DNA from: a bacterium
GTDB lineage: Bacteria > JAMCPX01
NCBI GenBank assembly: GCA_037439545.1
Contig: JBBIVV010000004.1
Coordinates: 14,887 to 78,886, forward strand
Reading direction: 5' to 3'
DNA: 64,000 bases
In this document: piece after piece, positions 1 to 64,000 of the stretch
Layout of the letters: each line of letters starts with the position of its first letter
Position numbering within the stretch: position 1 is the stretch's first letter
Program-made: the position numbers and the translations under genes
Notes under the pieces: model-generated
The model's input: the letters and a program-made list of their open reading frames with translations, nothing else
Told to the model about the DNA's origin: nothing
The model's database searches: none

Positions 1-1251
1 GGGACAACTGTGATAAATTCCGGGACCTGTTTCAGGACACCCGCACATGTCCTTGAAGATTGGGCGGAGACATTCGGTGTTGTCGGGGCATCTTCGAGAG
101 ATATGGAGCCATTCTTTGAGCGGGTTGAGAAGGCAATCAATGTTACCACCATAAGCCCCCAGGTACTCGGCAAGAACGGGCTTATCTTCAAGCGAGGGGC
201 TGATGCCCTCGGCTTGAGCAACGGCATGCTGAAACATAATATGATAAACTGCCATGGATGCGGCAGGTGCGCATTCGGCTGCCCGCATGATGCAAAACAG
301 GCAGTGCACCTGAATTTCATCCCCTCTGCCATAAAGCATGGCGCGAGGATATACGCGAATGCAAAAGCAGAAAAAATAATTATCGAATCCGGCAGGGTAA
401 GCTCTGTCGAGGGCAGTATCATCAATGAACAAACAGACAACAGACTGTATCGCATTAAGGTGTCCCCGAAACTGCTCGTCCTGTCGGCAGGCACAATATA
501 CACCCCTTTTATCCTTGAAAAGAACAATATAAAATTATCTTCGGAACTCGGGAAAAACCTCACCATTCACCCTGCGGCACGTATAACAGCCATCTATGAC
601 GAGCTGATAGAAGGCTATAAAGGCATTCCCCAGGGCAATTATGTCGATGCGTATTCAAATGAGGGCATTGTTCTGGAAGGCATTTTTGTTCCTCCTGAAG
701 TAGGTCTTCCCATTATTGGAGCATCCGGTGCTGCGGGGAAAGAGCTTGCCGGCAAGTATAACAATTTTGCGGCATTTGGAGTCATGATATCGGACAATAA
801 TTCATCCGGAAAAGTAAGGGTGGGCGTGGACAACGCACCGTTTATAACGTATAGGCTTCATCCTCTTGATCTAAAAAAACTTATAAAGGGCATTGCCGTT
901 GCGTCTGAGATTTTTTTTGCTGCAGGAGCAAAATCCGTAAATTCCGGTGTGTACGGAATAAAGGAGTTTCGATCGTCCGAAGACATAGCGCAATTATTTA
1001 CGAGACGCCTCAAAACGGCCTCTTTTGAGATGATGGCTTTTCACCCCCTCGGCACAGCGCGTATGGGAGAATTAGCCGGTCATACTGTCGTAGATTCTTT
1101 CGGTAAGGCGCACACTTTGGAGAATCTCTTCATTTCGGACGGAAGCATTTTTCCCACATCACTCGGGGTCAACCCTCAGCTCACGATCATGGCTTTCTCC
1201 ATGAGAAATGCAGAGTACATTATAGACAACAAAAAGAGGTTTTTAACATAG
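1..1251 (+). CDS. GMC-family FAD oxidoreductase, C-terminal part (gene begins upstream of window)
   Basis: Frame is open from base 1. Carries the GMC C-terminal signature (...AFHPLGTARMG...) and substrate-binding region. The N-terminal GxGxxG FAD motif is absent, so the gene is 5'-truncated by the window edge. Confidence 0.7.
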   Translation, partial: GTTVINSGTCFRTPAHVLEDWAETFGVVGASSRDMEPFFERVEKAINVTTISPQVLGKNGLIFKRGADALGLSNGMLKHNMINCHGCGRCAFGCPHDAKQAVHLNFIPSAIKHGARIYANAKAEKIIIESGRVSSVEGSIINEQTDNRLYRIKVSPKLLVLSAGTIYTPFILEKNNIKLSSELGKNLTIHPAARITAIYDELIEGYKGIPQGNYVDAYSNEGIVLEGIFVPPEVGLPIIGASGAAGKELAGKYNNFAAFGVMISDNNSSGKVRVGVDNAPFITYRLHPLDLKKLIKGIAVASEIFFAAGAKSVNSGVYGIKEFRSSEDIAQLFTRRLKTASFEMMAFHPLGTARMGELAGHTVVDSFGKAHTLENLFISDGSIFPTSLGVNPQLTIMAFSMRNAEYIIDNKKRFLT

Positions 1252-1271
1252 ATAACCTGCTCAACACACAA

Positions 1272-2225
1272 TTGTGTAAACTGCTCGGTATCCAATACCC
1301 TGTCCTGCTCGGAGGCATGGTTTATGTATCCTATGCGCCGCTGGTTGCTGCCGTATCGAATGCAGGAGGACTCGGTGTCATTGCGTGCGGCTCTTTTTTG
1401 TCAAAGGACGAACTCAATGAGGAGATAACAAAAACACGCACACTGACGGATAGGCCTTTTGGATTGAACATACCTCTCCTGTATCCGCTTGCACCCGACA
1501 TGATAGATGTCGCCATAAAGACCGGAGCGCATATTGTCATAACCTCTGCGGGCAGCCCGGCAAAATTCACACGGATATTGCATGATGCGGGCATAAAGGT
1601 CGGACACGTCGTACCGTCTGCAAAACATGCAAAAAAGGCGTACGATGCCGGTGTTGATTTTATAATAGCCGAGGGCATCGAAGCAGGGGGACACGACAGT
1701 CCGCTTGAGATTACGACCATGGTCCTTATACCTCAGGTTGCCGATGCAGTAGACGTCCCCGTTGTCGCAGCAGGGGGTATTGCGGATCACCGGGGATTTG
1801 TTGCAGCAAGGGCGCTCGGAGCGCAGGGTATACAGATGGGAACACGGTTTGTTTCAGCAACAGAGGCGCCTGTCCATACGGCTTTCAAACAGGCAATTAT
1901 CGATGCCCGGGATGACTCGACTGTGCTCACGGGCAGAACAATCGGTCAACCGGTAAGGGTGATACGGAACAACCTCGCGGATCAGATCCTGAAACTGGAG
2001 AAGGAAGGCATAAGTGAAATGGAGCTTTTGTCGTATATAGGTCCCGGCAGGAGCAGGGCGGCATCCATCGAAGGTGACATAACAAACGGCTCTATCATGA
2101 GTGGAGAGGTCGCAGGACTTATAAAAGAAATACTGCCGGTAAACGACATCATACAGGGGATCGTCAACGGATCGCAGGACCTCATAAAGGGCCTTTATTC
2201 CCCTGCTCTTCATCGAGGAAAATAG
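1272..2225 (+). CDS. Nitronate monooxygenase family protein / FabK-like enoyl-ACP reductase II
   Basis: 317 aa with a TTG start. Strong colinear similarity to FabK/NMO TIM-barrel proteins: LLGIQYPVLLGGM, AVSNAGGLGVI, AEGIEAGGH, VVAAGGIADHRG, GTRF. Confidence 0.75.
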   Translation: MCKLLGIQYPVLLGGMVYVSYAPLVAAVSNAGGLGVIACGSFLSKDELNEEITKTRTLTDRPFGLNIPLLYPLAPDMIDVAIKTGAHIVITSAGSPAKFTRILHDAGIKVGHVVPSAKHAKKAYDAGVDFIIAEGIEAGGHDSPLEITTMVLIPQVADAVDVPVVAAGGIADHRGFVAARALGAQGIQMGTRFVSATEAPVHTAFKQAIIDARDDSTVLTGRTIGQPVRVIRNNLADQILKLEKEGISEMELLSYIGPGRSRAASIEGDITNGSIMSGEVAGLIKEILPVNDIIQGIVNGSQDLIKGLYSPALHRGK

Positions 2226-2235
2226 GGTTCATTCT

Positions 2236-2439
2236 ATGCCGTATGGTGATAAAAAAAGCTGTCTAACCTGTGCATGGCGCGAAACCTGCCAGAAGCGGTT
2301 CTCTTCAATAGAAGATATGGGATCGCGGTGCCCTGACTATACCTATGATGTCCGGCTTGACAAGCAGATGAGCGGCAATCAGACGCAGGTCCGGCAGGGG
2401 CAGGGCAGCGATGTAAAAAAGAAACCCGATGCTCGATAA
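2236..2439 (+). CDS. Small Cys-containing hypothetical protein (67 aa), translationally coupled to argS
   Basis: ORF with CLTC...C...C pattern. Its last 11 nt overlap the argS start. No family recognised. Confidence 0.3.
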   Translation: MPYGDKKSCLTCAWRETCQKRFSSIEDMGSRCPDYTYDVRLDKQMSGNQTQVRQGQGSDVKKKPDAR

Positions 2440-4066
2440 ACTCATTCAAGTTATAGCTGCGGCTGTAAGGGATTCTACGAATGTTGAAACCTCACAGCCT
2501 TTTCATGTAACCATACCGGTCAATGAAAACCACGGCGATTTTTCAACAGGTATTGCATTCAACCTTGCCGGTGTTTTGAAAGAAGCGCCGCACAGTATTG
2601 CGGAAAAGATTGCAAAAAATATACAGCCGCACACTGACCTTATAAAAGAGATTACCGTCATAAAGCCGGGTTATATAAATTTTGTTATGAGTGATGCATT
2701 CTGGCACGAAGCCCTGAACACAATCATCGAAAGGCAGGCGTATTATGGGAAGAATGATGCGGGGAAGGGGATAAAAGTTTTGATCGAGTTCATCAGTGCC
2801 AATCCGACAGGGCCACTCCACGTAGGACACGGAAGAGGTGCTGTTATCGGCGATGTGCTCGCACGTATCATGACGGCATCCGGATACGAGGTATCAAGAG
2901 AATATTATATTAACGATGCCGGTAATCAGGTACTTTCTCTCGGCTATTCCGTGCTGAGTGAATACAACAAACTGAACAACATGAACCTTCAACTATCCAG
3001 ACAGGGTGAATATACGGGGGATTATATCAGGGCCATAAGCGGTTCACTCGATTCATCGCTACAAAAGGCCGATATTAACGAAGAGCATATCCGGATGATC
3101 ACGGACTCTGCGGTGAACAGCGTGCTCGCATCGATACAGCAGGTACTGGACGGCTTTGGCATCGCATTCGACAAATGGTTCAGCGAAAAAGAATTGTACA
3201 CCGACGGCAGCGTCCCTGCGGTCATTGCCGGACTGGAAAAGAAAAATGCAATTAAATTCGATGAAGGCGCAACATGGTTTTTATCGACACTGTATGGAGA
3301 TGAGAAAGACAGGGTCTTAAAAAAGCAGTCCGGGGAGTTTACCTATTTTGCCTCGGACATCGCCTACCACGTAAACAAGTTCCGGAGGGGCTATGACCTG
3401 TGTATAAACATCTGGGGCGCCGACCATCACGGCTACCTGCCAAGGGTAAAGGCTGCAATCAGGGCGCTCGGCTACGATCCGGACAAACTGATTGTTCTGT
3501 TTGTCCAGATGGTAAGGCTGATGCGGGGAGACAAGCCGGTCGCGATGTCAAAACGTGCCGGCGAGTACGTGACCCTGAAAGAACTGGTCGATGAGGCCGG
3601 TCCTGATGCCGTCAGGTTTTTCTTTTTACAGCGCAGTCACGAAAGCCAGCTTGTATTTGACATAGAGCTTGCAAAAAAGCAGTCCCAGGAAAATCCTGTT
3701 TACTATGTGCAATACGCTCATGCAAGGATTTCAAGTATATTCAATTTTGCCGCAACGAAGGGGTGGGACATAAACAAAATAACGTGCCGGAACGATTATG
3801 CCTTTAATAATCAGGAAAAAAGACTTATAGCCCAATGCCTGCTTTATCCTATGGTTCTCCGGGACAGTGCTGTTAAAATGGAGCCGCACAGGTTAACCTA
3901 TTATCTCGTCGAACTTGTCGGAACACTCCACAGGTATTACACCGATATACGGGTCGTGGGCGAGGATGAAGATACGGGCCAAAGACTTTTGTTGATGAAA
4001 ATGGTAAAAATTGTTTTAAAGAATGCACTGGACATGTTAGGAATAAATGCTCCGGATAAAATGTAG
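2429..4066 (+). CDS. argS: Arginine--tRNA ligase
   Basis: 545 aa with class I HIGH-like motif (PTGPLHVGHGRGAVIGD) and ArgRS anticodon-binding C-terminus. Confidence 0.95.
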   Translation: MLDKLIQVIAAAVRDSTNVETSQPFHVTIPVNENHGDFSTGIAFNLAGVLKEAPHSIAEKIAKNIQPHTDLIKEITVIKPGYINFVMSDAFWHEALNTIIERQAYYGKNDAGKGIKVLIEFISANPTGPLHVGHGRGAVIGDVLARIMTASGYEVSREYYINDAGNQVLSLGYSVLSEYNKLNNMNLQLSRQGEYTGDYIRAISGSLDSSLQKADINEEHIRMITDSAVNSVLASIQQVLDGFGIAFDKWFSEKELYTDGSVPAVIAGLEKKNAIKFDEGATWFLSTLYGDEKDRVLKKQSGEFTYFASDIAYHVNKFRRGYDLCINIWGADHHGYLPRVKAAIRALGYDPDKLIVLFVQMVRLMRGDKPVAMSKRAGEYVTLKELVDEAGPDAVRFFFLQRSHESQLVFDIELAKKQSQENPVYYVQYAHARISSIFNFAATKGWDINKITCRNDYAFNNQEKRLIAQCLLYPMVLRDSAVKMEPHRLTYYLVELVGTLHRYYTDIRVVGEDEDTGQRLLLMKMVKIVLKNALDMLGINAPDKM

Positions 4067-4077
4067 GAGGTAGTTAT

Positions 4078-4770
4078 ATGAGAGATATGGAAAGGATAAA
4101 ACCAAAGTACAATGTAACATTGGACAACAAGCAGATAGTCATGATCGTCGTTTCCTCTGTCGTGATACTCGTACTCGTGTTCGTGATAGGTTTTGTACTC
4201 GGAAAGAATGTTGGTCTGAAAGAGGTCCGGCAAGCCGTTCTTTCTCCGGAACAGATCAAGCCCCAGAATGCCGTTGTTTTTACCCAGCAGACAACAGGAG
4301 GCTCCGGGGAAATTACCGGACAATCGACCGGGCAGGTACCTGCGCAGGAGAATGCCCTGACAGCCACGACACAGGCGGAAGCCGCGGGCACATCCCCCAC
4401 GACCGCTGCCGGGAAGCATGCGGAACTGACATTCTATAAGTCCCTGACACAGGAAGGACAGCAGAAAAAAGAGGTACGAAAAACCCAGACAAAAAAACCC
4501 GTCGTAAAAAAAGCGGTGCACAGGCAAGCAGGCAAGTTCAGCATCCAGTGCGGCGCCTTTAAGGAAAAAAGCGGGGCTGAGAGATTAACATCCGAACTAA
4601 AAAAGAAATATAAACTCAGCGCCTGGATAGCCCCCATAGCAGCGCGGGGCGAAAAACTATACGAAGTAAGAATCGGACATTTTGAGACAAGAAAAAATGC
4701 GCAGATTTACGAGCAAAAACAGCTTGCACCGAAGGGCTTGAGAAACTGTGTTATAACAGTGGCACAGTGA
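4078..4770 (+). CDS. SPOR-domain membrane protein (DedD/FtsN-like)
   Basis: N-terminal TM helix, low-complexity linker, C-terminal SPOR-like domain (FSIQCGAFKEKSGAERL...YEVRIGHFETRKNAQ). Confidence 0.6.
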   Translation: MRDMERIKPKYNVTLDNKQIVMIVVSSVVILVLVFVIGFVLGKNVGLKEVRQAVLSPEQIKPQNAVVFTQQTTGGSGEITGQSTGQVPAQENALTATTQAEAAGTSPTTAAGKHAELTFYKSLTQEGQQKKEVRKTQTKKPVVKKAVHRQAGKFSIQCGAFKEKSGAERLTSELKKKYKLSAWIAPIAARGEKLYEVRIGHFETRKNAQIYEQKQLAPKGLRNCVITVAQ

Positions 4771-4800
4771 TTATTATAAACACCCATAAAAGGAGTTGAA

Positions 4801-6582
4801 ATGGATTTTCTTGGAAGCTTGAAAAGGACATGTTATTGCGGACAGATTGCGGATGAACATCTCGGTAAAGAGGTCGTTCTGATGGGGTGGGTCCACAGAA
4901 GAAGGGACCACGGAGGACTTATATTTGCAGATCTCAGGGACAGGGAAGGCATCGTCCAGATCGTGTTCAATCCCGAAATAGACAAACCGGCTTATGAAAA
5001 AGCAAAACTTATAAAACCCGAGTATGTACTGGCGGTCAAGGGAGTTATTACCAAAAGACCCGGCGGGACCGTGAACAAGGAGATTAAAACAGGGCTCTAT
5101 GAAGTTGAAATAAAAGAACTGCGCATATTAAATGAATCAAAAACCCCGCCATTCCCTGTTGCCCAGGAAAAAGTGGATGTCGATGAGACTGCAAGGCTTC
5201 AGTACCGGTACATCGACTTGAGAAGAGAAAGAATGAGATCAAATTTAATCGTCCGTCACAAAATCACCAATCTCGTGAGGGAATTCCTCAATGCAGAAGG
5301 TTTTATAGATGTAGAAACGCCGATACTTACAAAAAGTACACCCGAGGGCGCACGGGATTTTCTCGTGCCGAGCAGGCTGAATGCGGGTAAATTCTATGCC
5401 CTGCCCCAGTCACCTCAGTTGTTCAAACAATTGCTTATGGTGTCCGGCTTTGATCGGTATTATCAGATTGCACGGTGCTTCAGGGATGAGGACCTCCGGG
5501 CAGACCGGCAGCCGGAATTCACTCAGATAGACATAGAGATGTCTTTCATCCAGATGGAAGACTTGATGGGTATTATGGAGAGGCTGTTCGTTAAAATATT
5601 CAAGACATTCAAAGGCATCGATCCCCATGTGCCGTTTTACAGATTATCGTTCGATGAATCCATGAGGAGATTCGGCAATGATAAGCCGGACATGCGTTTT
5701 GGCATGGAACTCGAGGAATTGAATGATATTTTCAAAAATACCGGTTTCAACGTATTCAAGCAAGTAATTGAAAATAAGGGAATAATCAAGGGGGTAAAAG
5801 CACCCGAGGATTTCTCAAGAAAAGACATCGATGAACTTGAGCTGTTCGTTAAACAGTATCAGGCAAAAGGGCTCGTGTGGCTGAAGATCAAGGACAATTC
5901 CGTATCATCGCCGGTGGATAAATTCCTGTCAGACGAAGAAAAGAAAAACCTTATGAAACAATTTGACATGAAACAGGGTGACACGGCATTCATCGTTGCA
6001 GACACTTCTTCCAAGGTTGTGAACGATGCGATGTCGAACCTCAGACTCCACCTTGGCAGAAAGCTGGGCCTCATAAAGGACGATGACTATAAACTGTTGT
6101 GGGTAACGGACTTTCCTGCTTATGAGTATAATGCGGAAGAAAAACGCTATGAATCCGTCCACCATCCGTTCACCTCACCAAGGGACGAAGACATTACATT
6201 GCTTGAAAAAGAACCCCTCAAGGTCAAATCCAAGGCCTATGATCTCGTATTGAACGGGACAGAGGTCGGCGGAGGCAGTATCCGTATACACAACAGCGCG
6301 CTTCAATCCGGCGTATTCAAATTGCTCAACATATCCGAGGAATCCGCAAGAGCCAAGTTCGGGTTCCTGCTTGACGCACTTCAGTATGGTGCACCGCCGC
6401 ATGGAGGCATTGCATTCGGACTTGACAGGCTGGTCATGATCCTAACGGGATCTGAATCTATAAGGGATGTCATACCGTTTCCAAAAACACAGAAAGGCAC
6501 ATGCCCGCTTACCGACGCGCCATCCGATGTTGATGACCGGCAGTTAAGAGAATTATTCATTAAGAAAAATATTAAGGCATAG
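4801..6582 (+). CDS. aspS: Aspartate--tRNA ligase
   Basis: 593 aa bacterial-type AspRS with OB-fold N-terminus, class II motifs ([33 protein letters not shown]) and the bacterial GAD insertion. Confidence 0.95.
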
Positions 6583-6590
6583 GAGGACAA

Positions 6591-9104
6591 ATGCCGGCAA
6601 ACACTACATTTAAGCCTGTACCATTCAAGCCCAATCCGGACACGATTTATGACAAGATTGGTATCGTAACGATCGTACTCTCTTTTCTCATTATCCCGGT
6701 TTTAAAGTTCGGGAATGAGTTTATATGGATAAAAACCACCGCCCTTATAGCGGTTACCATGATACTGACATTCCTGTGGTTGATTAGAGCTGTCGACAGG
6801 AGAGAGCTGCTCTTGCCAAAAACTTCATTGTGGCTGCCCATGCTGATCCTCATCGGCGCTACGCTCGTACATGTCGTGCATGTTACCGACATCTGGCGGG
6901 CAGTGGATATGATGATAAGAATCGGATCAAACATATTTTTCTGGTTCTTTATCCTGCTGTTCGTAAGAAAAAAGAGCCATGTGAAGTGGATCATTGTCGC
7001 CATGGCTATCTCTGTATTCATAGTTTCGATGTACGGCATTATGCAGTTCTACGAGATCCTGCCCTGCCCTTATGATATCTACGGCGAGAAAGATCCGTCT
7101 TCGACAATCGGGCTTACCAATTTCTCCGCAGAATGGATGATAAGCTTTATGGGGCTTTTTATATTTGCATTCTTCCTGTCGGATTTTAACATTGAAACAA
7201 AAACAGTGCTTTTCTTCCTTTTTCTTCCCTCTTATTTTTACCTCGTACTCACCAAGGCAAGGGCCGCATGGATGGGCTTTATTATCTCGAACATCGTAAT
7301 ATTTGGATTTCTCTTTTATCAGTGGTTAAAGTCCCGTAATTATAAGATCGCATCATCCGATGCGTCCTCAAAACAGCCGGGCATGACCGAAGGCAAGCCT
7401 GTTTCCGCAGCACGGCGATTCGGCGTCATCGGAACACTCGGTGTGCTGGTAATAACCGGCGGCATCATTTTATCCGTGACGCATTTCGGCAAAAAGAAGC
7501 AGTTTGCATCAATATATTCTACGGTCAAGGACGTCTCAGAGCCTCATACGAATGCGGTAAAGGATATCTACGACATATTAACTTCAAAGCTCATGACAAA
7601 AGACCCCTCCATCAATTTCAGGTTTATGGCATGGCGCAGCACTTTTGATGCATGGGAGCATAATCCCCTATTAGGGGTGGGGATCGGACAGGTGGAGGTC
7701 GACATCCATAAATATCAGGTCCCGGCACTTCAGCAGATCATATCAAAGACCTATCAGGTTTTTTCGGAATCGCATAACGACTGGCTCCAGATACTTGCTG
7801 AGCTCGGCATTGCCGGGTTCATAGGCTTCTTATGGATTATACTGAACATAGCCTACAAGCTTCTTAAGACAGCAAAACGGTACCTCAACAATGAGGACAA
7901 GTTCCTGTTGGCCCTTGCATTTGGTGGAGGAATAATAGCCGTTCTCATAGCAGCGATTTTCAGTTTTCCGCTGCAGGAACCGGCATCGAGCATGTATTTC
8001 TGGGGACTTATTGCACTCACAGATGTCGTATACAGAGGATTTGACGATGACAATCGGGAACTTTCTGCAAAAAAGCAAAAGAGGATTTCATCGCCGGAAA
8101 TGCCCCCTTACCTGCTCGTTATCAATCCTGCTGAAAAAGGGAAGCTTCCTCCTGTATTAAAACAGCTTGTTCTCATACCTCTTCTTGTTTTAAGTGTAAT
8201 ATCGGTATTCTTGCTGCCCATCTATGCGGGGCGTACCGCGGTGGCCGAGAATCATATCAAGGACGGCGTTGCCTATAGAAACAGGAGGGATTTTACGGAT
8301 TCCATCCGTGAATTCAATGATGCTATAAGTTTAAATCCTTTTGAATATATCTACTACTTCCACAGGGCCATAGTCCTGTTTAACACCGGCGAACTGCAGC
8401 AGGCAATATCGGACCTTGATCAGTCTTTGAAACTCAGCCCCTATTTCGGTTTGGCATACAGGCTGCGGGGAGGCGCTTATATGGCATTGAACAACTGCGC
8501 AAAGGCTGCACCTGATTTTGACGAGGCGCTGCATTTCTTGCCGCCGCTTGTAGGGGAGATCGGTAATCAGGCCGTCACATGCGATATACGGTTAAACAGG
8601 CTCGACGATGTCATAAAGATTGCACAGCTCCAATTGAAATACACTCCGGGTGACAAGGACGCTTACTACAACCTTGGAAATGCGATGTTCCTGAAGAATG
8701 ATTATAAAGGTGCAATTGCCAATTATCAAAAGGCTGTGCAGATTGACCCTTCATTCCAGGCAGGCTGGCTCAACATAGCGATGACCTATTATTACCAGAA
8801 AGATTTTAAAACAGGAAACGCAGTTTTTGAAAAGGCAAGGCGTATAAATCCCAAGAACCCTGTGGTATGGTATGATCGTGCAGTGGGACTTGCCCTTCAG
8901 AATGCAAGAAATCAGGCGATGGAAAGCCTTAAAAAGGCCATTTCCATGAAACCGGAACTGAAAATGTCTGCAGTCGAGGAGCCCTCCTTTGCTTTTATGA
9001 GGGACATGCCGGAATTTAAAGAATTGGTCGGCAAAAAGAACATGGAAAAATTCGATGAGATAGAAAAGCTCAAAGATATGATAAAAGGAATGAAGAAGCA
9101 GTAA
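6591..9104 (+). CDS. O-antigen ligase (Wzy_C) family membrane protein with C-terminal TPR repeats
   Basis: About 10 TM helices with the Wzy_C motif region (SESHNDWLQILAELGIAGF), followed by roughly 300 aa of TPR-like repeats. Confidence 0.7.
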   Translation: MPANTTFKPVPFKPNPDTIYDKIGIVTIVLSFLIIPVLKFGNEFIWIKTTALIAVTMILTFLWLIRAVDRRELLLPKTSLWLPMLILIGATLVHVVHVTDIWRAVDMMIRIGSNIFFWFFILLFVRKKSHVKWIIVAMAISVFIVSMYGIMQFYEILPCPYDIYGEKDPSSTIGLTNFSAEWMISFMGLFIFAFFLSDFNIETKTVLFFLFLPSYFYLVLTKARAAWMGFIISNIVIFGFLFYQWLKSRNYKIASSDASSKQPGMTEGKPVSAARRFGVIGTLGVLVITGGIILSVTHFGKKKQFASIYSTVKDVSEPHTNAVKDIYDILTSKLMTKDPSINFRFMAWRSTFDAWEHNPLLGVGIGQVEVDIHKYQVPALQQIISKTYQVFSESHNDWLQILAELGIAGFIGFLWIILNIAYKLLKTAKRYLNNEDKFLLALAFGGGIIAVLIAAIFSFPLQEPASSMYFWGLIALTDVVYRGFDDDNRELSAKKQKRISSPEMPPYLLVINPAEKGKLPPVLKQLVLIPLLVLSVISVFLLPIYAGRTAVAENHIKDGVAYRNRRDFTDSIREFNDAISLNPFEYIYYFHRAIVLFNTGELQQAISDLDQSLKLSPYFGLAYRLRGGAYMALNNCAKAAPDFDEALHFLPPLVGEIGNQAVTCDIRLNRLDDVIKIAQLQLKYTPGDKDAYYNLGNAMFLKNDYKGAIANYQKAVQIDPSFQAGWLNIAMTYYYQKDFKTGNAVFEKARRINPKNPVVWYDRAVGLALQNARNQAMESLKKAISMKPELKMSAVEEPSFAFMRDMPEFKELVGKKNMEKFDEIEKLKDMIKGMKKQ

Positions 9105-9165
9105 CTTTAAAACAGCTTTCCGAACAAGCTTCTGTGTTATATCTCTTCTATGAGACGGGTCAGAC

Positions 9166-10755
9166 CTAAGGCATTTGCAGAAGCGTGAATACATGGTCGT
9201 CTACGGCAGCATGGACAGCCTCAACGCTTCTGCCTTCGACGGATACAATGCTTTGAGCCGCTCCGATCTTTTTTAATTCTACGTGTGACCAGGCGGCAGC
9301 GAGCGGCATATTGAGCGCTTTTGCTGCACACTCTTTTGCCGTCCAGACTCTGATGGACGCTTCCAGGCGTCCGAGAGATGATCGTTCGCACAGTGTCTGC
9401 TCGCTTGATTTCATGTAAATATGTGCGCCTTTCAATAGAGTGCCGGTCAGGCGTTCCACGTCTATGCCAACCGGACGATGTCCTCCAACGGCGATAGCGA
9501 AACGGTCATCGTGAGACGCACTGCAGTAAAAATCTTGTTCTCTTCCCGGCAGCATGCACGCCGGGCGTATGCCATCGGGTGCTATTGTTTCTATAAGCTT
9601 CGGATCTTCCGGAACTTCGTTCTTGTAGAGGATACGGGCAAGACGCTTGAGTGCTATCCTCGCTCCTATGTGCTGGTTCCTTTTACGGTGGTGTTGTCTG
9701 AGCCCTGCTTCCAGCTCGCGAGATGACAATATTTTTCCTACAAACGGCAGGATTCCTGCCAGCTCCACGACAGACATTCCTTCGTTTCTCTGTTTTATCG
9801 TCCGGAGATTGTCCTGTTCCGCAGCCTTCACCCACTCGGGCACAATCGTTTTATGTTTGAATATGTCCTTCATTCTCACGCCGAATGTTGCTTCACGGAG
9901 TTCCCCGGCTCTGTCATATATCCATATATCAAAGTCAAGCATGTCCGTCCCGGTCTCTCCTGGAATAACTTTGCAAAAATACGATTCTCCGGCTGCGGTA
10001 GGACGAATAATTGTTCTTTCTGCATATCCCACGGGAAAGGCGACGTAACCGTGATATCGCTGCCCCCATGCACAGGCAACATGAAACGCGGCATCAAGGA
10101 CAAACGGAGAGCCCAAAGGAGGATTGAGCGTGCCGAGATGTGGCGCATGCAGCGATGCCACAGCCCCCTGCCCGGACAGGAGCACTACGCCTGCGGTGTT
10201 GTGGAACGATGGACCAAAAGGTACGAGTTCTTCATAAAGCCTTTCTGCAGGCACAGGAAAACAAATTCCTTCGGCTGCACATGCAGTGTCGAGTGATAAA
10301 GGTATGCGATGGGGTATATCTGAGAATGTTACCCGCACGTGGTCACGCATCCGTGAAATGGTTCCACGTGATGTTCGTACCATGGTACCGAGCGCAGCAG
10401 TCACTGCATCATGCACTTTTGTCTCCATGTCCGTAACTGCTTCCAGAGGAGGCGTTCCGTCAGGCAGAGGAAGAAACCTGAGGAATTCCGCATCCCGGGA
10501 ACCGGACACGCTTTGCCCGGGATAGTGCGCAACGACAGCCTCGGCAAGCCTTTCAAGCGACTCAACCGCCGGATACACCGGCTGTTCCTCTACCCTGTGG
10601 TCTTGAAGATAGGGACGGTTTTCTATCCGGAGCGGCAGGCGTATGCGGGTATTGTTGGTTGGTCCTCTCTCATCATTGATCATAGGTAAGAAGTTTTCTC
10701 CTCTGCTCGTAAAACAAAGTTCCCTTCGATAAACGGGTTTGTCGACTAAAATCAC
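9166..10755 (-). CDS. Fusion protein: PKS-type dehydratase (double hot-dog) domain + Sfp-type 4'-phosphopantetheinyl transferase
   Basis: The N-terminal ~300 aa carry the PKS DH motifs LQDHRVEEQPVYPAVESLE (HxxxGxxxxP-like His motif) and LDAAFH (DxxxH). The C-terminal ~220 aa carry PPTase motifs: FYCSASHDDR, GIDVERL, WTAKECAAKA. GTG start. Confidence 0.65.
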   Translation of the reverse strand: MILVDKPVYRRELCFTSRGENFLPMINDERGPTNNTRIRLPLRIENRPYLQDHRVEEQPVYPAVESLERLAEAVVAHYPGQSVSGSRDAEFLRFLPLPDGTPPLEAVTDMETKVHDAVTAALGTMVRTSRGTISRMRDHVRVTFSDIPHRIPLSLDTACAAEGICFPVPAERLYEELVPFGPSFHNTAGVVLLSGQGAVASLHAPHLGTLNPPLGSPFVLDAAFHVACAWGQRYHGYVAFPVGYAERTIIRPTAAGESYFCKVIPGETGTDMLDFDIWIYDRAGELREATFGVRMKDIFKHKTIVPEWVKAAEQDNLRTIKQRNEGMSVVELAGILPFVGKILSSRELEAGLRQHHRKRNQHIGARIALKRLARILYKNEVPEDPKLIETIAPDGIRPACMLPGREQDFYCSASHDDRFAIAVGGHRPVGIDVERLTGTLLKGAHIYMKSSEQTLCERSSLGRLEASIRVWTAKECAAKALNMPLAAAWSHVELKKIGAAQSIVSVEGRSVEAVHAAVDDHVFTLLQMP

Positions 10756-10761
10756 CTTTAA

Positions 10762-10810
10762 TCCCCCTTAACAGGGGGAGAACCAAAGTGATCCCCCCGG
10801 ACAAGGGGGG
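10762..10810 (-). promoter_or_regulatory. Two tandem GC-rich hairpins; the distal one masks the SD-like AGGGGGA of the DH-PPTase gene
   Basis: Hairpin 1 is TCCCCCT-TAAC-AGGGGGA (10762-10779), a 7-bp perfect stem whose 3' arm sits 6 nt upstream of the GTG start. Hairpin 2 is CCCCCC-GGACAA-GGGGGG (10793-10810). Both lie between the thioesterase stop and the DH-PPTase start. Confidence 0.3.
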
Positions 10811-10939
10811 GCGGGGGGTTCTTTGACGCCGATAGAGTAGCAGTCCACGCAGAATACTATGAAAGCTTTGCAAGCAGTTCATAGGTGTTTTCCTTCGCAT
10901 CGTCAAGAACTTCTTCCCTGTTGTTGAATATCCACAAGA

Positions 10940-11440
10940 TCATTTTTTGAATAAAGGCATTTTTTGGGGGAACGTCTGCCACATATGGACGGTCTTCTTG
11001 TCCACGGCGACCGGCCATCCGGAGGGGCTCATCGCACAATGCTGCGTAAATCCCGAGCATATAAGTTTGCCTGTCTCGGCATGGGCAATGATATAACGGA
11101 ATGCAACCTTGACGCGGGTTATCTCCGCGGGACGGGTGTAGACCCACATGGGATCATCGTAATACAGGGGCGAATGGAACGTCATACCCAGATCTATAAT
11201 AGGATATACATACCCGCTGTCCTCTACTTCTTTGTACGGATACCCTACGTCTCTCATCAAACTTGCACGTCCCAGTTCAAAATACCTCAGGTAATTGGCA
11301 TGGTAAACGACCTCGGACCGGTCCGTATCTGCATAGAGTGTCCGGTTGAATACCTTGTGCCAGATCAATTTGCCCACAGCATCGCGGACAAACGGAGAAT
11401 CCTTGCTTACGGCTTCGGGTTTAAATGGAGCTGGTCTCAT
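10940..11440 (-). CDS. 4HBT-family hot-dog thioesterase (YbgC-like)
   Basis: 166 aa with 4HBT motif ...SEVVYHANYLRYFELGRASL.... Abuts the KS gene stop. Confidence 0.75.
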   Translation of the reverse strand: MRPAPFKPEAVSKDSPFVRDAVGKLIWHKVFNRTLYADTDRSEVVYHANYLRYFELGRASLMRDVGYPYKEVEDSGYVYPIIDLGMTFHSPLYYDDPMWVYTRPAEITRVKVAFRYIIAHAETGKLICSGFTQHCAMSPSGWPVAVDKKTVHMWQTFPQKMPLFKK

Positions 11441-12706
11441 CTATATTCCCCGGAACACGATACAGCAATTCGTGCCGCCGAAACCAAAAGCATTGGACAT
11501 GGCAATTTCAACTTTCTGCTTCCTCGCCTTATTGGGAACAACGTCAATATTATTAAATGCCGGATCCGGAATGTGGTTCATGGTGGGAAGGATGATCCCC
11601 TGCCGCATACCTTCTATAGTCAGGGCGCCTTCTATGGCAGCGGCTGCTCCCAGGGTATGGCCGATTTGAGATTTGTTTGACGAAATCGGAATGTGCTCAA
11701 GAGCACTGCCAAAAACTTCCCGCAGACAATTTATTTCGTTGAGATCGCCCTTTGGCGTAGAAGTGCCGTGGGTATTTACATACTGTATGTCTCCAGATTT
11801 CAGGCCGGCGTCATCAATGGCCTCCCGCATTGCCCGGGTAACCGTCGGTCCGTTCGGCCTGGTGAAATGGTAGGCATCGGATGTCCAGCCAACGCCGATA
11901 ACCTCGGCCATGGGTTTGAGTCCGTAGATCGGGATGGCTTCTTCGGATGCAAGCACCATGGCTCCCGCACCCTCTGACAGCACGAAGCCCTGGCGGTCTA
12001 CGCTGAACGGCCGGGATGCCTGTCCGGGATCATTCCACGCGCGGTCTTTCTCCGTCACTTTTATCGTTGCATTCATGTTGGCAAATCCATGGAGGATCTC
12101 CGGCATGATCGGGGTATCTACACCGCCGGCAAGGACGAAATCGCTGTCTCCGTCTCTTATCATCCTTGCGCCGATACCAATGGCATAGTTTCCTGAAGCA
12201 CATGCAGCCTGCGGGGAAAAGATGGGGCCGGTGAACCCAAGGAGCATACTTGCTTTGCCCGAGGGAAGATTGGCACAAAGGTTGGGGAGAAGGTAATTAC
12301 TGACACTGTTGGGTCCCCTTTCTTTCAAATTGTTCATGGCTGTCCTGTAGGCGTCATGACCGTTGATCGCAGAGCCCATCAGGCATGCAGTCCTTTCTTT
12401 TACGCCGTCAACCATCTCCAATCCGGCATGTGTCAAAGCATCTTTGCATACTGCCATGGTCAGGATTACATACATTGCATTCCATTCCTTGGCTTCTTTC
12501 TCACTGGAAAAGTCCAGTGCCGCAGGGTTCCAATCGGGGATTTCTCCGACCACATTTGCCAGCGTATCCGCCTTGCACCTGGTAGCGCGCCTGAACCCGG
12601 TCTCTCCCTTCACAGCCCTTTTCCATGTTTCTTTCAAAGTCTTTCCCAGCGGTGTTGCCATTGCATACCCTACGACAAAGACCCTTCTATTTTTAGGTGA
12701 TTTCAT
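11441..12706 (-). CDS. Beta-ketoacyl-ACP synthase (FabF/FabB-like KS)
   Basis: 421 aa with active-site Cys (ACASGNYAIG) and the His-His pair (THGTSTPKGD, GHTLGAAAAIEG). Confidence 0.9.
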   Translation of the reverse strand: MKSPKNRRVFVVGYAMATPLGKTLKETWKRAVKGETGFRRATRCKADTLANVVGEIPDWNPAALDFSSEKEAKEWNAMYVILTMAVCKDALTHAGLEMVDGVKERTACLMGSAINGHDAYRTAMNNLKERGPNSVSNYLLPNLCANLPSGKASMLLGFTGPIFSPQAACASGNYAIGIGARMIRDGDSDFVLAGGVDTPIMPEILHGFANMNATIKVTEKDRAWNDPGQASRPFSVDRQGFVLSEGAGAMVLASEEAIPIYGLKPMAEVIGVGWTSDAYHFTRPNGPTVTRAMREAIDDAGLKSGDIQYVNTHGTSTPKGDLNEINCLREVFGSALEHIPISSNKSQIGHTLGAAAAIEGALTIEGMRQGIILPTMNHIPDPAFNNIDVVPNKARKQKVEIAMSNAFGFGGTNCCIVFRGI

Positions 12707-12712
12707 GATTTT

Positions 12713-13963
12713 TTATCCCATTCTGTGAAAAACAACGCAAGCATTACATCCGCCGAACCCGAATGCGTTCTTTAAAACATACTCCTGCTTCAGTGTCCTT
12801 GCAGACCCGGGAACACAGTCCATGCTTATGGAAGGATCCGGGGTATAGTTGATGGTCGGAAGAATTGTGTCCGTCATCATTCCTTCCATGGCAAATATAC
12901 TCTCCAGGGCACTGGATGCGCCCATTGCGTGGCCGATCAGGGATTTGTTGGCACTCACGGGCGGGATTCTATCTCCGAAAATCTCCTTGAGTGCCCTATA
13001 CTCCACCTCATCTCCCACTTTTGTCGATGCTGCATGTGCATTGATGGCGCTGATATCCGGAGGAGCAATACCCGCATGTTTTATGGCACCATTTATGCAT
13101 TGAACAATGGTGTCCTGCCTGGGCGCGACATAGTGTTGGGCATCGGCAGTCATTGCCCATCCTGCGAGCTCCAGGGAATACCTTAATCCGTGAGCCCTCG
13201 CAAATTCAGGCGTCGATAATATGATACACCCGGCACCTTCCGATATTACGAACCCTCGCCTGTTCACGGAAAACGGCCTGCTTGCCGTGGCCGGTGCTTC
13301 AGGCGGTGCCTGCAGGGTGTTTTGATATGCCCCATTCATGGTCGCAAACCCTGCAACGATGCTTTCCACAAGCGGGAAATCCACTGCTCCGCAAATGGCC
13401 ACGTCAGCCATACCGCTCTGCAACATCATGGATCCTATGATCATGGATGTACTTCCGGTAGCACAGGCTGTGACGGTGGTCACTATAGGTCCTGTGGCAT
13501 TGGTCAGTATCGATACCTTGCCTCCCACCATGTTGACACAGGAATTAGGGTTTACATACGGTTTGGGCAATTGTCCGGATTCCACCATTATCCTGTCCGC
13601 ATCGAGAACCGCGTCAATACCGCCGATAGCAGTGCTGAATGTGGTTGCTATTCTGGGCGACAACTCCCCGGTAATTTCCAGATCGATCTTTTTCAACGCA
13701 CGATGGACTACGAGCATTCCGTATTTAAAAATCGGCGATTTCCATTGCACCATGTTTCTGGGGCTCAAAAACGGGTAAGGGGTAACGTCAACATCCGCAA
13801 CCTGTCCTGCAACCTGCACGGGAAATTTTTCTCTTAAGGGAAACCGTGTAAGGGGGCCGATACCACTGCGGCCGTGAGCAGCCTTGTTCCATTGGTCTTC
13901 AAAGTCCGTACCTAACGGAGAAACTGCATCATATCCCAGAACTACAGGCTTCACCGTATTCAT
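12713..13963 (-). CDS. Beta-ketoacyl-ACP synthase (second KS, catalytically intact)
   Basis: 416 aa with Cys motif TACATGSTS and His motifs AHAASTKVGD, GHAMGASSALES. Confidence 0.9.
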   Translation of the reverse strand: MNTVKPVVLGYDAVSPLGTDFEDQWNKAAHGRSGIGPLTRFPLREKFPVQVAGQVADVDVTPYPFLSPRNMVQWKSPIFKYGMLVVHRALKKIDLEITGELSPRIATTFSTAIGGIDAVLDADRIMVESGQLPKPYVNPNSCVNMVGGKVSILTNATGPIVTTVTACATGSTSMIIGSMMLQSGMADVAICGAVDFPLVESIVAGFATMNGAYQNTLQAPPEAPATASRPFSVNRRGFVISEGAGCIILSTPEFARAHGLRYSLELAGWAMTADAQHYVAPRQDTIVQCINGAIKHAGIAPPDISAINAHAASTKVGDEVEYRALKEIFGDRIPPVSANKSLIGHAMGASSALESIFAMEGMMTDTILPTINYTPDPSISMDCVPGSARTLKQEYVLKNAFGFGGCNACVVFHRMG

Positions 13964-14009
13964 AACTTACCCCTTTTATAAAAATTTGCGTTGAGCAAAG
14001 GTTTGCGGA

Positions 14010-15011
14010 TTACCACGGAATGAAACGGTATAATTTTGCAAACATCTCGTAAACTTCGATCCAATTCTGAAAATCCTCGGGGCTACGCATGTGCGCCCGC
14101 TTGTTGACCATAACCCAGCTCATGTGCGCGGCCCCATCTTTGCATGTGGAACAATCCCTGGTGGCAGACGTGCAGCACCGGTGCATTGTCTTGAGATCAG
14201 CCCCATACCGGATAAACCTGATAAGCCGTTTCGGCTGGGGATTGCGGGTATCCATGGGCTCGGTGACCGAAGGGCATTCGCCCCATCCCCATGCGCGGTC
14301 AAGCATTTTCCCTGTTGTGATTATTTTGTGGTAATACTTACTGGAGATTACGGTGTTATCGTATTTTTCCAGCATATAATCCATTTCCTCGCGCACGCTT
14401 TTAAGTATTTCCGGAGTCCATACGAACCCTTCCACGTCTTCATCGTTCGAAAATAACTGGAGGTGGACTTTGAGCCCGGCGTCCTTTATTTTTTTAACAA
14501 TACGTTCAATCGTGCCGGTCCCGACCTGTTTGGGTGTTATGGTGTACAGATAGTACGTGTAAGGGTCGCCCTCATAATTTTTCAGCGATATGCCGAACGT
14601 GTTCTTACCGCGCAGCACTTTCTCTTCGCTCTCGTCTCCCCACAGGGAGATTCCGACCATCATGTCCGGAAACCTGCTCCTTGGAATTTTGATCAGACCG
14701 TTTGTCGCACAATAGGTGGGAATACGCCGGTAAAACGCTTCAATCCTGTCAAGGAACAGCGTTGGTTCGCCTCCGATCAATATTGCCAGGTTCACGCCCC
14801 TTTCCTTCTCCTTATCGACAAACTCTTCCCATCTATGGATATCGGACTCTTCTTCCAGTTTGTGCTCGTCCGAAGAAAAGAAGAAACAGCCTTTACATCT
14901 CAGGTTACACTTGTTCGTCATGTCGTAGATGGAACTGCGTATGTTGAGATTGGAAATGGCGTTATACCGTTTTTTCCATTCTCCGTCTATAAGCGTACTT
15001 ACCGTGTGCAT
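14010..15011 (-). CDS. Radical SAM protein with C-terminal Cys cluster (SPASM/twitch-like)
   Basis: Cx3Cx2C motif (CNLRCKGC) near the N-terminus, glycine-rich SAM motif (ILIGGEPTL), C-terminal CCTSATRDCSTCKD cluster. Paralog of 15692-16780. Confidence 0.8.
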   Translation of the reverse strand: MHTVSTLIDGEWKKRYNAISNLNIRSSIYDMTNKCNLRCKGCFFFSSDEHKLEEESDIHRWEEFVDKEKERGVNLAILIGGEPTLFLDRIEAFYRRIPTYCATNGLIKIPRSRFPDMMVGISLWGDESEEKVLRGKNTFGISLKNYEGDPYTYYLYTITPKQVGTGTIERIVKKIKDAGLKVHLQLFSNDEDVEGFVWTPEILKSVREEMDYMLEKYDNTVISSKYYHKIITTGKMLDRAWGWGECPSVTEPMDTRNPQPKRLIRFIRYGADLKTMHRCCTSATRDCSTCKDGAAHMSWVMVNKRAHMRSPEDFQNWIEVYEMFAKLYRFIPW

Positions 15012-15027
15012 GTAATCTTTTTTTACC

Positions 15028-15618
15028 TCAGCGGGTACTTCTTATTGCATGATCAAACCCTCTGTCCTCCAATATTGCACGTACCATTTTATCGATCATC
15101 TTGTATGCCCGCTTCTCAAGAAGTCCGGAATCGGTCGTCACTGCCGGCTCCATGGTTACGGTAAAACGCTTCTGGAAGGATGCACCTTTGCCGTGCACGC
15201 TGACCATATACTGGAACTGCTGGTCCGTAATGGACTCCAGTGTGATGTCTACCTCCGGGGCATTTGACGCCTGATCCATGCTATGCACCTCAAGTCCTGC
15301 ACTCTGAAAGGCCTTTTGAATGCAATACCAGAAATACGATGTCAGACTCGGCCAGCTCTCATAGGTCATGGAGCCCTGAGGATTATAGTAATACCACATG
15401 GTCGTATTGTTCGCCTGGTTGTCTATGTTGGCGAGATATATCGACTTTCCGCGATAGCCCGGGAATGTCCTTCCGAGCTCCGGCATATAATTGTTCTGCG
15501 TGATCTCTACCTTTGCAGAGCCGCCATTGATTCCGCGCCTGCAACCTCCTGCAACTGCGATCATAAGAATGGTTATCGTACCTATCCATGCAACTACTCT
15601 GAACGTGTTATTCCGCAT
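15028..15618 (-). CDS. Lipoprotein, unknown function
   Basis: Signal peptide with lipobox (IAVAGGC); 196 aa, no recognisable domain. Confidence 0.5.
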   Translation of the reverse strand: MRNNTFRVVAWIGTITILMIAVAGGCRRGINGGSAKVEITQNNYMPELGRTFPGYRGKSIYLANIDNQANNTTMWYYYNPQGSMTYESWPSLTSYFWYCIQKAFQSAGLEVHSMDQASNAPEVDITLESITDQQFQYMVSVHGKGASFQKRFTVTMEPAVTTDSGLLEKRAYKMIDKMVRAILEDRGFDHAIRSTR

Positions 15619-15691
15619 TCTTTTCTCCTTTAGATTTAATCGATATTTTTGTTTTGAAAAAATTCCATTGTTTCACCGACGGCAGCTCGCA

Positions 15692-16780
15692 TCAAAAACC
15701 CGGGGGCTGCTGCATATGAGAACACAGGTTCTCTCCCTTCTCATATCCCTTGACCCAGACGGCAAGGTACGTATCTACATAATCAAGCCATGATTTAAAG
15801 ATGTCCGGGTCCCCTGTGTGTCTGTTGAGCTTCGAGGTAACTATAGAACTCCCTGCGGCATAATGCCTGCAATCATCGCACACCGTGTCCGGCACGCAGC
15901 ATGCAGCACTTCTGTCCCACGTAAGATCAGTCCTGTACTGCCGGAATGACCTGCCGAGTCCTAATGCAGTGGATGAATTCATGCGTGGATAGGGACATGA
16001 GAATAATCGATACAGACTGCTCCTGTGGGTATGCACCGTGGCACTATATTTTGAAAACAGTACGGCCCCCGGGTATTTTTCCAACAGATCTATCATTACA
16101 TGGCGGGCTTTATCCAGCGTTTCCGGCGTATGCAATAGATTTCCTGAGTAGTCCATCGGTGCTGAAAACATATTGAACGTAAATTTACAATCATTTGACG
16201 CCAGTATGTCTGCGACCTCATAGGCTTCATCGATTGTATTCCTGCAGAAAGTGTATACGAATACCGCACGCGGGTCACCGGCATAATTATCGATTTGTTT
16301 TTTGAGCAGGTTCCCGGCTTTTCTTACTCTGCGGCTGGTCTCATCATTACCCCATACCGAGATGTGTATCTTGTATCCGACTGATTCCGGTATACGTTTG
16401 AGTCCGTTTGTAGCTATGCACCCTAACGGGATTTCCCCATAGCACGCGTGCAGCAGATCCGGGACGAGGGACGGCTCGGCACCGGCGAGAACAACGAATG
16501 TTATGCCCCTTTCTTTTTCCTTCCGGAAGAGGTCGCGCCATGCCTGCGGGTCGAGATTTTCCCGTGCAAATTGTTTTTCTCCGTTATAGTAGTAGCATCC
16601 GTCGCACCGCATGTTGCACCTCGTGGCCATGTCATACGTGGATTCCCGTAAAAAAAAGTATTTCCTGACCTTTTCCCAACGTTCCCGCACACGTGTATCC
16701 TCAAGAAGGTCTGCGAATTTCCATTCTTTTGTCAATGGTAAAGGGTCATGAAGGCTTAATGCTGCATTATCCGATTTCAT
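15692..16780 (-). CDS. Radical SAM protein with C-terminal Cys cluster (paralog of 14010-15011)
   Basis: CNMRCDGC Cx3Cx2C motif, VLAGAEPSL, C-terminal CCVPDTVCDDCRHY cluster. Start chosen at the internal ATG (MKSDNAAL) preceded by GAGGGA; the ORF track extends to 16873. Confidence 0.8.
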   Translation of the reverse strand: MKSDNAALSLHDPLPLTKEWKFADLLEDTRVRERWEKVRKYFFLRESTYDMATRCNMRCDGCYYYNGEKQFARENLDPQAWRDLFRKEKERGITFVVLAGAEPSLVPDLLHACYGEIPLGCIATNGLKRIPESVGYKIHISVWGNDETSRRVRKAGNLLKKQIDNYAGDPRAVFVYTFCRNTIDEAYEVADILASNDCKFTFNMFSAPMDYSGNLLHTPETLDKARHVMIDLLEKYPGAVLFSKYSATVHTHRSSLYRLFSCPYPRMNSSTALGLGRSFRQYRTDLTWDRSAACCVPDTVCDDCRHYAAGSSIVTSKLNRHTGDPDIFKSWLDYVDTYLAVWVKGYEKGENLCSHMQQPPGF

Positions 16781-16935
16781 TATATTTGTGTCCCTCAAAA
16801 AAATTACACGTCTGCGGGTTATTGTCAAGACTTTGTAATTGTTGTTAATTGAACGGGTGAAACAGTTGCACACACGGTGATCGATCTGAAAATAGTGTAA
16901 AAGGATGAAGAGTTTTTCGGTTTAATACAGAGAAC

Positions 16936-17679
16936 CTATTTCAGGACGTCTATAACCGCGTGCCCTCTGAGTATCAGGTCATTATGCACCTCGATAAACC
17001 ACGGCATAGTGGGTGCGGTCATGCCGAAATCGGTGAATCGGGCATTGATTTTTGCCGAGACTGCAAACTCATTATTTCCCGTCTTATTGAAAGATACGGT
17101 AGTATCGAAATCTTTCGATCCCCCTGCTACCGAAAGCCTTCCGGTCACATGAATTTCACCCTTATCCCCGTGGAGAGCGTTGAGGATGTCCTCTTTTAGT
17201 TTTCCCCGTACCTGTATATCTCCCGCTTCTGCACGCAAGACCAGGGGAGAGTCTCCTTTGTCCGGGACAAGAATATCAACGGTCATATCCTGCAGGCTGG
17301 TCATCATGGCAGTGTTTTTCTCTGCCGGTCCCAGAATTTTTGACAGCGGCTCTCCGTCTATGTTCAAAACCTCAAAGGTTATTTCCGGATAGGTCCCTGA
17401 TTTCAAATACAATGTCTTCACCGACCAGTCCCTCATCGGCTTGTCGGTTTTGAATCCTGCAGCATCGATCATGAGCTTTGCCTGCACATGTTCAGGGGAA
17501 GCAAGCACGTTGATTGAAAGGCCGTCATTTTGTCCAATAACTGTTTTTAATGCAGACCCGAGATTCGTTTCGTGTGCTTCGTACGAAACAGACGCTTTTG
17601 TAACCCGGAATTCTATAATGGGTCTTTGCTGAGCTGCAATAAGCATTGAATGAAGTACTATACCTGCGAGTAAAACCAT
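16936..17679 (-). CDS. Secreted YceI-like lipid/polyisoprenoid-binding protein
   Basis: Signal peptide; KLMIDAAGFKTDKPMRDWSVKTLYLKSGTYPEITFEV resembles the YceI family core. Assignment by eye only. Confidence 0.45.
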   Translation of the reverse strand: MVLLAGIVLHSMLIAAQQRPIIEFRVTKASVSYEAHETNLGSALKTVIGQNDGLSINVLASPEHVQAKLMIDAAGFKTDKPMRDWSVKTLYLKSGTYPEITFEVLNIDGEPLSKILGPAEKNTAMMTSLQDMTVDILVPDKGDSPLVLRAEAGDIQVRGKLKEDILNALHGDKGEIHVTGRLSVAGGSKDFDTTVSFNKTGNNEFAVSAKINARFTDFGMTAPTMPWFIEVHNDLILRGHAVIDVLK

Positions 17680-17853
17680 ATACCTTTACCTCCCTTTTGC
17701 CCCGTCGGAAGTTTAACCATCCGCACCTGTCTGCCTTTGCGGAAGATGCCCTCCGGCTAAAACCTTTTCACGGGGTTTACAATCTTTTCCACTCATATTA
17801 AGTATAGTATGCATGATTGATAAATCAAGGGTAAAATAAGCACGCACTGCGGC

Positions 17854-18426
17854 TTAAGAATTGGATTTGTTTTCCCGAACGTATTTTTCAAGACTTCTGT
17901 ATAAGGTGTTCGTATTTTGTTCAACAAGTGAAAACAGAATCTTCGAGATTTCATCGTTTATCTTGCTTATGAGCGCCGCGGGAACAAGAGGATAATTTAA
18001 GAAATTAACAGTAATCTCGCCCTGTGCCGTTATTACCGTATATTCGCCGTCCGTCGAGTATATGTCTTTGCCGGAAACCTTGATGTATTCCTTAAAAACG
18101 AATGGTTCATACGTCCAGTTGCATACATAAGTATCATTGTACCACTCGGCAATGTCAAGCCATGCCATATCTGGCACCTTTATTACCTGGCCTATGATAT
18201 CGGGCAATATGTGCTTACCCTGCCATTTACTTGTAATATAGGTTATATCGCCCTTATTTTTTCTTTCGAGTATTATCATGTTTACAATGTTCGGCATATA
18301 GACCACCAACTTGTCGAGGTCATCCCGCACGGTCTCATAAGCAACGTGCATGGGTAAAGCAATTTTCACCGAATGTTCAAAATGCATATAATGAGACATG
18401 TAACAGGAATCGTATGCCGGCGTCAA
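17854..18426 (-). CDS. Hypothetical protein (190 aa); first gene of the minus-strand cluster block
   Basis: ORF in operon position immediately downstream of the divergent promoter region; no confident family. Confidence 0.4.
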   Translation of the reverse strand: MTPAYDSCYMSHYMHFEHSVKIALPMHVAYETVRDDLDKLVVYMPNIVNMIILERKNKGDITYITSKWQGKHILPDIIGQVIKVPDMAWLDIAEWYNDTYVCNWTYEPFVFKEYIKVSGKDIYSTDGEYTVITAQGEITVNFLNYPLVPAALISKINDEISKILFSLVEQNTNTLYRSLEKYVRENKSNS

Positions 18427-18577
18427 GTGCCTTTGGAAAGAAAAATATAATTTGCAAGATTCGGAATAATTTGTAATAATTCAAAAAATTATGTTATAGC
18501 ATCACCTGCTCAAAGCTCATAACAAAAAGGAGATTTATGTTTTTAAGAATAAAAAATAAAACCAGGAACTGCGCTCT

Positions 18578-19792
18578 ATGAAGTTTCATCTCATATTTCC
18601 AAAATGGCCGAAGTTGCCTTCGCAGACACCTTTCACCCTGCCGCCCTTAGGGATTATCACTGTGGCTGCAAGTATGCCCGATAGTGTTGAAACAAGCGTA
18701 TGCGATGAAAACGTACAACCCGTGGATTTTGACGGCAACTTTGATATTATCGGCATATCCATTATGCTGAGCTGCCAGGCACCGCGGGCTTACGAAATCG
18801 CCCATGAATTTAAAAAACGCGGCAAAACAGTCATCCTCGGGGGACTCCATGTATCGCTGCTCCCGGACGAGGCCGGCCAACACGCCGACAGTATCGTCAC
18901 CGGGGAAGTGGAGGGTCTTTTGGGGGAGATTGTCAAGGACTTCCAGGAAGGTAAGCTTAAAAAATCATACGCGGTAAAGGGTTTTCCGGATATCGCTCAG
19001 ATCCCGAACCCAAGACGGGATCTTTACGACAAAAAAAGACATTATGTGTATAAAGGATGGGAGTTGGTAGATCTTGTCCAGACGTCGCGGGGGTGCCGTT
19101 TTAATTGCTATCCATGCTGTGTGCCTTATCTGGGCGGACGCATGCACCGGATGCGTCCGATCGATCATGTCGTTTCGGACATGAAAACGTGCTCCGACCT
19201 TTTATTCATCGTCGATAATTCTCTGGAGCAGAATGTGGCATGGGAAAAGGAGGTCTTCAGGTCCATGATAGGTATGGGAAAACGCTGGGTATCGCACCCC
19301 ATCTCTCCTGTACCCGAGGTGCTGGACCTGGCACGGAAGGCAGGCTGCTGGTATATTTATCACGCCATATACACCATCTCGGACAAAATCAGAGACAGGA
19401 TAAAGATGTACCACGACTACGGCATCGGAGTGGAAGGCACCATCCTCCTCGGTATGGATGAACATACTGAAGACTTTATCAAGCGGTTCATCGATTTCCT
19501 CCTCACCATAGAGCTTGATCTCGCCGAGTTTACGGTCCTCACGCCGTTTCCAGGCACGCAGGTCTATGAACAAATGAATGCAGAAGGCAGAATATTCGAT
19601 AAAGACTGGAACCATTACAATGCCTCTACAGTGGTCATTCAGCCGCGCCGGATGAAACCGGAAACCCTCCAGAGACTGTACTATGAGGCGTGGGACAATT
19701 TTTATGCTGCCGAATCGCAGTCTGTAAAGATGAGCAGGCTCTTTTTGCAAATATACAAGGACAGGCGGAAGGGTACTCTTGAAAAGGCTTAG
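18578..19792 (+). CDS. B12-binding-domain radical SAM protein
   Basis: N-terminal cobalamin-binding-like region (IIGISIMLSCQ...KTVILGGLHVS) and radical SAM CRFNCYPC (Cx3Cx2C). Confidence 0.8.
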   Translation: MKFHLIFPKWPKLPSQTPFTLPPLGIITVAASMPDSVETSVCDENVQPVDFDGNFDIIGISIMLSCQAPRAYEIAHEFKKRGKTVILGGLHVSLLPDEAGQHADSIVTGEVEGLLGEIVKDFQEGKLKKSYAVKGFPDIAQIPNPRRDLYDKKRHYVYKGWELVDLVQTSRGCRFNCYPCCVPYLGGRMHRMRPIDHVVSDMKTCSDLLFIVDNSLEQNVAWEKEVFRSMIGMGKRWVSHPISPVPEVLDLARKAGCWYIYHAIYTISDKIRDRIKMYHDYGIGVEGTILLGMDEHTEDFIKRFIDFLLTIELDLAEFTVLTPFPGTQVYEQMNAEGRIFDKDWNHYNASTVVIQPRRMKPETLQRLYYEAWDNFYAAESQSVKMSRLFLQIYKDRRKGTLEKA

Positions 19793-19902
19793 GACGAGAC
19801 GTCCTCCCCCTGGCAAAGCTTTATTGTGCCGGCTGCTTGACAATGGAGTATATATTTTTTATAAAAATGCACAGAAGAAAACAGCAATAACGAGGAGATA
19901 GT

Positions 19903-20193
19903 ATGGTAACACAAACAAAAAAATTGACCGTCCAGGATATTCAGTTGAAGGTCTCGGAAATATTTATCAATGAACTTAAGCTTGAAGATGTGACCCCTGA
20001 GACATTGGATCCGGAACTGCACTTGATGGAGGAGCTGGGAATCGACAGCATGGATCTCATAACAGTAGTGTTAGTTCTGAAGGATGAATTCGCAGTCAAT
20101 ATTGATGAGGCTGATTATCCAAAACTTACCAATATCCGGCTTATCGCTGAGTATATTAAGGAGAAAATGGAAAATGCAAGAAGCGCCCGTTGA
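19903..20193 (+). CDS. Acyl carrier protein 1
   Basis: 96 aa with phosphopantetheine attachment motif LGIDSMDL. Confidence 0.8.
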   Translation: MVTQTKKLTVQDIQLKVSEIFINELKLEDVTPETLDPELHLMEELGIDSMDLITVVLVLKDEFAVNIDEADYPKLTNIRLIAEYIKEKMENARSAR

Positions 20194-20464
20194 CAAATTG
20201 CCCGTTGACAAATTGATAGATGAACTGAAAAGAAAGGTTCTCGATATCCTCAATATTCAGGATATCGGCCTGAGCGACATAGACACCAATTCTCCCCTGG
20301 TGGGGAGTAATTTAGGCATTGATTCTATCGATATCCTGGAACTTGTCACTGTCATCGAACATGATTACGGGGTAAAAATAGATAATAAAGAGTTGGGCGA
20401 GAAGGTATTCGCCTCATTTGCCTCTCTGGCACAATATATAGCAGACAATAGGACTCTCATTTGA
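20174..20464 (+). CDS. Acyl carrier protein 2 (overlaps ACP1 by 20 nt, different frame)
   Basis: Start at ATG 20174 (MQEAPVDK...) after AAGGAG. Motif LGIDSIDILE. The ORF track begins further upstream at 20084. Confidence 0.75.
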   Translation: MQEAPVDKLPVDKLIDELKRKVLDILNIQDIGLSDIDTNSPLVGSNLGIDSIDILELVTVIEHDYGVKIDNKELGEKVFASFASLAQYIADNRTLI

Positions 20465-20465
20465 T

Positions 20466-22637
20466 GTGTCCATGATGACACCTGAAGGCATTTTCATCAC
20501 AGGTCTCGGCATCATTAGTCCTCTGGGAAAAGGCCGGCTCTCAACAGTCAGTTCGTTAAAAAATTCATTCTGCGGCATTCACAACGTCAATGTGTTCACG
20601 GTAGCTCCGGACCAGCTCATGCCTGTTGCGGATGTTTCCATCCCTTTCGAAGTTGAGCCCGGAGTCCCGAGGACCCATGCACTTGCACTCGCAGCAGCAC
20701 GCGATGCAATGGAAGGCAAAAACTGTATACCGGACGCCGTGATTATGGGAGTTACAACCGGAGGAATGCCGAAAAGCGAGGTGTTGCTTAAATCAAAGGT
20801 CAGGATCCCTCAGGAGTATACCTATCATGGGGCAGGTACTATCGCCACTTATTTAGCAGAGCATTTCTCGTGTCAGGGACCGGCATTAACCATATCGACC
20901 GCGTGTTCCAGCGGCACGGCAGCCATTATAATAGCACGGGAACTGATCCGGCATGGAAAGGCAGAAAAGGTGCTCGTCGGTGGAGCAGATGCGCTCTGTC
21001 TGTTTACCTATTTCGGGTTTTTTTCGTTGCAGTTAATGGATGCCAGGGGTGCGCGTCCTCTGGACAAGGATCGGGCAGGCATGTCACTGGGTGAAGGTGC
21101 TGCCGTACTCTTTATCGAAAAGTCACAGAGTCCGCCGCCAGGCTCTATCGCACAGATTCTTGGCGGTGGTATTTCCTGCGATGCCTATCATCCGACCGCG
21201 CCGCATCCTGCGGGTGACGGTGCGGTGAAAGCCATGCGCGGGGCCATTGCAGACGCAGGCATCTCGGTCGGCGATATTGAATATGTAAACCTCCACGGGA
21301 CAGCGACACAGGATAACGATGCTTCGGAGGCTATTGCCATCCGGACATTGTTCGGTGACCGGTTCCCCGCACTATCTTCCACCAAAGGTATGACGGGTCA
21401 TTCTCTCGGCGCATCCGGTGCAGTCGAATGTGCCCTCTGTTCATTGTCCGTGTCAGAAGGAATAATCCCGGGGACAATAGGCTGCACGAACCTTGATACA
21501 AAACTCGGAATACCGGCTGTGCTGCACCCGGAAAATCATCCGGTAAGAATTGCCCTCTCCAATTCTTTCGGTTTCGGCGGCAATAATGCCTCTGTGGTAA
21601 TCGGTTCTGCGGACCTACGGCCGCCTGAGCGGCCGCTTATGCATGTCCGGAGCCTGAATGTTATCGGACTTGCTTGTTTAACCGGTGCCGGAGGTGCGGA
21701 TGCCTCTTTCCAAAAATTTTCACAGGGCGATTCTCTCTCCGGGACACTGAGCGATGAAGAGATATCCAGAGACCTTCCCCAGAGACAAATCAGGCGCCTC
21801 AAGAGACTTCCCCGTATGGCACTTGCCCTGGCAAACGCAGCCAGAAAGGATGCCGGTGATAAATTTCACCCTTCCTCGATTTTTTTCGGTACAGGATGGG
21901 GCCCCTTATCCGAGACCTATGACTTTCTTACAAAACTTTTCGGATCCGACATGAGATTTTTCAGCCCGACGGATTTTATCAATTCCGTGCACAATGCACC
22001 GGCGGGCCAGGTGGCCATGGAGTTTAAGGCAATGGGAACGAACCTTACGGCAACAGGCGGGGATTATTCCTTTGAGCAGGCACTTTTGATGGCAAGCCTT
22101 CTGGCCTCGGAAAAGGAAGAGCTCATGCTCTTCGGGGCAGACGAGATGCATCCGGAACTGTCCCCCCTCTTTGATCCCTCGGTCCCCGGTGAGAGAATTC
22201 CCTCTGACGGCGGCGGGGCACTTATGGCAGTGGCAACGACCTCTCCCTCGGGTCCTGCGATAACACCGGTTGTATATCGAATGGCTGCGAAGGATTCCGG
22301 GTGGGCGATAATGAATGACCTCAAGGTTACCGACTTCCATAAACATTATGCTGCTATTTTTGCAGGGATCCCTTCAGCGTATGAAAAAATGGCCGGAGAT
22401 CAGTTAACGGATTTTCTTTCCTCTTCAAAATTTAATGGGCCTGTTATTCACTACCGGAAGTACACAGGTCAATATGCAACATCATCTGCTGTTGCTGCTG
22501 CTCTGGCAGTCAAAATCATACAGCAGGGTTTTCTTCCTGCGGGTTTGACGCACGCCGACGAAGTTTCTCTGGGAGAGAAAGGGATTCTGGTCATGGGTTT
22601 TGGTCCTTATTGCACAGCCGTCGACATCCGTAACTGA
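20466..22637 (+). CDS. Fused ketosynthase - chain-length-factor-like didomain protein (KS-CLF)
   Basis: The N-terminal ~380 aa form an active KS (TACSSGTAAI, HGTATQDND, GHSLGASG). The C-terminal ~340 aa form a second KS fold (IRRLKRLPRMALALANAARKDAG...) in which the active Cys position reads TATGGDYS, with no Cys. Confidence 0.8.
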   Translation: MSMMTPEGIFITGLGIISPLGKGRLSTVSSLKNSFCGIHNVNVFTVAPDQLMPVADVSIPFEVEPGVPRTHALALAAARDAMEGKNCIPDAVIMGVTTGGMPKSEVLLKSKVRIPQEYTYHGAGTIATYLAEHFSCQGPALTISTACSSGTAAIIIARELIRHGKAEKVLVGGADALCLFTYFGFFSLQLMDARGARPLDKDRAGMSLGEGAAVLFIEKSQSPPPGSIAQILGGGISCDAYHPTAPHPAGDGAVKAMRGAIADAGISVGDIEYVNLHGTATQDNDASEAIAIRTLFGDRFPALSSTKGMTGHSLGASGAVECALCSLSVSEGIIPGTIGCTNLDTKLGIPAVLHPENHPVRIALSNSFGFGGNNASVVIGSADLRPPERPLMHVRSLNVIGLACLTGAGGADASFQKFSQGDSLSGTLSDEEISRDLPQRQIRRLKRLPRMALALANAARKDAGDKFHPSSIFFGTGWGPLSETYDFLTKLFGSDMRFFSPTDFINSVHNAPAGQVAMEFKAMGTNLTATGGDYSFEQALLMASLLASEKEELMLFGADEMHPELSPLFDPSVPGERIPSDGGGALMAVATTSPSGPAITPVVYRMAAKDSGWAIMNDLKVTDFHKHYAAIFAGIPSAYEKMAGDQLTDFLSSSKFNGPVIHYRKYTGQYATSSAVAAALAVKIIQQGFLPAGLTHADEVSLGEKGILVMGFGPYCTAVDIRN

Positions 22638-22644
22638 GGCAGTT

Positions 22645-24120
22645 ATGCGTTTAACAGATCATATAATTATTATAGGTTCGGGTATCGGAGGAATGACCGC
22701 TGCAATCGTTCTTGCAAAACTGGGATACCGTGTGACTGTCGTCGAAAAAAACAAACGCCCCGGCGGCCTGATGAGGAGTTATATTCGGGAAGGCGTCGAA
22801 TGCGAAGTCGGGCTCCACTATGTCGGCGCAATGGACACAGGCCAGCCTTTGCGGCAGATCTTCGATCTCCTCGGTATATCGGGGCGTATACCTGCCGTAC
22901 GCATGGGAGAAGACGGGATTGTCGATAAATATATTCTACCCGGGATGGTGTTCGACTTCCCCCCCGGCATTGATATGTTCGAAGAGAACCTTCATAAGGC
23001 TTTCCCTGAAGAAGGCCGCCGGATAGCGGAGATTGCCGCCCTAATCCGCAATGCAATTGTACGCTTTTCCGCTTTGTCAATTTTTTTCGGGGAAAAAGAA
23101 GAGTTTGATCTTTCATGGGAACTACAGCCTGTGGAGAATTACTTTAATAAACTCGGATGTTCCCTGAAATTGCGCAGTATCCTTTCTGTTCCGCTGGCTT
23201 GGCTTGGTGTGGGACCCGGGGAGTGCCCCATGTACCTATGGAGTTCTTCGATATCATCATACCTGATGTCCTCCTGGCGCCTGCCGCAGGGAGGTGCACA
23301 TTTGGCGGATACACTTGCAGAAAGGCTGCGGGGGCTTGGCGGGGAAATCATTTGTAATGACGGAGTCTCCAGGATAACCGTACGTGATCATGCAGTACAG
23401 GGAGTGGTCCTGAAATCCGGGAGAGAATTGGCTTCTTCAGTGATTATAGCGGCAATTCATCCAAAATTAATGCTCCGAATGCTTCCCGCTGATTCTTATA
23501 AACCTTCCTTTAAAAACAGGATCTCATCGCTTCAGGAGACTCCGGGAATATTTGCCGCGCACATCGCAATTCCCGAACAAGAGGTTTCTTACAAACCGTA
23601 TAATATCTTTGCCTTTGATGCGGACAATACCGTGCACGGCGGAGTGACATTTTTTACTATGAAGAAATCTTCCAAGCCCGGGTGGAACTGTATTTCCATC
23701 CTTGAAGAAAGTCCTTATGAAAAGTGGCAGTCCTGGGAAAACACCACAAGGAAACACCGCCCTCAGGATTACAGGGATGCCAAGGATCGGGAGACCGGTA
23801 TTCTTTTGAATAAAGCTTTGAAAATCTTCGGTCATATGCAGGGGGCGCAGGTCGTGGATTCTTTTACCCCGTTATCGTTCTGTGACTGGATGGATAGCCC
23901 GCAGGGGGGTGCCTATGGTGTGAGTCATTCTGTCAGACAGAAGTTTAAAACTGCGGCACTGCACAGGACGCCTCTGTCGGGATTGCACGTGGTGGGACAG
24001 AGCGTTTTTGCCCCGGGTATACTGGGCACTGCTTTGGGAACGCTCCGGGTCATTGCTTCTCTTGTCGGATACGATACTCTGCATCAAAAATTTATTGACT
24101 CACGGGAAGAGGGGATTTAA
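22645..24120 (+). CDS. FAD-dependent oxidoreductase, phytoene-desaturase (CrtI)/amine-oxidase-like
   Basis: Dinucleotide-binding IIIIGSGIGGMTAAIVLAKLGYRVTVVEKN plus the long CrtI-like body. Start at ATG 22645, 8 nt after the KS-CLF stop. Confidence 0.75.
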   Translation: MRLTDHIIIIGSGIGGMTAAIVLAKLGYRVTVVEKNKRPGGLMRSYIREGVECEVGLHYVGAMDTGQPLRQIFDLLGISGRIPAVRMGEDGIVDKYILPGMVFDFPPGIDMFEENLHKAFPEEGRRIAEIAALIRNAIVRFSALSIFFGEKEEFDLSWELQPVENYFNKLGCSLKLRSILSVPLAWLGVGPGECPMYLWSSSISSYLMSSWRLPQGGAHLADTLAERLRGLGGEIICNDGVSRITVRDHAVQGVVLKSGRELASSVIIAAIHPKLMLRMLPADSYKPSFKNRISSLQETPGIFAAHIAIPEQEVSYKPYNIFAFDADNTVHGGVTFFTMKKSSKPGWNCISILEESPYEKWQSWENTTRKHRPQDYRDAKDRETGILLNKALKIFGHMQGAQVVDSFTPLSFCDWMDSPQGGAYGVSHSVRQKFKTAALHRTPLSGLHVVGQSVFAPGILGTALGTLRVIASLVGYDTLHQKFIDSREEGI

Positions 24121-24137
24121 AGGATTGAAGAACTCTT

Positions 24138-25691
24138 ATGAAGAAAAAACATATACACAATAAATCCGTTCAGAAGCCTGTCGTCATCGGAGAAGGTGAT
24201 GTCACGCTCGTTCAGGTAGCAGATATCGCACGCGGCGTGTCCCGCGTTGCGATCAGTTCTCAAAAGAATTTTATCGACAAGATACGGCTGTCTCAAAAAA
24301 CTCTGCAGCGTGTTCTCGATGCCGACGAGCCGATATACGGCGTAACGACCGGATACGGTGCGGCATGCGGCAACAGGATTAAGAAGCACAATACGGAAGA
24401 ACTTGGCAGCAATCTCATAAAATATCACGGCTGCGGCACCGGTGCTCCTTTAGGCATAGAGGAGACGCGTGCGTCTATCGTGGCCAGACTGGTATGCTTT
24501 GCGCGAGGATACTCGGGTGTTTCCGTCAATCTGATGCAGGCCATGGCGGACTTGCTCAATAAAGGTATTACTCCTATCGTCCCGTCTATGGGATCTGTCG
24601 GCGCATCAGGGGACCTCACCCCGATGTCGTATATTGCAGCATGTCTGTCCGGAGACAGGGATGTCCTGTATAAAGGGCGCAGGATGAGCTCAAAAAAAGC
24701 CTTGTCTCAGGCCGGACTATCCCCCTACCGTTTTCTCCCGAAAGAACCTCTCGGTATGATCAACGGGACATCGGTAATGACAGGGATTGCCGTAATCGCT
24801 CTCAAGAAGAGCAGGGTTATCGTTGATATGGCAATGGCGGCAACCGCACTCGCACTCCATGCCCTCATGGGACATGAAAGGCATTTTCATCCGACCGTGG
24901 TCAATTCAAAGCCTCATCCGGGACAGCAACTGGCAGGGGAACGGCTGCGGAATATTTTATCTTCAATAGATCGGCCGCCGGAATCGGACAAGCAGGATCA
25001 TTTTCAGGACCCGTATTCCATTCGCTGCGCTCCCCAGATCATCGGCGTTGCGTACGACGCCCTTGATTGGGCCGAGGAATGGGTCCAGAGAGAGGTAAAC
25101 AGTTCCAACGACAATCCGCTTGCAGACGGCGACCATAAAGAGGTTTTCATGGGCGGTAATTTTTATGGCGGACATATAGCGTTTGCCATGGATGCACTGA
25201 AGAGTGCCCTTGCATCGGTTGCCGATATGATAGACCGTCAGATGGCGCTTTTGGTGGACCAGCGGTACAACCGCGGGCTTCCGGCAAACCTCGTGAAAGT
25301 GAAAGGGGGCAAACAACTGCTCAATCACGGGTTCAAAGGCATGCAGATAACTGCGTCAGCTTTAGCCGCAGAGGCTTTGAAAAACACCATGCCTGCTGCA
25401 TCCTTTTCAAGGTCAACCGAATCTCACAATCAGGACAAGGTGAGTATGGGTACCATTTCAGCGAGGGATGCTGCATGGCAATGCGAATTGGTGGGCCGTG
25501 TTGTCGCCATACATCTCATGGCTGCGGTCCAGGCATGCGAATTGAGAGGCGGCTTGAACGGAAGGCCTGTGCTTGCTTCGCTCGCAAAAGAAGTTCGGAA
25601 AAAAGTCAGGGCAACGGTTTTCGATCGTCCGATGGATAAGGACATTGAAGTTCTTGCAGATGCACTGCCGGAGCTGGTGCGTTCCCTATGA
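24138..25691 (+). CDS. MIO-dependent aromatic amino acid ammonia-lyase (HAL/PAL/TAL family)
   Basis: 517 aa with Ala-Ser-Gly MIO triad in GASGDLTPMSYIAA and conserved YGVTTGYG, NGTS, NDNPL motifs. Confidence 0.85.
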   Translation: MKKKHIHNKSVQKPVVIGEGDVTLVQVADIARGVSRVAISSQKNFIDKIRLSQKTLQRVLDADEPIYGVTTGYGAACGNRIKKHNTEELGSNLIKYHGCGTGAPLGIEETRASIVARLVCFARGYSGVSVNLMQAMADLLNKGITPIVPSMGSVGASGDLTPMSYIAACLSGDRDVLYKGRRMSSKKALSQAGLSPYRFLPKEPLGMINGTSVMTGIAVIALKKSRVIVDMAMAATALALHALMGHERHFHPTVVNSKPHPGQQLAGERLRNILSSIDRPPESDKQDHFQDPYSIRCAPQIIGVAYDALDWAEEWVQREVNSSNDNPLADGDHKEVFMGGNFYGGHIAFAMDALKSALASVADMIDRQMALLVDQRYNRGLPANLVKVKGGKQLLNHGFKGMQITASALAAEALKNTMPAASFSRSTESHNQDKVSMGTISARDAAWQCELVGRVVAIHLMAAVQACELRGGLNGRPVLASLAKEVRKKVRATVFDRPMDKDIEVLADALPELVRSL

Positions 25692-26113
25692 CAGAAGCTG
25701 CTCTGCGGACATACTCCGTCAGACTCCGTGTGCCGTTCCACCATGTCGATCCAATGCAGGTCGTGTGGCATGGACATTACTTCGAATATTTTGAGGCAGC
25801 AAGGGACGGGCTGTTTGAAAGCCTGAACATCAATCTCGAAAGTTTCTATCCGAGCGATGGATACATCTTTCCCGTGATCCGCGGTTCGATAAAATTTATC
25901 CGCCCCCTCCGCTATAAAGATGTGTTTGTATGTACCGCGCGGGCTGCAGATGCAAAACGGAAAATAGTAATCGAGTATGAAATCAAATTGGAGTCCACCG
26001 ATACCCTGTGCACCAGGGGCAGTACGGAACAGATTGTTTTAAAGATGCCGGAAGCACAAATCGAATATGAAATCCCGAAGCTAATCCGCGAGGCAATACG
26101 TCCACACTTATGA
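25688..26113 (+). CDS. 4HBT-family hot-dog thioesterase
   Basis: 141 aa with VPFHHVDPMQVVWHGHYFEYFE. ATGA overlap with the lyase stop. Confidence 0.75.
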   Translation: MTEAALRTYSVRLRVPFHHVDPMQVVWHGHYFEYFEAARDGLFESLNINLESFYPSDGYIFPVIRGSIKFIRPLRYKDVFVCTARAADAKRKIVIEYEIKLESTDTLCTRGSTEQIVLKMPEAQIEYEIPKLIREAIRPHL

Positions 26114-27825
26114 CCGGTGACTTTTTTGATGCACTGAGGGCCGGCATTGAAAGAATTGCTGCATGGTCGGATCTTTTGGATAGTATCAATGTGTTCCCCA
26201 TTGCAGACGGAGATACAGGACGCAACCTGCTCATCAGCCTCTTACCCTTAAAATCATCTCTACGCGATCGCTCTTGTCTCATTGAAAAGCTTTTTCTTTC
26301 TGCCAGAGGCAATTCCGGCAATATTGCCGCGCATTTTTTTTCCGGATTCCTGTCTTCCGGGGACATTGCACGGCTTCCGGAAGCCGTCAGGGCAGGCAGA
26401 AGGCTTGCGTGGCAGGCTGTTGCCGATCCGCAGCCGGGAACCATGCTCAGTGTGTTTGACGAGCTGGAGATCTCCCTCGGTGAATCTTCTCTGGACGATC
26501 GCGGAGCATGGGTTTCCGGTGTAGTGAAGAGATTGGAAAAATCCGTACTGGAAACGACACGGACACTGCCGGTATTAAAGAGCACGGATGTCGTTGATTC
26601 AGGGGCACTGGGCATGTTTATGTTCTTCGATGCCTTTCTGAATGCCCTGTACACAAGAGCTCCCCAATGTGCGCCGCTCACTGCTGTATTCAGGGATCAT
26701 CTTGCCCTCAAAGGACCCTGGACAGGCACCGGGGAATCCGGCGTCTGTATCGATGCGGTCGTGAAATTAAAAAACGGCAGAAAAGGACCGCTCGGGGATC
26801 TGTCGCGGCTCGGAGAAAGTGTGGTTGCCCATGAACTTGGAGGACAGGTTAAGATACATTTTCATACAAAAGACCAGTCTGCTGTCAGGGAGGAACTGTC
26901 CCGTATGGGCAGCATCGTCCAGTGGGTATCCGATGATCTGGGGGTCCAGACCAGGACATTTTCCCCGGAACCCGTCCATCAGGCGATCCATGTCGTAACG
27001 GACGCTGCAGGCAGTCTCACGCGCGACGATGCCAGACAGCTCCATATAACTCTTTTGGACAGCTATATTGCCGTGGGCACGACTGATGCTCCGGAGACCC
27101 ATGTCCGGGGTTCTGAAATGTACCGTGCCATGAACAAGGGTATTAAGGTGACCACGTCCCAGGCATCCGTACTCGAGCGTCATCAGCATTACGAAAAAAT
27201 ATTGAGCCTGTACAATACGGCTCTCTACATATGCGTGGGCTCTGTTTTTACAGGGAACTACCGCACGGTCATGGATTGGAAGAAAGGTCATGACCCGGAA
27301 GACCGTCTCAAAGTCATCGACACAGGGGCTGCTTCAGGAAAACTGGGCCTCATTGCTCTCGCAACGGCACGGTATGCCCGGAGTGCTCCAACCGGGAAAG
27401 ATGTCGTGGATTTTGCCGTGCGTTCCGTAGCCGCTTGTGAGGAGTACATCTTTTTAGACACGCTGCATTTCCTCGCTGCAGGCGGGCGGCTGTCAAAAAC
27501 CAGCGCACTATTCGGAGACATGCTGCGAATGAAACCCGTGGTCAGCCCCTTTGCAGAGGGCGCAAAAAAAGTGGCAGTGGTGCGGAATAAAAAAGAACAG
27601 GCCGCTTTTGCTTTGGAAAAACTCGAAAAGGCCTTTCATGCCGGGGACCGTCCGCTTATTATGCTGGAATATACGGACAACGAAGAATGGATAAAGAACG
27701 ACATCACTGCTTTGATAAGCAGCAGGTTCCCGCATGCAGAGATAATCATACAGGCTTTTTCCCTTACTTCGGGCGCACATATGGGCCCCGGAACATGGGG
27801 CATTGCCTTCCTCCCCGCTCTCTGA
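26110..27825 (+). CDS. DAK2-domain kinase, FakA/YloV-like (fatty-acid-kinase A family), with DegV/Dak1-like (EDD-fold) C-terminal domain
   Basis: N-terminal Dak2 motif FPIADGDTGRNL. C-terminal VVTDAAGSLTRDDARQLHITLLDSYIAVG resembles DegV/Dak1_2 EDD-fold domains. 571 aa matches YloV length. Confidence 0.7.
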   Translation: MTGDFFDALRAGIERIAAWSDLLDSINVFPIADGDTGRNLLISLLPLKSSLRDRSCLIEKLFLSARGNSGNIAAHFFSGFLSSGDIARLPEAVRAGRRLAWQAVADPQPGTMLSVFDELEISLGESSLDDRGAWVSGVVKRLEKSVLETTRTLPVLKSTDVVDSGALGMFMFFDAFLNALYTRAPQCAPLTAVFRDHLALKGPWTGTGESGVCIDAVVKLKNGRKGPLGDLSRLGESVVAHELGGQVKIHFHTKDQSAVREELSRMGSIVQWVSDDLGVQTRTFSPEPVHQAIHVVTDAAGSLTRDDARQLHITLLDSYIAVGTTDAPETHVRGSEMYRAMNKGIKVTTSQASVLERHQHYEKILSLYNTALYICVGSVFTGNYRTVMDWKKGHDPEDRLKVIDTGAASGKLGLIALATARYARSAPTGKDVVDFAVRSVAACEEYIFLDTLHFLAAGGRLSKTSALFGDMLRMKPVVSPFAEGAKKVAVVRNKKEQAAFALEKLEKAFHAGDRPLIMLEYTDNEEWIKNDITALISSRFPHAEIIIQAFSLTSGAHMGPGTWGIAFLPAL

Positions 27826-28212
27826 TAGAGAAATGAGTTGTCCCACAGCGTAGCCACGAGCCTGCGTATGGCATCAAAAACAATCCTGAACTGAAACATA
27901 AAATCGGAAGGAAACCTTTTTAGATTCCTTTTGACCGCCTGATTTAATATTCGGCACCTGTGCATTTGATTTCATGAAACCTCCGGTACATCAACCTAAC
28001 AACTCTATATCTATATATATCGTATTGTGTCAATAAAGCCTTGAGCTTCCGGTAATCGAGGTCGCATTACAGCAAATGTTGATTGTGTTTTTAAAGCACT
28101 AAAAGTTTATTATATGGGTCAGATTATCATGCGTGATAATCCGAAGCGAATTGAAAATGAAGTTTCAAAAAAGCTTTAAGTGAAATAACACTCATGATAT
28201 AATGTTGAATAT

Positions 28213-29019
28213 ATGAGCACAACAACCCCTTCCTGCAGAATACCGCTGTGGCACGTGGTCGTACGGGGCCTGAAAGGCCTGTACATGTTTCTCATGTTTA
28301 TCGTGTTCGGCGGTGCAATACTCTTCGGTCATTTGTTCACGCCGTTCCTGCTTTTTCGCGACAGGCTCGCCGGACATGACCGGCAGTATAACCAGAGGTT
28401 CTACAGGGGGTTTGTTGTGTTATGGCTCTGGTTCATGGAAAAGGGAAGACTGCTGAAGGCCCTCCCCTATAAAGGTGAAATCATGGACGGGCCATGTGTG
28501 GTGATAGCAAATCACCCGGGCCTCTTCGATATTCTCATTTTGATCCGCGATGTTCCGAAGATGTCACTCATTGCAAAACAGTCCCTCAGGACAGGCCTCG
28601 GAATGGGTCATCTGTTCAGACTTGCAGGGTGGGTCTTTGCCTCAGGCAAATCGGATACTTCTATGGTACTTGATACCTCGAACAAGGCGCTGGAACAATT
28701 GAGGGACGGCTATAAGTTTATGCTTTTCCCGGAAGGCACACGGTCTCCCAAGGGTGGACTACACCGCTTCAAGGCCGGTGCTTTCAAGCTCGCACGGGCC
28801 GGACACGTGCCTGTCCAGCCTGTATTGATCTGGAACACGCCGCCGTTCCTGCCGCATGAAGATCACTGGTACTATCCGCCCTATGAAACATCGATCGTCC
28901 GGCTCGAGTTTTTGAAACCACTTCCCCTGCCCGGGGAAAAGGAGGAACGAAGAATAGCTATAGAGACGGAAAACCTGTTCCGCACCGCACTGGGCATGAA
29001 TCGTACGGCTGAAGCGTAG
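28213..29019 (+). CDS. 1-acyl-sn-glycerol-3-phosphate acyltransferase family (PlsC/LPLAT)
   Basis: N-terminal TM, HX4D motif (ANHPGLFD), FPEGTRS motif. Preceded by a 387-bp AT-rich non-coding gap with a TATAAT ~10 nt upstream. Confidence 0.8.
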   Translation: MSTTTPSCRIPLWHVVVRGLKGLYMFLMFIVFGGAILFGHLFTPFLLFRDRLAGHDRQYNQRFYRGFVVLWLWFMEKGRLLKALPYKGEIMDGPCVVIANHPGLFDILILIRDVPKMSLIAKQSLRTGLGMGHLFRLAGWVFASGKSDTSMVLDTSNKALEQLRDGYKFMLFPEGTRSPKGGLHRFKAGAFKLARAGHVPVQPVLIWNTPPFLPHEDHWYYPPYETSIVRLEFLKPLPLPGEKEERRIAIETENLFRTALGMNRTAEA

Positions 29020-29115
29020 AGGAATAAGCGTTGCGGAAATTGCGTTATAAGCATTGACATAAAAACATTTATTATCTAAAAATCTAAGAAAGACTAATGC
29101 AAAAGGAAGAAGAAA

Positions 29116-30348
29116 ATGTCTGAAGGACGAAGGGTTGTAGTTACCGGCATCGGGTTCCGCTCTCCCATAGGAAACACGTTGAAAGCCATGAAGGAATCTC
29201 TGCAAAGCGGACGCGGCGGCATCAGAGTAATGCCGGAATGGAACAATGTCGATCATCTGCGCACCAGAGTTGCGGGTGTGTGCGGTGACGTTGACGATAA
29301 AGTGATCCCGCGCAACTACAGGCGGAGCATGGGCAGGGTTTCTGTCCTTGCCGCCATAGCAGCCTTGGAAGCGATTGCCGACTCGGGCATCAGCGAGCAA
29401 GAGATCGGTTCGCCTCTATGCGGGGTCTCATTCGGATCGACTGCCGGCAGTTCCGAATCCATGGAAGGCTTCGTTAAGGACGTTTTTACCAGTCGAAGCC
29501 TCAAGGGATTGCAATCATCCGTATACCTGCAGTTCATGAGTCATACCTGTGCTGCAAATCTCGCAATGATGTTTCATACCAAAGGGCCTGTCGTTGCCTC
29601 GTGCACGGCATGCGTGTCCGGGTCGCAGGGAGTGGGCTTCGGATACGAGGCGATAAAAGCAGGCCGTGCCGATATAATGCTTGCAGGCGGTGCAGAGGAA
29701 ATGCACTTTATGGATGCGGGGATTTTCGATATTATGAGAGCAACTTCGACGAAATATAATGATCGCCCTGACTCCACGCCCCGTCCCTTTGATGTCGACC
29801 GGGACGGACTGGTGGTCGGAGAGGGAGCAGGATGTCTTGTTCTCGAGGAATATGATCACGCGAGATTCAGGGGAGCACGCATCTACAGTGAAGTCGTCGG
29901 TTACGGGACGAACTGCGACGGCTCTCATCTGACAAATCCGAGCGCCGAGGGAATGGCGGGAGCCATGAAGATCGCATTGAAAGATGCGGGCATGTCTGCG
30001 TCTGACATTGGTCATGTCAACGCACACGCCACGGCAACATCTGCCGGAGATACGGCTGAGGCAGCCGCCACCCACGAGATATTCGGGACATCGGTGCAGG
30101 TTAGCGCGCTCAAAGGTTTCACCGGACATACGCTCGGGGCATGCGGGGCGATTGAATCCATAGAAACCATTTTGATGATCAATGAGCATTTTATAGCTGC
30201 GTCAAAAAATCTTGAAACCCCTGATCCTGCACTGCCTCCACTGAACCATGTGATAGGTGGTGCACGGGACTTTTCCTTCGATATAGGGATGAACAATAAT
30301 TTTGCATTCGGAGGGATTAACACATCCCTTATATTCCGCAGGGTATGA
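29116..30348 (+). CDS. Beta-ketoacyl-ACP synthase (FabF/FabB-like)
   Basis: 410 aa with CTACVSGSQG, HATATSAGD, GHTLGACG. Confidence 0.9.
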   Translation: MSEGRRVVVTGIGFRSPIGNTLKAMKESLQSGRGGIRVMPEWNNVDHLRTRVAGVCGDVDDKVIPRNYRRSMGRVSVLAAIAALEAIADSGISEQEIGSPLCGVSFGSTAGSSESMEGFVKDVFTSRSLKGLQSSVYLQFMSHTCAANLAMMFHTKGPVVASCTACVSGSQGVGFGYEAIKAGRADIMLAGGAEEMHFMDAGIFDIMRATSTKYNDRPDSTPRPFDVDRDGLVVGEGAGCLVLEEYDHARFRGARIYSEVVGYGTNCDGSHLTNPSAEGMAGAMKIALKDAGMSASDIGHVNAHATATSAGDTAEAAATHEIFGTSVQVSALKGFTGHTLGACGAIESIETILMINEHFIAASKNLETPDPALPPLNHVIGGARDFSFDIGMNNNFAFGGINTSLIFRRV

Positions 30349-30367
30349 TAGTGCCGCAGACGGAAAC

Positions 30368-30745
30368 ATGGCGATACTGCACACAATAGCTACCTATGTC
30401 AGTCATACGGCATACGGCCGTGCGGCAGTTGAATCGAAGGCTGATTTGAGTCTTTTCAAAAAGCCGCCTTCTTTCCCCTTTATCCTCGGTCTTATCCTCC
30501 TGGGTTTGAGCTACGTGATCGGATGGCCCGGTGTCGTGGTCAGCGGAATCGCTGCAGCGTATCTGAAAAATCCGTTGATTTTCGTCATTGGAGGACCTGC
30601 GATATATGCCGTCTCTTTTCTGGTATGGGCTGTTTCCATGCTGCTTATGGGGAAAGATAATATCAAGTATGCACGTGCATTTACAAAATACGGGGTGCGG
30701 ATCCTCATCGAAAGGTTTGCTCCGCCGCCCTCACCGGGTAAATAA
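30368..30745 (+). CDS. Small integral membrane protein (3 predicted TM)
   Basis: Hydrophobic ORF starting at the ATG right after the KS stop; the ORF track starts at 30302 within the KS. Confidence 0.4.
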   Translation: MAILHTIATYVSHTAYGRAAVESKADLSLFKKPPSFPFILGLILLGLSYVIGWPGVVVSGIAAAYLKNPLIFVIGGPAIYAVSFLVWAVSMLLMGKDNIKYARAFTKYGVRILIERFAPPPSPGK

Positions 30746-31396
30746 CCCGTCTGTGCGATTCAGTGGTTCTCCTTCGAGAAGTTCCAGAGACAGCGAATAT
30801 CCGGTCCCTGCATAAGACTCCAGGTGCATACGTTTATATAACCCTTCGACGAGCGGAGGAAATAGTGACACCTTGCGCAATATCTTATGATCCGGACCGT
30901 ATTCCCGGATGATTGTTATTCCTGAAGCCCCGGAGTTTTTTTCAAATACATTTCCACTGCTTGTCCATCTGCACATGAGGGAGCCGTCTTCGTGTACCTT
31001 TGCATCCGTGAGGTCCCCCTGGCCGGGAAAAAACATGAACTCAATATCGCTGAACAGTCCGCGGGTAAACTCTCCGGACAAAAATTGCTGCATGGTGCGA
31101 TAGATGGTTATAGACCCTTTATCGCTTACAGCGTCTAAGAGGACCAGTCCTTCGACACTGAGTAAGGTAGCGCGAATTCGGTCACCGGATGCATCGACTA
31201 TGGTCACGCCTATGAAGGAACTGCTCTTTCCCCGAACATCGACGTCGATAATATGGACAGCCCGGAAGATACCCGGAGAGATCGCGGCAAAGCATTTTTT
31301 CTGAAGATAAGGATTGATCACCACTGCGGGCTTCGGGGGCACCGGGATGCTGCATGATAATCCGGTCAAAGCGAAAATCAGAAGAAGAAGCTTCAT
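30731..31396 (-). CDS. Lipoprotein, unknown function
   Basis: Signal peptide plus lipobox (LTGLSCS). Start overlaps the LolA-like stop (ATGA coupling). Confidence 0.5.
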   Translation of the reverse strand: MKLLLLIFALTGLSCSIPVPPKPAVVINPYLQKKCFAAISPGIFRAVHIIDVDVRGKSSSFIGVTIVDASGDRIRATLLSVEGLVLLDAVSDKGSITIYRTMQQFLSGEFTRGLFSDIEFMFFPGQGDLTDAKVHEDGSLMCRWTSSGNVFEKNSGASGITIIREYGPDHKILRKVSLFPPLVEGLYKRMHLESYAGTGYSLSLELLEGEPLNRTDGLFTR

Positions 31397-32010
31397 TTTA
31401 CATCTTCGAACGTTGTGTCCGATATCTTCGCATTTAAAGCTATGTGCGAAAACTCAAGTACGGTGGATGAACCCTGGGGTTCGAGTATTTCAATAGTGGA
31501 AATGACCCCTGATGTGCCGGACAGCGTCAGGGTGATACGCCTGATGAAGTTTTTTAAATAATCCTTGTTCGGAATAAGTATTATCCGCCGTGGTTTCCCG
31601 GGTATCAGTTTCGGAACAAATGCGCTGTTGTCATGGAAATTCCCCCTGAGCCATGAAGCAATCTGCTCCATCACTATACGCGTTGCCTGCAATTGAGGGC
31701 CGGAATCCTTTATAAAATGATCCTTTGTCCAGACATACTGTGTAACCTTGTCCCCATGGACGAGAAGAACGTTTTTAACCGGATATATATACTCCCACCG
31801 GACATCTCCGGGGGCACGAAAGTAAAAACGGCCGTCACTGACCAGCGGTCTTGCGAGGATTTTAAGGTTTTTTTTCTGGGTAAAATGCGCTGAGATAGAG
31901 TGGACACCGGACATGTCCTGCCGGATGCTCTCCCAATTCTCTGTCCATCCCGCCCTTGCAAGGACCGGCATCATAAGTATCATCGCAAAGGTGAGAATGC
32001 TTCGTCTCAT
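31393..32010 (-). CDS. LolA-like outer-membrane lipoprotein carrier family protein
   Basis: Signal peptide MRRSILTFAMILMMPVLARA, then a LolA-like region (SISAHFTQKKNLKILARPLVSDGRFYF). Start chosen at the internal ATG; the ORF track extends to 32214. Confidence 0.55.
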   Translation of the reverse strand: MRRSILTFAMILMMPVLARAGWTENWESIRQDMSGVHSISAHFTQKKNLKILARPLVSDGRFYFRAPGDVRWEYIYPVKNVLLVHGDKVTQYVWTKDHFIKDSGPQLQATRIVMEQIASWLRGNFHDNSAFVPKLIPGKPRRIILIPNKDYLKNFIRRITLTLSGTSGVISTIEILEPQGSSTVLEFSHIALNAKISDTTFEDVK

Positions 32011-32220
32011 ATTTAATCGAAAAAGTTCCTCCATAGGGTTCACATGATCCTTCAAAACACCTTCGTTTTTAAATCCTAAATCCGAACATCCATATCCTAA
32101 ATAAACCAAAAATCTTAGAAGTAAATGACCAAAATAAATTAACAATTTATTTTGGATTTTTGTCGTTTGATATTGTTTAGTGATTAGGATTTTGAGTTTG
32201 GGGTTTGATTGCATAAACTG

Positions 32221-32952
32221 CTATACCATGCCGCCGTTTACCGAGATTACCTGTCCCGTGACATATGATGCATCATCCGAGCACAGGAACCGCACGACCT
32301 TTGCGACTTCCCCTGGGGTGCCGACCCGTTCCATGGGAATGAGCTTGAGTATAATGTCGCGCGGAGCATCTTTGATCATCTCTGTTTCTATCAGCCCCGG
32401 AGCCACAACATTCACCCTGATACCGAGGCGGGCAACTTCCTTGGAAAGGGCCTTGCTTGCACCGATCAATCCGGCCTTGGCTGCGGAATAGTTCGTCTGG
32501 CCGCGGTTCCCGGTTATCCCTGACACAGAGGATATGGTAATAATGGAACAGCCCTTCTTCACACGCAGCATGCTGGTAAGGACCGGCTTTGTCACATTAA
32601 AGAACCCGTCCAGGGATGTCTGGATCACGGATTGCCAGTCTTTCTGGGGCATCATCGCTAAAAGCCCGTCTGAGGAAATACCCGCATTATTGACCAGGAC
32701 ATGGATTGCCTTGTATTTGTTCAGGAGGCCGGCTATGGCAGTTTTGGCTGTCTCGGCATTTCCCACATCGAATTGTATAACCTCTCCCTCACCTCCGGCA
32801 TCGTTCACCAGACGAAGTGTCTCCTGTGCCGCTGCCCCGTTGCTCTTATAATTTATTATTATGGTATACCCTGCACGTGCAAGCTCCACGCACGTTGCAC
32901 GGCCAATTCCCCTGCTCCCGCCGGTAACCAATGCTATTTTTTTGTCTTCCAT
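32221..32952 (-). CDS. fabG: 3-oxoacyl-ACP reductase (SDR)
   Basis: 243 aa with TGGSRGIGRA cofactor motif, NNAG and YxxxK-type SDR catalytic region. Confidence 0.85.
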   Translation of the reverse strand: MEDKKIALVTGGSRGIGRATCVELARAGYTIIINYKSNGAAAQETLRLVNDAGGEGEVIQFDVGNAETAKTAIAGLLNKYKAIHVLVNNAGISSDGLLAMMPQKDWQSVIQTSLDGFFNVTKPVLTSMLRVKKGCSIITISSVSGITGNRGQTNYSAAKAGLIGASKALSKEVARLGIRVNVVAPGLIETEMIKDAPRDIILKLIPMERVGTPGEVAKVVRFLCSDDASYVTGQVISVNGGMV

Positions 32953-33124
32953 GATTCGTAAAAATGTATACTACCATGGGTATAAATGCAAGAGGATGCA
33001 GAGAGACTGGGTCTTTACCGGATGCATTTGGAAAAGAGGTGATTTTGCCCTATTACTTATCATCTCACACGTATTTGGCAGGGATTGCGTTAATCACCAT
33101 CGTGATGTATACTCTAAAACCGTG

Positions 33125-34174
33125 ATGAGATATTTATATCTTTTGGCAATTCCGGTATTTCTTTTGACCGGGTTATTCTCGGCGGGATGCTCGAACAGCA
33201 GTTCGATGTCCGGACGGACCCAGGGTGTTTATGCTGAATTTGGAAATTTCAATGATTTTTCTTCCGCAATCCCCCTCTTAAAGCAAACCGGTACGCAGCT
33301 CCTGCTTGCGGTTTATCCTTCTGATATCGGTTCTTCACAGCTTCTGAGCATTCTCAACGAGGCATCCGCAAACGGAGTTCAGGTACGTTTGTGGCCAATG
33401 CTTGATCAGAGCAACGGGGTTTGGCCTGATGAGGATAACGTAGACCTGTTTTCCCAGGAGATAAACAGTCTCGTTTCGTGGCTCGGCGACAACAGGGTAA
33501 CCCCGGGATGGCTCATCTTCGATATGGAACCTCCGTATGCCCTGACCATGAGTATGACAACTGCCGCACAGTCCGGCGGCGTATCATCCGTGATCAGCCT
33601 GCTGTTAAGTTATATAAGTCCTTCGGCATACAGCTATGCGTTTCAGCATTTCAGCGACGTAGTCCAGTCCGCGCATCAAAAGGGCTGGAAGGTTGAATGT
33701 GTCACCTACCCGCTGGTCCTCGACGACCTCGCTGCCGGTAAACAGAATATACAGATGCTGTTCCATATTCCTGTAACCGGCCTGCCGTGGGATCAGGTTT
33801 CCTTCATGGTATATCAGAGCTCTTTTAAAGCCCTCCTCGGTAAATATTATGGGCCGGCGATCGTTGCGAGTTATAGTAAGGATGCGTACAAGTTTTACGA
33901 AAACAATGCGGTTGTAGCATTGGGTGTAATAGGGACTGATCCCATCAGCGGCGCACAGGGCTATACTGATACCACAGGTCTCTTTAACGACATCGCAGCA
34001 GCACTCGGGAAAGGTATCGTGCATGTCGAGATTTATTCACTCGGAGAGATTCTTGCCCAACCGTCGCCCCGGACATGGCTTGAGACATCGGGCATAAAGC
34101 CTTCGGAACCCGCGCTCAGCTCCGATGTTCAGTCAATAAGAACTCTCATACAGAACCTTGATAGAGGCTTGTAG
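33125..34174 (+). CDS. Lipoprotein, unknown function (possibly TIM-barrel hydrolase-like)
   Basis: Start at internal ATG giving signal peptide plus lipobox (LFSAGCS). The ORF track (32861) would overlap fabG. Confidence 0.45.
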   Translation: MRYLYLLAIPVFLLTGLFSAGCSNSSSMSGRTQGVYAEFGNFNDFSSAIPLLKQTGTQLLLAVYPSDIGSSQLLSILNEASANGVQVRLWPMLDQSNGVWPDEDNVDLFSQEINSLVSWLGDNRVTPGWLIFDMEPPYALTMSMTTAAQSGGVSSVISLLLSYISPSAYSYAFQHFSDVVQSAHQKGWKVECVTYPLVLDDLAAGKQNIQMLFHIPVTGLPWDQVSFMVYQSSFKALLGKYYGPAIVASYSKDAYKFYENNAVVALGVIGTDPISGAQGYTDTTGLFNDIAAALGKGIVHVEIYSLGEILAQPSPRTWLETSGIKPSEPALSSDVQSIRTLIQNLDRGL

Positions 34175-34249
34175 AAAAAACCGGGCGTTGAAAAATTGCC
34201 GGGATTGCAGCGAGCATGTGTTCTCGGGCACTGCGGAAATTTTCTCCGG

Positions 34250-35110
34250 TCAGTCTTCTAAAGGAAGTACAGGACTTATTGATTGTCTGTAGGTTCGCAG
34301 GACTTGATGTGACGGCAGCTCTGTTTTTTTTACAGGCAGTTCTTCGGAGATACTCACGTTGCCCGGTTTATTTTTTGTCACCATCTCGATCAATCTTGCC
34401 AGAGACGCCCTGGCACTGTCATACGGTACAGGTCGATTTATAATGTTTTTGTTGAACTGCAGTATTATCTCGTTGAGCAATTGCTGCAAAACAGCAGGGG
34501 AATAATTTTCAGGCAAAGACGGAGACCGACCCGCTCTGACAGTACTCATCTTGCCTGTAGTTATCATGACCGGATTCAAAGCACCCTGCTTGATGTTTTG
34601 CAGATTGACACTGCCGTTTATGACATATACCGCTGTTTTCTGACCGTCGGATGCATCGATTACGAAATCAGTACCTCTGATTCCTATTATTGCCGTGACC
34701 GTGTGTATGTCATAGGTGTTCAGTATATTTGATATCTTTGATATAAGAAATCTTGCCTTGCCCCTGACCATAGACAGCAGAACACTCCGTTTGGAGGGAG
34801 TTGAAACATAGCGATCTATATTGATACGGGCATTCGGTCCTATACTTATGACCGAGTTATCTACAAAAAGTATCCTCATTTTCCCGGTGTTGCCGGTTGT
34901 GATTGCATCGTCTCCGTAGACCGGGGCGCCTGTTTCAGGCTCAACAGATGCGCCTTGTCTTACTATAGAGGCATTGCCGGCTATTGCCGCGATATTGCCT
35001 GCGGGTACAGGTTGTGCGAAAGCGCGTACAGGAATAACGACTGATAAGAATAACGTGCCGAGTATACTTGCCATAGATGATGTCATCTTCATACTCATGC
35101 CCGTAATCAT
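34250..35110 (-). CDS. Secreted FecR-domain protein
   Basis: Signal peptide and FecR-like beta-rich domain; called by eye. Confidence 0.45.
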   Translation of the reverse strand: MITGMSMKMTSSMASILGTLFLSVVIPVRAFAQPVPAGNIAAIAGNASIVRQGASVEPETGAPVYGDDAITTGNTGKMRILFVDNSVISIGPNARINIDRYVSTPSKRSVLLSMVRGKARFLISKISNILNTYDIHTVTAIIGIRGTDFVIDASDGQKTAVYVINGSVNLQNIKQGALNPVMITTGKMSTVRAGRSPSLPENYSPAVLQQLLNEIILQFNKNIINRPVPYDSARASLARLIEMVTKNKPGNVSISEELPVKKTELPSHQVLRTYRQSISPVLPLED

Positions 35111-35230
35111 ATCCTGCCGGTTTTATGCTGTCAACAGGACGGGAGTTTCTGCGTGACCCCTCTGTCCCTTTTTTCCAATAATAGTTCAGAAACATCTGGT
35201 ATTTTTATGGGTTAATGCTATTACTATTAC

Positions 35231-35641
35231 ATGACCGAACAGGAGCTGTGGAAAAATATTGTGCATGATCCTTCTGACGAGAAGCAACATCAGGCATATG
35301 CAAATGCCTGTGTGGATCACGACCTCGAGAAAGAGGCTTTACAGCGTTACAAACAGATGCAGAACGCCTATCCGGCAATATCGGCTAAATTCACAAAACA
35401 ATTGACTACAGCAGTCGAGTTTAAACTGATGCCCGCATCTCCTGAGGCAGACATAAGCCAGGGCAACAGTCTTTTGGGACGCTTGAAAGGGTTTGTACAT
35501 TCTATCTTGCTGACAGGCGTATCTTCTTTGGCATACGGAATAATTAAAAAATCGCTCTTAGAAATATTGATAGGCGTGGTTTTAATTGCGGCATATATGA
35601 GTTACATGGTAAACAAGCAAAACCGGATAAACAGAAATTAG
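35231..35641 (+). CDS. Hypothetical protein with C-terminal TM helix
   Basis: 136-aa ORF; no family recognised. Confidence 0.35.
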   Translation: MTEQELWKNIVHDPSDEKQHQAYANACVDHDLEKEALQRYKQMQNAYPAISAKFTKQLTTAVEFKLMPASPEADISQGNSLLGRLKGFVHSILLTGVSSLAYGIIKKSLLEILIGVVLIAAYMSYMVNKQNRINRN

Positions 35642-35645
35642 CATG

Positions 35646-36317
35646 TTACGCCGCCGTTCCTATCAGTATCCATGACACATGGTGATGAGGTTCACCGGTT
35701 GAGCGCGGTTCGGTGTATTTCTGTTCGAAAAGCTCTTTAATCGCGAGGAACCCGAAGTCCTTCCTTAGCTCCTCCTGTGTACAGAAATGAAGGTATTTTT
35801 CGTCCTTAAAAGAGTTTTCTTCTCCGTCAACCCGAACGCCTTTGCCGTAGTGCTCGGGGTCGTTCGTGGAGAGCGCGGCAAGAAACAGCAGTCCTCCCGG
35901 CGCTACTATTTTCTTAACCCTGTCTCTGAATACTTTCCTTTCATGCAGATCCAGGATCTGGTATACATTTGAAGCAAAAACAATATCATATTTGTCTCCG
36001 CCCAATGATTTAAAATCAATGGATTGGAATCCGATATTCTGCCTTCCGGTTTTTATGACCGTGTTCATTGCAATCTCTATTGCCTTTTCAGAGAGATCTA
36101 TTCCGAGAACAGTACATTTAAGATTGTCTGAAAGATAAAATGCGTCCCTGCCATACCCGCACCCGATGTCCAGTACGGTATGACTTACCCTGTGCAACTT
36201 GCTTTTTTTAAGATATCTTACAGCCGCTCCTGCAAGCTCCCCGGGGTTCTCTCCCCATATCCGGCCCGATTTTTCGTAAACCTTATTCCACGACATCACG
36301 CTCTCCTTCATGCTCAC
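35646..36317 (-). CDS. Class I SAM-dependent methyltransferase
   Basis: Motif I VLDIGCGYGRDA; 223 aa. Confidence 0.7.
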   Translation of the reverse strand: MSMKESVMSWNKVYEKSGRIWGENPGELAGAAVRYLKKSKLHRVSHTVLDIGCGYGRDAFYLSDNLKCTVLGIDLSEKAIEIAMNTVIKTGRQNIGFQSIDFKSLGGDKYDIVFASNVYQILDLHERKVFRDRVKKIVAPGGLLFLAALSTNDPEHYGKGVRVDGEENSFKDEKYLHFCTQEELRKDFGFLAIKELFEQKYTEPRSTGEPHHHVSWILIGTAA

Positions 36318-36502
36318 TGGTATATGTTATCCAATATAAATATTGATTTATTCCATTATTCCAGTGTACCATACCGACGAAAGGAGGACAATACATATCC
36401 GGTCAAAACCGGTATAGTTGCATCTCCAAATCCCGTAATCAGGGACCGGGGGATGTCTTTGTCGGTTTTCCTGCTTTCTCGATCTCTTTATAAACAGTCA
36501 CA

Positions 36503-37081
36503 TTGTATTATGGAAAAATAATGGAACTATTCAAGCAATTGTATTACTGGTTTGATCTTGCAATAGGGTTTGGAACACCGGCCGTACTTTTTGCTTTCTA
36601 CCGGAAAAGCAAAATTAGCCGCTACATCTGGGTACTTTTCTGGATCGGTGTGTGTCTGGGCATAACATGGGAAGTCCCGATCTTTCTCATGAGTACACTG
36701 TCCCGCACGCCTCTCATCACATGGATCCGCCCCTTCCCGGTACACTATCTTTGGTTCCTGATATCTCACCTCTTCTGGGACGGCGGTTTGTTCCTCCCGG
36801 GTGTCGTGTTCGTGTACGCTCTGCGCCATGCACATTATTTTTCAAAGTTCAATTTCGGCGAAATGATAGTGCTGCTGGTTTATGGACAGGTATCGGAACT
36901 GCTGGTTGAGATATCGAGCACCATGAACGACGGCTGGGTATATATTGACCGTTATTGGTGGAACCCTGTGCTGTTCAACTGCAACCATCATCCGATTACC
37001 CTGCTGCCGCAGCTTATATGGCTTATAGCGCCGGCGATATTTTACGTTATCGCCCTTCGTCTGAAGCAGGTGAGTGTCTGA
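36503..37081 (+). CDS. Integral membrane protein, unknown function
   Basis: 192 aa with multiple hydrophobic segments. Confidence 0.4.
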   Translation: MYYGKIMELFKQLYYWFDLAIGFGTPAVLFAFYRKSKISRYIWVLFWIGVCLGITWEVPIFLMSTLSRTPLITWIRPFPVHYLWFLISHLFWDGGLFLPGVVFVYALRHAHYFSKFNFGEMIVLLVYGQVSELLVEISSTMNDGWVYIDRYWWNPVLFNCNHHPITLLPQLIWLIAPAIFYVIALRLKQVSV

Positions 37082-37232
37082 GCATAATTCAGACGTGGAA
37101 TAGGCTCGGTATTTTAAATTAATACTTATCTGTAGACATAAAACACCGCGTACAGCTTTATACCAATTCCTCTGTTTTTACGAAACATAATCTGTATATT
37201 GAACTGGGGAGAATGAAATGCGGAATGAATTA

Positions 37233-37448
37233 TCAGGCACTTTCCCATTGCAATAACAGTTTTTTATGTGAAGCAGCACAATCACGCAAGTAGAAGTTAA
37301 TGAGCGTTTGGTACGGAATGCCTGAATTTTGAGCAAGTTCTTTGAAATATTTTATCGTCATATCATCCATACGAATGGTGACTTGGCGTTTGAGCCTGCT
37401 TGCATATGGGTTTTTTTGTGCCTTTGAAAAATTGTATTCTTTTCTCAT
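37233..37448 (-). CDS. brnA: BrnA-family type II antitoxin (RHH)
   Basis: MRKEYNFSKAQKNPYASRLKRQVTIRMDDMTIKYFKELAQNSGIPYQTLINFYLRD matches the BrnA family. ATG start preceded by GGAGGAGGTGGG. Confidence 0.7.
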   Translation of the reverse strand: MRKEYNFSKAQKNPYASRLKRQVTIRMDDMTIKYFKELAQNSGIPYQTLINFYLRDCAASHKKLLLQWESA

Positions 37449-37558
37449 TTTTCCCACCTCCTCCGGTATTGTTTCTGCTCTGAGCGGGTTGCTTTCCGAG
37501 CAGAGACAATTCTGATTATTTCATCATCTTTACGATAGCAGTGACAAACCAGAAGAAA
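37445..37558 (-). pseudogene. brnT: Truncated BrnT toxin (C-terminal ~37 codons only)
   Basis: The minus-strand frame reads ...RIFLLVCHCYRKDDEIIRIVSARKATRSEQKQYRRRWEK*, matching the BrnT C-terminus (…IRIISARKATKKERKQY…). An upstream in-frame stop and no Met mean the N-terminal ~55 aa are missing. It overlaps brnA by 4 nt (ATGA). Confidence 0.55.
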
Positions 37559-37581
37559 AATCCGGCAGTATTATAACGGGC

Positions 37582-38061
37582 TCAGGGGGCCGGGTGTGTC
37601 AGTTTTTCTATCAACTCACGGTGTTCCGGGAATTTTTCCGATAAAGCTTTGCGGTTACCAAGCTCAAAATACTTGTATTCGAAGGGCGGTTCGCAAGAGC
37701 AGGTTACCAGGGAAAAAGAGCCTTGGTTTGCTACCTCTGCAGCAAACCATTTCCCGGGCGGAACGGTAAAGCGGGGGTTTGCGGGATTTAATTCAATCTT
37801 TGTCAGTCCTCCTCTTTCATCATAGTCAAGGACGTAGAGATATACGGGACTGTTCCCGGTCTCTTCTGTTACAAATGTCCATGTTTCTTTGACCGCTACC
37901 CGGTGAAAAGCTGAAAAACCATGACCCTGTTCCATGAGGTAGTAAATGTTAGTTGTTTTATCGTCTCTGAAGTTTTCCCAAAAACAACCTCCTTCGTTCT
38001 GGAGAGGACGAAGATGATAACGATCTTTCAATATGTCTGTCTGTGCGGGTTGTTCTTTCAT
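37582..38061 (-). CDS. Cupin-fold protein (DUF985-like)
   Basis: ~160 aa from the internal ATG (MKEQPAQTD...) with cupin-like core (YLMEQGHGFSAFHRV...WTFVTEE). Start uncertain. Confidence 0.4.
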   Translation of the reverse strand: MKEQPAQTDILKDRYHLRPLQNEGGCFWENFRDDKTTNIYYLMEQGHGFSAFHRVAVKETWTFVTEETGNSPVYLYVLDYDERGGLTKIELNPANPRFTVPPGKWFAAEVANQGSFSLVTCSCEPPFEYKYFELGNRKALSEKFPEHRELIEKLTHPAP

Positions 38062-38313
38062 GAAAATTCTTTTACCAGACCCCATAAAAAAGGACAAGGG
38101 GAAAGAGTTATGATTATGGCGGCGGCATTGAATTTTATCGGTGCTTACTTGAGCACAAAAGTCGCACAGACAACCGGCAGTGACATAGCAGCACCCAAGC
38201 ACCTGAGCCAGCGTGCGATCTTTTCGGCCATGCGTGCTGCTTTTATGTGGTCTGTTATTGCGGTCCTGCGCTTATTGCACGAACTTCTCCATTTTACCTA
38301 TGCGTTCTTCGGG

Positions 38314-40554
38314 TTAGTGGAGCATGCGCCTGAACCAGTCTATGACACTGTTTATTGCACCCTGCTTCGGCTCTGTCCCCGCTATAAAAGCTCCTGTGAC
38401 ACAGTTCGTAACGCCTTTCCCCGCCAAACCCGTGTGCCGGTCAACGCACGCAAATTTTATACCCGGAGGTATGTCAAATTTTCTTCCTCCATGCATATCC
38501 GTATACATTTCGAGGAACCTGCCGATGACCGGGAGCGCTATCTGTGCAGCAGGGCTTCCTATTGCGTTTTCCTCGTCATACCCGAGCCAATCAACAGCAA
38601 CCACATCAGGCGTGTACCCTGCAAACCATACGTCCCTGAAATCGTTCGTCGTTCCTGTTTTACCCGCGTAATCGCCTGCTATATGAAACTCCCGTAAGCC
38701 GCGCGCAGTGCCCTCTGTCGTACTTCCGAGCAGTATATTGTTCACGACATAGCAGCCTTGTGCAGTTCCTTGCGATTTAAATTCCAGATCAGCTTTATAA
38801 ATAATCGTGTCCTGCATATCGGTAATCGTTTTTATGCTTACCGGTACCTGCGGCTCATTCCCGTTGTTTGAAAAGATGGTATACGCGAGAGCGAGGCTCA
38901 GGGGTGAGGTCGTTATGCTGCCCAGTGCAAGGGACGGGAATGAAGGTATATCCGCACCGAATCCAAGCTGTTCCAGCAGCTCCGAGTTTTTGTCAAGACC
39001 TGTTTGCATGGCTACCTTTACTGCCGGTATATTGATTGAATGCTGGAGCGCATAGCGTGCGGTAATCGATCCCCTGAATCGCTTGTCATAGTTCTGCGGC
39101 TCCCACTCTCCTGCCCCGGATTTTATCCTGAGCATCGCATCTTCAAGTGTAGAGACCTGGGAAAACCCCTGCTTCGCCCTGCTCTCCAATGCAAGCATGT
39201 AGATAAACGGCTTGACACACGAGCCTATTTGTCTCCTGGACATGACGGCCCTGTTAAACTGGCTCGTGTTGTAATCCCTTCCGCCTATCATCGCAAGAAC
39301 ATATCCTGTCTGCGGCTGCAGGATAACCATGGCACCCTGCAGTTCTGCAGGTGCTTTATCCATTGCCTGTTCTGCCATGAGCTGTGTATCCATATCAATG
39401 GTGGTAAAGATCCTCAGGCCGTCCCTTGTTAAAAGTTCTTTTGAAAACCGCTCCTTGAGCTGATCTGATACATAATCCACGAAATACGGTGCTGATTTCA
39501 CCGTTATGTGGGACAGCTTAATATCCAGCGGTTCTGTTGCAGCCCGGTCATAGGTGTCCTGCGTAATGACCTGATACTTCAGCATCTTCGAAAGTACCAT
39601 ATTCCTTCTCTTGAGTGCATCCCCGGGGTTGTATATCGGTGAATATCTCATCGGCGATGCGATCAGGCCTGCCAGCATGGCGCTCTGAGTAAGGCTGAGC
39701 TGTCCTAAAGATTCCGAGTAATAATACCGGGCGGCAGCACCCATGCCTACTATGCTTACGTGGCCGTCCTGGCCAAGATAAATATCGTTTAAGTATGCGT
39801 TCAGTATCTGTGCCTTTGTAAACTTCTGCGCTATCATGATTGCCATAACTGCTTCTGTTATTTTGCGCCTGAAGGTCCGCCTGTTACTGAGAAACAGTAT
39901 CTTTACCAGCTGCTGGGTTATCGTACTCCCGCCCTGTCTTATGCTCATGGAAAGAATGTCCGCAAGCATTGCCCTGAAAATGCCGTTTATATCTATGGGC
40001 CCGTGCTCGAAGAACCTCGCATCCTCGGTAACAATGACTGCATTGATAACGTCATCCGGTATGGATGAAAGGCTTGCCGGTACCCTCATCTTAAAATCAT
40101 CGCCGAAAAAGACCGCGAGCTGTTCCGGTTCGAGCTCAAGGCTGTCCAGAGGCTTGCCGCCGGAAGTGCTTATCTCCGTTATCTTATTGTCCGACAACTC
40201 AACCACAGCCTGCACGGATTGTAGTGTATAAAAAGGCAGGTTGAATGTTTTTGTGTCTATGGAAACCCTGTTATCAGACACTTCATACGTGCCCTGCGAT
40301 GAAGGTGCGTTTCCTGTTTCGGTGTAACCAAGCCTTCCCAGTTTATCGATGAGCATGTCCCTGCTCATCCCCATGCCCTTTTTCAGGTAAGCTACATCGG
40401 AATACACGATGGATGGAGACGGGAAGCCCCTTGACAGGAAAAGGCCTGTTATCTTTGTATAAAGTATTCCCAGGTAAATGATGAGAACGACAACCAGGAG
40501 GCCTGCTGTCAGAGAAGCGAAACGAAAAATTCTTTTTCTGGTCCTTTTCTTCAC
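38314..40554 (-). CDS. mrcA: Penicillin-binding protein 1A (bifunctional transglycosylase/transpeptidase)
   Basis: N-terminal TM, GT51 motif EDARFFEH, transpeptidase SCVKP (SxxK) and KTGTTND. Confidence 0.9.
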   Translation of the reverse strand: MKKRTRKRIFRFASLTAGLLVVVLIIYLGILYTKITGLFLSRGFPSPSIVYSDVAYLKKGMGMSRDMLIDKLGRLGYTETGNAPSSQGTYEVSDNRVSIDTKTFNLPFYTLQSVQAVVELSDNKITEISTSGGKPLDSLELEPEQLAVFFGDDFKMRVPASLSSIPDDVINAVIVTEDARFFEHGPIDINGIFRAMLADILSMSIRQGGSTITQQLVKILFLSNRRTFRRKITEAVMAIMIAQKFTKAQILNAYLNDIYLGQDGHVSIVGMGAAARYYYSESLGQLSLTQSAMLAGLIASPMRYSPIYNPGDALKRRNMVLSKMLKYQVITQDTYDRAATEPLDIKLSHITVKSAPYFVDYVSDQLKERFSKELLTRDGLRIFTTIDMDTQLMAEQAMDKAPAELQGAMVILQPQTGYVLAMIGGRDYNTSQFNRAVMSRRQIGSCVKPFIYMLALESRAKQGFSQVSTLEDAMLRIKSGAGEWEPQNYDKRFRGSITARYALQHSINIPAVKVAMQTGLDKNSELLEQLGFGADIPSFPSLALGSITTSPLSLALAYTIFSNNGNEPQVPVSIKTITDMQDTIIYKADLEFKSQGTAQGCYVVNNILLGSTTEGTARGLREFHIAGDYAGKTGTTNDFRDVWFAGYTPDVVAVDWLGYDEENAIGSPAAQIALPVIGRFLEMYTDMHGGRKFDIPPGIKFACVDRHTGLAGKGVTNCVTGAFIAGTEPKQGAINSVIDWFRRMLH

Positions 40555-41483
40555 TTTACGACTAACTGCCGGTACTGCTCAAAGCCTTGTTCCGGTCTGG
40601 TCTTAAACCTGTTGTGCACCCAGAACCACTGCGCGGGCATGCTTTTTATGTGACGTTCGATCACATCCGTAAAATACTGCGTCCATTTTATCAGCGCCTG
40701 TTCCCTGTTTTTTTCGTCCGTTGGTATGATGGGCTTTTCATACCTTATGATGTAGCCCTTACGCACGGGGTTCTTTATGACATATCCCGGTACCACGGCT
40801 GCCCCTGTTTTTATCGCCATAAGTGCCATTGCATACTGCGTTGCCGCAGGCCTTCCGAAAAAGTTTACAAACACGGCCTCGTGTTTCAGCGTGTTCTGAT
40901 CCAGCAGCATTGCAATGGTCTTACCCTGTTTCAGTGCACGCATCAGCCTGAACACCGCGTTTCTCGGCCTCACTACCTCTATGCCCGAACTCGTTCGTAA
41001 TGCCTTTATATACTTGTCTATGTACGGATTATGGATGTCCTTTGCAACTGCAACAAGCCCGTTGTTTTTTATGCTGTGCGCAGCAGCGGCGAATTCCCAG
41101 TTTCCCAGATGGCTTGTAAGCAAAAACACCCCCTTGCCTCTTGCCTTTGCCTGCTCATAGTATTCCGTACATTGGAATTCAAACAATTCCTGCGTATTTG
41201 ATATATTGAATTTCCCTATGCGGGGGAAGGTCATGAATGTGGTGATTATATTTTTATAGCTCTCTTTGACAATCCGCGTTCTTTCGTCAATGCTCATTTC
41301 CGGGAACGCATACCCGATGTTCGTATGGGCTATGCTTCTGTGCTTCCTGTCGATGGAATACCACAGGGAACCGACCCGTTCAGAAATTACGCTTATGGTA
41401 GTATCCGAAAGACTATTGAAAAAAAATATTATGCTGCGCAGGAACACATACTCGATCCTGTATCTAATCTTTTTTAGCATCAC
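40551..41483 (-). CDS. lpxL: Lipid A biosynthesis lauroyl/myristoyl acyltransferase family (LpxL/HtrB)
   Basis: 310 aa with SHLGNWE (HX4E) motif and overall HtrB architecture; in operon with lpxK. Confidence 0.8.
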   Translation of the reverse strand: MMLKKIRYRIEYVFLRSIIFFFNSLSDTTISVISERVGSLWYSIDRKHRSIAHTNIGYAFPEMSIDERTRIVKESYKNIITTFMTFPRIGKFNISNTQELFEFQCTEYYEQAKARGKGVFLLTSHLGNWEFAAAAHSIKNNGLVAVAKDIHNPYIDKYIKALRTSSGIEVVRPRNAVFRLMRALKQGKTIAMLLDQNTLKHEAVFVNFFGRPAATQYAMALMAIKTGAAVVPGYVIKNPVRKGYIIRYEKPIIPTDEKNREQALIKWTQYFTDVIERHIKSMPAQWFWVHNRFKTRPEQGFEQYRQLVVK

Positions 41484-42517
41484 ATCATACCTTTTTTACT
41501 TAATACTTCCTTTACTGTTTTCCCGTCCATACTGAGTGCTATGTCTGCGAAAAGCCACGCGGTGTGTGCGTCCCTGACAATACCTTTTATCTTTACCGCA
41601 TCCTTGGCAGTTACGATCACCGCGTCCGCTTTATACCTGTTCACCATGTCCCTGAGCACGTATTCGTCATAGGTATAATGGTCGGGTTTCGCTATGCATT
41701 GCACGGGTTTTATTCCGATCGCCGACAGCGCATCGAAAAATTGCTCCGGGAATACGATACCTGCCATTGCAATGCTTTTTTTATACTGTAAACCTTTTAT
41801 GTCCACCGGCTCGTTTCTATCAATAGATTTTATAGCATCCATTGTATAGTAAAATGAAAATGTTTTGTCCTGTAGGTGGAACCGGTCCAAAACAGGCAGG
41901 AGTCCGGAGGTGCCGCCCTTTACACCGATGACATCGGCATACAGTAGTGAACGAACATGCTCCCTGAGAGGACCAGCCGGAAGCACATGGCGATTCCCGA
42001 ATCCTTTGTTCCCGTCAATGAGTAAAATCTCCATGTCCCTTTGGACCTGCAGGTGGGAAAACCCGTCGTCCAGTATGATGATGTCCGGCCGGTAATGTTC
42101 ATCAATAAACCGCACTGCTTCTGTTTTGTGTGCAGAAACTGCAACAATTGCATGCCTGGCTGACAGTGCTATAAGATACGGCTCATCGCCGCAGGTTTCG
42201 GGAGTACATAAAAGGTTTGTTCCGTCTGAGACCAGCACCACGCCCCTTACTTTCGCTTTATATCCCCTTGCGACAACGCCGATCTTTTTTGATTTGAGCA
42301 GAGAGCACAGGTGTATGACCATAGGTGTTTTGCCTGTACCGCCCATCGTAAGGTTTCCAACGGATATAACCTGTGCCCGCGGCCTATAAGATTTTATGAA
42401 ACCCTTTTTATAAAGTATTCTCCTGAACAGGATGATATACTGAAAAAAAAACGATACTATGATGAGTGGAAACAGGAGAGCGTCAGGTAAAAGCCCCTTT
42501 TTATAAAAGAATTTCAT
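41480..42517 (-). CDS. lpxK: Tetraacyldisaccharide 4'-kinase
   Basis: P-loop VISVGNLTMGGTGKTP characteristic of LpxK. Confidence 0.85.
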   Translation of the reverse strand: MKFFYKKGLLPDALLFPLIIVSFFFQYIILFRRILYKKGFIKSYRPRAQVISVGNLTMGGTGKTPMVIHLCSLLKSKKIGVVARGYKAKVRGVVLVSDGTNLLCTPETCGDEPYLIALSARHAIVAVSAHKTEAVRFIDEHYRPDIIILDDGFSHLQVQRDMEILLIDGNKGFGNRHVLPAGPLREHVRSLLYADVIGVKGGTSGLLPVLDRFHLQDKTFSFYYTMDAIKSIDRNEPVDIKGLQYKKSIAMAGIVFPEQFFDALSAIGIKPVQCIAKPDHYTYDEYVLRDMVNRYKADAVIVTAKDAVKIKGIVRDAHTAWLFADIALSMDGKTVKEVLSKKGMM

Positions 42518-42533
42518 TTATAAAAGAATCTTG

Positions 42534-42971
42534 TCAGGGTGCATAGAATGTAACAAGCAGTATCTGTTTTCCATCCGCCGTATTTATATAAAAGGCCACC
42601 TGTTTGTCGTGCCTGAGCATCTCGGCGATATATCTCGTGAATTTAACCTCATACCCTCCGTACCTTCCGATAGAGCCGCCTTTGTTTATAACCTGTATTG
42701 TCCCTTTGTAGGCTGTTCCATCCTGCGTGTCGATTTCTACATTATAGGTTTTCCCGGGAACAACCATCTCGCTGAAAGGGTCCTCCAGCACTTTACCTTC
42801 CCAGAGGGACCTGCCCCCTTCCGGAGGTATCAGGTTTACGGAAAATGCATCCCGCTGTTCCCTGAGCACTGCATAGCGTTCGCTCATTATTTGGTTGTCG
42901 CCGATGTTGTTGCTTCCGGCTGCACACGAGGTTGCGAATATTATAAGGATTAAGAAGAGTAATTTTTTCAT
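42534..42971 (-). CDS. Lipoprotein, unknown function
   Basis: Internal start MKKLLFLILIIFATSCA (lipobox) overlapping the mtnP stop. Confidence 0.45.
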   Translation of the reverse strand: MKKLLFLILIIFATSCAAGSNNIGDNQIMSERYAVLREQRDAFSVNLIPPEGGRSLWEGKVLEDPFSEMVVPGKTYNVEIDTQDGTAYKGTIQVINKGGSIGRYGGYEVKFTRYIAEMLRHDKQVAFYINTADGKQILLVTFYAP

Positions 42972-43843
42972 TTTATATACCCCTTGATTATATGTTTTAA
43001 TGAGTTTTTCGTTTTTTGCGGTAGAGCGTCCGTCGAGGTTAAAAAACTGTTCTTCAGGGCATGCGCACATGCACAACCCCTTTCCTCTTCGATACCGGGC
43101 AAAGCAGTCATTATTATATCCTTTGCATTCAGTACATTCCTCTTCATTATTTCAACCACATCTCCCGCGTCGACATCCTTCATGCCTTCATACCAGCAAT
43201 CGTAATCCGTTGCCATGGCCAGGGTCGCATAACATATCTCCGCTTCCCGTGCGAGTTTTGCTTCAGGCATGTTCGTCATGCCGATGACATCCACTCCCCA
43301 CTGCCTGTATACTTTTGATTCAGCCCTCGATGAAAACTGCGGCCCTTCCATGCAGAGGTACGTGCCGCCTTTATGAATAACCTTATTTTTGTTCTTTCCC
43401 GCTGTGTACAGCATGTCCGATAAAACAGGACATACCGGGTCTGCCATTGATACATGTGCGACAATGCCTTTCCCGAAAAATGTTGAAGCCCTGTGTTTCG
43501 TCAGATCTATAAATTGATCCGGTACGACGATGTCACCCGGTTTTATCTGCTCTTTCATGCTGCCGACCGCGCTCACCGAAATGATCCTTTGCACTCCAAG
43601 CATCTTCATGCCGTAGATGTTTGCCCTAAAATTTATCTCGCCCGGCGGTATGCGGTGTCCTCTCCCGTGCCTGGATAAAAATATGACCGTCGTATCGTGT
43701 ATAGTGCCTGTCAGATAGGCGTCCGACGGCCTGCCAAAGGGTGTAACGAGCTTTTTCTCTTTTATCTTTGTTAAGCCTTCTATTGAGTATAATCCGCTGC
43801 CACCGATAATACCGATAATTTTCCGCCTGTTTTTTTCTTCCAT
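42968..43843 (-). CDS. mtnP: S-methyl-5'-thioadenosine phosphorylase (PNP family)
   Basis: IIGGSGLY, MTAP-type core. Start at MEEKNRR preceded by GGAGGAG. Confidence 0.8.
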   Translation of the reverse strand: MEEKNRRKIIGIIGGSGLYSIEGLTKIKEKKLVTPFGRPSDAYLTGTIHDTTVIFLSRHGRGHRIPPGEINFRANIYGMKMLGVQRIISVSAVGSMKEQIKPGDIVVPDQFIDLTKHRASTFFGKGIVAHVSMADPVCPVLSDMLYTAGKNKNKVIHKGGTYLCMEGPQFSSRAESKVYRQWGVDVIGMTNMPEAKLAREAEICYATLAMATDYDCWYEGMKDVDAGDVVEIMKRNVLNAKDIIMTALPGIEEERGCACAHALKNSFLTSTDALPQKTKNSLKHIIKGYIK

Positions 43844-43968
43844 GTCTCCTCCGCGTCTTTCAGAGATATTTATCCTATTTTTTTTACATTGCAACCATTT
43901 TAAATTTCTTTCCGCTGCATTGCTTGTTGTATTTTTTAATATATGCTATAAATTAAAGAGTAAAGGGG

Positions 43969-44196
43969 GTGTCTATGGAAAAGAATGTCGGTTCAACGGA
44001 TAAACTCATACGATGGATCGTCGGTCTGGGGTTACTATCTATGATTTTCTGGGTAAACGGGTCATGGCGATGGATAGGATTAATCGGTTTTGTTCCCATA
44101 CTTACCGGCAGTATAAATTTCTGTCCGCTGTACAGCATCATCGGTATTTCAACGGCAAAAAAGCAGGATCAGCCGAAACCGGAAGAGAAAAAGTAG
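43969..44196 (+). CDS. DUF2892 (YgaP-like) small membrane protein
   Basis: 75 aa with two TM segments and INFCPLYSIIG motif. Confidence 0.6.
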   Translation: MSMEKNVGSTDKLIRWIVGLGLLSMIFWVNGSWRWIGLIGFVPILTGSINFCPLYSIIGISTAKKQDQPKPEEKK

Positions 44197-44312
44197 GCGT
44201 AAGCCCCGTGAGAAGCGACTCAGGTCAGAGTCGGCACTTTCATTGAGATAAATAGTAACAGGAAGTTAAACTTCTCACGGGGCGGCGGAAGAATATAAAG
44301 TTGTACCTTTTT

Positions 44313-44816
44313 TTAAAACTTTATAAATCTATCCCTTTTTGCACCGCATATAGGGCACACGTCCGGAGAATCGCCTTCTACGGTGTACCCGCAGAGATCG
44401 CATATATATAAGTCTTTTATCTGTATGTCTTTTCCCTGTTCTGCGGACAGTTTTGCCTGCGTGTACATGTCTTCGTGTATTTTTTCCGCTTCAAGAGCAT
44501 AGTTGGTCGTTCTTACGGCTGATTGTTCATTCTGGAGCTGGGCAACTGCCTTGAATGCCGGATACATGTCTTCCACTTCGTACGTCTCGCCGTTAATGGC
44601 GACCTGTAAATTTTTTATGGAATCGTTGATCTCTCCCAGTACCCTGTAATGATTTGTCGCGTGTACCTGTTCTGCGAACGATATTGCCTTAAACAGTCTT
44701 GCAAGGTTGGGCTTTTTTTCTTTTTCCGCCCTTTCTGAAAATATAAGGTATCTCATATGTGCCTGGGATTCTCCGGCGAACGCTTCCCTTAAATTTTGCT
44801 CTGTCATTTTTTTCAT
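44313..44816 (-). CDS. rbr: Rubrerythrin
   Basis: Ferritin-like di-iron four-helix region (two EXXH-type pairs) and C-terminal rubredoxin-like CDLCGY...CPICG. Confidence 0.8.
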   Translation of the reverse strand: MKKMTEQNLREAFAGESQAHMRYLIFSERAEKEKKPNLARLFKAISFAEQVHATNHYRVLGEINDSIKNLQVAINGETYEVEDMYPAFKAVAQLQNEQSAVRTTNYALEAEKIHEDMYTQAKLSAEQGKDIQIKDLYICDLCGYTVEGDSPDVCPICGAKRDRFIKF

Positions 44817-44840
44817 GATTCTTCTCCGTTTCGAGTTTGA

Positions 44841-45935
44841 TTACATTCTCATCGGCATAATCAAATTAAGGTGTTTTCTATTGTCATCGCCAAAAAATGT
44901 ACTGGCGCTTTGTTCGTTATTGAGTCCTATCGATAAAAATTCTCCTTCTATTGCATTGAGACTGTCGATAAGGTATCTGCCGTTGAATCCTATCTTGAGC
45001 GGTTTTCCGCTGTATTCTATTTCCAGTTCTTCCTTTACCTCTCCTATGTCCGGCTCATTACTTTCTATGGTGAGTATGTTTTTATCAATATTAAAAATGA
45101 CCCTTGATATTTTTTCCTGGTATATTGACTGGGCTCTTTTTATTGCAGATACGAGAGTGTCTTTCTTTATTTTTATATTTATTTTTGTTTCGGCAGGTAT
45201 GACTGCTTTATAATCGGGAAAATCATAATCAAGCAGTCTTATCTGAATGGTCGTGTTCCCATTTTTCACTATAAAATTCTTGTTTTTTTCTATGGCTATT
45301 TTTACTTCACTTTCACCGCTTATTTTTTTTATTTCAAAGAGGCCTTTCCTCGGTATGATAATTCCTTTTGTCATACCTTCAATTGTATTTATTTCTCCAT
45401 AATCGTATAATGAAAGTCTATGGCTGTCTGTTGCGATACATCTCAAACAATCCGGCATTTTTTCTATATATACTCCGTTTAAACTATATTTTACTTCATC
45501 TGTTGATGTCGAGTATATTGTTTTATCAATCATTTTTATCAATTGCTCGTAGGATATTGTCGTATATCCGCTTTTATATTCTTCTACCTTTGGAAAATCT
45601 TCTGCCTGTAAGACTTTTAATTTTCCGGATATTTTTCCTACGTTTATTTGCAAAAATCCATCTTCTTTTTTTATACTTATATCACTCTCCGGAAGTTCCT
45701 TTATATAATCATAAAACTTTTTTGCAGGTACTGCTACCTGCCCTTCTTTTATTACCGTACACGAAAGGCTCGTTATTATCGTTACCTCTAAGTCTGTCGC
45801 AATAATAGTTAATGCACTGTTTTCTGCTTTTAAGAGTATATTGGAGAGTATAGGCATTGTTGCCTTTCTCTCTGTTGCACCTATAGCTTTACTTATCTCT
45901 AATAATAAATTTCTTTTATCTATACTGATTTCCAT
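44841..45935 (-). CDS. dnaN: DNA polymerase III subunit beta
   Basis: 364-aa sliding-clamp three-domain architecture, immediately downstream of dnaA. Confidence 0.9.
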   Translation of the reverse strand: MEISIDKRNLLLEISKAIGATERKATMPILSNILLKAENSALTIIATDLEVTIITSLSCTVIKEGQVAVPAKKFYDYIKELPESDISIKKEDGFLQINVGKISGKLKVLQAEDFPKVEEYKSGYTTISYEQLIKMIDKTIYSTSTDEVKYSLNGVYIEKMPDCLRCIATDSHRLSLYDYGEINTIEGMTKGIIIPRKGLFEIKKISGESEVKIAIEKNKNFIVKNGNTTIQIRLLDYDFPDYKAVIPAETKINIKIKKDTLVSAIKRAQSIYQEKISRVIFNIDKNILTIESNEPDIGEVKEELEIEYSGKPLKIGFNGRYLIDSLNAIEGEFLSIGLNNEQSASTFFGDDNRKHLNLIMPMRM

Positions 45936-46123
45936 TTCTTTCTCCTACTATTATATTAATATATTTTAGTCGTAGTATATATTGTTTATAATTAAATAAA
46001 AATAATAACCATTTAATATATATATATATAATACATTATTTATTATGTTTATTTTATTGTTTATTTTCTGTTGATAAGTAACATAGTAAAGAAATTAAAA
46101 CTTTTCAACAGTTTTTTAATCAG
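45936..46123. other. Putative oriC segment / DNA unwinding element (dnaA-dnaN intergenic)
   Basis: 188-bp extremely AT-rich spacer with a (TA)8-like tract (atatatatatatata) and a DnaA-box-like TGTTGATAA (46079-46087). Confidence 0.4.
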
Positions 46124-47464
46124 CTATCCCATCCCTTTTTTAATCTTTTCAATAACATCTTTTACACTATGATCGTTTTTTATCATTCCTGTAATTTTAT
46201 TGACGGAATGTATGACTGTCGAATGATCCTTATTTCCGAACTGTACCCCTATTTCAGGAAACGACGCATTCGTTAATGTTCTGGAAAGGAACATGGCTAT
46301 CTGTCGAGGATAAGAAATATATTTCATTCTTCTGTCCGACAATAAGTCGGAGACCTTAATCTTAAAATGTGAAGCAACTGCTTTTTGTATGTCTTCTATG
46401 GTAAGCCACTTGTCTTTTCTCCTGATCAGGCTTGACAGCACTTCTTTCGCCACAGGTAAGTTTAATTTGGTCTTTGTGAGGCATTCATATGCGGATAGCC
46501 GTGTAAGATAACCCTCCAATTCCCTGATGTTCGATTGGGTATTGTAAGCAAGATAAAATGCGATTTCATCATCTATGCCTATATTATCCGCCTCTGCCTT
46601 TTTTTTAATGATGGCAACCTTTGTTTCTATGTCAGGGACCTGAATATCTGCGATAAGACCCATTTCAAACCTGCTTCTCAGGCGTTCCTCAATGTTGGAG
46701 ATCTCCTTCGGCAGCCTGTCAGAGGTAAATACTATTTGTTTTTTCTCCTGATATAGGGTGTTAAAGGTATGGAACATTTCTTCCTGAGACCTTTCTTTAT
46801 TTGAGATGAACTGGATATCATCTATAAGCAGTACGTCACAGTTTCTATAAACCTCCCTGAATATGTCCATCTTTTTATCCCGCAAATGGTTTACAAGATC
46901 ATTGACAAAATGCTCGGTAGTTATATAAATGATGTTAAGCCCGTCTTTTACCCCCTCTATTTGATTACCTATAGCGTTCAGAATATGTGTTTTACCGAGT
47001 CCCACACCGCCATATATGAACAGAGGGTTATATGCATTCCCAGGATTCTGAGCTACTGCCAGCGCTGCTGCACTTGCAAATTTATTGGATTCGCCCACAA
47101 TATAATTATCAAAAACATAGTTTTTCAATAAGCCTTTTGTATTGTTCATCGGAACAAAAGGGATCTTGTTATTGTCGGTAGTTGCAGTATCGGTATCGAT
47201 ATCTTCTCTATGATCAATGATCAACTCTATCTCAATATCCTCGCCTAAAACGTCTTTTGCAGTCTTTGTTATATCAGGGTGATAGTGGTTTCTTATCCAC
47301 TCTAAAGAAAAATCATCCGGCACTCCAAGTACCATATGATTATCATTAAAACTTATAGGATTTAAAATGGTTAGCCACGGATCATTATTGTTGTCCGTAT
47401 AAATATTAATCAATTCTTTTCTTATTTTATCCCATGCTTCCATACAGTTCCCCATCATTAACAT
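46124..47464 (-). CDS. dnaA: Chromosomal replication initiator protein DnaA
   Basis: 446 aa with AAA+ Walker A GGVGLGKTHIL, Walker B LLIDDIQF, and the C-terminal DnaA-box-binding domain (TNASFPEIGVQFGNKDHSTVIHS). Confidence 0.95.
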   Translation of the reverse strand: MLMMGNCMEAWDKIRKELINIYTDNNNDPWLTILNPISFNDNHMVLGVPDDFSLEWIRNHYHPDITKTAKDVLGEDIEIELIIDHREDIDTDTATTDNNKIPFVPMNNTKGLLKNYVFDNYIVGESNKFASAAALAVAQNPGNAYNPLFIYGGVGLGKTHILNAIGNQIEGVKDGLNIIYITTEHFVNDLVNHLRDKKMDIFREVYRNCDVLLIDDIQFISNKERSQEEMFHTFNTLYQEKKQIVFTSDRLPKEISNIEERLRSRFEMGLIADIQVPDIETKVAIIKKKAEADNIGIDDEIAFYLAYNTQSNIRELEGYLTRLSAYECLTKTKLNLPVAKEVLSSLIRRKDKWLTIEDIQKAVASHFKIKVSDLLSDRRMKYISYPRQIAMFLSRTLTNASFPEIGVQFGNKDHSTVIHSVNKITGMIKNDHSVKDVIEKIKKGMG

Positions 47465-47911
47465 ATAACTTGTTTATGTAACTTGTTGAGATCACAAGCT
47501 AAACTAATTTGAGAAACACACAAGTTTTTCAACACCTGTGGAAAACAATATAACTTCATATAAAACAGCACGTTACACCATCGTTTTTATGGTCAATGAT
47601 AGCAATTTTGAAGAAAGAATTCATGCGATATTTACAACCAACAGGTAGTATACTCACAAAAAAGAACCACAACTTGTTGATATTGTCCAACATATTGAAA
47701 AATAAAGACATTTTTATGTTTTTCATGGGGTTATATTATGCTTTAATTAATCCTTGTCAAGTATTTATTTACCTGTTTAAAATTTTACTTTGGTAAAGGA
47801 CGAAATTCACTCACAGGGTTTACCGGCGACAAGAAACTTCTACGGAATGAATGTCCTGAAAAATCTTTTTTAAATTGAAATTTTCTGTTACAGTAAGATA
47901 ATGAGATATGC

Positions 47912-49297
47912 ATGAAAAAAGAGATAATTGCAAAACAAGACACGATTACAGCCATAGCTACACCGGCTGGTGAAGGTGCTATAGGTATAGTCAGAATAAG
48001 CGGCAGCCATGCAGAGCAGGTACTTAAAAAGATTTTTAAACCGATCCATTCCATAAAAAGATATATAAGCCATAGAATGTACTATGGCGCCATTTATGAA
48101 AGGCCGGATACAATTATCGATCAAGTCATGATCGTTCTTATGAGGGCGGATAAAACATACACAGGCGAGGACATGGTTGAGATATACACGCATGGCGGCT
48201 CAGCTGTTATCCATGCTGTTTTGCAGGTCACTCTTGATGCAGGGGCAAAGCTTGCTCAAAGAGGCGAATTCACGAGAAGGGCATTTTTAAACGGTAAGAT
48301 GGATCTGCTCCAGGCAGAAGCGGTTGTAGATCTTATCAAAGCAGACAACGATGCGGCAAGAAAACAGGCGATAAACCAGATAACAGGCGTACTTTCCCAA
48401 TTTATCCTGTCCATAAAAGAAAAACTCATGCAGGTCAAAACAAATATAGAAGTCATGATAGATTTTCCTGAAGAAGACAGTGTCCCCAAGCAAACAGAAG
48501 ACTTAAAGGTTATCCTGCAAGCAGCGTATGATGAAGTTGCACATGTATTGCGAAACTATGAGCAGGCAAAGATCATAAGACAGGGAATTAGCGTTCTATT
48601 CATAGGAAGACCAAATGCAGGCAAGTCCAGCCTTTTTAATGCCATGCTTGGGGAAAACAGGGCAATTGTCACACCAGACCCAGGAACGACAAGAGATTAC
48701 ATAGAAGAATCAATTAGTTACAATGGACTAAAGATTACGCTCACAGACACGGCAGGGTTGAGAACCAGTGAAGAACCTGTGGAAAAAATAGGAATTGGGA
48801 TGACAAAAAAGCTTATAAAAACAACAGATATTATAGCACTTCTTATTGATCCAAACCAGCACACCGATTATGAAGAGGAGCTTGCAACAGCAGAAGGACA
48901 AAAAGATAAGATCATTATTGTAATAAATAAAATAGATATCACGGAAAAGGCAAAGATTGAGAAAGTAGAGAAGATATTCAAAGGGTATAAGGTATTTTCA
49001 ATTTCGGCCCTGACAAAACAGGGTATAGAATCATTAAAGCAAGGCATTGCAGCACCGGACCAGCTGCCGTCCATAGAAAACACGCCGGTCATTAACAGGC
49101 AAAGGCATAAACAGGCGCTTGAGCATATGGAGCTTTCTATCAATGCAGCCATAAACTTAATAGAACAACAGGCGTTCACAGAAATTATTGCAGAAGAGGT
49201 TGACAGTGCACTGTTTGCTTTAAAGGATCTGACAGGGGAGGTAACGGCAGAGGATGTGCTTGAAAGGATCTTTTCAGAGTTCTGTATAGGGAAATAA
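47912..49297 (+). CDS. mnmE: tRNA modification GTPase MnmE
   Basis: 461 aa with G-domain GRPNAGKSS, DTAGLR, NKID and the C-terminal CIGK motif. Confidence 0.9.
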   Translation: MKKEIIAKQDTITAIATPAGEGAIGIVRISGSHAEQVLKKIFKPIHSIKRYISHRMYYGAIYERPDTIIDQVMIVLMRADKTYTGEDMVEIYTHGGSAVIHAVLQVTLDAGAKLAQRGEFTRRAFLNGKMDLLQAEAVVDLIKADNDAARKQAINQITGVLSQFILSIKEKLMQVKTNIEVMIDFPEEDSVPKQTEDLKVILQAAYDEVAHVLRNYEQAKIIRQGISVLFIGRPNAGKSSLFNAMLGENRAIVTPDPGTTRDYIEESISYNGLKITLTDTAGLRTSEEPVEKIGIGMTKKLIKTTDIIALLIDPNQHTDYEEELATAEGQKDKIIIVINKIDITEKAKIEKVEKIFKGYKVFSISALTKQGIESLKQGIAAPDQLPSIENTPVINRQRHKQALEHMELSINAAINLIEQQAFTEIIAEEVDSALFALKDLTGEVTAEDVLERIFSEFCIGK

Positions 49298-49370
49298 ACC
49301 TCGCAAATACTTTCCCCTCTTGTCAATTACCCGGGCATCACTGTTTTACTAATGCAATTTTTCGGGTACA

Positions 49371-50165
49371 TCAACGTCCTTTGAAAACAGCCTCACGCCT
49401 TTCAAGAAAGGATTGGACACCTTCTGTTGCATCGGCGCTTTTCATTATTGGCATAAGATCGACAAGAAGTCTCGATAAAGCCGCCTTATCTCCTTCAAGC
49501 CGTGCCGTTCTTGCAGAGAGTAAAGATGCCTGAACGCCAAGCGGCGCCTGTAGAGCGATATGCTTTGCCAATTCAAGTGCCCGGTCAAATTGTCGTCCGG
49601 GTTCTGTCAATTCCTGAACAAGCCCAAGACGGAATGCCTCCTGTGATCGGATCTCATCTCCTGTGAGCAGATACCGCATGGCATTGCCCCAGCCTATTTC
49701 CTGAAGCAACCGGACAGTTGCGCCGCCGACAGGGTAGATACCCCTGCAAACCTCCATTTGCCGAAAACTGGTATCCGTAGAGGCGATACGCACGTCACAG
49801 GCAAGCATCAGTTCAATCCCTATGGTATAGCATAGACCCTGGATGGCCATGACTACGGGCTTTGAAATTCTCCTGTCTTCATCAATGCCCAGAGGATCGA
49901 ATGCACCGGCAGGCAAGGGAGGAAAAGACCCTTTTGCAAAAACTCCTGCCCATTGTGCCAGGTCCAATCCGCTTGTAAAATGATCGCCGTGCGCAAAGAT
50001 CAGCCCGCACCGCAGTTCTTTGTCGATCTGCAGTTCGCCGTAAGCTTTCGCAAGATCGATATACATGTCTACGTCGAAGGCGTTACGTTTTTCAGGCCTG
50101 TTTAAGCCTATCAGCAGAACATGGTTCCGCGTTTCTACGGTAATCTTTTGTTGACCCATATTCAT
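49371..50165 (-). CDS. Enoyl-CoA hydratase/isomerase (crotonase) family
   Basis: 264 aa with LNRPEKRNAF and the crotonase fold. Confidence 0.8.
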   Translation of the reverse strand: MNMGQQKITVETRNHVLLIGLNRPEKRNAFDVDMYIDLAKAYGELQIDKELRCGLIFAHGDHFTSGLDLAQWAGVFAKGSFPPLPAGAFDPLGIDEDRRISKPVVMAIQGLCYTIGIELMLACDVRIASTDTSFRQMEVCRGIYPVGGATVRLLQEIGWGNAMRYLLTGDEIRSQEAFRLGLVQELTEPGRQFDRALELAKHIALQAPLGVQASLLSARTARLEGDKAALSRLLVDLMPIMKSADATEGVQSFLERREAVFKGR

Positions 50166-50262
50166 TCTCCTTCAAGAACACTTATTTTTTTATTATACAC
50201 CCATAAAACAATAAGTCCACTTACCTTGACAGAACCTGCACTATTATTGTAAACAAGTCTTT

Positions 50263-51729
50263 ATGAACAACATATATTATATAATAACGGGATTAGCGAT
50301 TGGCGGAATGATCCAGGGATGTGCAGCGGCGAACAGCGCGGGTAACTCAAAAACAGGACTGAATGTAACCGGAAAACAGACGGTTTCAGTATCAAAGCAG
50401 GCAGAAAGCGGCACAGCATGTGCGAATATGACCGGAACGGACATTACGTCTGCTGCTTCAGTCAGTACAACCACAGAAGAGGACATGTCCGATGTAATAG
50501 CACACAGCACGGCACCGGCAAGCCTTGAAAAAATAACCACGGAAACAGATATACCCATGGTCATGAATGAAAAGGTGCAATATTTTATAAATTATTTTTC
50601 GGATAATCAGCATGACATATTCGAGAAATGGCTCGAGCGATCGGAGCAGTATGTACCCAAGATGAAAAAGACCCTGAAGGCAAACGGACTGCCCGAGGAT
50701 CTAGTTTATATGGCTCTTATAGAAAGCGGGTTCAACACCCATGCCATGTCGAGACGCAGCGCATGCGGGCCGTGGCAGTTTATAAGAAGCACGGCGAAAC
50801 TTTATAATTTAAAGGTCAACTGGTGGGTAGACGAGAGGAGGAATCCCGAGAAGTCAACTCTTGCAGCAGCACGGTATCTGAAAAACCTGTATGATACGTT
50901 CGGCTCATGGTATCTTGCAGAGGCAGCTTATAACGCAGGACCGGTCAAGATTATGAGGGCGATGCAGAGACAGAAGACGGATAATTTCTGGAGTCTTGCA
51001 GAACACCGGTACTTGAAAAAGGAAACGAGGGATTATGTGCCGAAACTTATAGCAGCCGCCATGATAGCAAAAAATCCGGCAGCATACGGATTCTCAGACC
51101 TGACCTACGAGAAACCCATTCATGATGACAGGATAACGCTGAACCGTCAGATGGATCTCCATGTTGCAGCAAAGCTCGCAGGTGTAGATTATCAAACGAT
51201 AAAACAGCTTAACCCGGAACTTATGAGGTGGGCGACCCCTCCTGTCCCGGATTATATCTTAAATATACCTGCAGGGACAAAGGAGCAATTTATCACGGGG
51301 CTCGCGGATATGCCTGCAAGGGAATTGTTCAGCTATAAGAGATATACTGTGCGGCGAGGCGACTCACTCTATGTTATCGCACGAGAGTACGGTGTACCGC
51401 TTTACGAATTAAAGACTATGAACAACATACGGCAGGTAAAGAGATTAAGGCCAGGCCAGGCAATCATAATACCGGTGAGTCCGTATACGCGGAGACAGGA
51501 AATAACTTCTGCAAAACGGACAAAAACAGTGACCGTTGCTTATGCAGAGCCAAGAGCGAGTTCGAGATATATCTACTACAGAGTGAAGCAGGGAGATACG
51601 CTCTGGGACATAGCACAAAAATTTGATGTAACGATTTCAAAAATCAAATATAGCAACAGGCTCAGCGGCAGGCTTATAAAACCCAATATGATACTCAAGA
51701 TACCGAAGATCATTGCCAGAGAAGATTAG
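50263..51729 (+). CDS. Lytic transglycosylase (MltD-like) lipoprotein with two LysM domains
   Basis: Lipobox IQGC, SLT catalytic region (MALIESGFNTHAMSRRSACGPWQF), two C-terminal LysM repeats (YTVRRGDSLYVIAREYGV; YRVKQGDTLWDIAQKFDV). Confidence 0.75.
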   Translation: MNNIYYIITGLAIGGMIQGCAAANSAGNSKTGLNVTGKQTVSVSKQAESGTACANMTGTDITSAASVSTTTEEDMSDVIAHSTAPASLEKITTETDIPMVMNEKVQYFINYFSDNQHDIFEKWLERSEQYVPKMKKTLKANGLPEDLVYMALIESGFNTHAMSRRSACGPWQFIRSTAKLYNLKVNWWVDERRNPEKSTLAAARYLKNLYDTFGSWYLAEAAYNAGPVKIMRAMQRQKTDNFWSLAEHRYLKKETRDYVPKLIAAAMIAKNPAAYGFSDLTYEKPIHDDRITLNRQMDLHVAAKLAGVDYQTIKQLNPELMRWATPPVPDYILNIPAGTKEQFITGLADMPARELFSYKRYTVRRGDSLYVIAREYGVPLYELKTMNNIRQVKRLRPGQAIIIPVSPYTRRQEITSAKRTKTVTVAYAEPRASSRYIYYRVKQGDTLWDIAQKFDVTISKIKYSNRLSGRLIKPNMILKIPKIIARED

Positions 51730-51758
51730 AAGCGCAAAACTTACAAAGGAGCGGCGAA

Positions 51759-52838
51759 ATGGCTGATATCGAATTAGAAAGGCAGGTCCTCAATGCGCTG
51801 AGCAAAGTTGAGGATCCGGAACTCAAAAAAGATGTGGTCAGTCTCGGTATGATAAGAGACTTGAAAATAGAGAACGGGAAGGTGAGCTTCAGATTTGTTT
51901 TGACAACACCCGCGTGCCCGCTTGCAGACAGCCTCAACAGCGCAGTGCGGGATGCAGTGGGATCTTTAAGCTGGGTAAAATCCGTAGACATAAAGCAGGA
52001 TGCGCAGGTAAGCAAATCCCGCACAACAGGTCCGCAGAAACCGTTACCGATAGAGGGCATTAAAAATATCATAGCAGTCGGCAGCGGCAAGGGCGGGGTC
52101 GGCAAGTCGACGGTCAGCGTAAATCTTGCCGTAGCACTTGCACAAACCGGTGCAAAGGTAGGACTCATTGATGCGGATATTTATGGCCCGGATGTACCCA
52201 TGCTGCTCGGTATAACCCCTGAGCAAAGGCTTGCCATTGCACAAAAAGAGCAGCTTGAGCCAGTTGAGGCATACGGACTGAAAGCTATCTCCATAGGTTT
52301 AATCCTGCCGGATGATACGCCGGTTATTTGGAGAGGTCCGCTGATAAGCCAGATGATAGAACAGTTTCTGAGGCAGATTAAATGGGGAGAGATCGACTAT
52401 ATGATTGTAGATCTGCCCCCGGGCACAGGGGATATACAGTTGACCCTTGTACAGAAGGCTCCGATAACAGGGGCTGTAATCGTTTCAACCCCTCAGGATG
52501 TATCTATGCTGGATGCAACAAAGGCAATAAATATGTTTTTAAAAGTAGAGGTGCCGGTTCTCGGTATGGTCGAGAATATGAGTTACTTTATTTGCCCGCA
52601 CTGCGGCGAGCAGACCAATATCTTCGGTACCGGCGGAGTCGAGACAGCTGCACACAAGCTCTGCATAGACTTTATTGGAAGAATACCCCTGGAGTCGCGC
52701 GTAAGAGAGGGCGGGGATACCGGCAAACCAATCGCGGCAGCGGAGCAATCGTCAAAAACAGCGCAGGAATTCCGCACAATAGCATCAAAGGTTGCAGCAA
52801 AGCTGAGTATGCTGAACCTTTCCGGTGGAGAAAAATAG
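51759..52838 (+). CDS. apbC: Fe-S cluster carrier ATPase Mrp/ApbC (with N-terminal DUF59)
   Basis: Deviant Walker A GKGGVGKST and CPHCG Fe-S ligands. Confidence 0.85.
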   Translation: MADIELERQVLNALSKVEDPELKKDVVSLGMIRDLKIENGKVSFRFVLTTPACPLADSLNSAVRDAVGSLSWVKSVDIKQDAQVSKSRTTGPQKPLPIEGIKNIIAVGSGKGGVGKSTVSVNLAVALAQTGAKVGLIDADIYGPDVPMLLGITPEQRLAIAQKEQLEPVEAYGLKAISIGLILPDDTPVIWRGPLISQMIEQFLRQIKWGEIDYMIVDLPPGTGDIQLTLVQKAPITGAVIVSTPQDVSMLDATKAINMFLKVEVPVLGMVENMSYFICPHCGEQTNIFGTGGVETAAHKLCIDFIGRIPLESRVREGGDTGKPIAAAEQSSKTAQEFRTIASKVAAKLSMLNLSGGEK

Positions 52839-52841
52839 AAC

Positions 52842-54503
52842 TTGTCCGGAACAAACGGCAATAAACAGTACGATGTAGCCATTATCGGCGGAGGCATCAA
52901 CGGTACTGGAATTGCAAGAGACTGCGCCATGCGCGGTTTAACGGTGGCGCTTTTCGAAAAGAACGATCTTGCTTCAGGCGCAACCGGTGCATGTACAGGT
53001 ATGATCCACGGCGGTGCAAGGTATCTTTTGAATGATATAAACACGACGCGGTTATCAAGCCTTGATTCCGGCTATATACAGAAGATCGCGCCGCACCTGC
53101 TTTTCAGGATACCGTTTGTCACACCGGTATTGAAACAGGACCCGGTCCCGAAAATCTATATTGAACTCCTTGAAACATTTTTTGAAGCTTATGATAAATT
53201 TGCCCCCCTTAAAAACAGTAAACCGCACACAAGGCTGACCAGGGAGGAACTGAAGGCTCTGGAGCCCGGAATTACGGACGATGCGATGGGCGCCATTTCA
53301 TTCGACGAGTATGGCATAGATACCTTCAGATTGTGTGCAGAGAATGCCCTGTCGGCAGCAGAGTATGGAGCGGAAATACACAACCATGCGGAAGTGGTGC
53401 AACTGCTGATGGCGGATAAAGAAGTCAAGGGGGTAAGAGTAAAAGATGCATTTACCGGCGAAACAAAGGATGTGCATGCAAAACTGGTCATGAATGCAGC
53501 AGGGCCGTGGCTGTCCGGCATGGCAGGACTTGCAGGTGCACGCGTACAAATACGGCCCGGGAAAGGTATCCACCTCATCCTCGACAGACGTGCATCGAAC
53601 ATAGGCATTGTCATAAAGGCCATAGACGGCAGGCAGGTCTTTATGATGCCCCACGACAATACGTTTATCATCGGGACAACGGATGACGATTACTATGGCA
53701 GCCTTGACAACCTCTGGGCAACACGCGATGAGATCGAATATCTTTTACAGGCGGCAGAGCATTATTTTCCCCGCATAAGGGAATACAGGATCATGCGTGT
53801 AATGATCGGTATAAGACCCACACTATATGCATGGGGAAAGAATGAAGACGCCCTTTACCGGGAGCACAGAATATTCGACCATGAGACGGAGGACGGCATA
53901 AAGGGTTTTCTGACCATAGCGGGCGGAAAGCTTGCAAGTTACCGGCTTATGTCGGAAGAAACAGCAGACCTTCTCTGTAAAAAACTCAACTGTAATAATA
54001 CCTGTAAGACCCACACAGAGCCATTACCCGGCGGTCATTTTATTCCGGATGTCTACGAGCTTGCCGGGCGGTATAAGCTTGACCCCTACGCTGTCTCAAG
54101 GATGGCTTATAGGCACGGCTCAAAGACAGAAGAGATTTTAAAATTAACGGTCGAAGAACCATCGAACAGCAATTTAGTGTGCGAATGTGAACCCGTTATG
54201 GAAGCTGAGATCAGATATGCCATACGGAATGAATGGGCAAGGACCATCCCGGACATCAGAAGAAGGACAAGACTCGGTACAGGTTCGTGCCAGGGCAGAA
54301 GGTGCACTGTGCGGGCAGCGTACATTCTCGGAGAGGAACTCGGGCTCGGTTCCGCCGGGATTAAAAAATTAATACAAGGCTTTATGAAAGAACGATGGAA
54401 GGGCAAGGCTCCGATACTTACGGACAAGCAGCTTGCAGAAGAGGAGCTGAACCTGGCAACACATATACTTTCAGACAACTTAAACGTTATTATTGAAACG
54501 TGA
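52842..54503 (+). CDS. glpA: Anaerobic glycerol-3-phosphate dehydrogenase subunit A
   Basis: FAD motif YDVAIIGGGINGTGIARD and a C-terminal BFD-like Cys cluster (CECEP...CQGRRC). Confidence 0.8.
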   Translation: MSGTNGNKQYDVAIIGGGINGTGIARDCAMRGLTVALFEKNDLASGATGACTGMIHGGARYLLNDINTTRLSSLDSGYIQKIAPHLLFRIPFVTPVLKQDPVPKIYIELLETFFEAYDKFAPLKNSKPHTRLTREELKALEPGITDDAMGAISFDEYGIDTFRLCAENALSAAEYGAEIHNHAEVVQLLMADKEVKGVRVKDAFTGETKDVHAKLVMNAAGPWLSGMAGLAGARVQIRPGKGIHLILDRRASNIGIVIKAIDGRQVFMMPHDNTFIIGTTDDDYYGSLDNLWATRDEIEYLLQAAEHYFPRIREYRIMRVMIGIRPTLYAWGKNEDALYREHRIFDHETEDGIKGFLTIAGGKLASYRLMSEETADLLCKKLNCNNTCKTHTEPLPGGHFIPDVYELAGRYKLDPYAVSRMAYRHGSKTEEILKLTVEEPSNSNLVCECEPVMEAEIRYAIRNEWARTIPDIRRRTRLGTGSCQGRRCTVRAAYILGEELGLGSAGIKKLIQGFMKERWKGKAPILTDKQLAEEELNLATHILSDNLNVIIET

Positions 54504-54506
54504 TGT

Positions 54507-55841
54507 ATGGATTATGATGTAATTATTATAGGCAGCGGTATTGCAGGTACACTTGCGGCCATCAATGCGGCAAAAACAAAGAAGGTCGCTATAGTCAGAA
54601 AAGGGTACGCTGCTACGGCATTATCTTCCGGCGCATTTGATATCGCAGGCGGGACAGGGAAAAGAAACAGGCCTTTTAAAGGTTTCATAAATTTGACCGA
54701 AGCCATCGGCACTATTCTCGAGAACGAGCCGCTTCACCCTTACTCAATCCTTTCTGCGATCTTTTCAGGGGACCGGTTCCAGGAATTTTCAAGCATGGTC
54801 AAGACCATAGGCGATCAATTCTTCGGCGAGCTTGAAGCGGCCGGGATACGGTATGAAGGTTCATGGGAAAACAATATGATCATACCCAACCAGCATGGAA
54901 CCTTCAAGGTCACTTCTTTCTGCCAATCATCGATGACATCGGGGAACCTTGCAAGATTGATGGGCAGGACAATATTGTTCCTCGGTTTTGAGAAGACAGC
55001 CATACATAATAAAACAAGAGCATCGTTTCTCTCTGATATCCTTTCAAAGTACGGACTTGTGTCCTTTAAAAAAATTGGCTATACAAATGTGAATTTTCAG
55101 TCACAGGGCATACCATGCAATGCGCATGATTTCATATCCCTTGCCGGTATGATGGACAAAGACGAACAAGCGGGGAAAGTAGTAGCTGTATTGAAACGAT
55201 CTCTGGAAAAAACGGATTATGATCATGTGTTTATTCCCCCTATTATGGGTATTACAAGGCACCGTGATGTTTTAAAGATGTTCAGGGACAATTTCGGGGA
55301 TACTGTTTCGGAGTTTTTGTCACCCCCTTCTTCTGCGCCGGGTCTGAGACTTCAGTACGCACTGGACAAGCTCCTTGTCCAGCACGGGGTTACCGTCATA
55401 GACGGTGATGTTATGCGCAATGAATCCATTGATACGGTTAAAACGATTCACATAACATTCAAAGACGGCAGGACCGCATCTTTATCGGCAAACATTTTTG
55501 TGCTTGCAACAGGAAAATTCATAAGTAACGGAATTGTGAACAAGAAAGCATGGCAGGAGTCCGTGTTTGGCCTGCCTGTTTTTATAGATTCGCGCCGGGT
55601 CAGCGATCCGTTCCCGATGAACTATCTTACGGACGATCCTTTTGATGACCAGAAGCTCTTCTCGATAGGAGTTAAGGTAGACAGGAATTTAATGCCTCTT
55701 GATGAGGATGACAAGGTCGTATATAAAAATCTGTATGCAGCCGGCTCAATACTTTCGGGGTACAATTATATCTACGATAAAACCGGCATGGGGACAGCAA
55801 TGATAACAGGTGCAAAAGCCGGGATATTTTCAGCAGGGTAG
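54507..55841 (+). CDS. glpB: Anaerobic glycerol-3-phosphate dehydrogenase subunit B
   Basis: FAD motif YDVIIIGSGIAGTLAA; position and size fit GlpB. Confidence 0.65.
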   Translation: MDYDVIIIGSGIAGTLAAINAAKTKKVAIVRKGYAATALSSGAFDIAGGTGKRNRPFKGFINLTEAIGTILENEPLHPYSILSAIFSGDRFQEFSSMVKTIGDQFFGELEAAGIRYEGSWENNMIIPNQHGTFKVTSFCQSSMTSGNLARLMGRTILFLGFEKTAIHNKTRASFLSDILSKYGLVSFKKIGYTNVNFQSQGIPCNAHDFISLAGMMDKDEQAGKVVAVLKRSLEKTDYDHVFIPPIMGITRHRDVLKMFRDNFGDTVSEFLSPPSSAPGLRLQYALDKLLVQHGVTVIDGDVMRNESIDTVKTIHITFKDGRTASLSANIFVLATGKFISNGIVNKKAWQESVFGLPVFIDSRRVSDPFPMNYLTDDPFDDQKLFSIGVKVDRNLMPLDEDDKVVYKNLYAAGSILSGYNYIYDKTGMGTAMITGAKAGIFSAG

Positions 55842-55843
55842 GT

Positions 55844-56242
55844 ATGGGTAGAAAAGATATACTTGCATTACTGAATCTCGCATACAGGCTGGTCATCCAT
55901 ATAATGAAAAAGCCTTTAAAATGGACAAAGGGATACAACGGCTTTGATGCATTCGTAAGTCAGTATAAAGGGCTTCCCCCGGTCAGCAATGAAACAAGGG
56001 CCTCATATCCGTCCCTGTCAGGGTGCATAGATTGCGGCATCTGCATTGCTGAATGCAGGGAAATAAAGCACGAAGTGCCGCCCGTGTATCTGTATGTTAG
56101 TTATTCAAGGCTTCTGCCCGATCTTTTCTATTCCGATAAATTACTTAAGGCGTGCACGGATTGCGATACCTGCCTGGTTCATTGTCCGACAGGCCTGCAC
56201 ATGAAGGAACTTGTACTCCTGTACAGGGATATGGTTCATTGA
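55844..56242 (+). CDS. Ferredoxin-type 2x[4Fe-4S] protein; truncated GlpC-like subunit lacking CCG domains
   Basis: 132 aa with CIDCGICIAEC and CTDCDTCLVHCP. A canonical GlpC is ~400 aa with two CCG domains, which are absent here. Confidence 0.55.
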   Translation: MGRKDILALLNLAYRLVIHIMKKPLKWTKGYNGFDAFVSQYKGLPPVSNETRASYPSLSGCIDCGICIAECREIKHEVPPVYLYVSYSRLLPDLFYSDKLLKACTDCDTCLVHCPTGLHMKELVLLYRDMVH

Positions 56243-57381
56243 TAAAAAGAGAAAAATGGATCAAAACATTTCTCGAAAGATCTTACCAGAATAACAGAGT
56301 ACACATCCTTAAAAACGGCACGGAAGCGTTTCCTGCAATGCTTGAAGCTATAAAAAACGCCCAAGAGACGATCAATCTCGAATTTTACAAAATTGCCAGT
56401 GACAATACAGGCTGGAAATTTGCAAGGCTGCTCGCAGATAAAAGTAAGCAGGGGTGCAGTGTAAGCATAATCTATGATGCCATAGGCTCCATAGAAACAG
56501 GCGACGGCTTTTTTGATTATTTAAGAGAAAACCGTGTAAAGTTGCTGGAGTTTAACCCCTACGCTCCGTTCATCAGGAAACATTGGGGCTGGGTTCACAG
56601 AGATCACAGAAAGATAATGATCGTTGACGGAAGAATAGGTTTTATCGGAGGTATCAACCTCACAGATGAGTATACAGATTCCGATCGGGCGGCAGCATGG
56701 AGGGATACCGATTTATGTATTGAAGGACCGGCAGTAAGAGAATTGCAAAAACTTTTTCTCTCCACATGGCTCAGCAAGGAAGCAGGCAGGAAAGACACGA
56801 ATAGGTTCTTTCCTTTTATAGAGCCTAAAGGCGATGTTACGCTGAAGATACTCGGGAGCAAAGAAAGAAAAAACAGAAGGATCATCCGGCGGGATTATAT
56901 GGGCGCAATAAAGAACTCGGGAAAATATGTATGCATAGAAAGCGCTTATTTTATTCCGGACAGGGGTGTCCAGAGAGTGTTAAAGAATGCCATAAAACGA
57001 GGGGTAAGCGTTATCCTGATTCTACCTGCAAAATCAGACATAACGGCAGTGCAGTATGCGAGTAGAAGGATGTATCACAGGCTTTTAAAGTGGGGAGCTA
57101 AAATATTCCTGTGGCAAAGCACGGTCCTGCATGCCAAGACCGCTGTTATAGATGACCGCTGGAGCACAGTCGGATCCTTTAACATAGACAGGATTAGTCT
57201 GCTGCATAATCTCGAAGTGAATGTTGCCGTAATGAATGAAAAATTCAGCAAGGAGATGAAAGCCTTCATGGATTTGGACCTGAAGAATTGTAAGGAGCTT
57301 GATTTAAATGAGTGGAAAAAACGGCCGATTGTAGAAAAGCTGCTTGAAAGGATATTTCATCTTATGAAATATTGGCTGTAA
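56239..57381 (+). CDS. cls: Cardiolipin synthase, PLD-type (ClsB-like, no N-terminal TM)
   Basis: Two HKD motifs (HRKIMIVDG; HAKTAVIDD). Start ambiguous: TTG 56239 coupled to the upstream stop, or ATG 56152 with a 91-nt overlap. Confidence 0.75.
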   Translation: MIKREKWIKTFLERSYQNNRVHILKNGTEAFPAMLEAIKNAQETINLEFYKIASDNTGWKFARLLADKSKQGCSVSIIYDAIGSIETGDGFFDYLRENRVKLLEFNPYAPFIRKHWGWVHRDHRKIMIVDGRIGFIGGINLTDEYTDSDRAAAWRDTDLCIEGPAVRELQKLFLSTWLSKEAGRKDTNRFFPFIEPKGDVTLKILGSKERKNRRIIRRDYMGAIKNSGKYVCIESAYFIPDRGVQRVLKNAIKRGVSVILILPAKSDITAVQYASRRMYHRLLKWGAKIFLWQSTVLHAKTAVIDDRWSTVGSFNIDRISLLHNLEVNVAVMNEKFSKEMKAFMDLDLKNCKELDLNEWKKRPIVEKLLERIFHLMKYWL

Positions 57382-57434
57382 ACCTAAAAGCTGGGCAAAT
57401 TACAGATTCCGCCGGTGAGCCGGAAAAACGGGTT

Positions 57435-57460
57435 CACAGTGTTTCACGTGAAACACTGTG
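57435..57460. promoter_or_regulatory. 26-bp perfect palindrome CACAGTGTTTCACGTGAAACACTGTG (operator-like)
   Basis: Self-complementary. Its core TGTTTCACGTGAAACA recurs at 57595-57610. Confidence 0.3.
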
Positions 57461-57594
57461 AAGGTATGGTGCAAGGATTCGCACCTGCAACCGGTTATCC
57501 AGTATCATGCAATTGATTATTCATTAAATAGTGCTATAATACCCTAAAGGCTTAACCACGAGAGAAAGGACCCGCCTTTTCAGCGCGGGGAAAA

Positions 57595-57610
57595 TGTTTC
57601 ACGTGAAACA
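57595..57610. promoter_or_regulatory. Second copy of 16-bp palindrome TGTTTCACGTGAAACA, 2 nt upstream of the mnmG start codon
   Basis: Exact repeat of the core of the 57435-57460 palindrome. Confidence 0.3.
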
Positions 57611-57612
57611 CT

Positions 57613-59520
57613 ATGAAAAACATTATTTATGATACGACCTATGACATTATTGTCGTTGGTGCGGGACATGCAGGCATAGAGGCTGCCCTTGCCGGTGCGC
57701 GCATGGGCAGCAAGGTCCTGATGCTTACCGGCAACCTTGATACAATAGGATATATGTCCTGCAATCCGGCTATAGGCGGTCTTGCAAAAGGACAGCTGGT
57801 CAGGGAGATAGATGCCCTTGGCGGACAGATGGCAAAGACAACGGATTACGCAGGAATACACTTCAGAAGGTTGAATACGAACAAAGGCCCTGCGGTCCGG
57901 GGTAACCGCGCCCAGTGTGACAGAGTCATGTACAGAACTTACATGAAAAAAGTCATAGAACAGCAGGAAGGCATTCATTTAAAGCAGGCAATGGTAACAT
58001 CGCTGATTGCTGAAAACGGCAGGGTAAAAGGGGTTAAAACATCCATTGGCATTATATTTTATGGTAAGACAGTCATTTTGACCACAGGAACCTTTTTAAA
58101 CGGACTGATACATATAGGGCTTACAAACTTTCCCGCAGGCAGGGCAGGGGATCCACCGTCAATAGGTATATCGGACAGTTTAAAGCAGCTCGGGTTTACC
58201 ATAGGCAGGCTAAAGACAGGAACTACACCAAGACTCGATGCAAAAACCATTGATTTTTCAGTACTTGAACCGCAGTACAGCGATGATCCTGCACTGCCGT
58301 TTTCATTTTCAACTCAACGTATAGTGAACCCGTTCGTTGCATGCTATATGACCTATACCAATGAACAGGCACATACATTTATCATGTCCGGGCTGGACCG
58401 CTCTCCCCTGTATACGGGGGTTATAAAGGGCGTCGGTGCAAGATACTGTCCTTCGATTGAGGATAAGGTCGTAAAGTTCAAAGACAAGCCGAGACATCAA
58501 ATATTCCTTGAGCCGGAAGGGTATCAGACCAAAGAGATATATCCAAACGGTCTTGCGACAAGCCTGCCTTATGATGTTCAGCTTCAGATGCTCAGGGCAA
58601 TAAAAGGGCTTGAAAATGTTGAAATAATGAGGCCGGGCTATGCAATAGAGTATGATTTTGTGGATCCGACACAGCTTTATCCGACCCTTGAGACAAAGCC
58701 TGTGCAAGGGCTTTACCATGCAGGACAGATAAACGGAACATCAGGCTATGAAGAGGCAGCAGCACAAGGTATAGTTGCAGGAATCAATGCCGCGTTAAAA
58801 GTACAGCAGAAGGAGCCGCTTATCATAACAAGACAACAGGCATATATAGGAGTACTTATCGATGATCTTGTGACAAAAGGTACCCAGGAGCCTTACAGAA
58901 TGTTTACCTCGAGGGCAGAGCACAGACTTGTTCTGAGGGAAGATAATGCAGATATGCGCTTAAGCGATACCGGCAGGTCGATCGGGCTCTTAAGCAATGA
59001 AGATTACGAGCTATTTCTGCAGAAAAAGGAACAGTATAAAGAAATCATCGGCAGGCTGCAGACAAAAAGGATAAAAGGCGGGCAGGCAAATGATATACTT
59101 GGTGAAACAGGCTATGAGAACAGCGTTGATACGCTCACCCTGTATCAATTGTTAAAAAGGCCGAACATTACGATGAAACACCTTGAATCCATTGATCCGG
59201 AGTTAATCCATGTAAACAAAATGATAAAGGATGCGATAGAGGTCGAGATAAAATACGACGGATACATCAAAAGAGAGATTGAACTTATAGAAAGACTTGC
59301 AAGACTTGAAGATACAAAGATACCGGGAGATTTTAAGTATAATGCTATTCCGGGATTATCGACAGAGATAAAAGAAAAGCTGAACAAATTCAAACCCATA
59401 ACACTGGGACACGCATCCCGCATCTCGGGCATTACGCCTGCTGCAATAGCTGTGCTCGATGTATATATAAAAAAGCATAGATCAGATAGCCTGCAAATCT
59501 CATATAAAGATAAATGTTGA
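57613..59520 (+). CDS. mnmG: tRNA uridine 5-carboxymethylaminomethyl modification enzyme MnmG (GidA)
   Basis: 635 aa with FAD motif [18 protein letters not shown] and conserved GidA body. Confidence 0.95.
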
Positions 59521-59544
59521 CATTTATTATTAAGTCATTATACT
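59517..59544 (+). promoter_or_regulatory. Sigma70-like promoter for cspA (TTGACA-16-TATACT)
   Basis: TTGACA at 59517-59522, 16-nt spacer, TATACT at 59539-59544. It would give a ~115-nt 5'UTR, typical for cold-shock mRNAs. Confidence 0.4.
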
Positions 59545-59664
59545 AAAGTCATTACAGTCATTGATTGACCTCGTGAGAAAACGAAAGAGAATGAAGTTTG
59601 GACGGGGTCACAAGCTCCGTTAAATTTTTCTAACGGAGGGACTACAAAAGGAGGAAAGGTTTTA

Positions 59665-59865
59665 ATGGCAAGTGGAAAGGTAAAATGGTTCAGTGATGCA
59701 AAAGGCTACGGTTTCATTGAACAAGATAATGGGCAGGATATATTCGTCCATTATTCAGCGGTTGAGGGAGACGGATTTAAGTCTCTAAAGGCAGGAGATC
59801 AGGTTAGTTTTGAGGTAATATCAGGTCCAAAAGGACCACAGGCTTCAAAAGTTACAAAAGCTTAG
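59665..59865 (+). CDS. cspA: Cold-shock protein (CspA family)
   Basis: 66 aa with RNP motifs KWFSDAKGYGFI and VHYSA. Confidence 0.9.
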   Translation: MASGKVKWFSDAKGYGFIEQDNGQDIFVHYSAVEGDGFKSLKAGDQVSFEVISGPKGPQASKVTKA

Positions 59866-59906
59866 TTATTAAGTTTAGATTTCAAGGCCTTTTAAAACAA
59901 GGTTTC

Positions 59907-59937
59907 ACCCCAGTCTCACAAGACTGGGGTTTTTTTA
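59907..59937 (+). terminator. Rho-independent terminator after cspA
   Basis: ACCCCAGTCT-CACA-AGACTGGGGT, a 10-bp perfect stem, followed by TTTTTTT. Confidence 0.65.
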
Positions 59938-60002
59938 TAACAAATTTCGGTTCACTATGCTCTTGATATGAAGACGAAATCATGTTTTAATCTCTCCCGG
60001 TC

Positions 60003-60974
60003 ATGCTGATAAGATTTATTGTTAAAAGATTTCTCCTTATGATTCCGGTAATGCTCGGCATTACCTTTATTTCTTTTGTGATTATTTCACTTGCACCGGG
60101 TAATATCCTGACATCTCTAAGAATGAATCCTTATATATCTGAAAAAACGATACACATGATGGAACAGGCGTACGGCTTAAATAAGCCGATGATCGAGCGG
60201 TACGGGTTATGGCTCTGGCAGGTCCTGCACCTCGATCTCGGCGTCAGCATATACTATCATGCCTCGGTTACCGGGCTTATTCTTTCAAGAGCTGCAAACA
60301 CCCTTATCCTGTCTGTAGCCGTGATAGTTGTTTCATGGTTCGTTGCACTGCCCCTTGGTATTGCATCAGGCATAAGGGAAAACAGCTTTTTTGATCATAC
60401 CGTAAGTACGGCCAGCTCCATCGGCATATCCATACCTGGATTTTTTATTGCCTTCATAGTGCTGTTGATCGTTGCACGGACAGGTTTTCTTCCGAGTGGG
60501 GGAACGACCAGTCCATTGTATGATCTTTTAAGTCCTGCAGACAGGCTGTATGACAGGTTCATACATCTTCTTATGCCGGTTACAGCCCTTGCAGTTCCGC
60601 AGATTGCGTCGTACGCACGTTTGATAAGGGCGAACGTTATAGAAACAAAACGCGGTGATTTCGTAAATTCAGTAAAAGCACGAGGGTTAAGCAATAACAG
60701 GGTCATCTATGTTCACATAATGAAAAATGCTATCAATCCGTTCATAACCCTCGCGGGTTATGATTTTGCAAGCCTGCTCGGCGGTGCTGCACTCGTTGAA
60801 ACTATACTGAATCTTCAGGGACTCGGCACCTTGCTGCTCAAAGCGGTAATGTCCATGGATGTATTCCTTATTATGGGTGATATTCTGATTGGAGCAGGTA
60901 TGCTTCTGATAGGAAATTTAGCGGCTGACATCGCGCTTCTGTATATTGACCCAAGGATAAAAGCGCACGCATAA
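60003..60974 (+). CDS. ABC transporter permease, OppB/DppB family
   Basis: 6-TM permease with the EAA-like loop region; 323 aa. Confidence 0.8.
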   Translation: MLIRFIVKRFLLMIPVMLGITFISFVIISLAPGNILTSLRMNPYISEKTIHMMEQAYGLNKPMIERYGLWLWQVLHLDLGVSIYYHASVTGLILSRAANTLILSVAVIVVSWFVALPLGIASGIRENSFFDHTVSTASSIGISIPGFFIAFIVLLIVARTGFLPSGGTTSPLYDLLSPADRLYDRFIHLLMPVTALAVPQIASYARLIRANVIETKRGDFVNSVKARGLSNNRVIYVHIMKNAINPFITLAGYDFASLLGGAALVETILNLQGLGTLLLKAVMSMDVFLIMGDILIGAGMLLIGNLAADIALLYIDPRIKAHA

Positions 60975-60981
60975 AGACGCT

Positions 60982-61998
60982 ATGATAGACCGAATCCACA
61001 ACAACGCAAAACCGCTCATACTTACTGCAGGTATAGTGCTTTTCATACTTTATGTGAGCGCAATTTTTGCGGATTTTATAGCACCATATCCGTCCGCATC
61101 GCAAAACCGGTCATTCCCGGATGAGCCGCCGACGGCCATCCATATAACAGAACGGAAAAATGGGAAAACCGTATTCGTGCGACCCTATGTGTACAGGTAT
61201 GTTTTATCCGATATCCACAGTCAGACATATAAAGAGATAAAAGACACTACTTATCCGGTATGGTTTTTTAGCAAGGGCAAATTGTTCTCTGTAAAAGGAG
61301 CCGGCATACATCTTTTGGGAACAGATCCGCTCGGCAGGGATTATTTTTCAAGACTTATGTTCGGCGGAAGGATAAGTCTTTTTATAGGTTTGATTGGTGC
61401 AGGGATAAGTTTTGCCCTTGGCATTATCATAGGAACCATCTCGGGTTACCTCGGAGGTCTCGTTGATGCCTTTATCATGAGACTTACAGAGATTGTCATG
61501 TCATTGCCGACATTTTATTTTCTTCTTACATTGGCAGTCATCATACCCGCAGGTGTCAGTTCATCTACGACATTTATGCTTATAATAGCAATACTGAGCC
61601 TGATAGGATGGGCAGGCTTTGCAAGGGTTATAAGAGGCATGGTGCTGAGTCTTAAAGAACGGGATTTTGTCGTCGTGTCAAAAGCTTACGGCGATTCTCC
61701 CTGGGGCATCATACGGAAACAACTTGTCCCGAATCTCATGTACTACACGGTTGTTTCGATTACCCTTGCGATCCCGGGTTATATCATCAGTGAATCGGCA
61801 CTTAGCCTGCTCGGTCTCGGCATAAGGGATCCCGACGTGAGCTGGGGCAATATGCTGAGTGAGGCAACGAATATAGAAGCCCTTTCATCAAGGCCGTGGA
61901 TGCTGGCATCCGGAATTTTTATCATCATAACTATCTTTTGTTTGAATATTATTGGCGATTATCTCAGATCGAAGCTCGATCCAGGGATGCATCCATGA
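60982..61998 (+). CDS. ABC transporter permease, OppC/DppC family
   Basis: 338 aa with N-terminal anchor and OppC-type permease core. Confidence 0.8.
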   Translation: MIDRIHNNAKPLILTAGIVLFILYVSAIFADFIAPYPSASQNRSFPDEPPTAIHITERKNGKTVFVRPYVYRYVLSDIHSQTYKEIKDTTYPVWFFSKGKLFSVKGAGIHLLGTDPLGRDYFSRLMFGGRISLFIGLIGAGISFALGIIIGTISGYLGGLVDAFIMRLTEIVMSLPTFYFLLTLAVIIPAGVSSSTTFMLIIAILSLIGWAGFARVIRGMVLSLKERDFVVVSKAYGDSPWGIIRKQLVPNLMYYTVVSITLAIPGYIISESALSLLGLGIRDPDVSWGNMLSEATNIEALSSRPWMLASGIFIIITIFCLNIIGDYLRSKLDPGMHP

Positions 61999-62119
61999 AT
62001 GCGATAAAATATTTTTAAAAGATGATTTGCAATTAAGGATATTGTCATATAATAAACAACAAAAGAGAATTGTTTACTTTTTGCACAAAATCAGGTAAAA
62101 GGAATAAAAAATACAAATT

Positions 62120-63937
62120 ATGACGGTAAAAACAGAAGAAGATAAATATACCGAATTTATTAAACAGTTAGTCATTAAACTTCTTGAAATATCAGGGGCT
62201 GAACAGCTCTTCAATGCATTCCTTACGACGGTAATCCAGGTCACCGGCATGGAGATGGCAGCAATTCACCTGTACAATGCAGCAACGGGAAAATTAGAGG
62301 TTACGAAAAGCATTAATATACCGAATGATGTTCTCCATGTCATTGAAAGGCTTTCGCCGTACGATGGCGTAGTCGGGACATCGTTCTCTGAATCCAGGAT
62401 GTTATTTTATAACAGAACAGCACATGATAATCAGGCGATGTCTGTCGTATCGAATAAAATCGGAACGGTCATAGCAATCCCCATGAAACATAAGGATTTG
62501 CTGATAGGCGTCCTGGCTATTGCAAGTAAAAAGTCCGTATCAAACGAGAATTTTGATAAACCATTTTTAGAAAGCATGACCCGGCATATGGGAGATCTGA
62601 TTGAATCCCTCAGGCAGGATAAAGAGCAATCCAGCACTGTGCGGTTGATTTCTTACAATGAGAGGATCATTGAAAATATAATTCAAAACCTGCCCAGCGG
62701 TGTCATGTATATAAACGGAAAAGGCGAAATACTCCTGTTTAACCCTGTCATGGAGCAAATTACCGGAATAAAGGCAGATGATATTATAAACAGGACTGCG
62801 GATGAATTTATACAGCTCATAAAACTCTCGGGTTTTGATTATAGAGAAGTCATAAAAAATGCGGTTGTGAAAAAAAGGGTGGACAGCCTCTGCACCCTGC
62901 CTGACGGCAGAGAAGGGAATCTCGGGTTTACCATGGCACCGATAACAGATGCAAACGGCAAAGGTGAAGGCGTCATTGCCCTGTTTGCCGATTTGATAGA
63001 GATAAAACAAAAGGAAAAAGAACAGCATAAAATGATGCATTTGGCCCTGGTGGGTGAAATGGCGGCCCGGCTCGCGCATGAGATTAGAAATCCACTGGCG
63101 AGTATAATCATAGGCATTCAACTACAAAAAAAACGGACTTCAGATACAGCAGACAGCCGGGATCTCGATATGATTATCTCCGAGATACAGAGGATAGAAA
63201 AGCTCATCAAGACCATGCTCACCTATTCAAAAACAGCAGTGCCCCGCATGGAGCCTGTTCATGCCGGGACTCTTATACAAAATGCACTCACGGTCATGTT
63301 CCCGAGGCTGTCGCATTACAATATAAAAGTTGAGCAGCATATCCCGGAGAATGCAGACCTTACGGTCATCGTGGACCAGGCAGCTATCCACCAGGTGCTT
63401 ATAAATATCATAAATAATGCTATCGATGCCATGCCGAAGGGCGGCACTCTTACCATAGACGCAATCACTACAGGTGCGCAATCCCCGCATACCGCAGTAT
63501 CGGAAACCGGCAGTAACAAGTATCCTCAGCAGGAATTTGTGAAGCCGGAGATGGTGAAAATAGACATACAGGACACAGGCTCCGGCATTGAAAGCATTTA
63601 TCTTGGCAAGATATTTACGCCATTTTTCTCGACAAAGGCAAAGGGGGTGGGGCTCGGGCTCAGTATTGTCAAAAATGTAATCGATGAGAATATGGGAAGG
63701 ATAACCGTCAGCAGTATTAAAGACAAAGGTACGGTGTTCTCTCTTTACTTTTTAAAAGGTACGAGACAGCGGTGTTATGAGGTTATAAATTGTCCGGCCA
63801 ATGAAAAAGACAAGTGCGAAATATTTTTAAAGGGTGATGTGTACAGATGTTTTAAATACAAAGATGCTGACAAGGGATGCTGCAATATATTATGTGTAGA
63901 TTGTGCTGTATATAAAAATGGAGTCGTGCCGTTATGA
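62120..63937 (+). CDS. Sensor histidine kinase: GAF-PAS-HisKA-HATPase with Cys-rich C-terminal tail
   Basis: H-box HEIRNPLASI, N/G1/G2 ATPase boxes (NNAIDAM, DTGSGI, GLGLSI), and a 57-aa tail with 9 Cys (63764-63934). Confidence 0.85.
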   Translation: MTVKTEEDKYTEFIKQLVIKLLEISGAEQLFNAFLTTVIQVTGMEMAAIHLYNAATGKLEVTKSINIPNDVLHVIERLSPYDGVVGTSFSESRMLFYNRTAHDNQAMSVVSNKIGTVIAIPMKHKDLLIGVLAIASKKSVSNENFDKPFLESMTRHMGDLIESLRQDKEQSSTVRLISYNERIIENIIQNLPSGVMYINGKGEILLFNPVMEQITGIKADDIINRTADEFIQLIKLSGFDYREVIKNAVVKKRVDSLCTLPDGREGNLGFTMAPITDANGKGEGVIALFADLIEIKQKEKEQHKMMHLALVGEMAARLAHEIRNPLASIIIGIQLQKKRTSDTADSRDLDMIISEIQRIEKLIKTMLTYSKTAVPRMEPVHAGTLIQNALTVMFPRLSHYNIKVEQHIPENADLTVIVDQAAIHQVLINIINNAIDAMPKGGTLTIDAITTGAQSPHTAVSETGSNKYPQQEFVKPEMVKIDIQDTGSGIESIYLGKIFTPFFSTKAKGVGLGLSIVKNVIDENMGRITVSSIKDKGTVFSLYFLKGTRQRCYEVINCPANEKDKCEIFLKGDVYRCFKYKDADKGCCNILCVDCAVYKNGVVPL

Positions 63938-64000
63938 ACATCCTAATCATTGATGACGAAAAAGTGCTCGCCCTTTTTATAGCCGATGCATTGGGGCAGC
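63934..64000 (+). CDS. Response regulator receiver protein (5' end only; continues beyond window)
   Basis: MNILIIDDEKVLALFIADALGQ is a typical receiver N-terminus. ATGA overlap with the kinase stop. Confidence 0.5.
   Translation, partial: MNILIIDDEKVLALFIADALGQ

Follow-up and report, generated by a model that had tools for sequence, protein, structure and literature searches.

The locus analysed here has parts in common with gene clusters for aryl polyenes (APE) and flexirubins and with the ladderane-candidate clusters of anammox bacteria. The logic of the APE pathway has been set out (PMC8253772), a 2009 study described deltaproteobacterial clusters of a similar kind with synteny to Kuenenia (PMC2649909) and antiSMASH 'ladderane' calls have already been published for Desulfobacterota and other non-anammox phyla (PMC9902471). 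The window, a 64 kb stretch of bacterial DNA, contains a 24 kb region that a sequence-only reading had taken for a dedicated type II FAS/PKS-like lipid cluster in three transcription blocks, distinct from the housekeeping fab operon; this view is supported. Pfam and NCBIfam scans located all 23 genes (Table 1) at or near the positions first proposed, with the domains ascribed to them, and recovered every gene class listed. The proposed boundaries (9166–32952) are right because both flanks consist of housekeeping genes: ArgRS, a SPOR-domain protein, AspRS and an O-antigen-ligase/TPR protein on the left, and a lipoprotein, FecR, a methyltransferase, PBP1, LpxL and LpxK on the right. The real start probably lies downstream of that of the longest ORF in DH-PPTase (near 10650), rSAM2, the second ACP, KS-CLF, the CrtI-like gene and LolA. 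FabH, FabD, FabI, acc genes and an AMP-ligase are absent from the 24 kb region, as had been claimed, and tblastn found neither an AMP-ligase nor an ApeI/ApeP-type dehydratase in the whole 64 kb. An adenylating/loading enzyme, a glycosyltransferase and an RND transporter are likewise absent from the window, and the APE-like route is therefore incomplete here.

Table 1. Genes of the 24 kb cluster
Position	Strand	Assignment	Basis
9166..10755	-	DH-PPTase: PS-DH (PKS-type dehydratase) fused to Sfp-type phosphopantetheinyl transferase	PF14765, PF21089, PF01648
10940..11440	-	TE1, YbgC/FadM-type 4HBT thioesterase	TIGR00051, 72.6 bits (cut-off 68.7, passed)
11441..12706	-	KS_A, FabF-like ketosynthase	PF00109, PF02801
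12713..13963	-	KS_B, second FabF-like ketosynthase	family scans, motifs
14010..15011	-	rSAM1, radical SAM enzyme	CX3CX2C and C-terminal CCx6CxxC motif
15028..15618	-	Predicted lipoprotein, occasional family member	sequence features: signal peptide, AGGC lipobox
15692..16780	-	rSAM2, rSAM1 paralogue with same Cys motifs	PF04055
16936..17679	-	YceI-like periplasmic lipid/polyisoprenoid-binding protein	PF04264, 40.6 bits
17854..18351	-	Small genome-specific protein	165-residue gene call on Logan contig
18578..19792	+	B12-rSAM, B12-binding radical SAM, kuste3608/kuste2803 type	PF02310, PF04055
19903..20193	+	ACP1, FAS-type acyl carrier protein	PF00550
20174..20464	+	ACP2, APE-cluster-type carrier protein, KS-CLF partner	NF006617/PRK09184, 66.9 bits (cut-off 70)
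20472..22637	+	KS-CLF, ketosynthase–chain length factor fusion	PF00109, PF02801, PF13723
22645..24120	+	CrtI/phytoene-desaturase-like FAD oxidoreductase (amine-oxidase family)	PF01593, PF13450
24138..25691	+	AL, candidate MIO-dependent aromatic amino-acid ammonia-lyase	PF00221, 517 bits
25688..26113	+	TE2, 4HBT-fold thioesterase	PF03061
26110..27825	+	FakAB, single-chain fatty-acid-kinase-like protein	PF02734 (Dak2), PF21645 (FakA_M), PF02645 (DegV)
28213..29019	+	PlsC/LPLAT-family acyltransferase, ApeD-like role	PF01553, 78.7 bits
29116..30348	+	KS_C, PRK09116-family ketosynthase	NF006587, 467.7 bits (cut-off 470)
30302..30745	+	Small membrane protein, two predicted transmembrane helices	hydrophobic segments read from sequence
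30731..31396	-	unk221, secreted/lipoprotein-like protein	PF11659 (DUF3261), E = 0.085 only
31393..32214	-	LolA-like periplasmic carrier	PF03548, 53.8 bits
32221..32952	-	KR, 3-ketoacyl-ACP reductase, FabG/ApeQ/FlxB-like	NF004200, 316.9 bits (cut-off 273, passed)

Synteny in related contigs bears out the three blocks as one co-conserved unit. Two other metagenomic contigs, L085 and L086, keep synteny over all 24 kb (protein identities of 48–88%), and many of 306 species-level genomes, chiefly Desulfobacterota and Spirochaetota MAGs, also carry the cluster core. The 24 kb is a real, co-inherited gene set, one lineage's version of a large cluster family. Neither the gene combination nor the fusions are unusual, contrary to what had been supposed: species-representative genomes hold 306 loci with the KS-CLF fusion, its full-length homologues at 48–75% identity number more than 115, and related loci repeatedly carry the DH-PPTase and FakA-FakB fusions as well. 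Gene co-occurrence was counted in 29 related loci with full flanks, 23 of which hold ApeI-like and 19 ApeP-like dehydratases; beside the L086 cluster lie an AMP-ligase (a weak 4-coumarate-CoA-ligase-like match), ApeI, ApeP and an ACP.

One part of the locus, comprising an ACP, two paralogous radical SAM enzymes, two FabF-like ketosynthases, a thioesterase and the DH-PPTase fusion, is very strongly conserved among related loci. KS_A shows 66–71% identity across these loci (88% in L085/L086) and scores 376 bits against TIGR03150, under the cut-off of 493; KS_B, its likely partner, is found in 18 of the 29 (median identity 65%). The Cys-His-His triad is intact in all four KS domains of the cluster (KS_A, KS_B, KS_C and the KS half of KS-CLF). 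Orthologues of TE1 (55–66% identity) come after KS_A, and DH-PPTase follows TE1 in 11 of the 29 loci; its DH part carries HxxxExxxxP and DxxxH motifs and its PPTase part GIDVE and WxxKEcaaK motifs, all read from the sequence, and it is 56% identical to a 495-residue orthologue in L086. rSAM1, a new subfamily placed in the SPASM/twitch structural clade, is present in 18 of the full-flank loci; rSAM2, 26–28% identical to it, is present in 17 (median identity 67%), always adjoining rSAM1 and in most loci directly downstream of an ACP1-type carrier. The top PDB matches of ACP1 are mitochondrial and bacterial FAS ACPs, and the nearest relatives of KS_A, KS_B and ACP1 are ordinary FAS components. 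The same block contains a YceI-like gene with 57–58% orthologues at the equivalent place in L085/L086, and two genes without a family match in the Pfam and NCBIfam scans: the lipoprotein, with 33–39% homologues at the equivalent position in L029 and L064, and the small protein at 17854..18351, which is absent from L085/L086.

The other part is an APE-like type II PKS/FAS system, accompanied by an ammonia-lyase, the fused FakA-FakB kinase, an acyltransferase and a set of LolA-like export genes. Its APE/flexirubin character, proposed earlier, is confirmed by the best NCBIfam matches of KS, ACP2, KS_C, LolA and KR (PRK09185, PRK09116, PRK09184, LolA2_flexi and FlxB) and by best PDB matches that include ApeO/ApeC. 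ACP2, 45% identical to kuste3340, lies immediately upstream of KS-CLF in 27 of the 29 loci. Within the fusion the KS half is predicted to be active and the CLF half is Cys-less, with SVHNAPAGQ at the expected position of the Cys motif. KS_C (81% identity in L085, 68% in L047) belongs to PRK09116, the family of the second KS in APE clusters. KR, found in 19 of the 29 loci (median identity 62%), scores 314.4 bits against FlxB (cut-off 340), and the LolA-like gene, also in 19, has LolA2_flexi as its top NCBIfam match (91.9 bits, cut-off 125). It is always adjoined by the unk221 gene (18 of 29, median identity 31%), whose product is possibly DUF3261/LolB-like. The acyltransferase reaches 79.5 bits against TIGR00530 (cut-off 103) and has a 67% orthologue in L085. 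The small membrane protein, probably starting at ATG 30368, has no significant family match; a 74% orthologue follows KS_C in L085, and 33–41% homologues occur in four related loci.

The ammonia-lyase contains the ASG motif and falls under every NCBIfam equivalog cut-off (HAL 430/524, BagA TAL 414/1000, FlxA 325/700); its selectivity dipeptide is Tyr-His, unlike those of TAL (His-Leu), PAL (Phe-Leu) and HAL (Ser-His). In FakAB, a FakB/DegV acid-binding domain follows the kinase and middle domains of FakA: residues 5–280 resemble the FakA structures 7rm7 and 7w7h (about 70 bits) and residues 293–568 DegV/FakB 1pzx (71 bits). The TE2 gene overlaps both neighbours by ATGA and is predicted to be translationally coupled to them; with unk221/LolA these are the only such junctions, where many had been reported. 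FakAB is present in seven of the 29 loci, and AL, TE2 and FakAB are always contiguous where found, as in L003, L004, L006, L007, L057, L084, L085 and L086.

What is observed here is the gene content, the intact state of the catalytic motifs, the joint conservation of the blocks and the family relationships. We read the 24 kb as a single locus making an acyl lipid, polyene-type or modified in some other way, for the envelope of an anaerobic diderm bacterium, and judge the chances of this reading to be even. In module I (the plus strand and right-hand block), an aryl-acrylic acid starter from the ammonia-lyase would be carried by ACP2 and extended iteratively by KS-CLF and the PRK09116-type KS, with KR (FabG-like) and the dehydratase PS-DH acting in each round; since there is no enoyl reductase, the chain would be conjugated or unsaturated. 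Its double bonds might be adjusted by the CrtI-like flavoenzyme, and an unactivated carbon altered by the kuste3608-type B12-radical SAM. In module II (the left block), an acyl-ACP would be built or extended by ACP1, KS_A/KS_B, TE1 and DH-PPTase and modified by the two SPASM/twitch-like radical SAM enzymes, plausibly through dehydrogenation or C–C or C–X bond formation. The modules may make separable products, because in two close relatives (L003 and L084) the plus-strand operon does not adjoin the radical SAM block. TE2 would free the acid, the FakA-FakB fusion would turn it into an acyl phosphate and the PlsC-like acyltransferase would join it to a lipid anchor, with export to the outer membrane by the LolA-like, DUF3261-like, YceI-like and small membrane proteins. 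Alternatively, the kinase fusion might activate the starter, replacing the absent adenylating enzyme. We know of no verified precedent for passing an acyl phosphate to ACP or to a PlsC-type transferase, which counts against the overall reading, as do the incomplete APE-like route, the non-matching lyase dipeptide, the separation of the modules in L003 and L084 and the affinity of KS_A, KS_B and ACP1 with ordinary FAS components.

The suggested resemblance to ladderane-candidate clusters holds for KS-CLF, B12-rSAM and the CrtI-like flavoprotein, but not for the radical SAM trio. The KS half matches 9s5h_B (194 bits), ApeO 6qsp_A (190.8 bits) and 7f28_B (188 bits), and the CLF half 9s5h_C (27 bits) and ApeC 6qsp_B (23 bits); ApeO and anammox FabF2 match the former equally, ApeC and amxFabFmut match the latter, and the fusion is equally near the anammox FabF heterodimer (9s5h) and ApeO/ApeC. 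B12-rSAM has orthologues of about 50% identity in 22 of the 29 loci, and its family HMM matches kuste3608 (61 bits) and kuste2803 (47 bits), in each case an N-terminal fragment, and does not match kuste3342. Membership of TIGR04072 was rejected for it (59.7 bits, cut-off 360), and the window contains no enzyme of the TIGR04072/kuste3342 type. The CrtI-like family HMM matches kuste3336 (63.5 bits) and kuste3607 (48 bits), again as N-terminal fragments; the protein itself scores 101 bits against CrtD (cut-off 549), and its homologues (39–77% identity), where organism-labelled, come from Desulfobacterota, Syntrophales or Spirochaetota. Unlike B12-rSAM, rSAM1 and rSAM2 have no clear Kuenenia counterpart, matching kuste3343 at superfamily level only (26 and 18 bits). 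The likeness to the anammox clusters is thus genuine without being complete, and ladderane synthesis is very unlikely to be the function of the cluster. The locus represents a lineage-specific form of a large Desulfobacterota/Spirochaetota cluster family without a characterised member, relative to which it has lost TIGR04072, ApeI/ApeP and a deacetylase-methyltransferase and gained AL, TE2 and FakAB; the family, that of anaerobic bacteria, is partly homologous to both the APE and the anammox ladderane-candidate clusters.

The lipid cluster extends over approximately 24 kb and is arranged in three blocks. The ORF listing and the Pfam and NCBIfam scans bear out, almost item for item, the gene inventory proposed from the sequence alone, and the limits proposed there are likewise correct, since housekeeping genes stand on both flanks. 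Cys-His-His is retained in all four ketosynthase (KS) domains (4/4), and the chain length factor (CLF) half of the fused KS-CLF protein has SVHNAPAGQ at the position of the cysteine motif. Both the DH and the PPTase motifs are intact in DH-PPTase, and a search of the PDB sequences with this protein returned no match. Many neighbouring genes had been thought to overlap by ATGA; a true ATGA overlap is found at three junctions only. The translation starts of several genes probably lie 3′ of the longest-ORF start, and the called start of KS-CLF is two codons after it. Exact-sequence look-ups with the longest ORFs of KS-CLF and of the ammonia-lyase gave no match; the sole match of the called KS-CLF protein is a 15.9-kb Logan contig. 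Within the window, Rfam gave no match, ARAGORN found no tRNA, and the promoter and terminator scans returned counts not above the shuffled expectation.

Features of the lipid cluster and of its surroundings, in window coordinates
Feature	Position	Strand	Content or remark
NMO-family gene	1272-2225	+	PF03060, 226 bits; adjoins a GMC oxidoreductase, ~7 kb left of the cluster
Minus block	9166-18351	-	In transcription order: small protein, YceI-like, rSAM2, predicted lipoprotein, rSAM1, KS_B and KS_A (stand-alone ketosynthases), TE1 (YbgC-type 4HBT thioesterase), DH-PPTase (PS-DH fused to Sfp-type PPTase)
rSAM1	14010-15011	-	Non-B12 radical SAM enzyme
Small gene	15028-15618		Absent from L085 and L086
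rSAM2	15692-16780	-	Non-B12 radical SAM enzyme
Small gene	17854-18351		Absent from L085 and L086
Plus blocks	18578-30745	+	B12-rSAM, two ACPs, KS-CLF, CrtI-like flavoprotein, MIO ammonia-lyase, TE2 (4HBT thioesterase), FakAB (FakA-FakB fusion kinase), PlsC-type acyltransferase, KS_C (stand-alone ketosynthase), small two-helix membrane protein
B12-rSAM	18578-19792	+	B12-type radical SAM enzyme
ORF	27636-27965	-	Overlaps the FakAB-acyltransferase gap; partial ORF6N match, below Pfam cut-off
FakAB-acyltransferase gap	27826-28212		387 bp
Right-hand minus block	30731-32952	-	Secreted protein, LolA-like carrier, FabG-type reductase (KR)
ORF	32861-34174	+	Only the first ~46 codons conserved
Lipoprotein gene (probable)	from ~33125	+	Signal peptide, lipobox FSAGC
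Methyltransferase gene	35646-36317	-	Class I SAM; weak cyclopropane-fatty-acid-synthase-like match (PF02353, 37 bits); 2.7 kb right of the cluster, past a FecR-like gene
Low-GC stretch	within 44313-48000		GC 0.35-0.37
dnaN	44841-45935	-	
dnaA	46124-47464	-	

Several features in and around the cluster deserve a brief description. The gap between the FakAB and acyltransferase genes, which is of similar length (434 bp) in the related metagenomic contig L085, is a possible site of an internal promoter or of a regulatory element. The ORF starting at 32861 was rejected as a cluster member; its sole conserved stretch is antisense to the N-terminus of KR. Its real start is probably near 33125, and the lipoprotein gene beginning there has no family match and no ortholog beside the related clusters. 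The NMO-family protein could be a FabK-type enoyl-ACP reductase, encoded outside the conserved cluster, and the SAM methyltransferase could be an ApeB-like tailoring enzyme. The dnaA/dnaN region, with the minimum of the cumulative GC skew near 48 kb and with mnmE and mnmG just downstream, is very probably the chromosomal replication origin, approximately 15 kb from the lipid cluster.

Relatives of the cluster were gathered with an alignment of the CLF half in a scan of one genome per species, which gave 306 loci. The best 80 of these are MAGs, the labels of which are in the main Desulfobacterales, Syntrophales, Desulfatiglandales or Spirochaetota. Comparison with all window proteins by tblastn reveals a recurrent supercluster in the related loci. 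On one side it comprises the window-type B12-rSAM, an uncharacterised protein, LolA and KR; on the other, ACP2 and KS-CLF are usually followed by a second B12-rSAM, a deacetylase-methyltransferase and an ApeI-like dehydratase and then by ACP1, rSAM2, rSAM1, KS_B, KS_A, TE1 and DH-PPTase. Among the 29 related loci with full 10-kb flanks, ACP2 is found in 27, the ApeI-like dehydratase in 23, the window-type B12-rSAM in 22, ACP1 in 21, LolA, KR and the ApeP-like dehydratase in 19 each, rSAM1 and KS_B in 18 each and rSAM2 in 17. The second B12-rSAM is of TIGR04072 (rSAM_ladder_B12) type; the gene after KS-CLF in the spirochaetal locus L002 scores 394.3 bits against this model, and its homologs occur in 20 of the 29 loci and nowhere in the window.

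As paralogs, the non-B12 radical SAM enzymes rSAM1 and rSAM2 are 26–28% identical, and each has a CX3CX2C motif and a C-terminal CCx6CxxC motif. rSAM1 has 1903 homologs, the best 120 of which are 74–89% identical and generically named, and it is 75–79% identical across phyla. Its family forms a single full-length cluster among 1.84 billion representatives at 50% identity, the next full-length relatives being at most 38% identical, and no NCBIfam model comes near its cut-off; rSAM1 is thus placed in the SPASM/twitch clade, apart from any close characterised relative. A Foldseek comparison of an alignment-based AlphaFold2 model of rSAM1 with the PDB gave generic radical SAM matches only, and the clusters of the 29–38% identical relatives hold no anammox labels. 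SPASM/twitch enzymes combine hydrogen abstraction with an auxiliary cluster in dehydrogenation, decarboxylation and C–C or C–S bond formation. ACP1 stands directly upstream of rSAM2 in most loci, which suggests that the substrate is carrier-bound. The two enzymes represent two radical SAM subfamilies, 75–79% identical across phyla and lacking a characterised relative, that likely act on carrier-bound lipids.

The ammonia-lyase possesses the ASG MIO motif; its scores against the models and structures of HAL, TAL and PAL are much alike, all of them under the curated cut-offs. The selectivity dipeptide is His-Leu in TAL, Ser-His in HAL and Phe-Leu in PAL. The window enzyme has Tyr-His, which is kept in close orthologs and replaced by Phe-His in two more distant ones; because Tyr-His fits no known class, the enzyme was assigned neither TAL, PAL nor HAL specificity. 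The genes for the lyase, TE2 and FakAB are translationally coupled and invariably contiguous. FakAB looks like a single-chain carboxylic-acid kinase, because residues 5–280 match FakA structures and residues 293–568 match DegV/FakB proteins. It might activate the starter in place of the absent adenylating enzyme or, alternatively, re-activate the released acid for attachment. That the cluster has no AMP-ligase, as the sequence-only reading had stated, holds true: it encodes no PF00501 protein and hence no ApeH-type adenylating loader, and a tblastn search of the 64 kb with the AMP-binding protein of the related metagenomic contig L086 gave no match. In L086 this AMP-binding enzyme, whose second-best NCBIfam match is 4-coumarate-CoA ligase, well under cut-off, is encoded beside DH-PPTase, where a third ACP and genes of ApeP-like and ApeI-like type are also found; the corresponding place in the window is taken by an O-antigen-ligase/TPR gene. 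The operon ACP1-ACP2-KS-CLF-CrtI-like-lyase-TE2-FakA/FakB is common to L003, L004, L006, L007, L084, L085 and L086 (63–80% identity). A search for homologs of its CrtI-like protein returned no anammox-labelled protein among the best 120, and the homolog of Desulfonema limicola lies in an unrelated gene context.

Taken as a whole, the locus allows a tentative proposal, possible rather than probable. In anaerobic diderm bacteria, acyl or polyene lipids of a new structural class, modified by radical SAM enzymes, may be made by the strongly conserved module of ACP1, rSAM2, rSAM1, KS_B, KS_A, TE1 and DH-PPTase, acting with the B12-rSAM of kuste3608 type (named after the gene of Kuenenia stuttgartiensis). 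To this the window lineage would add an amino-acid-derived aryl starter and acyl-phosphate activation by FakA-FakB in place of the adenylating enzyme. Possible modifications are cyclisation, C–C cross-linking or methylation at unactivated carbons of the ACP-bound chain. If this is true, the enzymology of the related ladderane-candidate genes could be approached through these more tractable clusters from outside the anammox bacteria.

A rather unlikely but substantial alternative is a specialised membrane fatty-acid pathway instead of a pigment-like secondary lipid; Rattray et al. (PMC2649909) proposed something close to it, a 'novel anaerobic unsaturated lipid pathway', for Kuenenia and Desulfotalea. 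In that case unusual membrane acyl chains would be made under anoxia by the pair of FabF-like KS, the FAS-type ACP and the radical SAM enzymes. Mid-chain methylation, anaerobic desaturation or cyclisation are possible changes to these chains, whose entry into phospholipids would depend on FakAB and the PlsC-like acyltransferase. KS_A and KS_B indeed score highest against FabF (TIGR03150, 376 and 328 bits), B. subtilis FabF is the top PDB match of KS_B, ACP1 is FAS-like, and Fak and PlsC are enzymes of the phospholipid route. The high identity of rSAM1 across phyla would fit a core physiological function, and the cluster is placed among housekeeping genes and near dnaA/oriC. Against this reading stand four hallmarks of exported aryl polyene (APE) or flexirubin lipids, and not of bulk membrane synthesis (ammonia-lyase, ApeO/ApeC-type KS-CLF, LolA2_flexi-like carrier, DUF3261-like protein), the lack of an enoyl reductase in the cluster, and the patchy distribution of the family, whose accessory content differs between loci.

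A further reading is an ordinary APE or flexirubin pigment cluster with a product of known class, next to which the radical SAM block would simply happen to lie or for which it would do minor tailoring. The best NCBIfam families of five parts are of APE or flexirubin type, each under its cut-off: PRK09185 (NF006618) for the KS half (307.8 bits; cut-off 407), PRK09184 for ACP2 (66.9; 70), PRK09116 (NF006587) for KS_C (467.7; 470), LolA2_flexi for the LolA-like carrier (91.9; 125) and FlxB for KR (314.4; 340). The PRK09116 model is presumably that of ApeR, the second stand-alone KS of APE clusters. The lyase reaches 325.3 bits against FlxA, the flexirubin tyrosine ammonia-lyase (cut-off 700), so that all three flexirubin equivalogs stay under cut-off. 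An ApeO/ApeC-type pair is present as one fused protein; the KS half matches the ApeO structures 6qsp_A (190.8 bits) and 7f28_B (188 bits), and the CLF half, which is covered by PF13723, matches ApeC (6qsp_B) weakly (23 bits). From the APE attachment and export set, the window holds an LPLAT (PF01553) and the LolA-like protein (PF03548), beside which is encoded a protein with a faint DUF3261 match (E = 0.085). Queries from L002 and L086 found no ApeI/ApeP hot-dog dehydratase in the window by tblastn, a PS-DH domain being present instead; no glycosyltransferase or RND/MMPL protein occurs among the window ORFs scanned, and no DarA/DarB-type (dialkylresorcinol) genes were found.

The locus would appear, from its predicted proteins, to work like an APE or flexirubin system in outline; judged by the features that define them it belongs to neither family, since APE parts are absent and the flexirubin equivalogs score under cut-off. 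An ordinary pigment cluster is improbable on these grounds, even though a KS/CLF, two ACPs, a PRK09116-type KS, a KR, a 4HBT thioesterase, an acyltransferase and a LolA-like carrier are all in place, the lyase would supply a starter as in flexirubin, and in two related loci, L003 and L084, the plus-strand operon and the radical SAM block are not adjacent. In most related loci, from two phyla, the radical SAM block is linked to KS-CLF, and the B12-rSAM is itself the first gene of the plus-strand operon.

The conservation of synteny bears directly on the unity of the blocks. The entire 24-kb arrangement is found again in L085 and L086, at 48–88% protein identity, with only two small genes missing (see table), which removes the reading of the locus as unrelated operons. 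Orthologs from all three blocks are interleaved around KS-CLF in loci from Desulfobacterales, Syntrophales and Spirochaetota, and ACP1, elsewhere part of the radical SAM block, belongs to the plus-strand operon in the window. Chance adjacency of three operons, to which the uninformative promoter and terminator scans and the isolated ACP-to-FakAB operon of L003 and L084, flanked by unrelated genes, lend some colour, is thus very improbable; it is already refuted at the level of co-inheritance, leaving functional independence only. The same two loci indicate that the two halves are separable modules.

The resemblance to ladderane-candidate genes was traced through the fused KS-CLF and through the Kuenenia proteins. 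The best PDB matches of the KS and CLF halves are 9s5h_B (194 bits) and 9s5h_C (27 bits). Because a segment of 9s5h_C is, by eye, nearly identical to the kuste3606 fragment, 9s5h is taken to be the anammox FabF2/FabFmut heterodimer (bioRxiv 10.64898/2026.05.19.726425). A FabF paired with a catalytically dead FabF, as in the candidate Cluster I (kuste3603-3608), is therefore present, in the window as a fusion with a much more diverged CLF half; as judged from the KS-half scores against 9s5h_B and ApeO, KS-CLF would be equidistant from the anammox and APE pairs. The comparison with Kuenenia used N-terminal fragments only, the first ~128 residues of each gene (S2 Table of PMC4790861, Javidpour), searched by BLASTP and with HMMs built from family members of the related loci. 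The HMM of the window-type B12-rSAM scores 61 bits against the N-terminal 128 residues of kuste3608 and 47 bits against kuste2803, with no match to the kuste3342 fragment; BLASTP gives 35% identity to kuste3608 over 120 residues of the N-terminal fragment. The kuste3342 fragment is of TIGR04072 type (128 bits with the HMM built from the TIGR04072-type family members), and the window B12-rSAM scores 59.7 bits against TIGR04072 itself, the curated cut-off of which is 360 bits. The N-terminal fragment of kuste3343 matches rSAM1 (26 bits) and rSAM2 (18 bits) at the superfamily level only. The CrtI-like HMM scores 63.5 bits against kuste3336 and 48 bits against kuste3607, fragments that cover only the generic FAD-binding N-terminus, and ACP2 is 45% identical to kuste3340. 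At E < 0.01 none of the window ACPs is matched by amxACP (kuste3603), no FabZ-like gene corresponding to amxFabZ is found in the window, and kuste3604 matches only the ApeI-like protein of L002, weakly. A reading of kuste3345 as ApeC-like was not confirmed, with no BLAST match to the CLF half at E < 0.01. The region kuste3335-3352, as listed in PMC4790861, itself contains an APE-like set (phenylacetyl-CoA-ligase-like protein, glycosyltransferase, FabZ, FabG, ACPs, several FabF homologs and a membrane protein).

The set of B12-rSAM, ACP, KS/CLF and CrtI-like genes thus appears to mirror Kuenenia Cluster I. The sequence-only reading of an APE-like and ladderane-candidate-like hybrid is largely right, and its hybrid character is a trait of a large known family, not a peculiarity of this locus; the radical SAM trio, which had been likened to the Kuenenia set, is a different one, with no TIGR04072 member and no clear Kuenenia ortholog of rSAM1 or rSAM2. 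That the host makes ladderanes with this locus, as the parallel with kuste3603-3608 (bioRxiv 10.64898/2026.05.19.726425) might invite, is very unlikely and scarcely tenable, given that identities to the Kuenenia fragments, as counted against this reading, are merely 26–38%, that the FabZ-type dehydratase and a kuste3603-like carrier are missing from the window, that the closest labelled relatives are Deltaproteobacteria or plain 'bacterium' and the wider family belongs to Desulfobacterota and Spirochaetota, not to anammox Planctomycetes, and that Desulfotalea carries a syntenic cluster without ladderanes having been found there (PMC2649909).

Ladderane biosynthesis is still unsolved (2026 review PMC13459092; 2026 preprint 10.64898/2026.05.19.726425), and the candidate genes have resisted heterologous study (PMC4790861). 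Deltaproteobacterial clusters syntenic with those of Kuenenia were described in 2009 (PMC2649909), and 'ladderane' regions called by antiSMASH have since been recorded, without an explanation, in Desulfobacterota and further phyla (PMC9902471). Part of the ladderane-candidate set, namely the KS/CLF-like pair, the kuste3608-type B12-rSAM, the CrtI-like flavoprotein and the kuste3340-like ACP, appears to sit in a much larger non-anammox family that shares ancestry with APE clusters, and these genes alone are therefore not diagnostic of ladderanes. The wider family is probably the source of the 'ladderane' regions outside anammox bacteria (PMC9902471). The value added by the window itself is modest, since it comes from an uncultured MAG and the family had been noticed already in 2009. 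The locus is still useful because it points to carriers that include species with cultured type strains (Desulfosudis oleivorans and Desulfocicer vacuolatum) as well as the genus Syntrophus, in which the product could be sought experimentally, and to an unstudied, sharply defined radical SAM pair that bears on an open question, few radical SAM enzymes being known to act on carrier-bound lipids. The FakA-FakB fusion inside a PKS-like operon suggests, in addition, an unexplored activation route.

The APE clusters (E. coli CFT073 apeA-R and Xenorhabdus doucetiae; PMC8253772; 6qsp, 7f28) share with the window a KS with a Cys-less PF13723-type CLF, a second KS of the PRK09116 family, two ACPs, a FabG-like KR, the lack of an enoyl reductase, and a 4HBT thioesterase, LPLAT acyltransferase, LolA-like carrier and possible DUF3261 protein that point to an envelope destination. 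The window differs in having KS and CLF fused, in lacking the ApeH loader, ApeI/ApeP, glycosyltransferase and RND pump (roles as in PMC8253772), in adding the ammonia-lyase, CrtI-like protein, FakAB, DH-PPTase fusion, YceI-like protein and three radical SAM enzymes, and in its anaerobic, deltaproteobacteria-related host lineage. With the flexirubin clusters of Bacteroidota it has in common the logic of an aryl starter derived by an ammonia-lyase, type II PKS-like polyene synthesis, and an SDR reductase and LolA-like carrier whose best NCBIfam matches are flexirubin models, whereas the three sub-cut-off equivalog scores, the lack of DarA/DarB-type genes and the radical SAM enzymes set it apart.

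The Kuenenia candidates (kuste3603-3608, 2802-2805 and 3335-3352) and the syntenic loci of Desulfotalea psychrophila (PMC2649909; PMC4790861; bioRxiv 10.64898/2026.05.19.726425) appear to share with the window a kuste3608/2803-type B12-rSAM whose neighbours are an ACP, a CrtI-like flavoprotein and a KS paired with an inactive KS. The window lacks the TIGR04072 enzyme, the amxFabZ-like dehydratase and the amxACP-like carrier, and the Kuenenia clusters, as listed, lack its ammonia-lyase, Fak fusion and LolA set. The kuste3342/TIGR04072-type enzyme and a kuste3351-like deacetylase are shared by Kuenenia with the wider family and not with the window.

The wider family is exemplified by L002/L026 of Spirochaetota MFD02979.bin.1.65, by L039, L048 and L064 of Syntrophales and by L021 of a Desulfosudis oleivorans MAG. 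In most members, among them L002/L026, L039, L048 and L064, a polysaccharide-deacetylase/methyltransferase fusion, an odd partner for a lipid pathway, adjoins the TIGR04072 radical SAM gene; over 85 residues, the deacetylase half of this fusion is 29% identical to kuste3351. Most members carry TIGR04072, the deacetylase-methyltransferase and ApeI/ApeP-like dehydratases between KS-CLF and ACP1, none of which is found in the 64-kb window by tblastn; the window lineage has instead the CrtI-like gene, ammonia-lyase, TE2 and FakAB, with the acyltransferase and KS_C downstream. Window and wider family have in common ACP2, KS-CLF, the window-type B12-rSAM, KR, LolA with the adjacent uncharacterised protein, and the series ACP1-rSAM2-rSAM1-KS_B-KS_A-TE1-DH-PPTase at 50–78% identity. 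The window is, in sum, a lineage variant of a large, uncharacterised and previously noticed family, which will not surprise the specialist.

Follow-up and report, generated by a model that had tools for sequence, protein, structure and literature searches.

A widespread family of free-standing proteins joining a putative dehydratase to a phosphopantetheinyl transferase domain in anaerobic bacteria

Results

The 64,000-nucleotide stretch of DNA analyzed here (the window) encodes a protein in which a PKS-type double-hotdog dehydratase (DH) domain is fused to an Sfp-type 4'-phosphopantetheinyl transferase (PPTase) domain, and this DH-PPTase fusion exemplifies an unstudied family found widely among anaerobic bacteria. 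On the basis of its folds, motifs, and gene neighborhood, we estimate a probability of about three in four that the product is a free-standing bifunctional enzyme that primes the ACPs of its cluster and dehydrates 3-hydroxyacyl-ACP in a type II FAS/PKS-like pathway. Our literature searches found no description of a DH-PPTase or fused dehydratase-phosphopantetheinyl transferase protein, nor of its gene cassette in Desulfobacterales or Syntrophales. The features discussed below are listed in Table 1.

TABLE 1 Features of the DH-PPTase gene, its product, and the surrounding cluster (positions are those of the window)
Feature	Position	Strand	Description	Basis
DH-PPTase gene	9166..10683	-	Encodes 505 aa with ATG 10683 as most likely start	ORF, homologue starts, ATGATC duplication
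Sfp-type (group II) 4'-phosphopantetheinyl transferase domain	9169..9783	-	Residues 301-505	Pfam ACPS, profile, Foldseek, invariant columns
Lys455 of PPTase	9319-9321	-	WTAKECAAK	
Glu451 of PPTase	9331-9333	-	WTAKECAAK	
Lys450 of PPTase	9334-9336	-	WTAKECAAK	
Trp447 of PPTase	9343-9345	-	WTAKECAAK	
Glu410 of PPTase	9454-9456	-	GIDVE	
Asp408 of PPTase	9460-9462	-	GIDVE	
His391 of PPTase	9511-9513	-	SASH	
Interdomain linker	9784..9867	-	Residues 273-300, conserved P..W motif	Alignment A1, model secondary structure
PKS-type double-hotdog dehydratase domain	9868..10650	-	Residues 12-272 of the 505-aa protein	Pfam, profile, Foldseek, conserved columns
His201 of DH	10081-10083	-		
Asp197 of DH	10093-10095	-	Catalytic Asp	
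Tyr150 of DH	10234-10236	-	Start of YxxLVPFGPxF motif	
His29 of DH	10597-10599	-	Catalytic His	
Insertion, ~254 nt	10684..10937	-	Between thioesterase stop and DH-PPTase start; ATGATC-flanked	
4HBT/YbgC-type hotdog thioesterase	10940..11440	-	Usual immediate upstream neighbor	Pfam 4HBT_2, TIGR00051
FabF-like ketosynthase KS_A	11441..12706	-	Cys-His-His present	
FabF-like ketosynthase KS_B	12713..13963	-	Cys-His-His present	
Radical SAM enzyme rSAM_1	14010..15011	-	Cassette member	
Radical SAM enzyme rSAM_2	15692..16873	-	Cassette member	
ACP1 (LGIDSMDL)	19903..20193	+	Presumed substrate of both domains	
ACP2 (LGIDSIDIL)	20165..20464	+	Second presumed PPTase substrate; exact start uncertain	
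FabG-like ketoreductase	32221..32952	-	61% identity to the ketoreductase of related locus L084	tblastn, ORF

Both halves carry the fold and motifs of their enzyme class

The sequence-only reading that preceded this work had recognized a PKS/PUFA-type double-hotdog DH in the N-terminal region, by its His and Asp motifs, and a complete Sfp-type PPTase in the C-terminal region. A Pfam scan bore out both assignments, with PS-DH at 31.2 bits (cut-off 23.7) and ACPS at 32.1 bits (cut-off 25); PKS_DH_N reached 25.2 bits, slightly below its cut-off of 27. The 505-aa protein was modeled confidently by AlphaFold2 (pLDDT 93.8, pTM 0.91), as the same reading had proposed to check, and the model suggests that the full-length protein is a defined two-domain body. 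Conservation was assessed in 43 aligned full-length homologues (36 to 91% identity), in which the catalytic residues of the DH and the PPTase show little or no variation. Run against PDB sequences, the 43-sequence profile matched the CurF DH at E = 3.7e-10 (positions 14 to 269) and Sfp, across both of its halves, at E = 1.2e-10 (positions 315 to 463 against Sfp 9 to 164).

The AlphaFold2 model shows a double-hotdog fold in the N-terminal half, which Foldseek matched to the MlnB DH (5hst; E = 7e-15, TM 0.77) and to many other PKS DH domains, Cur and MAS-like ones among them. With CurF/H/J/K, MlnB, and the MAS-like DHs it shares the fold (TM ~0.65 to 0.78), the length (~270 to 290 aa), and the His and Asp motifs, but those domains are embedded in megasynthases, whereas ours sits in a small protein of its own within a FabF-based system, with an identity to them of only 14 to 18%. 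Within the HxxxGxxxxP motif, His29 never varies in alignment A1 and is conserved to 90% or more in alignment A2, and Pro38 is conserved; the Gly, present in most homologues, is Glu in the window protein and its 91%-identical relative (HRVEEQPVYP). Also invariant are Asp197 and His201 of LDAAFH and Tyr150 and Gly157 of YxxLVPFGPxF.

Modeled alone, the C-terminal 214 aa (pLDDT 96.1) matched AASDHPPT, PptAb, PcpS, PptT, and Sfp in Foldseek with TM values of 0.70 to 0.75 over 213 to 245 columns, while AcpS-type enzymes covered only half of this model. Sfp-type enzymes are monomers of ~220 to 240 aa built from two pseudo-symmetric alpha/beta halves, and the model agrees with this plan. The class signatures SxSH, (V/I)G(I/V)DxE, and (W/F)xxKE(A/S)xxK appear as CSASH, GIDVE, and WTAKECAAK. 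His391, Gly406, Asp408, Glu410, Trp447, Lys450, Glu451, and Lys455 are invariant in the 43 sequences.

A conserved cassette points to probable dehydration on in-cluster carrier proteins

The fusion gene usually stands last in a cassette that runs ACP, radical SAM, radical SAM, FabF-like ketosynthase (KS), FabF-like KS, 4HBT thioesterase, DH-PPTase. An orthologue of ACP1 heads the cassette in most relatives, the full upstream set of two radical SAM enzymes, two KSs, and the thioesterase is present in 46 of the 50 loci with enough sequence, and the thioesterase directly adjoins the fusion gene in 58 of 75; in a few genomes (e.g., L034) it is found elsewhere, apart from the cassette. Of all cassette members the fusion gene shows the lowest conservation, with a median identity of 40% versus 59 to 73% for its neighbors.

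Counting in favor of the bifunctional reading, the same cluster holds two ACPs, each with the GxDS serine, and a ketoreductase (KR), and no other PS-DH, FabZ/FabA, or ApeI/ApeP-like DH and no other PPTase was found within the window; the dN/dS values of the two halves, given below, count on this side too. Counting against it are the Glu in the HxxxGxxxxP motif, the low conservation of the fusion gene and its occasional place outside the cassette, the many DH-only relatives, and the insertion between the gene and the thioesterase. It had been suggested that the fusion would physically couple ACP activation with the only DH visible in the cluster: that no other DH was found in the window agrees with the latter point, while the coupling itself is an inference. 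In the mechanism that we infer for the two activities, their substrates, and the order of events, the PPTase domain, with CoA and Mg2+, would transfer 4'-phosphopantetheine onto the conserved serine of ACP1 and ACP2, and with a PPTase of its own the pathway would not have to rely on the housekeeping AcpS. On these carrier proteins the double-hotdog domain would next serve as a dehydratase, converting 3-hydroxyacyl-ACP supplied by the two FabF-like KSs and the cluster KR into enoyl-ACP during iterative chain growth, and the neighboring hotdog thioesterase would release the product. The fusion would ensure co-expression and would place two ACP-docking activities in one protein. If both activities hold, this would be, as far as our literature searches show, the first described free-standing DH-PPTase, a type II equivalent of the PPTase built into enediyne synthases; in practical terms, it would offer a PPTase accepting the ACPs of "ladderane-like" or aryl-polyene-like clusters of uncultured anaerobes for reconstitution in E. 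coli.

We consider it unlikely that the PPTase primes the ACPs while the double-hotdog domain serves as an enoyl isomerase, a cyclase/product-template domain, or a dehydratase/isomerase that would set the geometry of double bonds for the radical SAM enzymes. The structural matches include PKS double-hotdog enoyl isomerases and dehydratase-cyclases (4u3v, 5o15), the two radical SAM enzymes of the cassette imply unusual downstream chemistry, and the domain is the fastest-evolving cassette member. However, it retains the canonical His/Asp dyad and a YxxxGPxF-like motif, isomerase-only double-hotdog domains typically lack the catalytic Asp, and the window offers no second DH for the dehydration that a KS-KR system needs.

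The domain order is that of the enediyne PKSE C terminus

Although the fusion had been regarded as an unfamiliar architecture, the same DH-then-PPTase order makes up the C terminus of the enediyne PKSE, which is accompanied by a hotdog thioesterase; CalE8, for instance, is ordered KS, AT, ACP, KR, DH, PPTase (PMC3107222). Like CalE8, SgcE, and DynE8, the window protein has a PKS double-hotdog DH with a DxxxH Asp motif, a short linker, and a PPTase, and its gene has a small 4HBT-type thioesterase gene beside it, just as CalE7, SgcE10, and DynE7 accompany those synthases. The PPTase domain of a PKSE primes the synthase's own ACP. Where a PKSE joins all six domains in a polypeptide of ~1900 aa, however, our protein is a free-standing didomain of 505 aa with no KS, AT, ACP, or KR in the chain; here KS, KR, and ACP have genes of their own, and the didomain is predicted to serve discrete ACPs in trans, with FabF-like KSs and two radical SAM enzymes as partners. 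Our family, moreover, is one of uncultured anaerobe lineages and not of Actinomycetota.

These likenesses raise the idea that the gene arose by fission from the PKSE C-terminal DH-PPTase, or was its ancestor, and that the cassette is a dissociated PKSE-like polyene synthase, which we judge to be improbable. The comparison was made with a single PKSE found by tblastn on the Streptomyces sp. NBC_00887 plasmid NZ_CP108789 (1963 aa; KS, AT, PP-binding, KR, and PS-DH domains). Query residues 18 to 452 align in one stretch with its C terminus, hhalign of the family against it gave a probability of 98.8% and an E value of 8.5e-17 over 390 collinear columns spanning both domains and the linker, and a 157-aa 4HBT_2 thioesterase follows it directly, mirroring the thioesterase neighbor here. 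Yet any DH-then-PPTase protein would yield a collinear alignment, the two thioesterases are just 22% identical over 82 residues, and the cassette KSs are FabF-like rather than type I PKS-like. In a test that is weak because it uses one PKSE sequence, the DH scored 41.6 bits to the PKSE versus 42 bits to CurF, and the PPTase scored 12 bits to the PKSE versus 43.5 bits to Sfp, placing it much closer to canonical Sfp; by this measure, we saw no special sequence affinity of the family to PKSE. The DH-then-PPTase order is thus already known from PKSE, and it is the free-standing form and its cassette for which we found no literature description.

The fusion is widespread, and its halves also occur apart

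The claim that DH and PPTase form one polypeptide was upheld by 81 single uninterrupted ORFs from the 82 loci fetched. We found the intact single-ORF fusion in 80 independent genome assemblies, and relatives are carried by 303 GTDB species genomes, the relative-bearing MAGs being labeled Deltaproteobacteria, Desulfobacterales, Syntrophales, Myxococcota, or Spirochaetota. The fusion is therefore not peculiar to this genome but belongs to a large family present in public databases under generic names.

We then considered the best 150 representatives of 50%-identity clusters, all of them family members, a set in which weaker architectures such as PKSE are not visible. Full fusions account for 65 of these and complete DH-only proteins for 59. 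The DH-only proteins (~290 aa) stop just past PPxW, within the linker (alignment A1), occupy the same cassette position, and have no PPTase within 10 kb; at least one genuine stand-alone PPTase gene, P0244, is closely related to the other half. A Rosetta-stone search for separate halves, which the sequence-only reading had suggested, was thus positive. That DH-only variants so often fill this cassette position shows the DH/PPTase coupling to be dispensable, and since they have no PPTase nearby, the pathway can do without the PPTase. With so many relatives carrying the DH alone, the fusion is convenient rather than obligatory. It also serves well as a genomic marker of the conserved seven-gene cassette, which is present in several hundred species and on whose product we found no literature. 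The fusion itself opens no long-standing question; the uncharacterized cassette is the more interesting object.

The dispensability of the PPTase domain in many relatives, its modest Pfam score (32 bits), and its dN/dS of 0.48, against 0.21 for the DH (both relative to the 91%-identical homologue), would fit a PPTase-like domain without transferase activity that is only an ACP- or CoA-binding scaffold bringing the carrier protein to the dehydratase. This is very unlikely, since the Mg2+-binding, CoA-binding, and catalytic residues are invariant in the 43 sequences (the His of SxSH, the Asp and Glu of GxDxE, and the Glu and Lys of WxxKExxxK), a full two-lobed Sfp fold is predicted (pLDDT 96), and P0244 exists as a gene in its own right. 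Highly improbable, too, is a role beyond mere priming, in which the fused PPTase takes phosphopantetheine that already bears an acyl group, with a starter acyl-CoA or malonyl-CoA as donor, and loads it directly onto apo-ACP beside the chain-receiving dehydratase. No acyltransferase or loading enzyme belongs to the cassette, and in this reading the DH-PPTase would be the entry gate of a widespread, uncharacterized lipid pathway of anaerobic bacteria, built on two radical SAM enzymes and two FabF-like proteins. An artefact, be it a frameshift, a sequencing error, or a chimeric assembly joining two adjacent genes, is ruled out by the 80 assemblies, which come from different studies and phyla, and by the 65 full fusions, with homologues aligned gap-free over the domain junction and the model confident there too.

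Start codon and an inserted segment

The longest uninterrupted ORF (9166..10755, minus strand) begins with a GTG at 10755 and encodes 529 aa, including the motifs HRVEEQPVYPAVESLE, DAAFH, FYCSASH, GIDVE, and WTAKECAAKA. Homologues span ~93% of this ORF, with their first residues near its residues 25 to 38, and a 6-bp direct duplication, ATGATC (10938-10943 and 10678-10683), bounds an insertion just upstream. For these two reasons, the original start was most likely ATG 10683, which overlaps the thioesterase stop once the insertion is discounted. An exact-sequence look-up found neither the 505-aa nor the 529-aa protein on record, but did find an AspRS of 100% identity from an 80-kb NCBI contig; the contig is therefore probably public, with another start called for this gene.

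The ~254-nt insertion, with its 12-nt inverted repeats and a pair of G/C hairpins, is missing from all relatives; the spacing from the thioesterase to the DH-PPTase is ~480 nt at other loci. Because it parts two genes that are otherwise translationally coupled, expression of the fusion gene here is uncertain. A mobile-element origin is unproven, as we found no Rfam match and no second copy within the window, and the one metagenome match has only a 24-nt hairpin in common. A 77-aa ORF in this gap (10673..10906, minus strand) was considered as an ACP and rejected, having no Pfam match and a sequence that is not ACP-like.

Comparison with other known systems

Several type II PKSs need dedicated in-cluster Sfp-type PPTases (PMC9813960), and an "ACP synthase" gene, kuste2802, is located in an anammox FAS-like cluster (PMC4790861). 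Our PPTase resembles Gra-ORF32, JadM, and kuste2802 as a presumably pathway-specific PPTase inside a dissociated PKS/FAS-like cluster, for that cluster's ACP, and shares the Sfp-type fold and motifs with the Gra-ORF32 and JadM-type enzymes; unlike all three, which are single-domain proteins, it is fused behind a dehydratase. Fusion of a PPTase to an enzyme of the same pathway is also seen in the fungal FAS alpha subunit and in RerB (PPTase-Y-TE), which belongs to the polyene iPKS of Rhodococcus, although the RerB PPTase is joined to a thioesterase rather than a dehydratase (PMC11563203). The C-terminal PPT of fungal FAS, in contrast to ours, belongs to a 1.9-kDa-residue megasynthase and gave only weak matches of AcpS size (~110 aligned columns).

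Separately from the DH-PPTase protein itself, the neighborhood at 18578-32952 matches APE and "ladderane-like" type II FAS-like clusters, with discrete ACPs, a KS/CLF pair, a KR, a LolA-like protein, and an acyltransferase, to which the "ladderane-like" type adds phytoene-desaturase-like and B12 radical SAM genes. Related loci bear ApeI/ApeP-like, MMPL-methyltransferase, and glycosyltransferase genes. The anammox ladderane cluster I was set aside as a counterpart, as it uses FabZ instead of a PS-DH and has no PPTase fusion.

A dehydratase and a phosphopantetheinyl transferase share one polypeptide

The DH-PPTase gene lies in an uninterrupted minus-strand ORF of 529 codons with a GTG start (9166 to 10755), in which we recovered all of the motifs by which a sequence-only reading had described a polyketide synthase (PKS)-type double-hotdog dehydratase (DH) fused to an Sfp-type phosphopantetheinyl transferase (PPTase). 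Pfam placed PS-DH and ACPS domains in it, both above the cut-off; NCBIfam EntD-type PPTases matched weakly and in part only.

Homologues covered about 93% of the 529-aa ORF, their N termini lying near residues 25 to 38, and in most relatives the stop codon of an upstream 4HBT thioesterase (TE) gene overlaps the start of the fusion gene (in homologous locus L001, TE at 9525 to 10004 and fusion gene from 10001). The window carries the hexamer ATGATC twice, at 10938 to 10943 with the TE stop TGA and at 10678 to 10683 with an ORF-internal ATG. The segment of about 254 nt between the two copies is unique to the window genome; relatives lack it, and their TE stop and fusion start overlap as ATGA. 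It contains 12-nt inverted repeats (10684 to 10695 and 10908 to 10919) and two G/C-rich hairpins and folds somewhat more stably than shuffled versions of itself (z = −2.5); an Rfam search gave no match, no second copy was found within the window, and its metagenome match was limited to the 24-nt hairpin. The simplest reading is that the segment would be an insertion into the ATGA overlap with a 6-bp duplication, in which case translation would begin at the ATG at 10683 and yield a 505-aa protein.

We searched PDB sequences with a family profile (43 full-length homologues) and matched the CurF dehydratase (E value = 3.7 × 10−10, positions 14 to 269) and Sfp (E value = 1.2 × 10−10, positions 315 to 463 against Sfp residues 9 to 164), so that both lobes of the latter were covered. 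An AlphaFold2 model of the 505-aa protein from the same alignment (pLDDT 93.8, pTM 0.91) placed the double-hotdog strands at 13 to 272 and, after a linker some 28 residues long, an alpha/beta domain at 301 to 505. Its Foldseek matches in the PDB were the PKS dehydratase domains of MlnB, CurF/H/J, a MAS-like PKS, and trans-AT DHs (best E value = 7 × 10−15, target TM score 0.65 to 0.78). When modeled separately (pLDDT 96.1), the C-terminal 214 residues resembled the full-size Sfp-type PPTases AASDHPPT, PptAb, PcpS, PptT, and Sfp (TM score 0.70 to 0.75); AcpS-type enzymes covered half of this domain and no more.

Across sequences 36 to 91% identical, the conserved DH residues were His29 (HxxxGxxxxP), Tyr150 and Gly157 (YxxLVPFGPxF), and Asp197 and His201 (LDAAFH), and those of the PPTase were His391 (SASH), Gly406/Asp408/Glu410 (GIDVE), and Trp447/Lys450/Glu451/Lys455 (WTAKECAAK). 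The glycine of HxxxGxxxxP is replaced by glutamate in the window protein and its 91%-identical relative, L088. Between these two, the DH had a dN/dS of 0.21 and the PPTase half one of 0.48, values that are rough because the divergence is small. Folds, motifs, and conservation of the DH-PPTase, and the synteny described below, are shown directly.

Features of the window (domain positions are residues of the 529-aa ORF)
Feature	Position	Strand	Remarks
PKS_DH_N	residues 39-101		Pfam, 25 bits, just below the cut-off of 27
PS-DH	residues 178-297		Pfam, 31 bits, over cut-off
ACPS	residues 428-505		Pfam, 32 bits, over cut-off
Insertion, about 254 nt	10684-10937		between TE stop and DH-PPTase start; ATGATC copy on each side (6-bp direct duplication)
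Conserved cassette	10940-16873, plus ACP1 19903-20193	- (10940-16873)	ACP, two radical SAM, two FabF-like KS, 4HBT TE, DH(-PPTase)
ORFs with no Pfam/NCBIfam match	15028-15618; 17854-18426	-	inside operon
FabG-like KR	32221-32952	-	61% identity to KR of homologous locus L084
dnaN	44841-45935	-	
dnaA	46124-47464	-	

The fusion belongs to a large family in which the halves also occur apart

A word-indexed search found both domains in 94 proteins and the DH alone in 26. When 1.84 billion cluster representatives were searched exhaustively, 773 proteins reached an E value of ≤1e-3 (269 reached ≤1e-30), and the best 150 of the 773 comprised 65 full fusions, 59 complete DH-only proteins, 25 fragments, and 1 complete PPTase-only protein. 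Among GTDB species genomes, 303 stretches encoded a relative; each of the best 80 held a full fusion, in MAGs labeled Deltaproteobacteria, Desulfobacterales, Syntrophales, Myxococcota/Myxococcales, and Spirochaetota. Databases list the family under generic names (“polyketide synthase dehydratase domain-containing protein” and “phosphopantetheinyl transferase”). The window organism's AspRS was 82 to 87% identical to those of “Deltaproteobacteria bacterium” MAGs and about 60% identical to those of Desulfuromonadia and Nitrospirota; the organism belongs to an uncultured lineage deposited under the former name.

A frameshift or assembly artifact joining two genes was ruled out: DH and PPTase lay within one unbroken ORF in 81 cases, and L009 was the single frameshifted locus. 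Ten proteins of 365 to 430 aa with a Met start (P0013, P0093, P0094, P0146, P0164, P0166, P0167, P0181, P0183, and P0212) have a complete PPTase behind the second DH hotdog alone; for P0013 at least, which is from L009, the gene is frameshifted.

The search for separate halves that the sequence-only reading had proposed yielded both kinds. DH-only proteins stop exactly at the domain boundary, right after a PPxW motif, and their genes occupy the same cassette slot as the fusion, directly behind the TE (L002 and L084 to L086), with no PPTase found within 10 kb around them. P0244 is a genuine stand-alone PPTase gene (214 aa, 44% identity to query residues 293 to 504), preceded by an outer-membrane beta-barrel gene. 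In a neighbor-joining tree of the DH domain, whose topology is tentative, DH-only proteins were spread among the fusions as a single large group plus several small groups, a pattern that suggests repeated gain or loss of the PPTase half. That DH-only variants are so common argues for the fusion as a convenience (co-expression, a common ACP-docking partner) and against a mechanistic necessity.

The fusion gene closes a conserved twin radical SAM cassette

The DH-PPTase gene is the last of a minus-strand operon that runs from a 190-aa unknown through a YceI-like gene, rSAM_2, a 196-aa unknown, rSAM_1, KS_B, KS_A, and the TE. Both FabF-like ketosynthases keep Cys-His-His. The order of two radical SAM genes, two KSs, and a TE upstream on the same strand recurred in 46 of the 50 loci that had over 7 kb of upstream sequence, usually headed in relatives by an ACP1 orthologue. 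Of the 75 loci whose upstream sequence was long enough, 58 had the TE directly beside the fusion gene. The two genes were separated by a KS and a B12 radical SAM gene (in some loci also by an acyltransferase) in 10 loci, most of which are labeled Syntrophales or Syntrophaceae. In a minority of genomes (L034 and also L018, L019, L022, L050, and L055), the fusion gene does not adjoin the TE/KS/radical SAM cassette: a few have it in housekeeping surroundings (in L034, at 9953 to 11488, with SerRS, protease, and lytic transglycosylase), and in several Syntrophales loci it comes after a B12 radical SAM gene. The 196-aa ORF occurs at the same position in the closest relatives at 74 to 77% identity (L003, L008, and, as a gene of equal size, L088) and recurs at about 28 to 38% in L020, L027, L054, and L061.

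Median identity to the window was 40% for the fusion gene, the least conserved, versus 59 to 73% for the TE, KSs, radical SAM enzymes, and ACP (L003 to L082). Compared with window 9166 to 10683, these loci show no other cassette gene evolving nearly as fast.

A divergent plus-strand set comprises a B12 radical SAM gene (weak match to TIGR04072, “lipid biosynthesis B12-binding/radical SAM”), ACP1, ACP2, a 723-aa KS-CLF fusion, a phytoene-desaturase-like oxidase, an aromatic amino-acid ammonia-lyase, a second 4HBT gene, a fatty-acid-kinase-like DegV/Dak2 fusion, a PlsC-type acyltransferase, and a third KS; beyond it, on the minus strand, are a LolA-like gene and a FabG-like KR. The region from 18578 to 32952 resembles a “ladderane-like” cluster or one of the flexirubin/aryl-polyene type, and given this KR it is not KR-less. 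The KR is masked by longer or overlapping plus-strand ORFs (32180 to 32491, 32534 to 32851, and the start of 32861 to 34174) that have no Pfam matches and are probably spurious. No other PS-DH, FabZ/FabA, or ApeI/ApeP-like DH or PPTase was detectable within the 64-kb window, and the claim that this is the only DH visible in the cluster thus holds there. The clusters of DH-only relatives, unlike the window, contain ApeI/ApeP-like dehydratases.

For the enzymatic activities and substrates, which we infer, the most economical reading is that the C-terminal PPTase domain would prime the discrete ACPs of the cluster, the N-terminal DH domain would dehydrate 3-hydroxyacyl-ACP from the KS pair and KR, the TE would free the chain, and the radical SAM enzymes would modify it.

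Relation to enediyne synthases and other precedents

The sequence-only view of the didomain as a nonstandard architecture stood only in part: we found no description of a free-standing DH-PPTase in the published literature, but enediyne iterative type I PKSs (PKSEs) hold both domains, in the series KS, AT, ACP, KR, DH, and PPTase, and have a hotdog thioesterase partner (CalE8/CalE7; PMC3107222). In a tblastn search against plasmids, a single alignment matched query residues 18 to 452 to the PKSE (1963 aa) of Streptomyces sp. NBC_00887, which lies inside an annotated enediyne cassette with a 157-aa 4HBT_2 thioesterase directly after it, and profile-profile comparison of the family with this PKSE extended over 390 columns across both domains (probability 98.8%, E value = 8.5 × 10−17). 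Fission from a PKSE could account for this collinearity, but domain by domain there seems to be no special affinity: against the one PKSE sequence compared, the DH scored 41.6 bits (42 bits against CurF) and the PPTase 12 bits (43.5 bits against Sfp). The cassette ketosynthases, being FabF-like, also differ from the PKSE. Independent fusion therefore appears more likely than fission, one PKSE sequence having been compared, and we regard the DH-PPTase as working like the PKSE C terminus while being neither a member nor a fragment of that family.

Another precedent is the PPT domain of fungal FAS, matched weakly in both profile and structure searches. Type II PKSs have dedicated in-cluster Sfp-type PPTases (PMC9813960), an anammox FAS-like cluster has the “ACP synthase” kuste2802 (PMC4790861), and RerB is a PPTase-Y-TE protein (PMC11563203). 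Anammox cluster I uses FabZ and has no DH-PPTase fusion (PMC10139942; bioRxiv 10.64898/2026.05.19.726425). Genome mining reports “ladderane-like” and aryl-polyene-like clusters with no known product in Desulfobacterota and other anaerobes (PMC9902471), and the window neighborhood belongs among these. Synteny between Kuenenia and Desulfotalea reported in 2009 includes a radical SAM gene pair, Kuste3342/3343 and DP1853/1855 (PMC2649909), a candidate counterpart of rSAM_1/rSAM_2. We found no description of the cassette's product in the literature.

The DH-PPTase is real and cleanly defined. Its interest is moderate, since it varies an arrangement already known and its family is large and already on record. 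The conserved cassette with its twin radical SAM enzymes is the more promising object, for which the fusion serves as a handy marker and is a likely prerequisite for heterologous reconstitution.

Elsewhere in the window (44841 to 47911), a low-GC stretch comes after dnaN and dnaA (34.5 to 37% GC at 44 to 48 kb), and cumulative GC skew is at its minimum near 48 kb. The origin of chromosome replication is probably around 47.5 to 47.9 kb.

Follow-up and report, generated by a model that had tools for sequence, protein, structure and literature searches.

Gene clusters that combine FAS II-like and radical SAM genes were described in 2009 as common to Deltaproteobacteria and anammox bacteria, those of Kuenenia being kuste3335-3352, kuste3603-3608, and kuste2802-2805 (Rattray et al., PMC2649909). 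The window has the same ingredients as these clusters, namely additional FabF paralogs, ACPs of its own, phytoene-desaturase-like flavoenzymes, and radical SAM enzymes of both B12 and non-B12 type. The NCBIfam marker of the clusters is TIGR04072, "lipid biosynthesis B12-binding/radical SAM protein." In metagenome surveys, antiSMASH has called "ladderane" BGCs in Desulfobacterota, Myxococcota, and further phyla (PMC9902471). On expression in E. coli, the radical SAM proteins kuste3342 and kuste3343 of Kuenenia were not detected (PMC4790861), and we found no biochemical characterization of this kind of cluster in the literature (PMC4790861, PMC13459092). The cluster described here belongs to the "ladderane-like" FAS II/radical SAM type of Rattray et al. 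(2009).

The window, which is the whole stretch of 64,000 nucleotides (64 kb) that was analyzed, has two divergent operons. The plus-strand operon and the block that follows it contain these genes:

18578..19792, plus strand: B12-binding (class B) radical SAM enzyme, 404 aa (PF02310, 39.4 bits, cut-off 32.1; PF04055, 27.7 bits)
19903..20193, plus strand: ACP1, carrier protein (PF00550, 34 bits)
20174..20464, plus strand: ACP2, second carrier protein, 96 aa (PF00550, 32.5 bits; 45% identical by BLAST to the Kuenenia ACP kuste3340)
20472..22637, plus strand: fused ketosynthase and chain-length-factor-like (CLF) domain (PF00109, PF02801, PF13723; PRK09185, 307.8 bits)
22645..24120, plus strand: FAD-dependent phytoene-desaturase-like oxidoreductase (PF01593, 61.9 bits; weak CrtD/CrtI-family matches)
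24138..27825, plus strand: aromatic amino-acid ammonia-lyase (PF00221, 517 bits; HAL/TAL-type models all under their cut-offs), 4HBT thioesterase (PF03061), and Dak2-DegV (fatty-acid-kinase-like) fusion (PF02734 and PF02645), the accessory end of the operon
28213..32952, no strand assigned: aryl-polyene/flexirubin-like block of acyltransferase, further KS, 221-aa protein without an assigned family, LolA-like carrier, and FabG/FlxB-like ketoreductase (PRK09116, 467.7, cut-off 470; LolA2_flexi, 91.9, cut-off 125; FlxB, 314.4, cut-off 340)

The B12-binding enzyme lies first in the divergent plus-strand operon, as a preliminary description of this DNA had it, and HMM searches gave the two domain scores listed. 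Its C173-x3-C177-x2-C180 motif is invariant, and it is a family apart from the two radical SAM enzymes of the minus strand. Membership in TIGR04072 was rejected (59.7 against a cut-off of 360), and no TIGR04072 member was found anywhere in the window; a true member (372-392 bits) is located just upstream of the twin radical SAM pair in 38 of 80 related loci. Comparisons with Kuenenia proteins covered 128 aa of each sequence. The first 128 aa of kuste3342 were 34-42% identical to the TIGR04072 members upstream of twin pairs, and those of kuste3608 and kuste2803 were 35-38% identical to the N-terminal domain of the window's B12 enzyme (E = 6.5e-18 and 3e-15). The B12 enzyme, the two ACPs, the KS-CLF fusion, and the phytoene-desaturase-like flavoenzyme constitute a second module paralleling anammox "Cluster I" (ACP, FabZ, KS, CLF-like FabF, desaturase-like protein, and B12 radical SAM enzyme; bioRxiv 10.64898/2026.05.19.726425), which the plus-strand operon mirrors. 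However, the window differs from the anammox clusters in having no FabZ and in having KS and CLF fused.

The flanking genes also resemble those of the type II PKS-like clusters for aryl polyenes and flexirubins: they include a PRK09116-type KS, a KS with a PF13723 CLF-like domain, a FlxB-like reductase, and a LolA2-like carrier, and further an acyltransferase, a 4HBT thioesterase, and an aromatic ammonia-lyase. In contrast, every diagnostic model scored below its cut-off, including FlxA (325 against 700), and to our knowledge aryl-polyene clusters have no radical SAM enzymes.

The minus strand contains these genes:

9166..10755, minus strand: fusion of PKS-type dehydratase (DH) and 4'-phosphopantetheinyl transferase (PPTase) (PF14765, PF21089, PF01648; start codon uncertain; homologue in 54 of 80 loci)
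10940..11440, minus strand: YbgC/4HBT-type thioesterase (TE) (TIGR00051, 72.6 bits, passing the cut-off of 68.7)
11441..12706, minus strand: KS_A, second FabF-like ketosynthase (TIGR03150, 376 bits, under the cut-off of 493.75)
12713..13963, minus strand: KS_B, FabF-like ketosynthase directly downstream of rSAM1 (PF00109, PF02801; Cys-His-His visible)
14010..15011, minus strand: rSAM1, radical SAM enzyme, 333 aa (CX3CX2C at C35/C39/C42; C-terminal C246, C279, C280, C287, and C290; family-specific C101)
15028..15618, minus strand: 196-aa protein between rSAM2 and rSAM1, bearing a lipoprotein-type signal (…IAVAGGC; the gene call agrees with that on L081, another contig of this organism)
15692..16780, minus strand: rSAM2, paralog of rSAM1, 362 aa (CX3CX2C and five C-terminal cysteines as in rSAM1)
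16936..17679, minus strand: YceI-like protein (lipid/polyisoprenoid-binding family; PF04264, 40.6 bits), a clade-specific accessory gene
17854..18351, minus strand: 165-aa protein without a known family, first gene of the minus-strand operon (165-aa gene call in L081)

Relatives were found in 335 species-representative genomes of Desulfobacterota, Spirochaetota, and Myxococcota, and for rSAM1 the identity was 72-89% across Spirochaetota, Syntrophales, Desulfobacterales, and Myxococcota. Horizontal transfer, and not constraint alone, may account for part of this high identity between phyla. Lipid-modifying radical SAM enzymes in operons with KS genes had been called rare and uncharacterized; the literature bears out the second term, but this spread and the 2009 description of the cluster kind do not allow the first. 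Around rSAM1 there is a tightly packed cassette of ACP, rSAM2, rSAM1, two KS genes, thioesterase, and dehydratase/PPTase, and the order ACP1, rSAM2, rSAM1, KS_B, KS_A, TE, DH on one strand was complete in 26 loci and near-complete in 24 more. Median gaps between adjacent cassette genes were 4-13 nt, measured between stop-bounded ORFs, and some genes overlap. When only loci with enough flank were counted, rSAM1 was accompanied by rSAM2 in 68 of 69, KS_B (directly downstream) in 68 of 72, KS_A in 64 of 71, TE in 62 of 69, and ACP1 in 59 of 68. An ACP gene was directly upstream of rSAM2 in 55 of 64 loci; the window departs from most genomes in that its ACP1 is not beside the twin pair but has moved to the plus-strand operon. 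Both cassette ketosynthases are of FabF type and appear active, and the cassette dehydratase is PKS-type and often fused to the PPTase.

The 196-aa protein had no Pfam or NCBIfam match; homologues with 73-76% identity were confined to the close relatives L001 and L002, with weak matches (29-31%) in L027 and L074, and the protein is specific to the window's clade. Among related loci, the YceI-like gene was present only in L001, L002, and L004-L007. The 165-aa protein had no family match and no homologue in the 80 related loci.

All three radical SAM ORFs claimed in the preliminary description were found at their coordinates, along with the motifs quoted from the pair (YDMTNKCNLRCKGCFFF, YDMATRCNMRCDGCYYY, KEKERGVNLAILIGGEPTL, and KEKERGITFVVLAGAEPSL). 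The claimed paralogy was upheld by BLASTP, with 31% identity over 310 aligned residues (E = 1e-43), a likeness that these alignments place far above chance. Scores for Pfam Radical_SAM were 36.7 bits for rSAM1 and 29.7 bits for rSAM2 (cut-off 29.5). The ATG of rSAM2 at 16780 agreed with a 100% identical recorded protein of 362 aa (P0121) and with independent gene calls on L081. The CX3CX2C motif, which belongs to the SAM-cleaving [4Fe-4S] cluster, and C246, C279, C280, C287, and C290 (rSAM1 numbering) were essentially invariant in 82 rSAM1 and 72 rSAM2 orthologues (70-72 of 72 for rSAM2), and all eight cysteines remained invariant when the two families were aligned together. At least 95% identity was found in 177 of 333 columns among rSAM1 orthologues. 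The C-terminal pattern is C-x32-CC-x6-C-x2-C in rSAM1, with x31 and x5 in rSAM2. rSAM1 and rSAM2 are old paralogs that always travel as a pair. No clear orthologue of the pair was present in Kuenenia over the 128 aa compared per protein; the N-terminus of kuste3343 was 37% identical to rSAM1 over 71 aa (E = 5e-8), as against at least 72% for true rSAM1 orthologues.

The C-terminal cysteine clusters had been described as SPASM-like. Conserved cysteines and a plausible auxiliary Fe-S site survive from that description, but neither paralog matched the SPASM profiles (PF13186, TIGR04085) in Pfam/NCBIfam searches, and five C-terminal cysteines are present where SPASM has seven, so that the C-terminus is twitch-like at best. 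The one twitch-named NCBIfam model, NF033640, also did not match the window's enzymes (19.4 bits, cut-off 170). Among PDB sequences, the best profile matches were the twitch/SPASM subgroup (BlsE, SkfB, BtrN, DesII, MoaA, anSME, SuiB, PqqE), which the window's enzymes resemble in a cysteine-rich C-terminal extension after a partial TIM barrel. The AlphaFold fold was nearest to BlsE, SkfB, and anSME and placed a beta-hairpin past the partial barrel, between the first and second C-terminal cysteines, in the region modeled with the lowest confidence (pLDDT 52-69). With no SPASM profile match and a predicted fold nearest to twitch/SPASM enzymes, the paralogs more probably have one twitch-like auxiliary cluster than a complete SPASM domain. 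We infer that these cysteines together ligate a single auxiliary Fe-S cluster, although five cysteines alone are no proof of it. The usual role of such a cluster in twitch/SPASM enzymes is to support a net oxidation, either dehydrogenation or oxidative cross-linking. Unlike those enzymes, the twin pair has ACP and KS genes as genomic partners rather than peptides, sugars, or nucleotides.

Distant paralogs were found in similar company. In a diverged cassette (L085) the pair stays together, in the order KS-KS-rSAM2-like (46% identity)-rSAM1-like (36% identity)-ACP-KS. One protein (P0253) joins a TubC_N docking domain, a thioesterase, and an rSAM1-like domain with all eight shared cysteines, and its gene directly follows a 1754-aa type I PKS module; another (P0311) fuses a radical SAM domain to an AMP-binding (adenylation) domain. 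A Blastocatellia paralog operon encodes an AMP-binding enzyme, SnoaL, and a carrier protein, and another paralog is near type I PKS genes. The Ponticaulis context, 1 of 5 distant paralog contexts, had no carrier-protein genes.

Taken together, these findings suggest that the twin pair most likely carries out an oxidative radical modification of a chain tethered to an ACP. A carrier-bound substrate is favored by the ACP gene upstream of rSAM2 and by the fusions and contexts of the distant paralogs. The substrate would be an acyl or enoyl thioester, carried by the ACP of the cassette itself during elongation by the two KS enzymes. With a 5'-deoxyadenosyl radical, each paralog would abstract one hydrogen atom at an unactivated carbon, and the auxiliary cluster would next accept the second electron. 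Two successive two-electron oxidations could give an oxygen-independent C-C ring closure, cross-link, or desaturation before the thioesterase frees the product. The carrier-bound chain proposed in the preliminary description fits the synteny and the fusions, whereas its "polyene" and named chemistries are conjecture. Precedents for radical SAM enzymes acting on a thioester-bound chain, while it is being extended or shortly afterwards, are LipA, the Jaw5/C10P cyclopropanases, and CysS (PMC13459092), and a CysS-pantetheine structure was among the structural matches. However, these enzymes have no sequence kinship to the pair beyond the superfamily: Jaw5 is HemN-like, CysS is B12-dependent, and LipA inserts sulfur.

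An unlikely alternative is that the pair acts on a fully assembled membrane lipid (free fatty acid, phospholipid tail, or isoprenoid), by Tes/GDGT-MAS-type tail-to-tail C-C coupling or by adenosylation or cyclization in the membrane. Most known lipid-modifying radical SAM enzymes do act on assembled isoprenoid lipids (2026 review, PMC13459092), and YceI-like, lipoprotein, LolA-like, and acyltransferase genes are neighbors. The envelope genes are clade-specific additions, though, and the genes that invariably accompany the pair encode ACP, KS, thioesterase, and PPTase rather than phospholipid enzymes. The docking-domain/thioesterase and adenylation-domain fusions also argue against it, and similarity to Tes is limited to the common core (25.9 against a family cut-off of 450).

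Peptide or protein maturation, as by most SPASM/twitch enzymes, of an unrecognized precursor or of the cluster's own ACP or KS is quite improbable. The best NCBIfam and PDB matches (ScmE, StsB, PapB, SkfB, SuiB, anSME) are RiPP maturases and protein modifiers, but the matches are limited to the initial 60-110 residues of the common core and are far under cut-offs (e.g., 30 bits against 400). A small ACP gene immediately upstream mimics a precursor-maturase layout; it nevertheless encodes a bona fide PP-binding carrier protein with a DS(M/I)D motif, and the cassette has its own PPTase. Gaps of the size reported leave no room for a precursor gene in the cassettes of other loci, and CX3CX2C begins at residue 35 in rSAM1 and 55 in rSAM2, so that too little sequence precedes it to accommodate a RiPP recognition element. 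The small ORFs listed from 16780 to 18600 had no leader-like features, in agreement with the earlier remark that no peptide substrate was evident. Least likely of all is a LipA/BioB-type reaction such as sulfur insertion into an ACP-bound short chain, yielding a cofactor-like small acid with the auxiliary cluster as sacrificial sulfur donor: LipA is an exact precedent as an auxiliary-cluster enzyme acting on a protein-tethered acyl chain, but LipA/BioB folds ranked well under twitch/SPASM enzymes, the pair has no LipA/BioB motifs or profile matches, and the surrounding genes for KS-CLF, desaturase-like flavoenzyme, LolA, and acyltransferase suggest that a long-chain lipid or pigment is made rather than a cofactor.

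Alongside the proposed tailoring of an ACP-tethered chain by the twin pair, the B12 radical SAM enzyme probably methylates or rearranges the same chain or a downstream one. The region of the three enzymes is best explained as the radical SAM core of an approximately 24-kb type II FAS/PKS-like lipid or polyene cluster (about 9.2-33 kb) of an uncultured, LPS-bearing anaerobe of the "Deltaproteobacteria" type, and its LolA-like, YceI-like, and lipoprotein genes suggest that the product is bound for the cell envelope.

The report of three radical SAM enzymes among ketosynthase and acyl carrier protein (ACP) genes was confirmed. Domains were assigned from Pfam and NCBIfam profile matches, and the region comprises two divergent operons, one on the minus strand at 9.2-18.4 kb and one on the plus strand from 18.6 kb on. 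The genes are as follows.

17854-18351, minus strand, protein of 165 aa with no assigned function
16936-17679, minus strand, YceI-like protein
15692-16780, minus strand, radical SAM enzyme rSAM2 (362 aa)
15028-15618, minus strand, 196-aa protein with a lipoprotein-type signal
14010-15011, minus strand, radical SAM enzyme rSAM1 (333 aa)
12713-13963 and 11441-12706, minus strand, two FabF-like ketosynthases (KS_B and KS_A)
10940-11440, minus strand, YbgC/4HBT thioesterase
9166-10755, minus strand, PKS-type double-hotdog dehydratase fused to an Sfp/EntD-type 4'-phosphopantetheinyl transferase (PPTase)
18578-19792, plus strand, B12-binding radical SAM enzyme
19903-20193 and 20174-20464, plus strand, two ACPs (ACP1 and ACP2)
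20472-22637, plus strand, ketosynthase fused to a chain-length-factor-like domain
22645-24120, plus strand, phytoene-desaturase-like flavoenzyme
24138-27825, plus strand, aromatic ammonia-lyase, second thioesterase and Dak2-DegV fusion
28213-32952, both strands, acyltransferase, further ketosynthase, 221-aa unknown protein, LolA-like protein and FabG/FlxB-like reductase

Gene calls made independently on another contig from this organism agreed with the map and with the start given for rSAM2 in the preliminary description. A promoter and terminator scan gave counts not above those of shuffled controls (20 versus 16.5±4.6 and 7 versus 11.8±2.7), and operon boundaries were therefore not drawn from that scan. 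The dehydratase lacked the fused PPTase in some relatives (loci L046 and L010). The Dak2-DegV gene (26110-27825), which comes after the ammonia-lyase and thioesterase genes, encodes a single 571-aa protein with a Dak2 (FakA-like) N-terminal half and a DegV (FakB-like) lipid-binding domain, and had homologues in only 2 of 80 related loci. Elsewhere in the window, LpxK and lipid A acyltransferase genes (40551-42517) mark the host as an LPS-bearing diderm, which is consistent with the LolA-like export gene of the cluster. The minus-strand genes dnaN and dnaA (44841-47464) flank the lowest-GC stretch of the window (0.345-0.37), with mnmE diverging on the other side of it and the cumulative GC skew minimum at approximately 46-48 kb; this area, including the intergenic region at 47.5-47.9 kb, looks like the chromosomal replication origin.

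Radical SAM enzymes carry a CX3CX2C motif for the SAM-cleaving [4Fe-4S] cluster and a partial TIM barrel. The motif was invariant in the rSAM1, rSAM2 and B12 enzyme families, PF04055 scored 36.7, 29.7 and 27.7 bits for the three enzymes (cut-off 29.5), and the top fold matches of the predicted model were radical SAM enzymes. These data show three radical SAM enzymes with intact motifs. Class B members have an N-terminal cobalamin-binding domain followed by the radical SAM domain, and the product of ORF 18578-19792 matched PF02310 at residues 19-118 (39.4 bits, cut-off 32.1), carried a CX3CX2C motif at residues 173-180 whose cysteines (C173, C177 and C180) were invariant in 21 homologues, and had a weak DUF4070 tail. 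It is thus predicted to be a B12-binding (class B) radical SAM enzyme, as had been proposed. It scored only 59.7 bits against TIGR04072 ('rSAM_ladder_B12', lipid biosynthesis B12-binding/radical SAM protein; cut-off 360 bits), and no member of that family was found within the 64-kb window. True members scored 372-392 bits in related loci L008, L033 and L046, and a bona fide member in this range lay just upstream of the rSAM2/rSAM1 pair in 38 of 80 related loci.

The two minus-strand enzymes had been described as paralogs, which their 31% identity over 310 aligned residues (E 1e-43) bears out, and every motif quoted in that description was found in the sequence. Among orthologues taken from related loci (81 for rSAM1 and 71 for rSAM2), the CX3CX2C cysteines were essentially invariant, as were C246, C279, C280, C287 and C290 (rSAM1 numbering); the motif and these five C-terminal cysteines remained invariant in a joint alignment of both families. 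Cofactor roles were considered and rejected, as matches to NirJ, MoaA and PqqE were all below 32 bits (cut-offs 280-650) and cognate genes are absent from the neighborhood.

The C-termini had been called SPASM-like, a reading that the profiles did not support. SPASM domains (PF13186/TIGR04085) are recognized by a curated-profile match and a seven-cysteine signature (CX9-15GX4C...CX2CX5CX3C...C) holding two auxiliary clusters. No SPASM profile in Pfam or NCBIfam matched whole rSAM1 or rSAM2 at E<=0.01, or the C-terminal 100 aa alone at E<=10, and the five conserved cysteines (C-x32-CC-x6-C-x2-C) differ from the signature in number and spacing. A twitch domain is a shortened SPASM-like C-terminal domain, with a beta-hairpin flanked by cysteine ligands and one auxiliary cluster. 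Searched alone against sequences of solved structures, rSAM1 had only weak matches confined to the shared core, and the alignment profile matched SkfB among PDB sequences (E 6.8e-10) over the core only. An AlphaFold2 model built from 42 sequences of both families (pLDDT 84.4, pTM 0.86) was least confident precisely at residues 240-300. The pair most likely sits in the twitch/SPASM structural neighborhood, with a single predicted auxiliary cluster per enzyme, and the modeled fold is closest to that of enzymes in which net oxidation is supported by the auxiliary cluster.

Among 185,579 species genomes scanned, 335 relatives of rSAM1 were identified. The best 80 of these shared 72-89% identity and came from Spirochaetota/Leptospirales, Syntrophales, Desulfobacterales and Myxococcota, with no anammox bacteria among them; their hosts included the cultured Desulfosarcina widdelii PP31 and D. 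variabilis Montpellier. The cassette was also present in a Desulfosudis oleivorans MAG, and the nearest relatives of the window organism, itself a MAG whose NCBI contig spans 80 kb, are labeled 'Deltaproteobacteria bacterium'. At 50% clustering, every full-length rSAM1 member fell into one representative, and among 1.8 billion proteins only 210 representative clusters had E <1e-10. The rSAM1 family is unusually uniform.

In the 80 loci, a one-strand gene order recurred with gaps of a few bases: ACP1, rSAM2, rSAM1, KS_B, KS_A, thioesterase and dehydratase/PPTase. After correction for available flanks, rSAM2 co-occurred in 68 of 69 loci, KS_B in 68 of 72, KS_A in 64 of 71, the thioesterase in 62 of 69 and ACP1 in 59 of 68; rSAM1 and rSAM2 ranked with the best-conserved cluster proteins. 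In 55 of 64 loci, the gene directly upstream of rSAM2 encoded an ACP. Most of the remaining loci were from the window's own clade, where ACP1 has been relocated to the divergent operon, the 196-aa lipoprotein-like gene stands between rSAM2 and rSAM1, and the YceI-like gene has been inserted ahead of rSAM2. Both insertions were confined to the window's closest relatives (L001-L007); in the other loci the two radical SAM genes were adjacent and followed the ACP gene. A Spirochaetota MAG, MFD04716.bin.2.40, carried the entire cassette twice, on separate contigs (L008 and L012). A diverged version in locus L085 (4187-10853) has the order ketosynthase, ketosynthase, rSAM2-like (46% identity), rSAM1-like (36%), ACP and ketosynthase, along with a MaoC dehydratase and FabH. 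The pair is obligate and is kept in this version too, which shows that the pairing is ancient and older than its highly conserved form.

[quoted passage not shown] Distant superfamily members with 30-38% identity to the pair were inspected as well. P0253 (L084, 8001-10175), known from a single metagenomic contig where an assembly or gene-calling artefact is possible, carries a TubC-type docking domain and a thioesterase domain together with an rSAM1-like domain in which the eight shared cysteines are all kept, and its gene directly follows a 1754-aa type I PKS module. In P0311 the radical SAM domain is fused to an adenylation domain. A Blastocatellia paralog has a PaaA/C-like protein on one side and an adenylating enzyme, a SnoaL-like protein and a carrier protein on the other, another distant paralog lies near type I PKS genes, and a Ponticaulis paralog had none of these thiotemplate-type partners. 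In all, 4 of the 5 paralog contexts inspected link the family to thiotemplated biosynthesis, and these members, including those of the diverged L085 cassette, are independent support for a carrier-bound substrate. Cluster look-ups of the distant paralogs returned generic names only and no anammox organism. The more specific reading, two-electron oxidative tailoring of such a substrate, is tentative.

That the pair tailors finished membrane lipids seems unlikely. Peptide or protein maturation is much less plausible. A RiPP maturase is encoded beside the gene for its precursor peptide and in most cases has a recognition element (RRE) of approximately 90 aa at its N-terminus, and the pair does resemble such enzymes over its first 60-110 residues, although far under the family cut-offs and in the core only. 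Against this role, the gene upstream is an ACP, the 4-13 nt intergenic gaps of the cassette would not fit a precursor gene, and the N-terminal extensions of 34 and 54 aa before the radical SAM motif are too short for a recognition element. Small-ORF inspection of the window yielded only overlapping ORFs, none conserved, so the earlier view that no precursor peptide ORF is evident held up. LipA-type sulfur insertion is highly improbable.

Rattray et al. (2009) described FAS II-like clusters in Kuenenia that also encode radical SAM enzymes, enzymes resembling phytoene desaturase and additional FabF paralogs, with syntenic counterparts in Desulfotalea, Geobacter and Pelobacter (PMC2649909). The reasoning of the preliminary description is largely sound, but the cluster type was already known, though unsolved. 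Expression of kuste3342 and kuste3343 in E. coli failed, and none of the anammox or deltaproteobacterial cluster enzymes had been demonstrated to work (PMC4790861). [quoted passage not shown] In metagenome surveys, antiSMASH called 'ladderane' BGCs with no assigned function in Desulfobacterota, Myxococcota and other groups (PMC9902471). For products or biochemistry of such clusters in Desulfobacterota, our literature search yielded the comparison of 2009, the unsuccessful expression work of 2016 and BGC surveys, and nothing else.

The Kuenenia genes were compared as their first 128 codons, translated from the codon-optimized genes in Table S2 of PMC4790861, which permits domain-level answers only; the comparison covered Kuenenia genes, with Desulfotalea DP1853 and DP1855 outside it. 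The kuste3342 fragment matched TIGR04072 members in related loci (34-42%, E down to 4e-30), those of kuste3608 (35%, E 6.5e-18) and kuste2803 (38%, E 3e-15) matched the window B12 enzyme, and that of kuste3343 matched rSAM1 (37% over 71 residues, E 5e-8), far under the at least 72% among true rSAM1 orthologues (best 80 of 335). On these N-terminal fragments, the twin pair has no evident Kuenenia orthologue. In loci with TIGR04072, the enzyme often occurs with a FabZ-like gene and with genes for a polysaccharide deacetylase and a methyltransferase; kuste3338-3351 have this accessory set too. These comparisons place the window in the published kind of cluster, though without the TIGR04072 enzyme.

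Anammox ladderane Cluster I (kuste3603-3608) is defined by orthologues of the anammox ACP, FabZ, ketosynthase and inactive-ketosynthase heterodimer, phytoene-desaturase-like enzyme and B12 radical SAM enzyme, in a host that produces ladderanes. The plus-strand operon parallels it in composition (bioRxiv 10.64898/2026.05.19.726425), FabZ excepted. Its 128-aa N-terminal fragments gave 35% identity for the B12 radical SAM enzyme and 26% for the desaturase-like enzyme, and that of amxACP (kuste3603) matched neither window ACP at E<=0.01; the protein that ACP2 matches at 45% is kuste3340, a member of the other Kuenenia cluster. Aryl-polyene/flexirubin clusters are recognized by FlxA, FlxB, LolA2 and PRK09116 ketosynthase models, all of which scored under cut-off here, some narrowly.

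The other cassette genes provide a carrier protein together with its PPTase, two enzymes for condensation, a dehydratase and a thioesterase for release. With these partners, the pair would act on a chain tethered to ACP1 while elongation proceeds. Each enzyme may abstract one hydrogen atom and then pass an electron to its predicted auxiliary cluster, and the outcome would be either C-C ring closure or cross-linking, or else oxygen-independent desaturation; cyclization and desaturation are both compatible with the data. One joint reading goes further, and we offer it as speculation that is unlikely to hold as a whole: the pair would carry out O2-independent, carbocycle-building C-C bond formation or desaturation on an ACP-tethered chain, sulfate reducers, syntrophs, anaerobic spirochaetes and myxobacteria would thereby make an envelope lipid or pigment of a class not yet described, and the module of B12 radical SAM enzyme, ACP, ketosynthase/chain-length factor and desaturase-like enzyme would be a true non-anammox counterpart of ladderane Cluster I.

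The finding itself does not reveal new chemistry; its value is a well-defined experimental target, with the seven-gene cassette set apart here as the minimal unit for testing. The question is experimentally approachable because species in culture carry the cassette, namely Desulfosarcina widdelii PP31, D. variabilis Montpellier and, on the evidence of its MAG, Desulfosudis oleivorans. If the joint reading were true, hosts that can be grown in culture, Desulfosarcina or Desulfosudis for example, would open ladderane-type radical chemistry to study.
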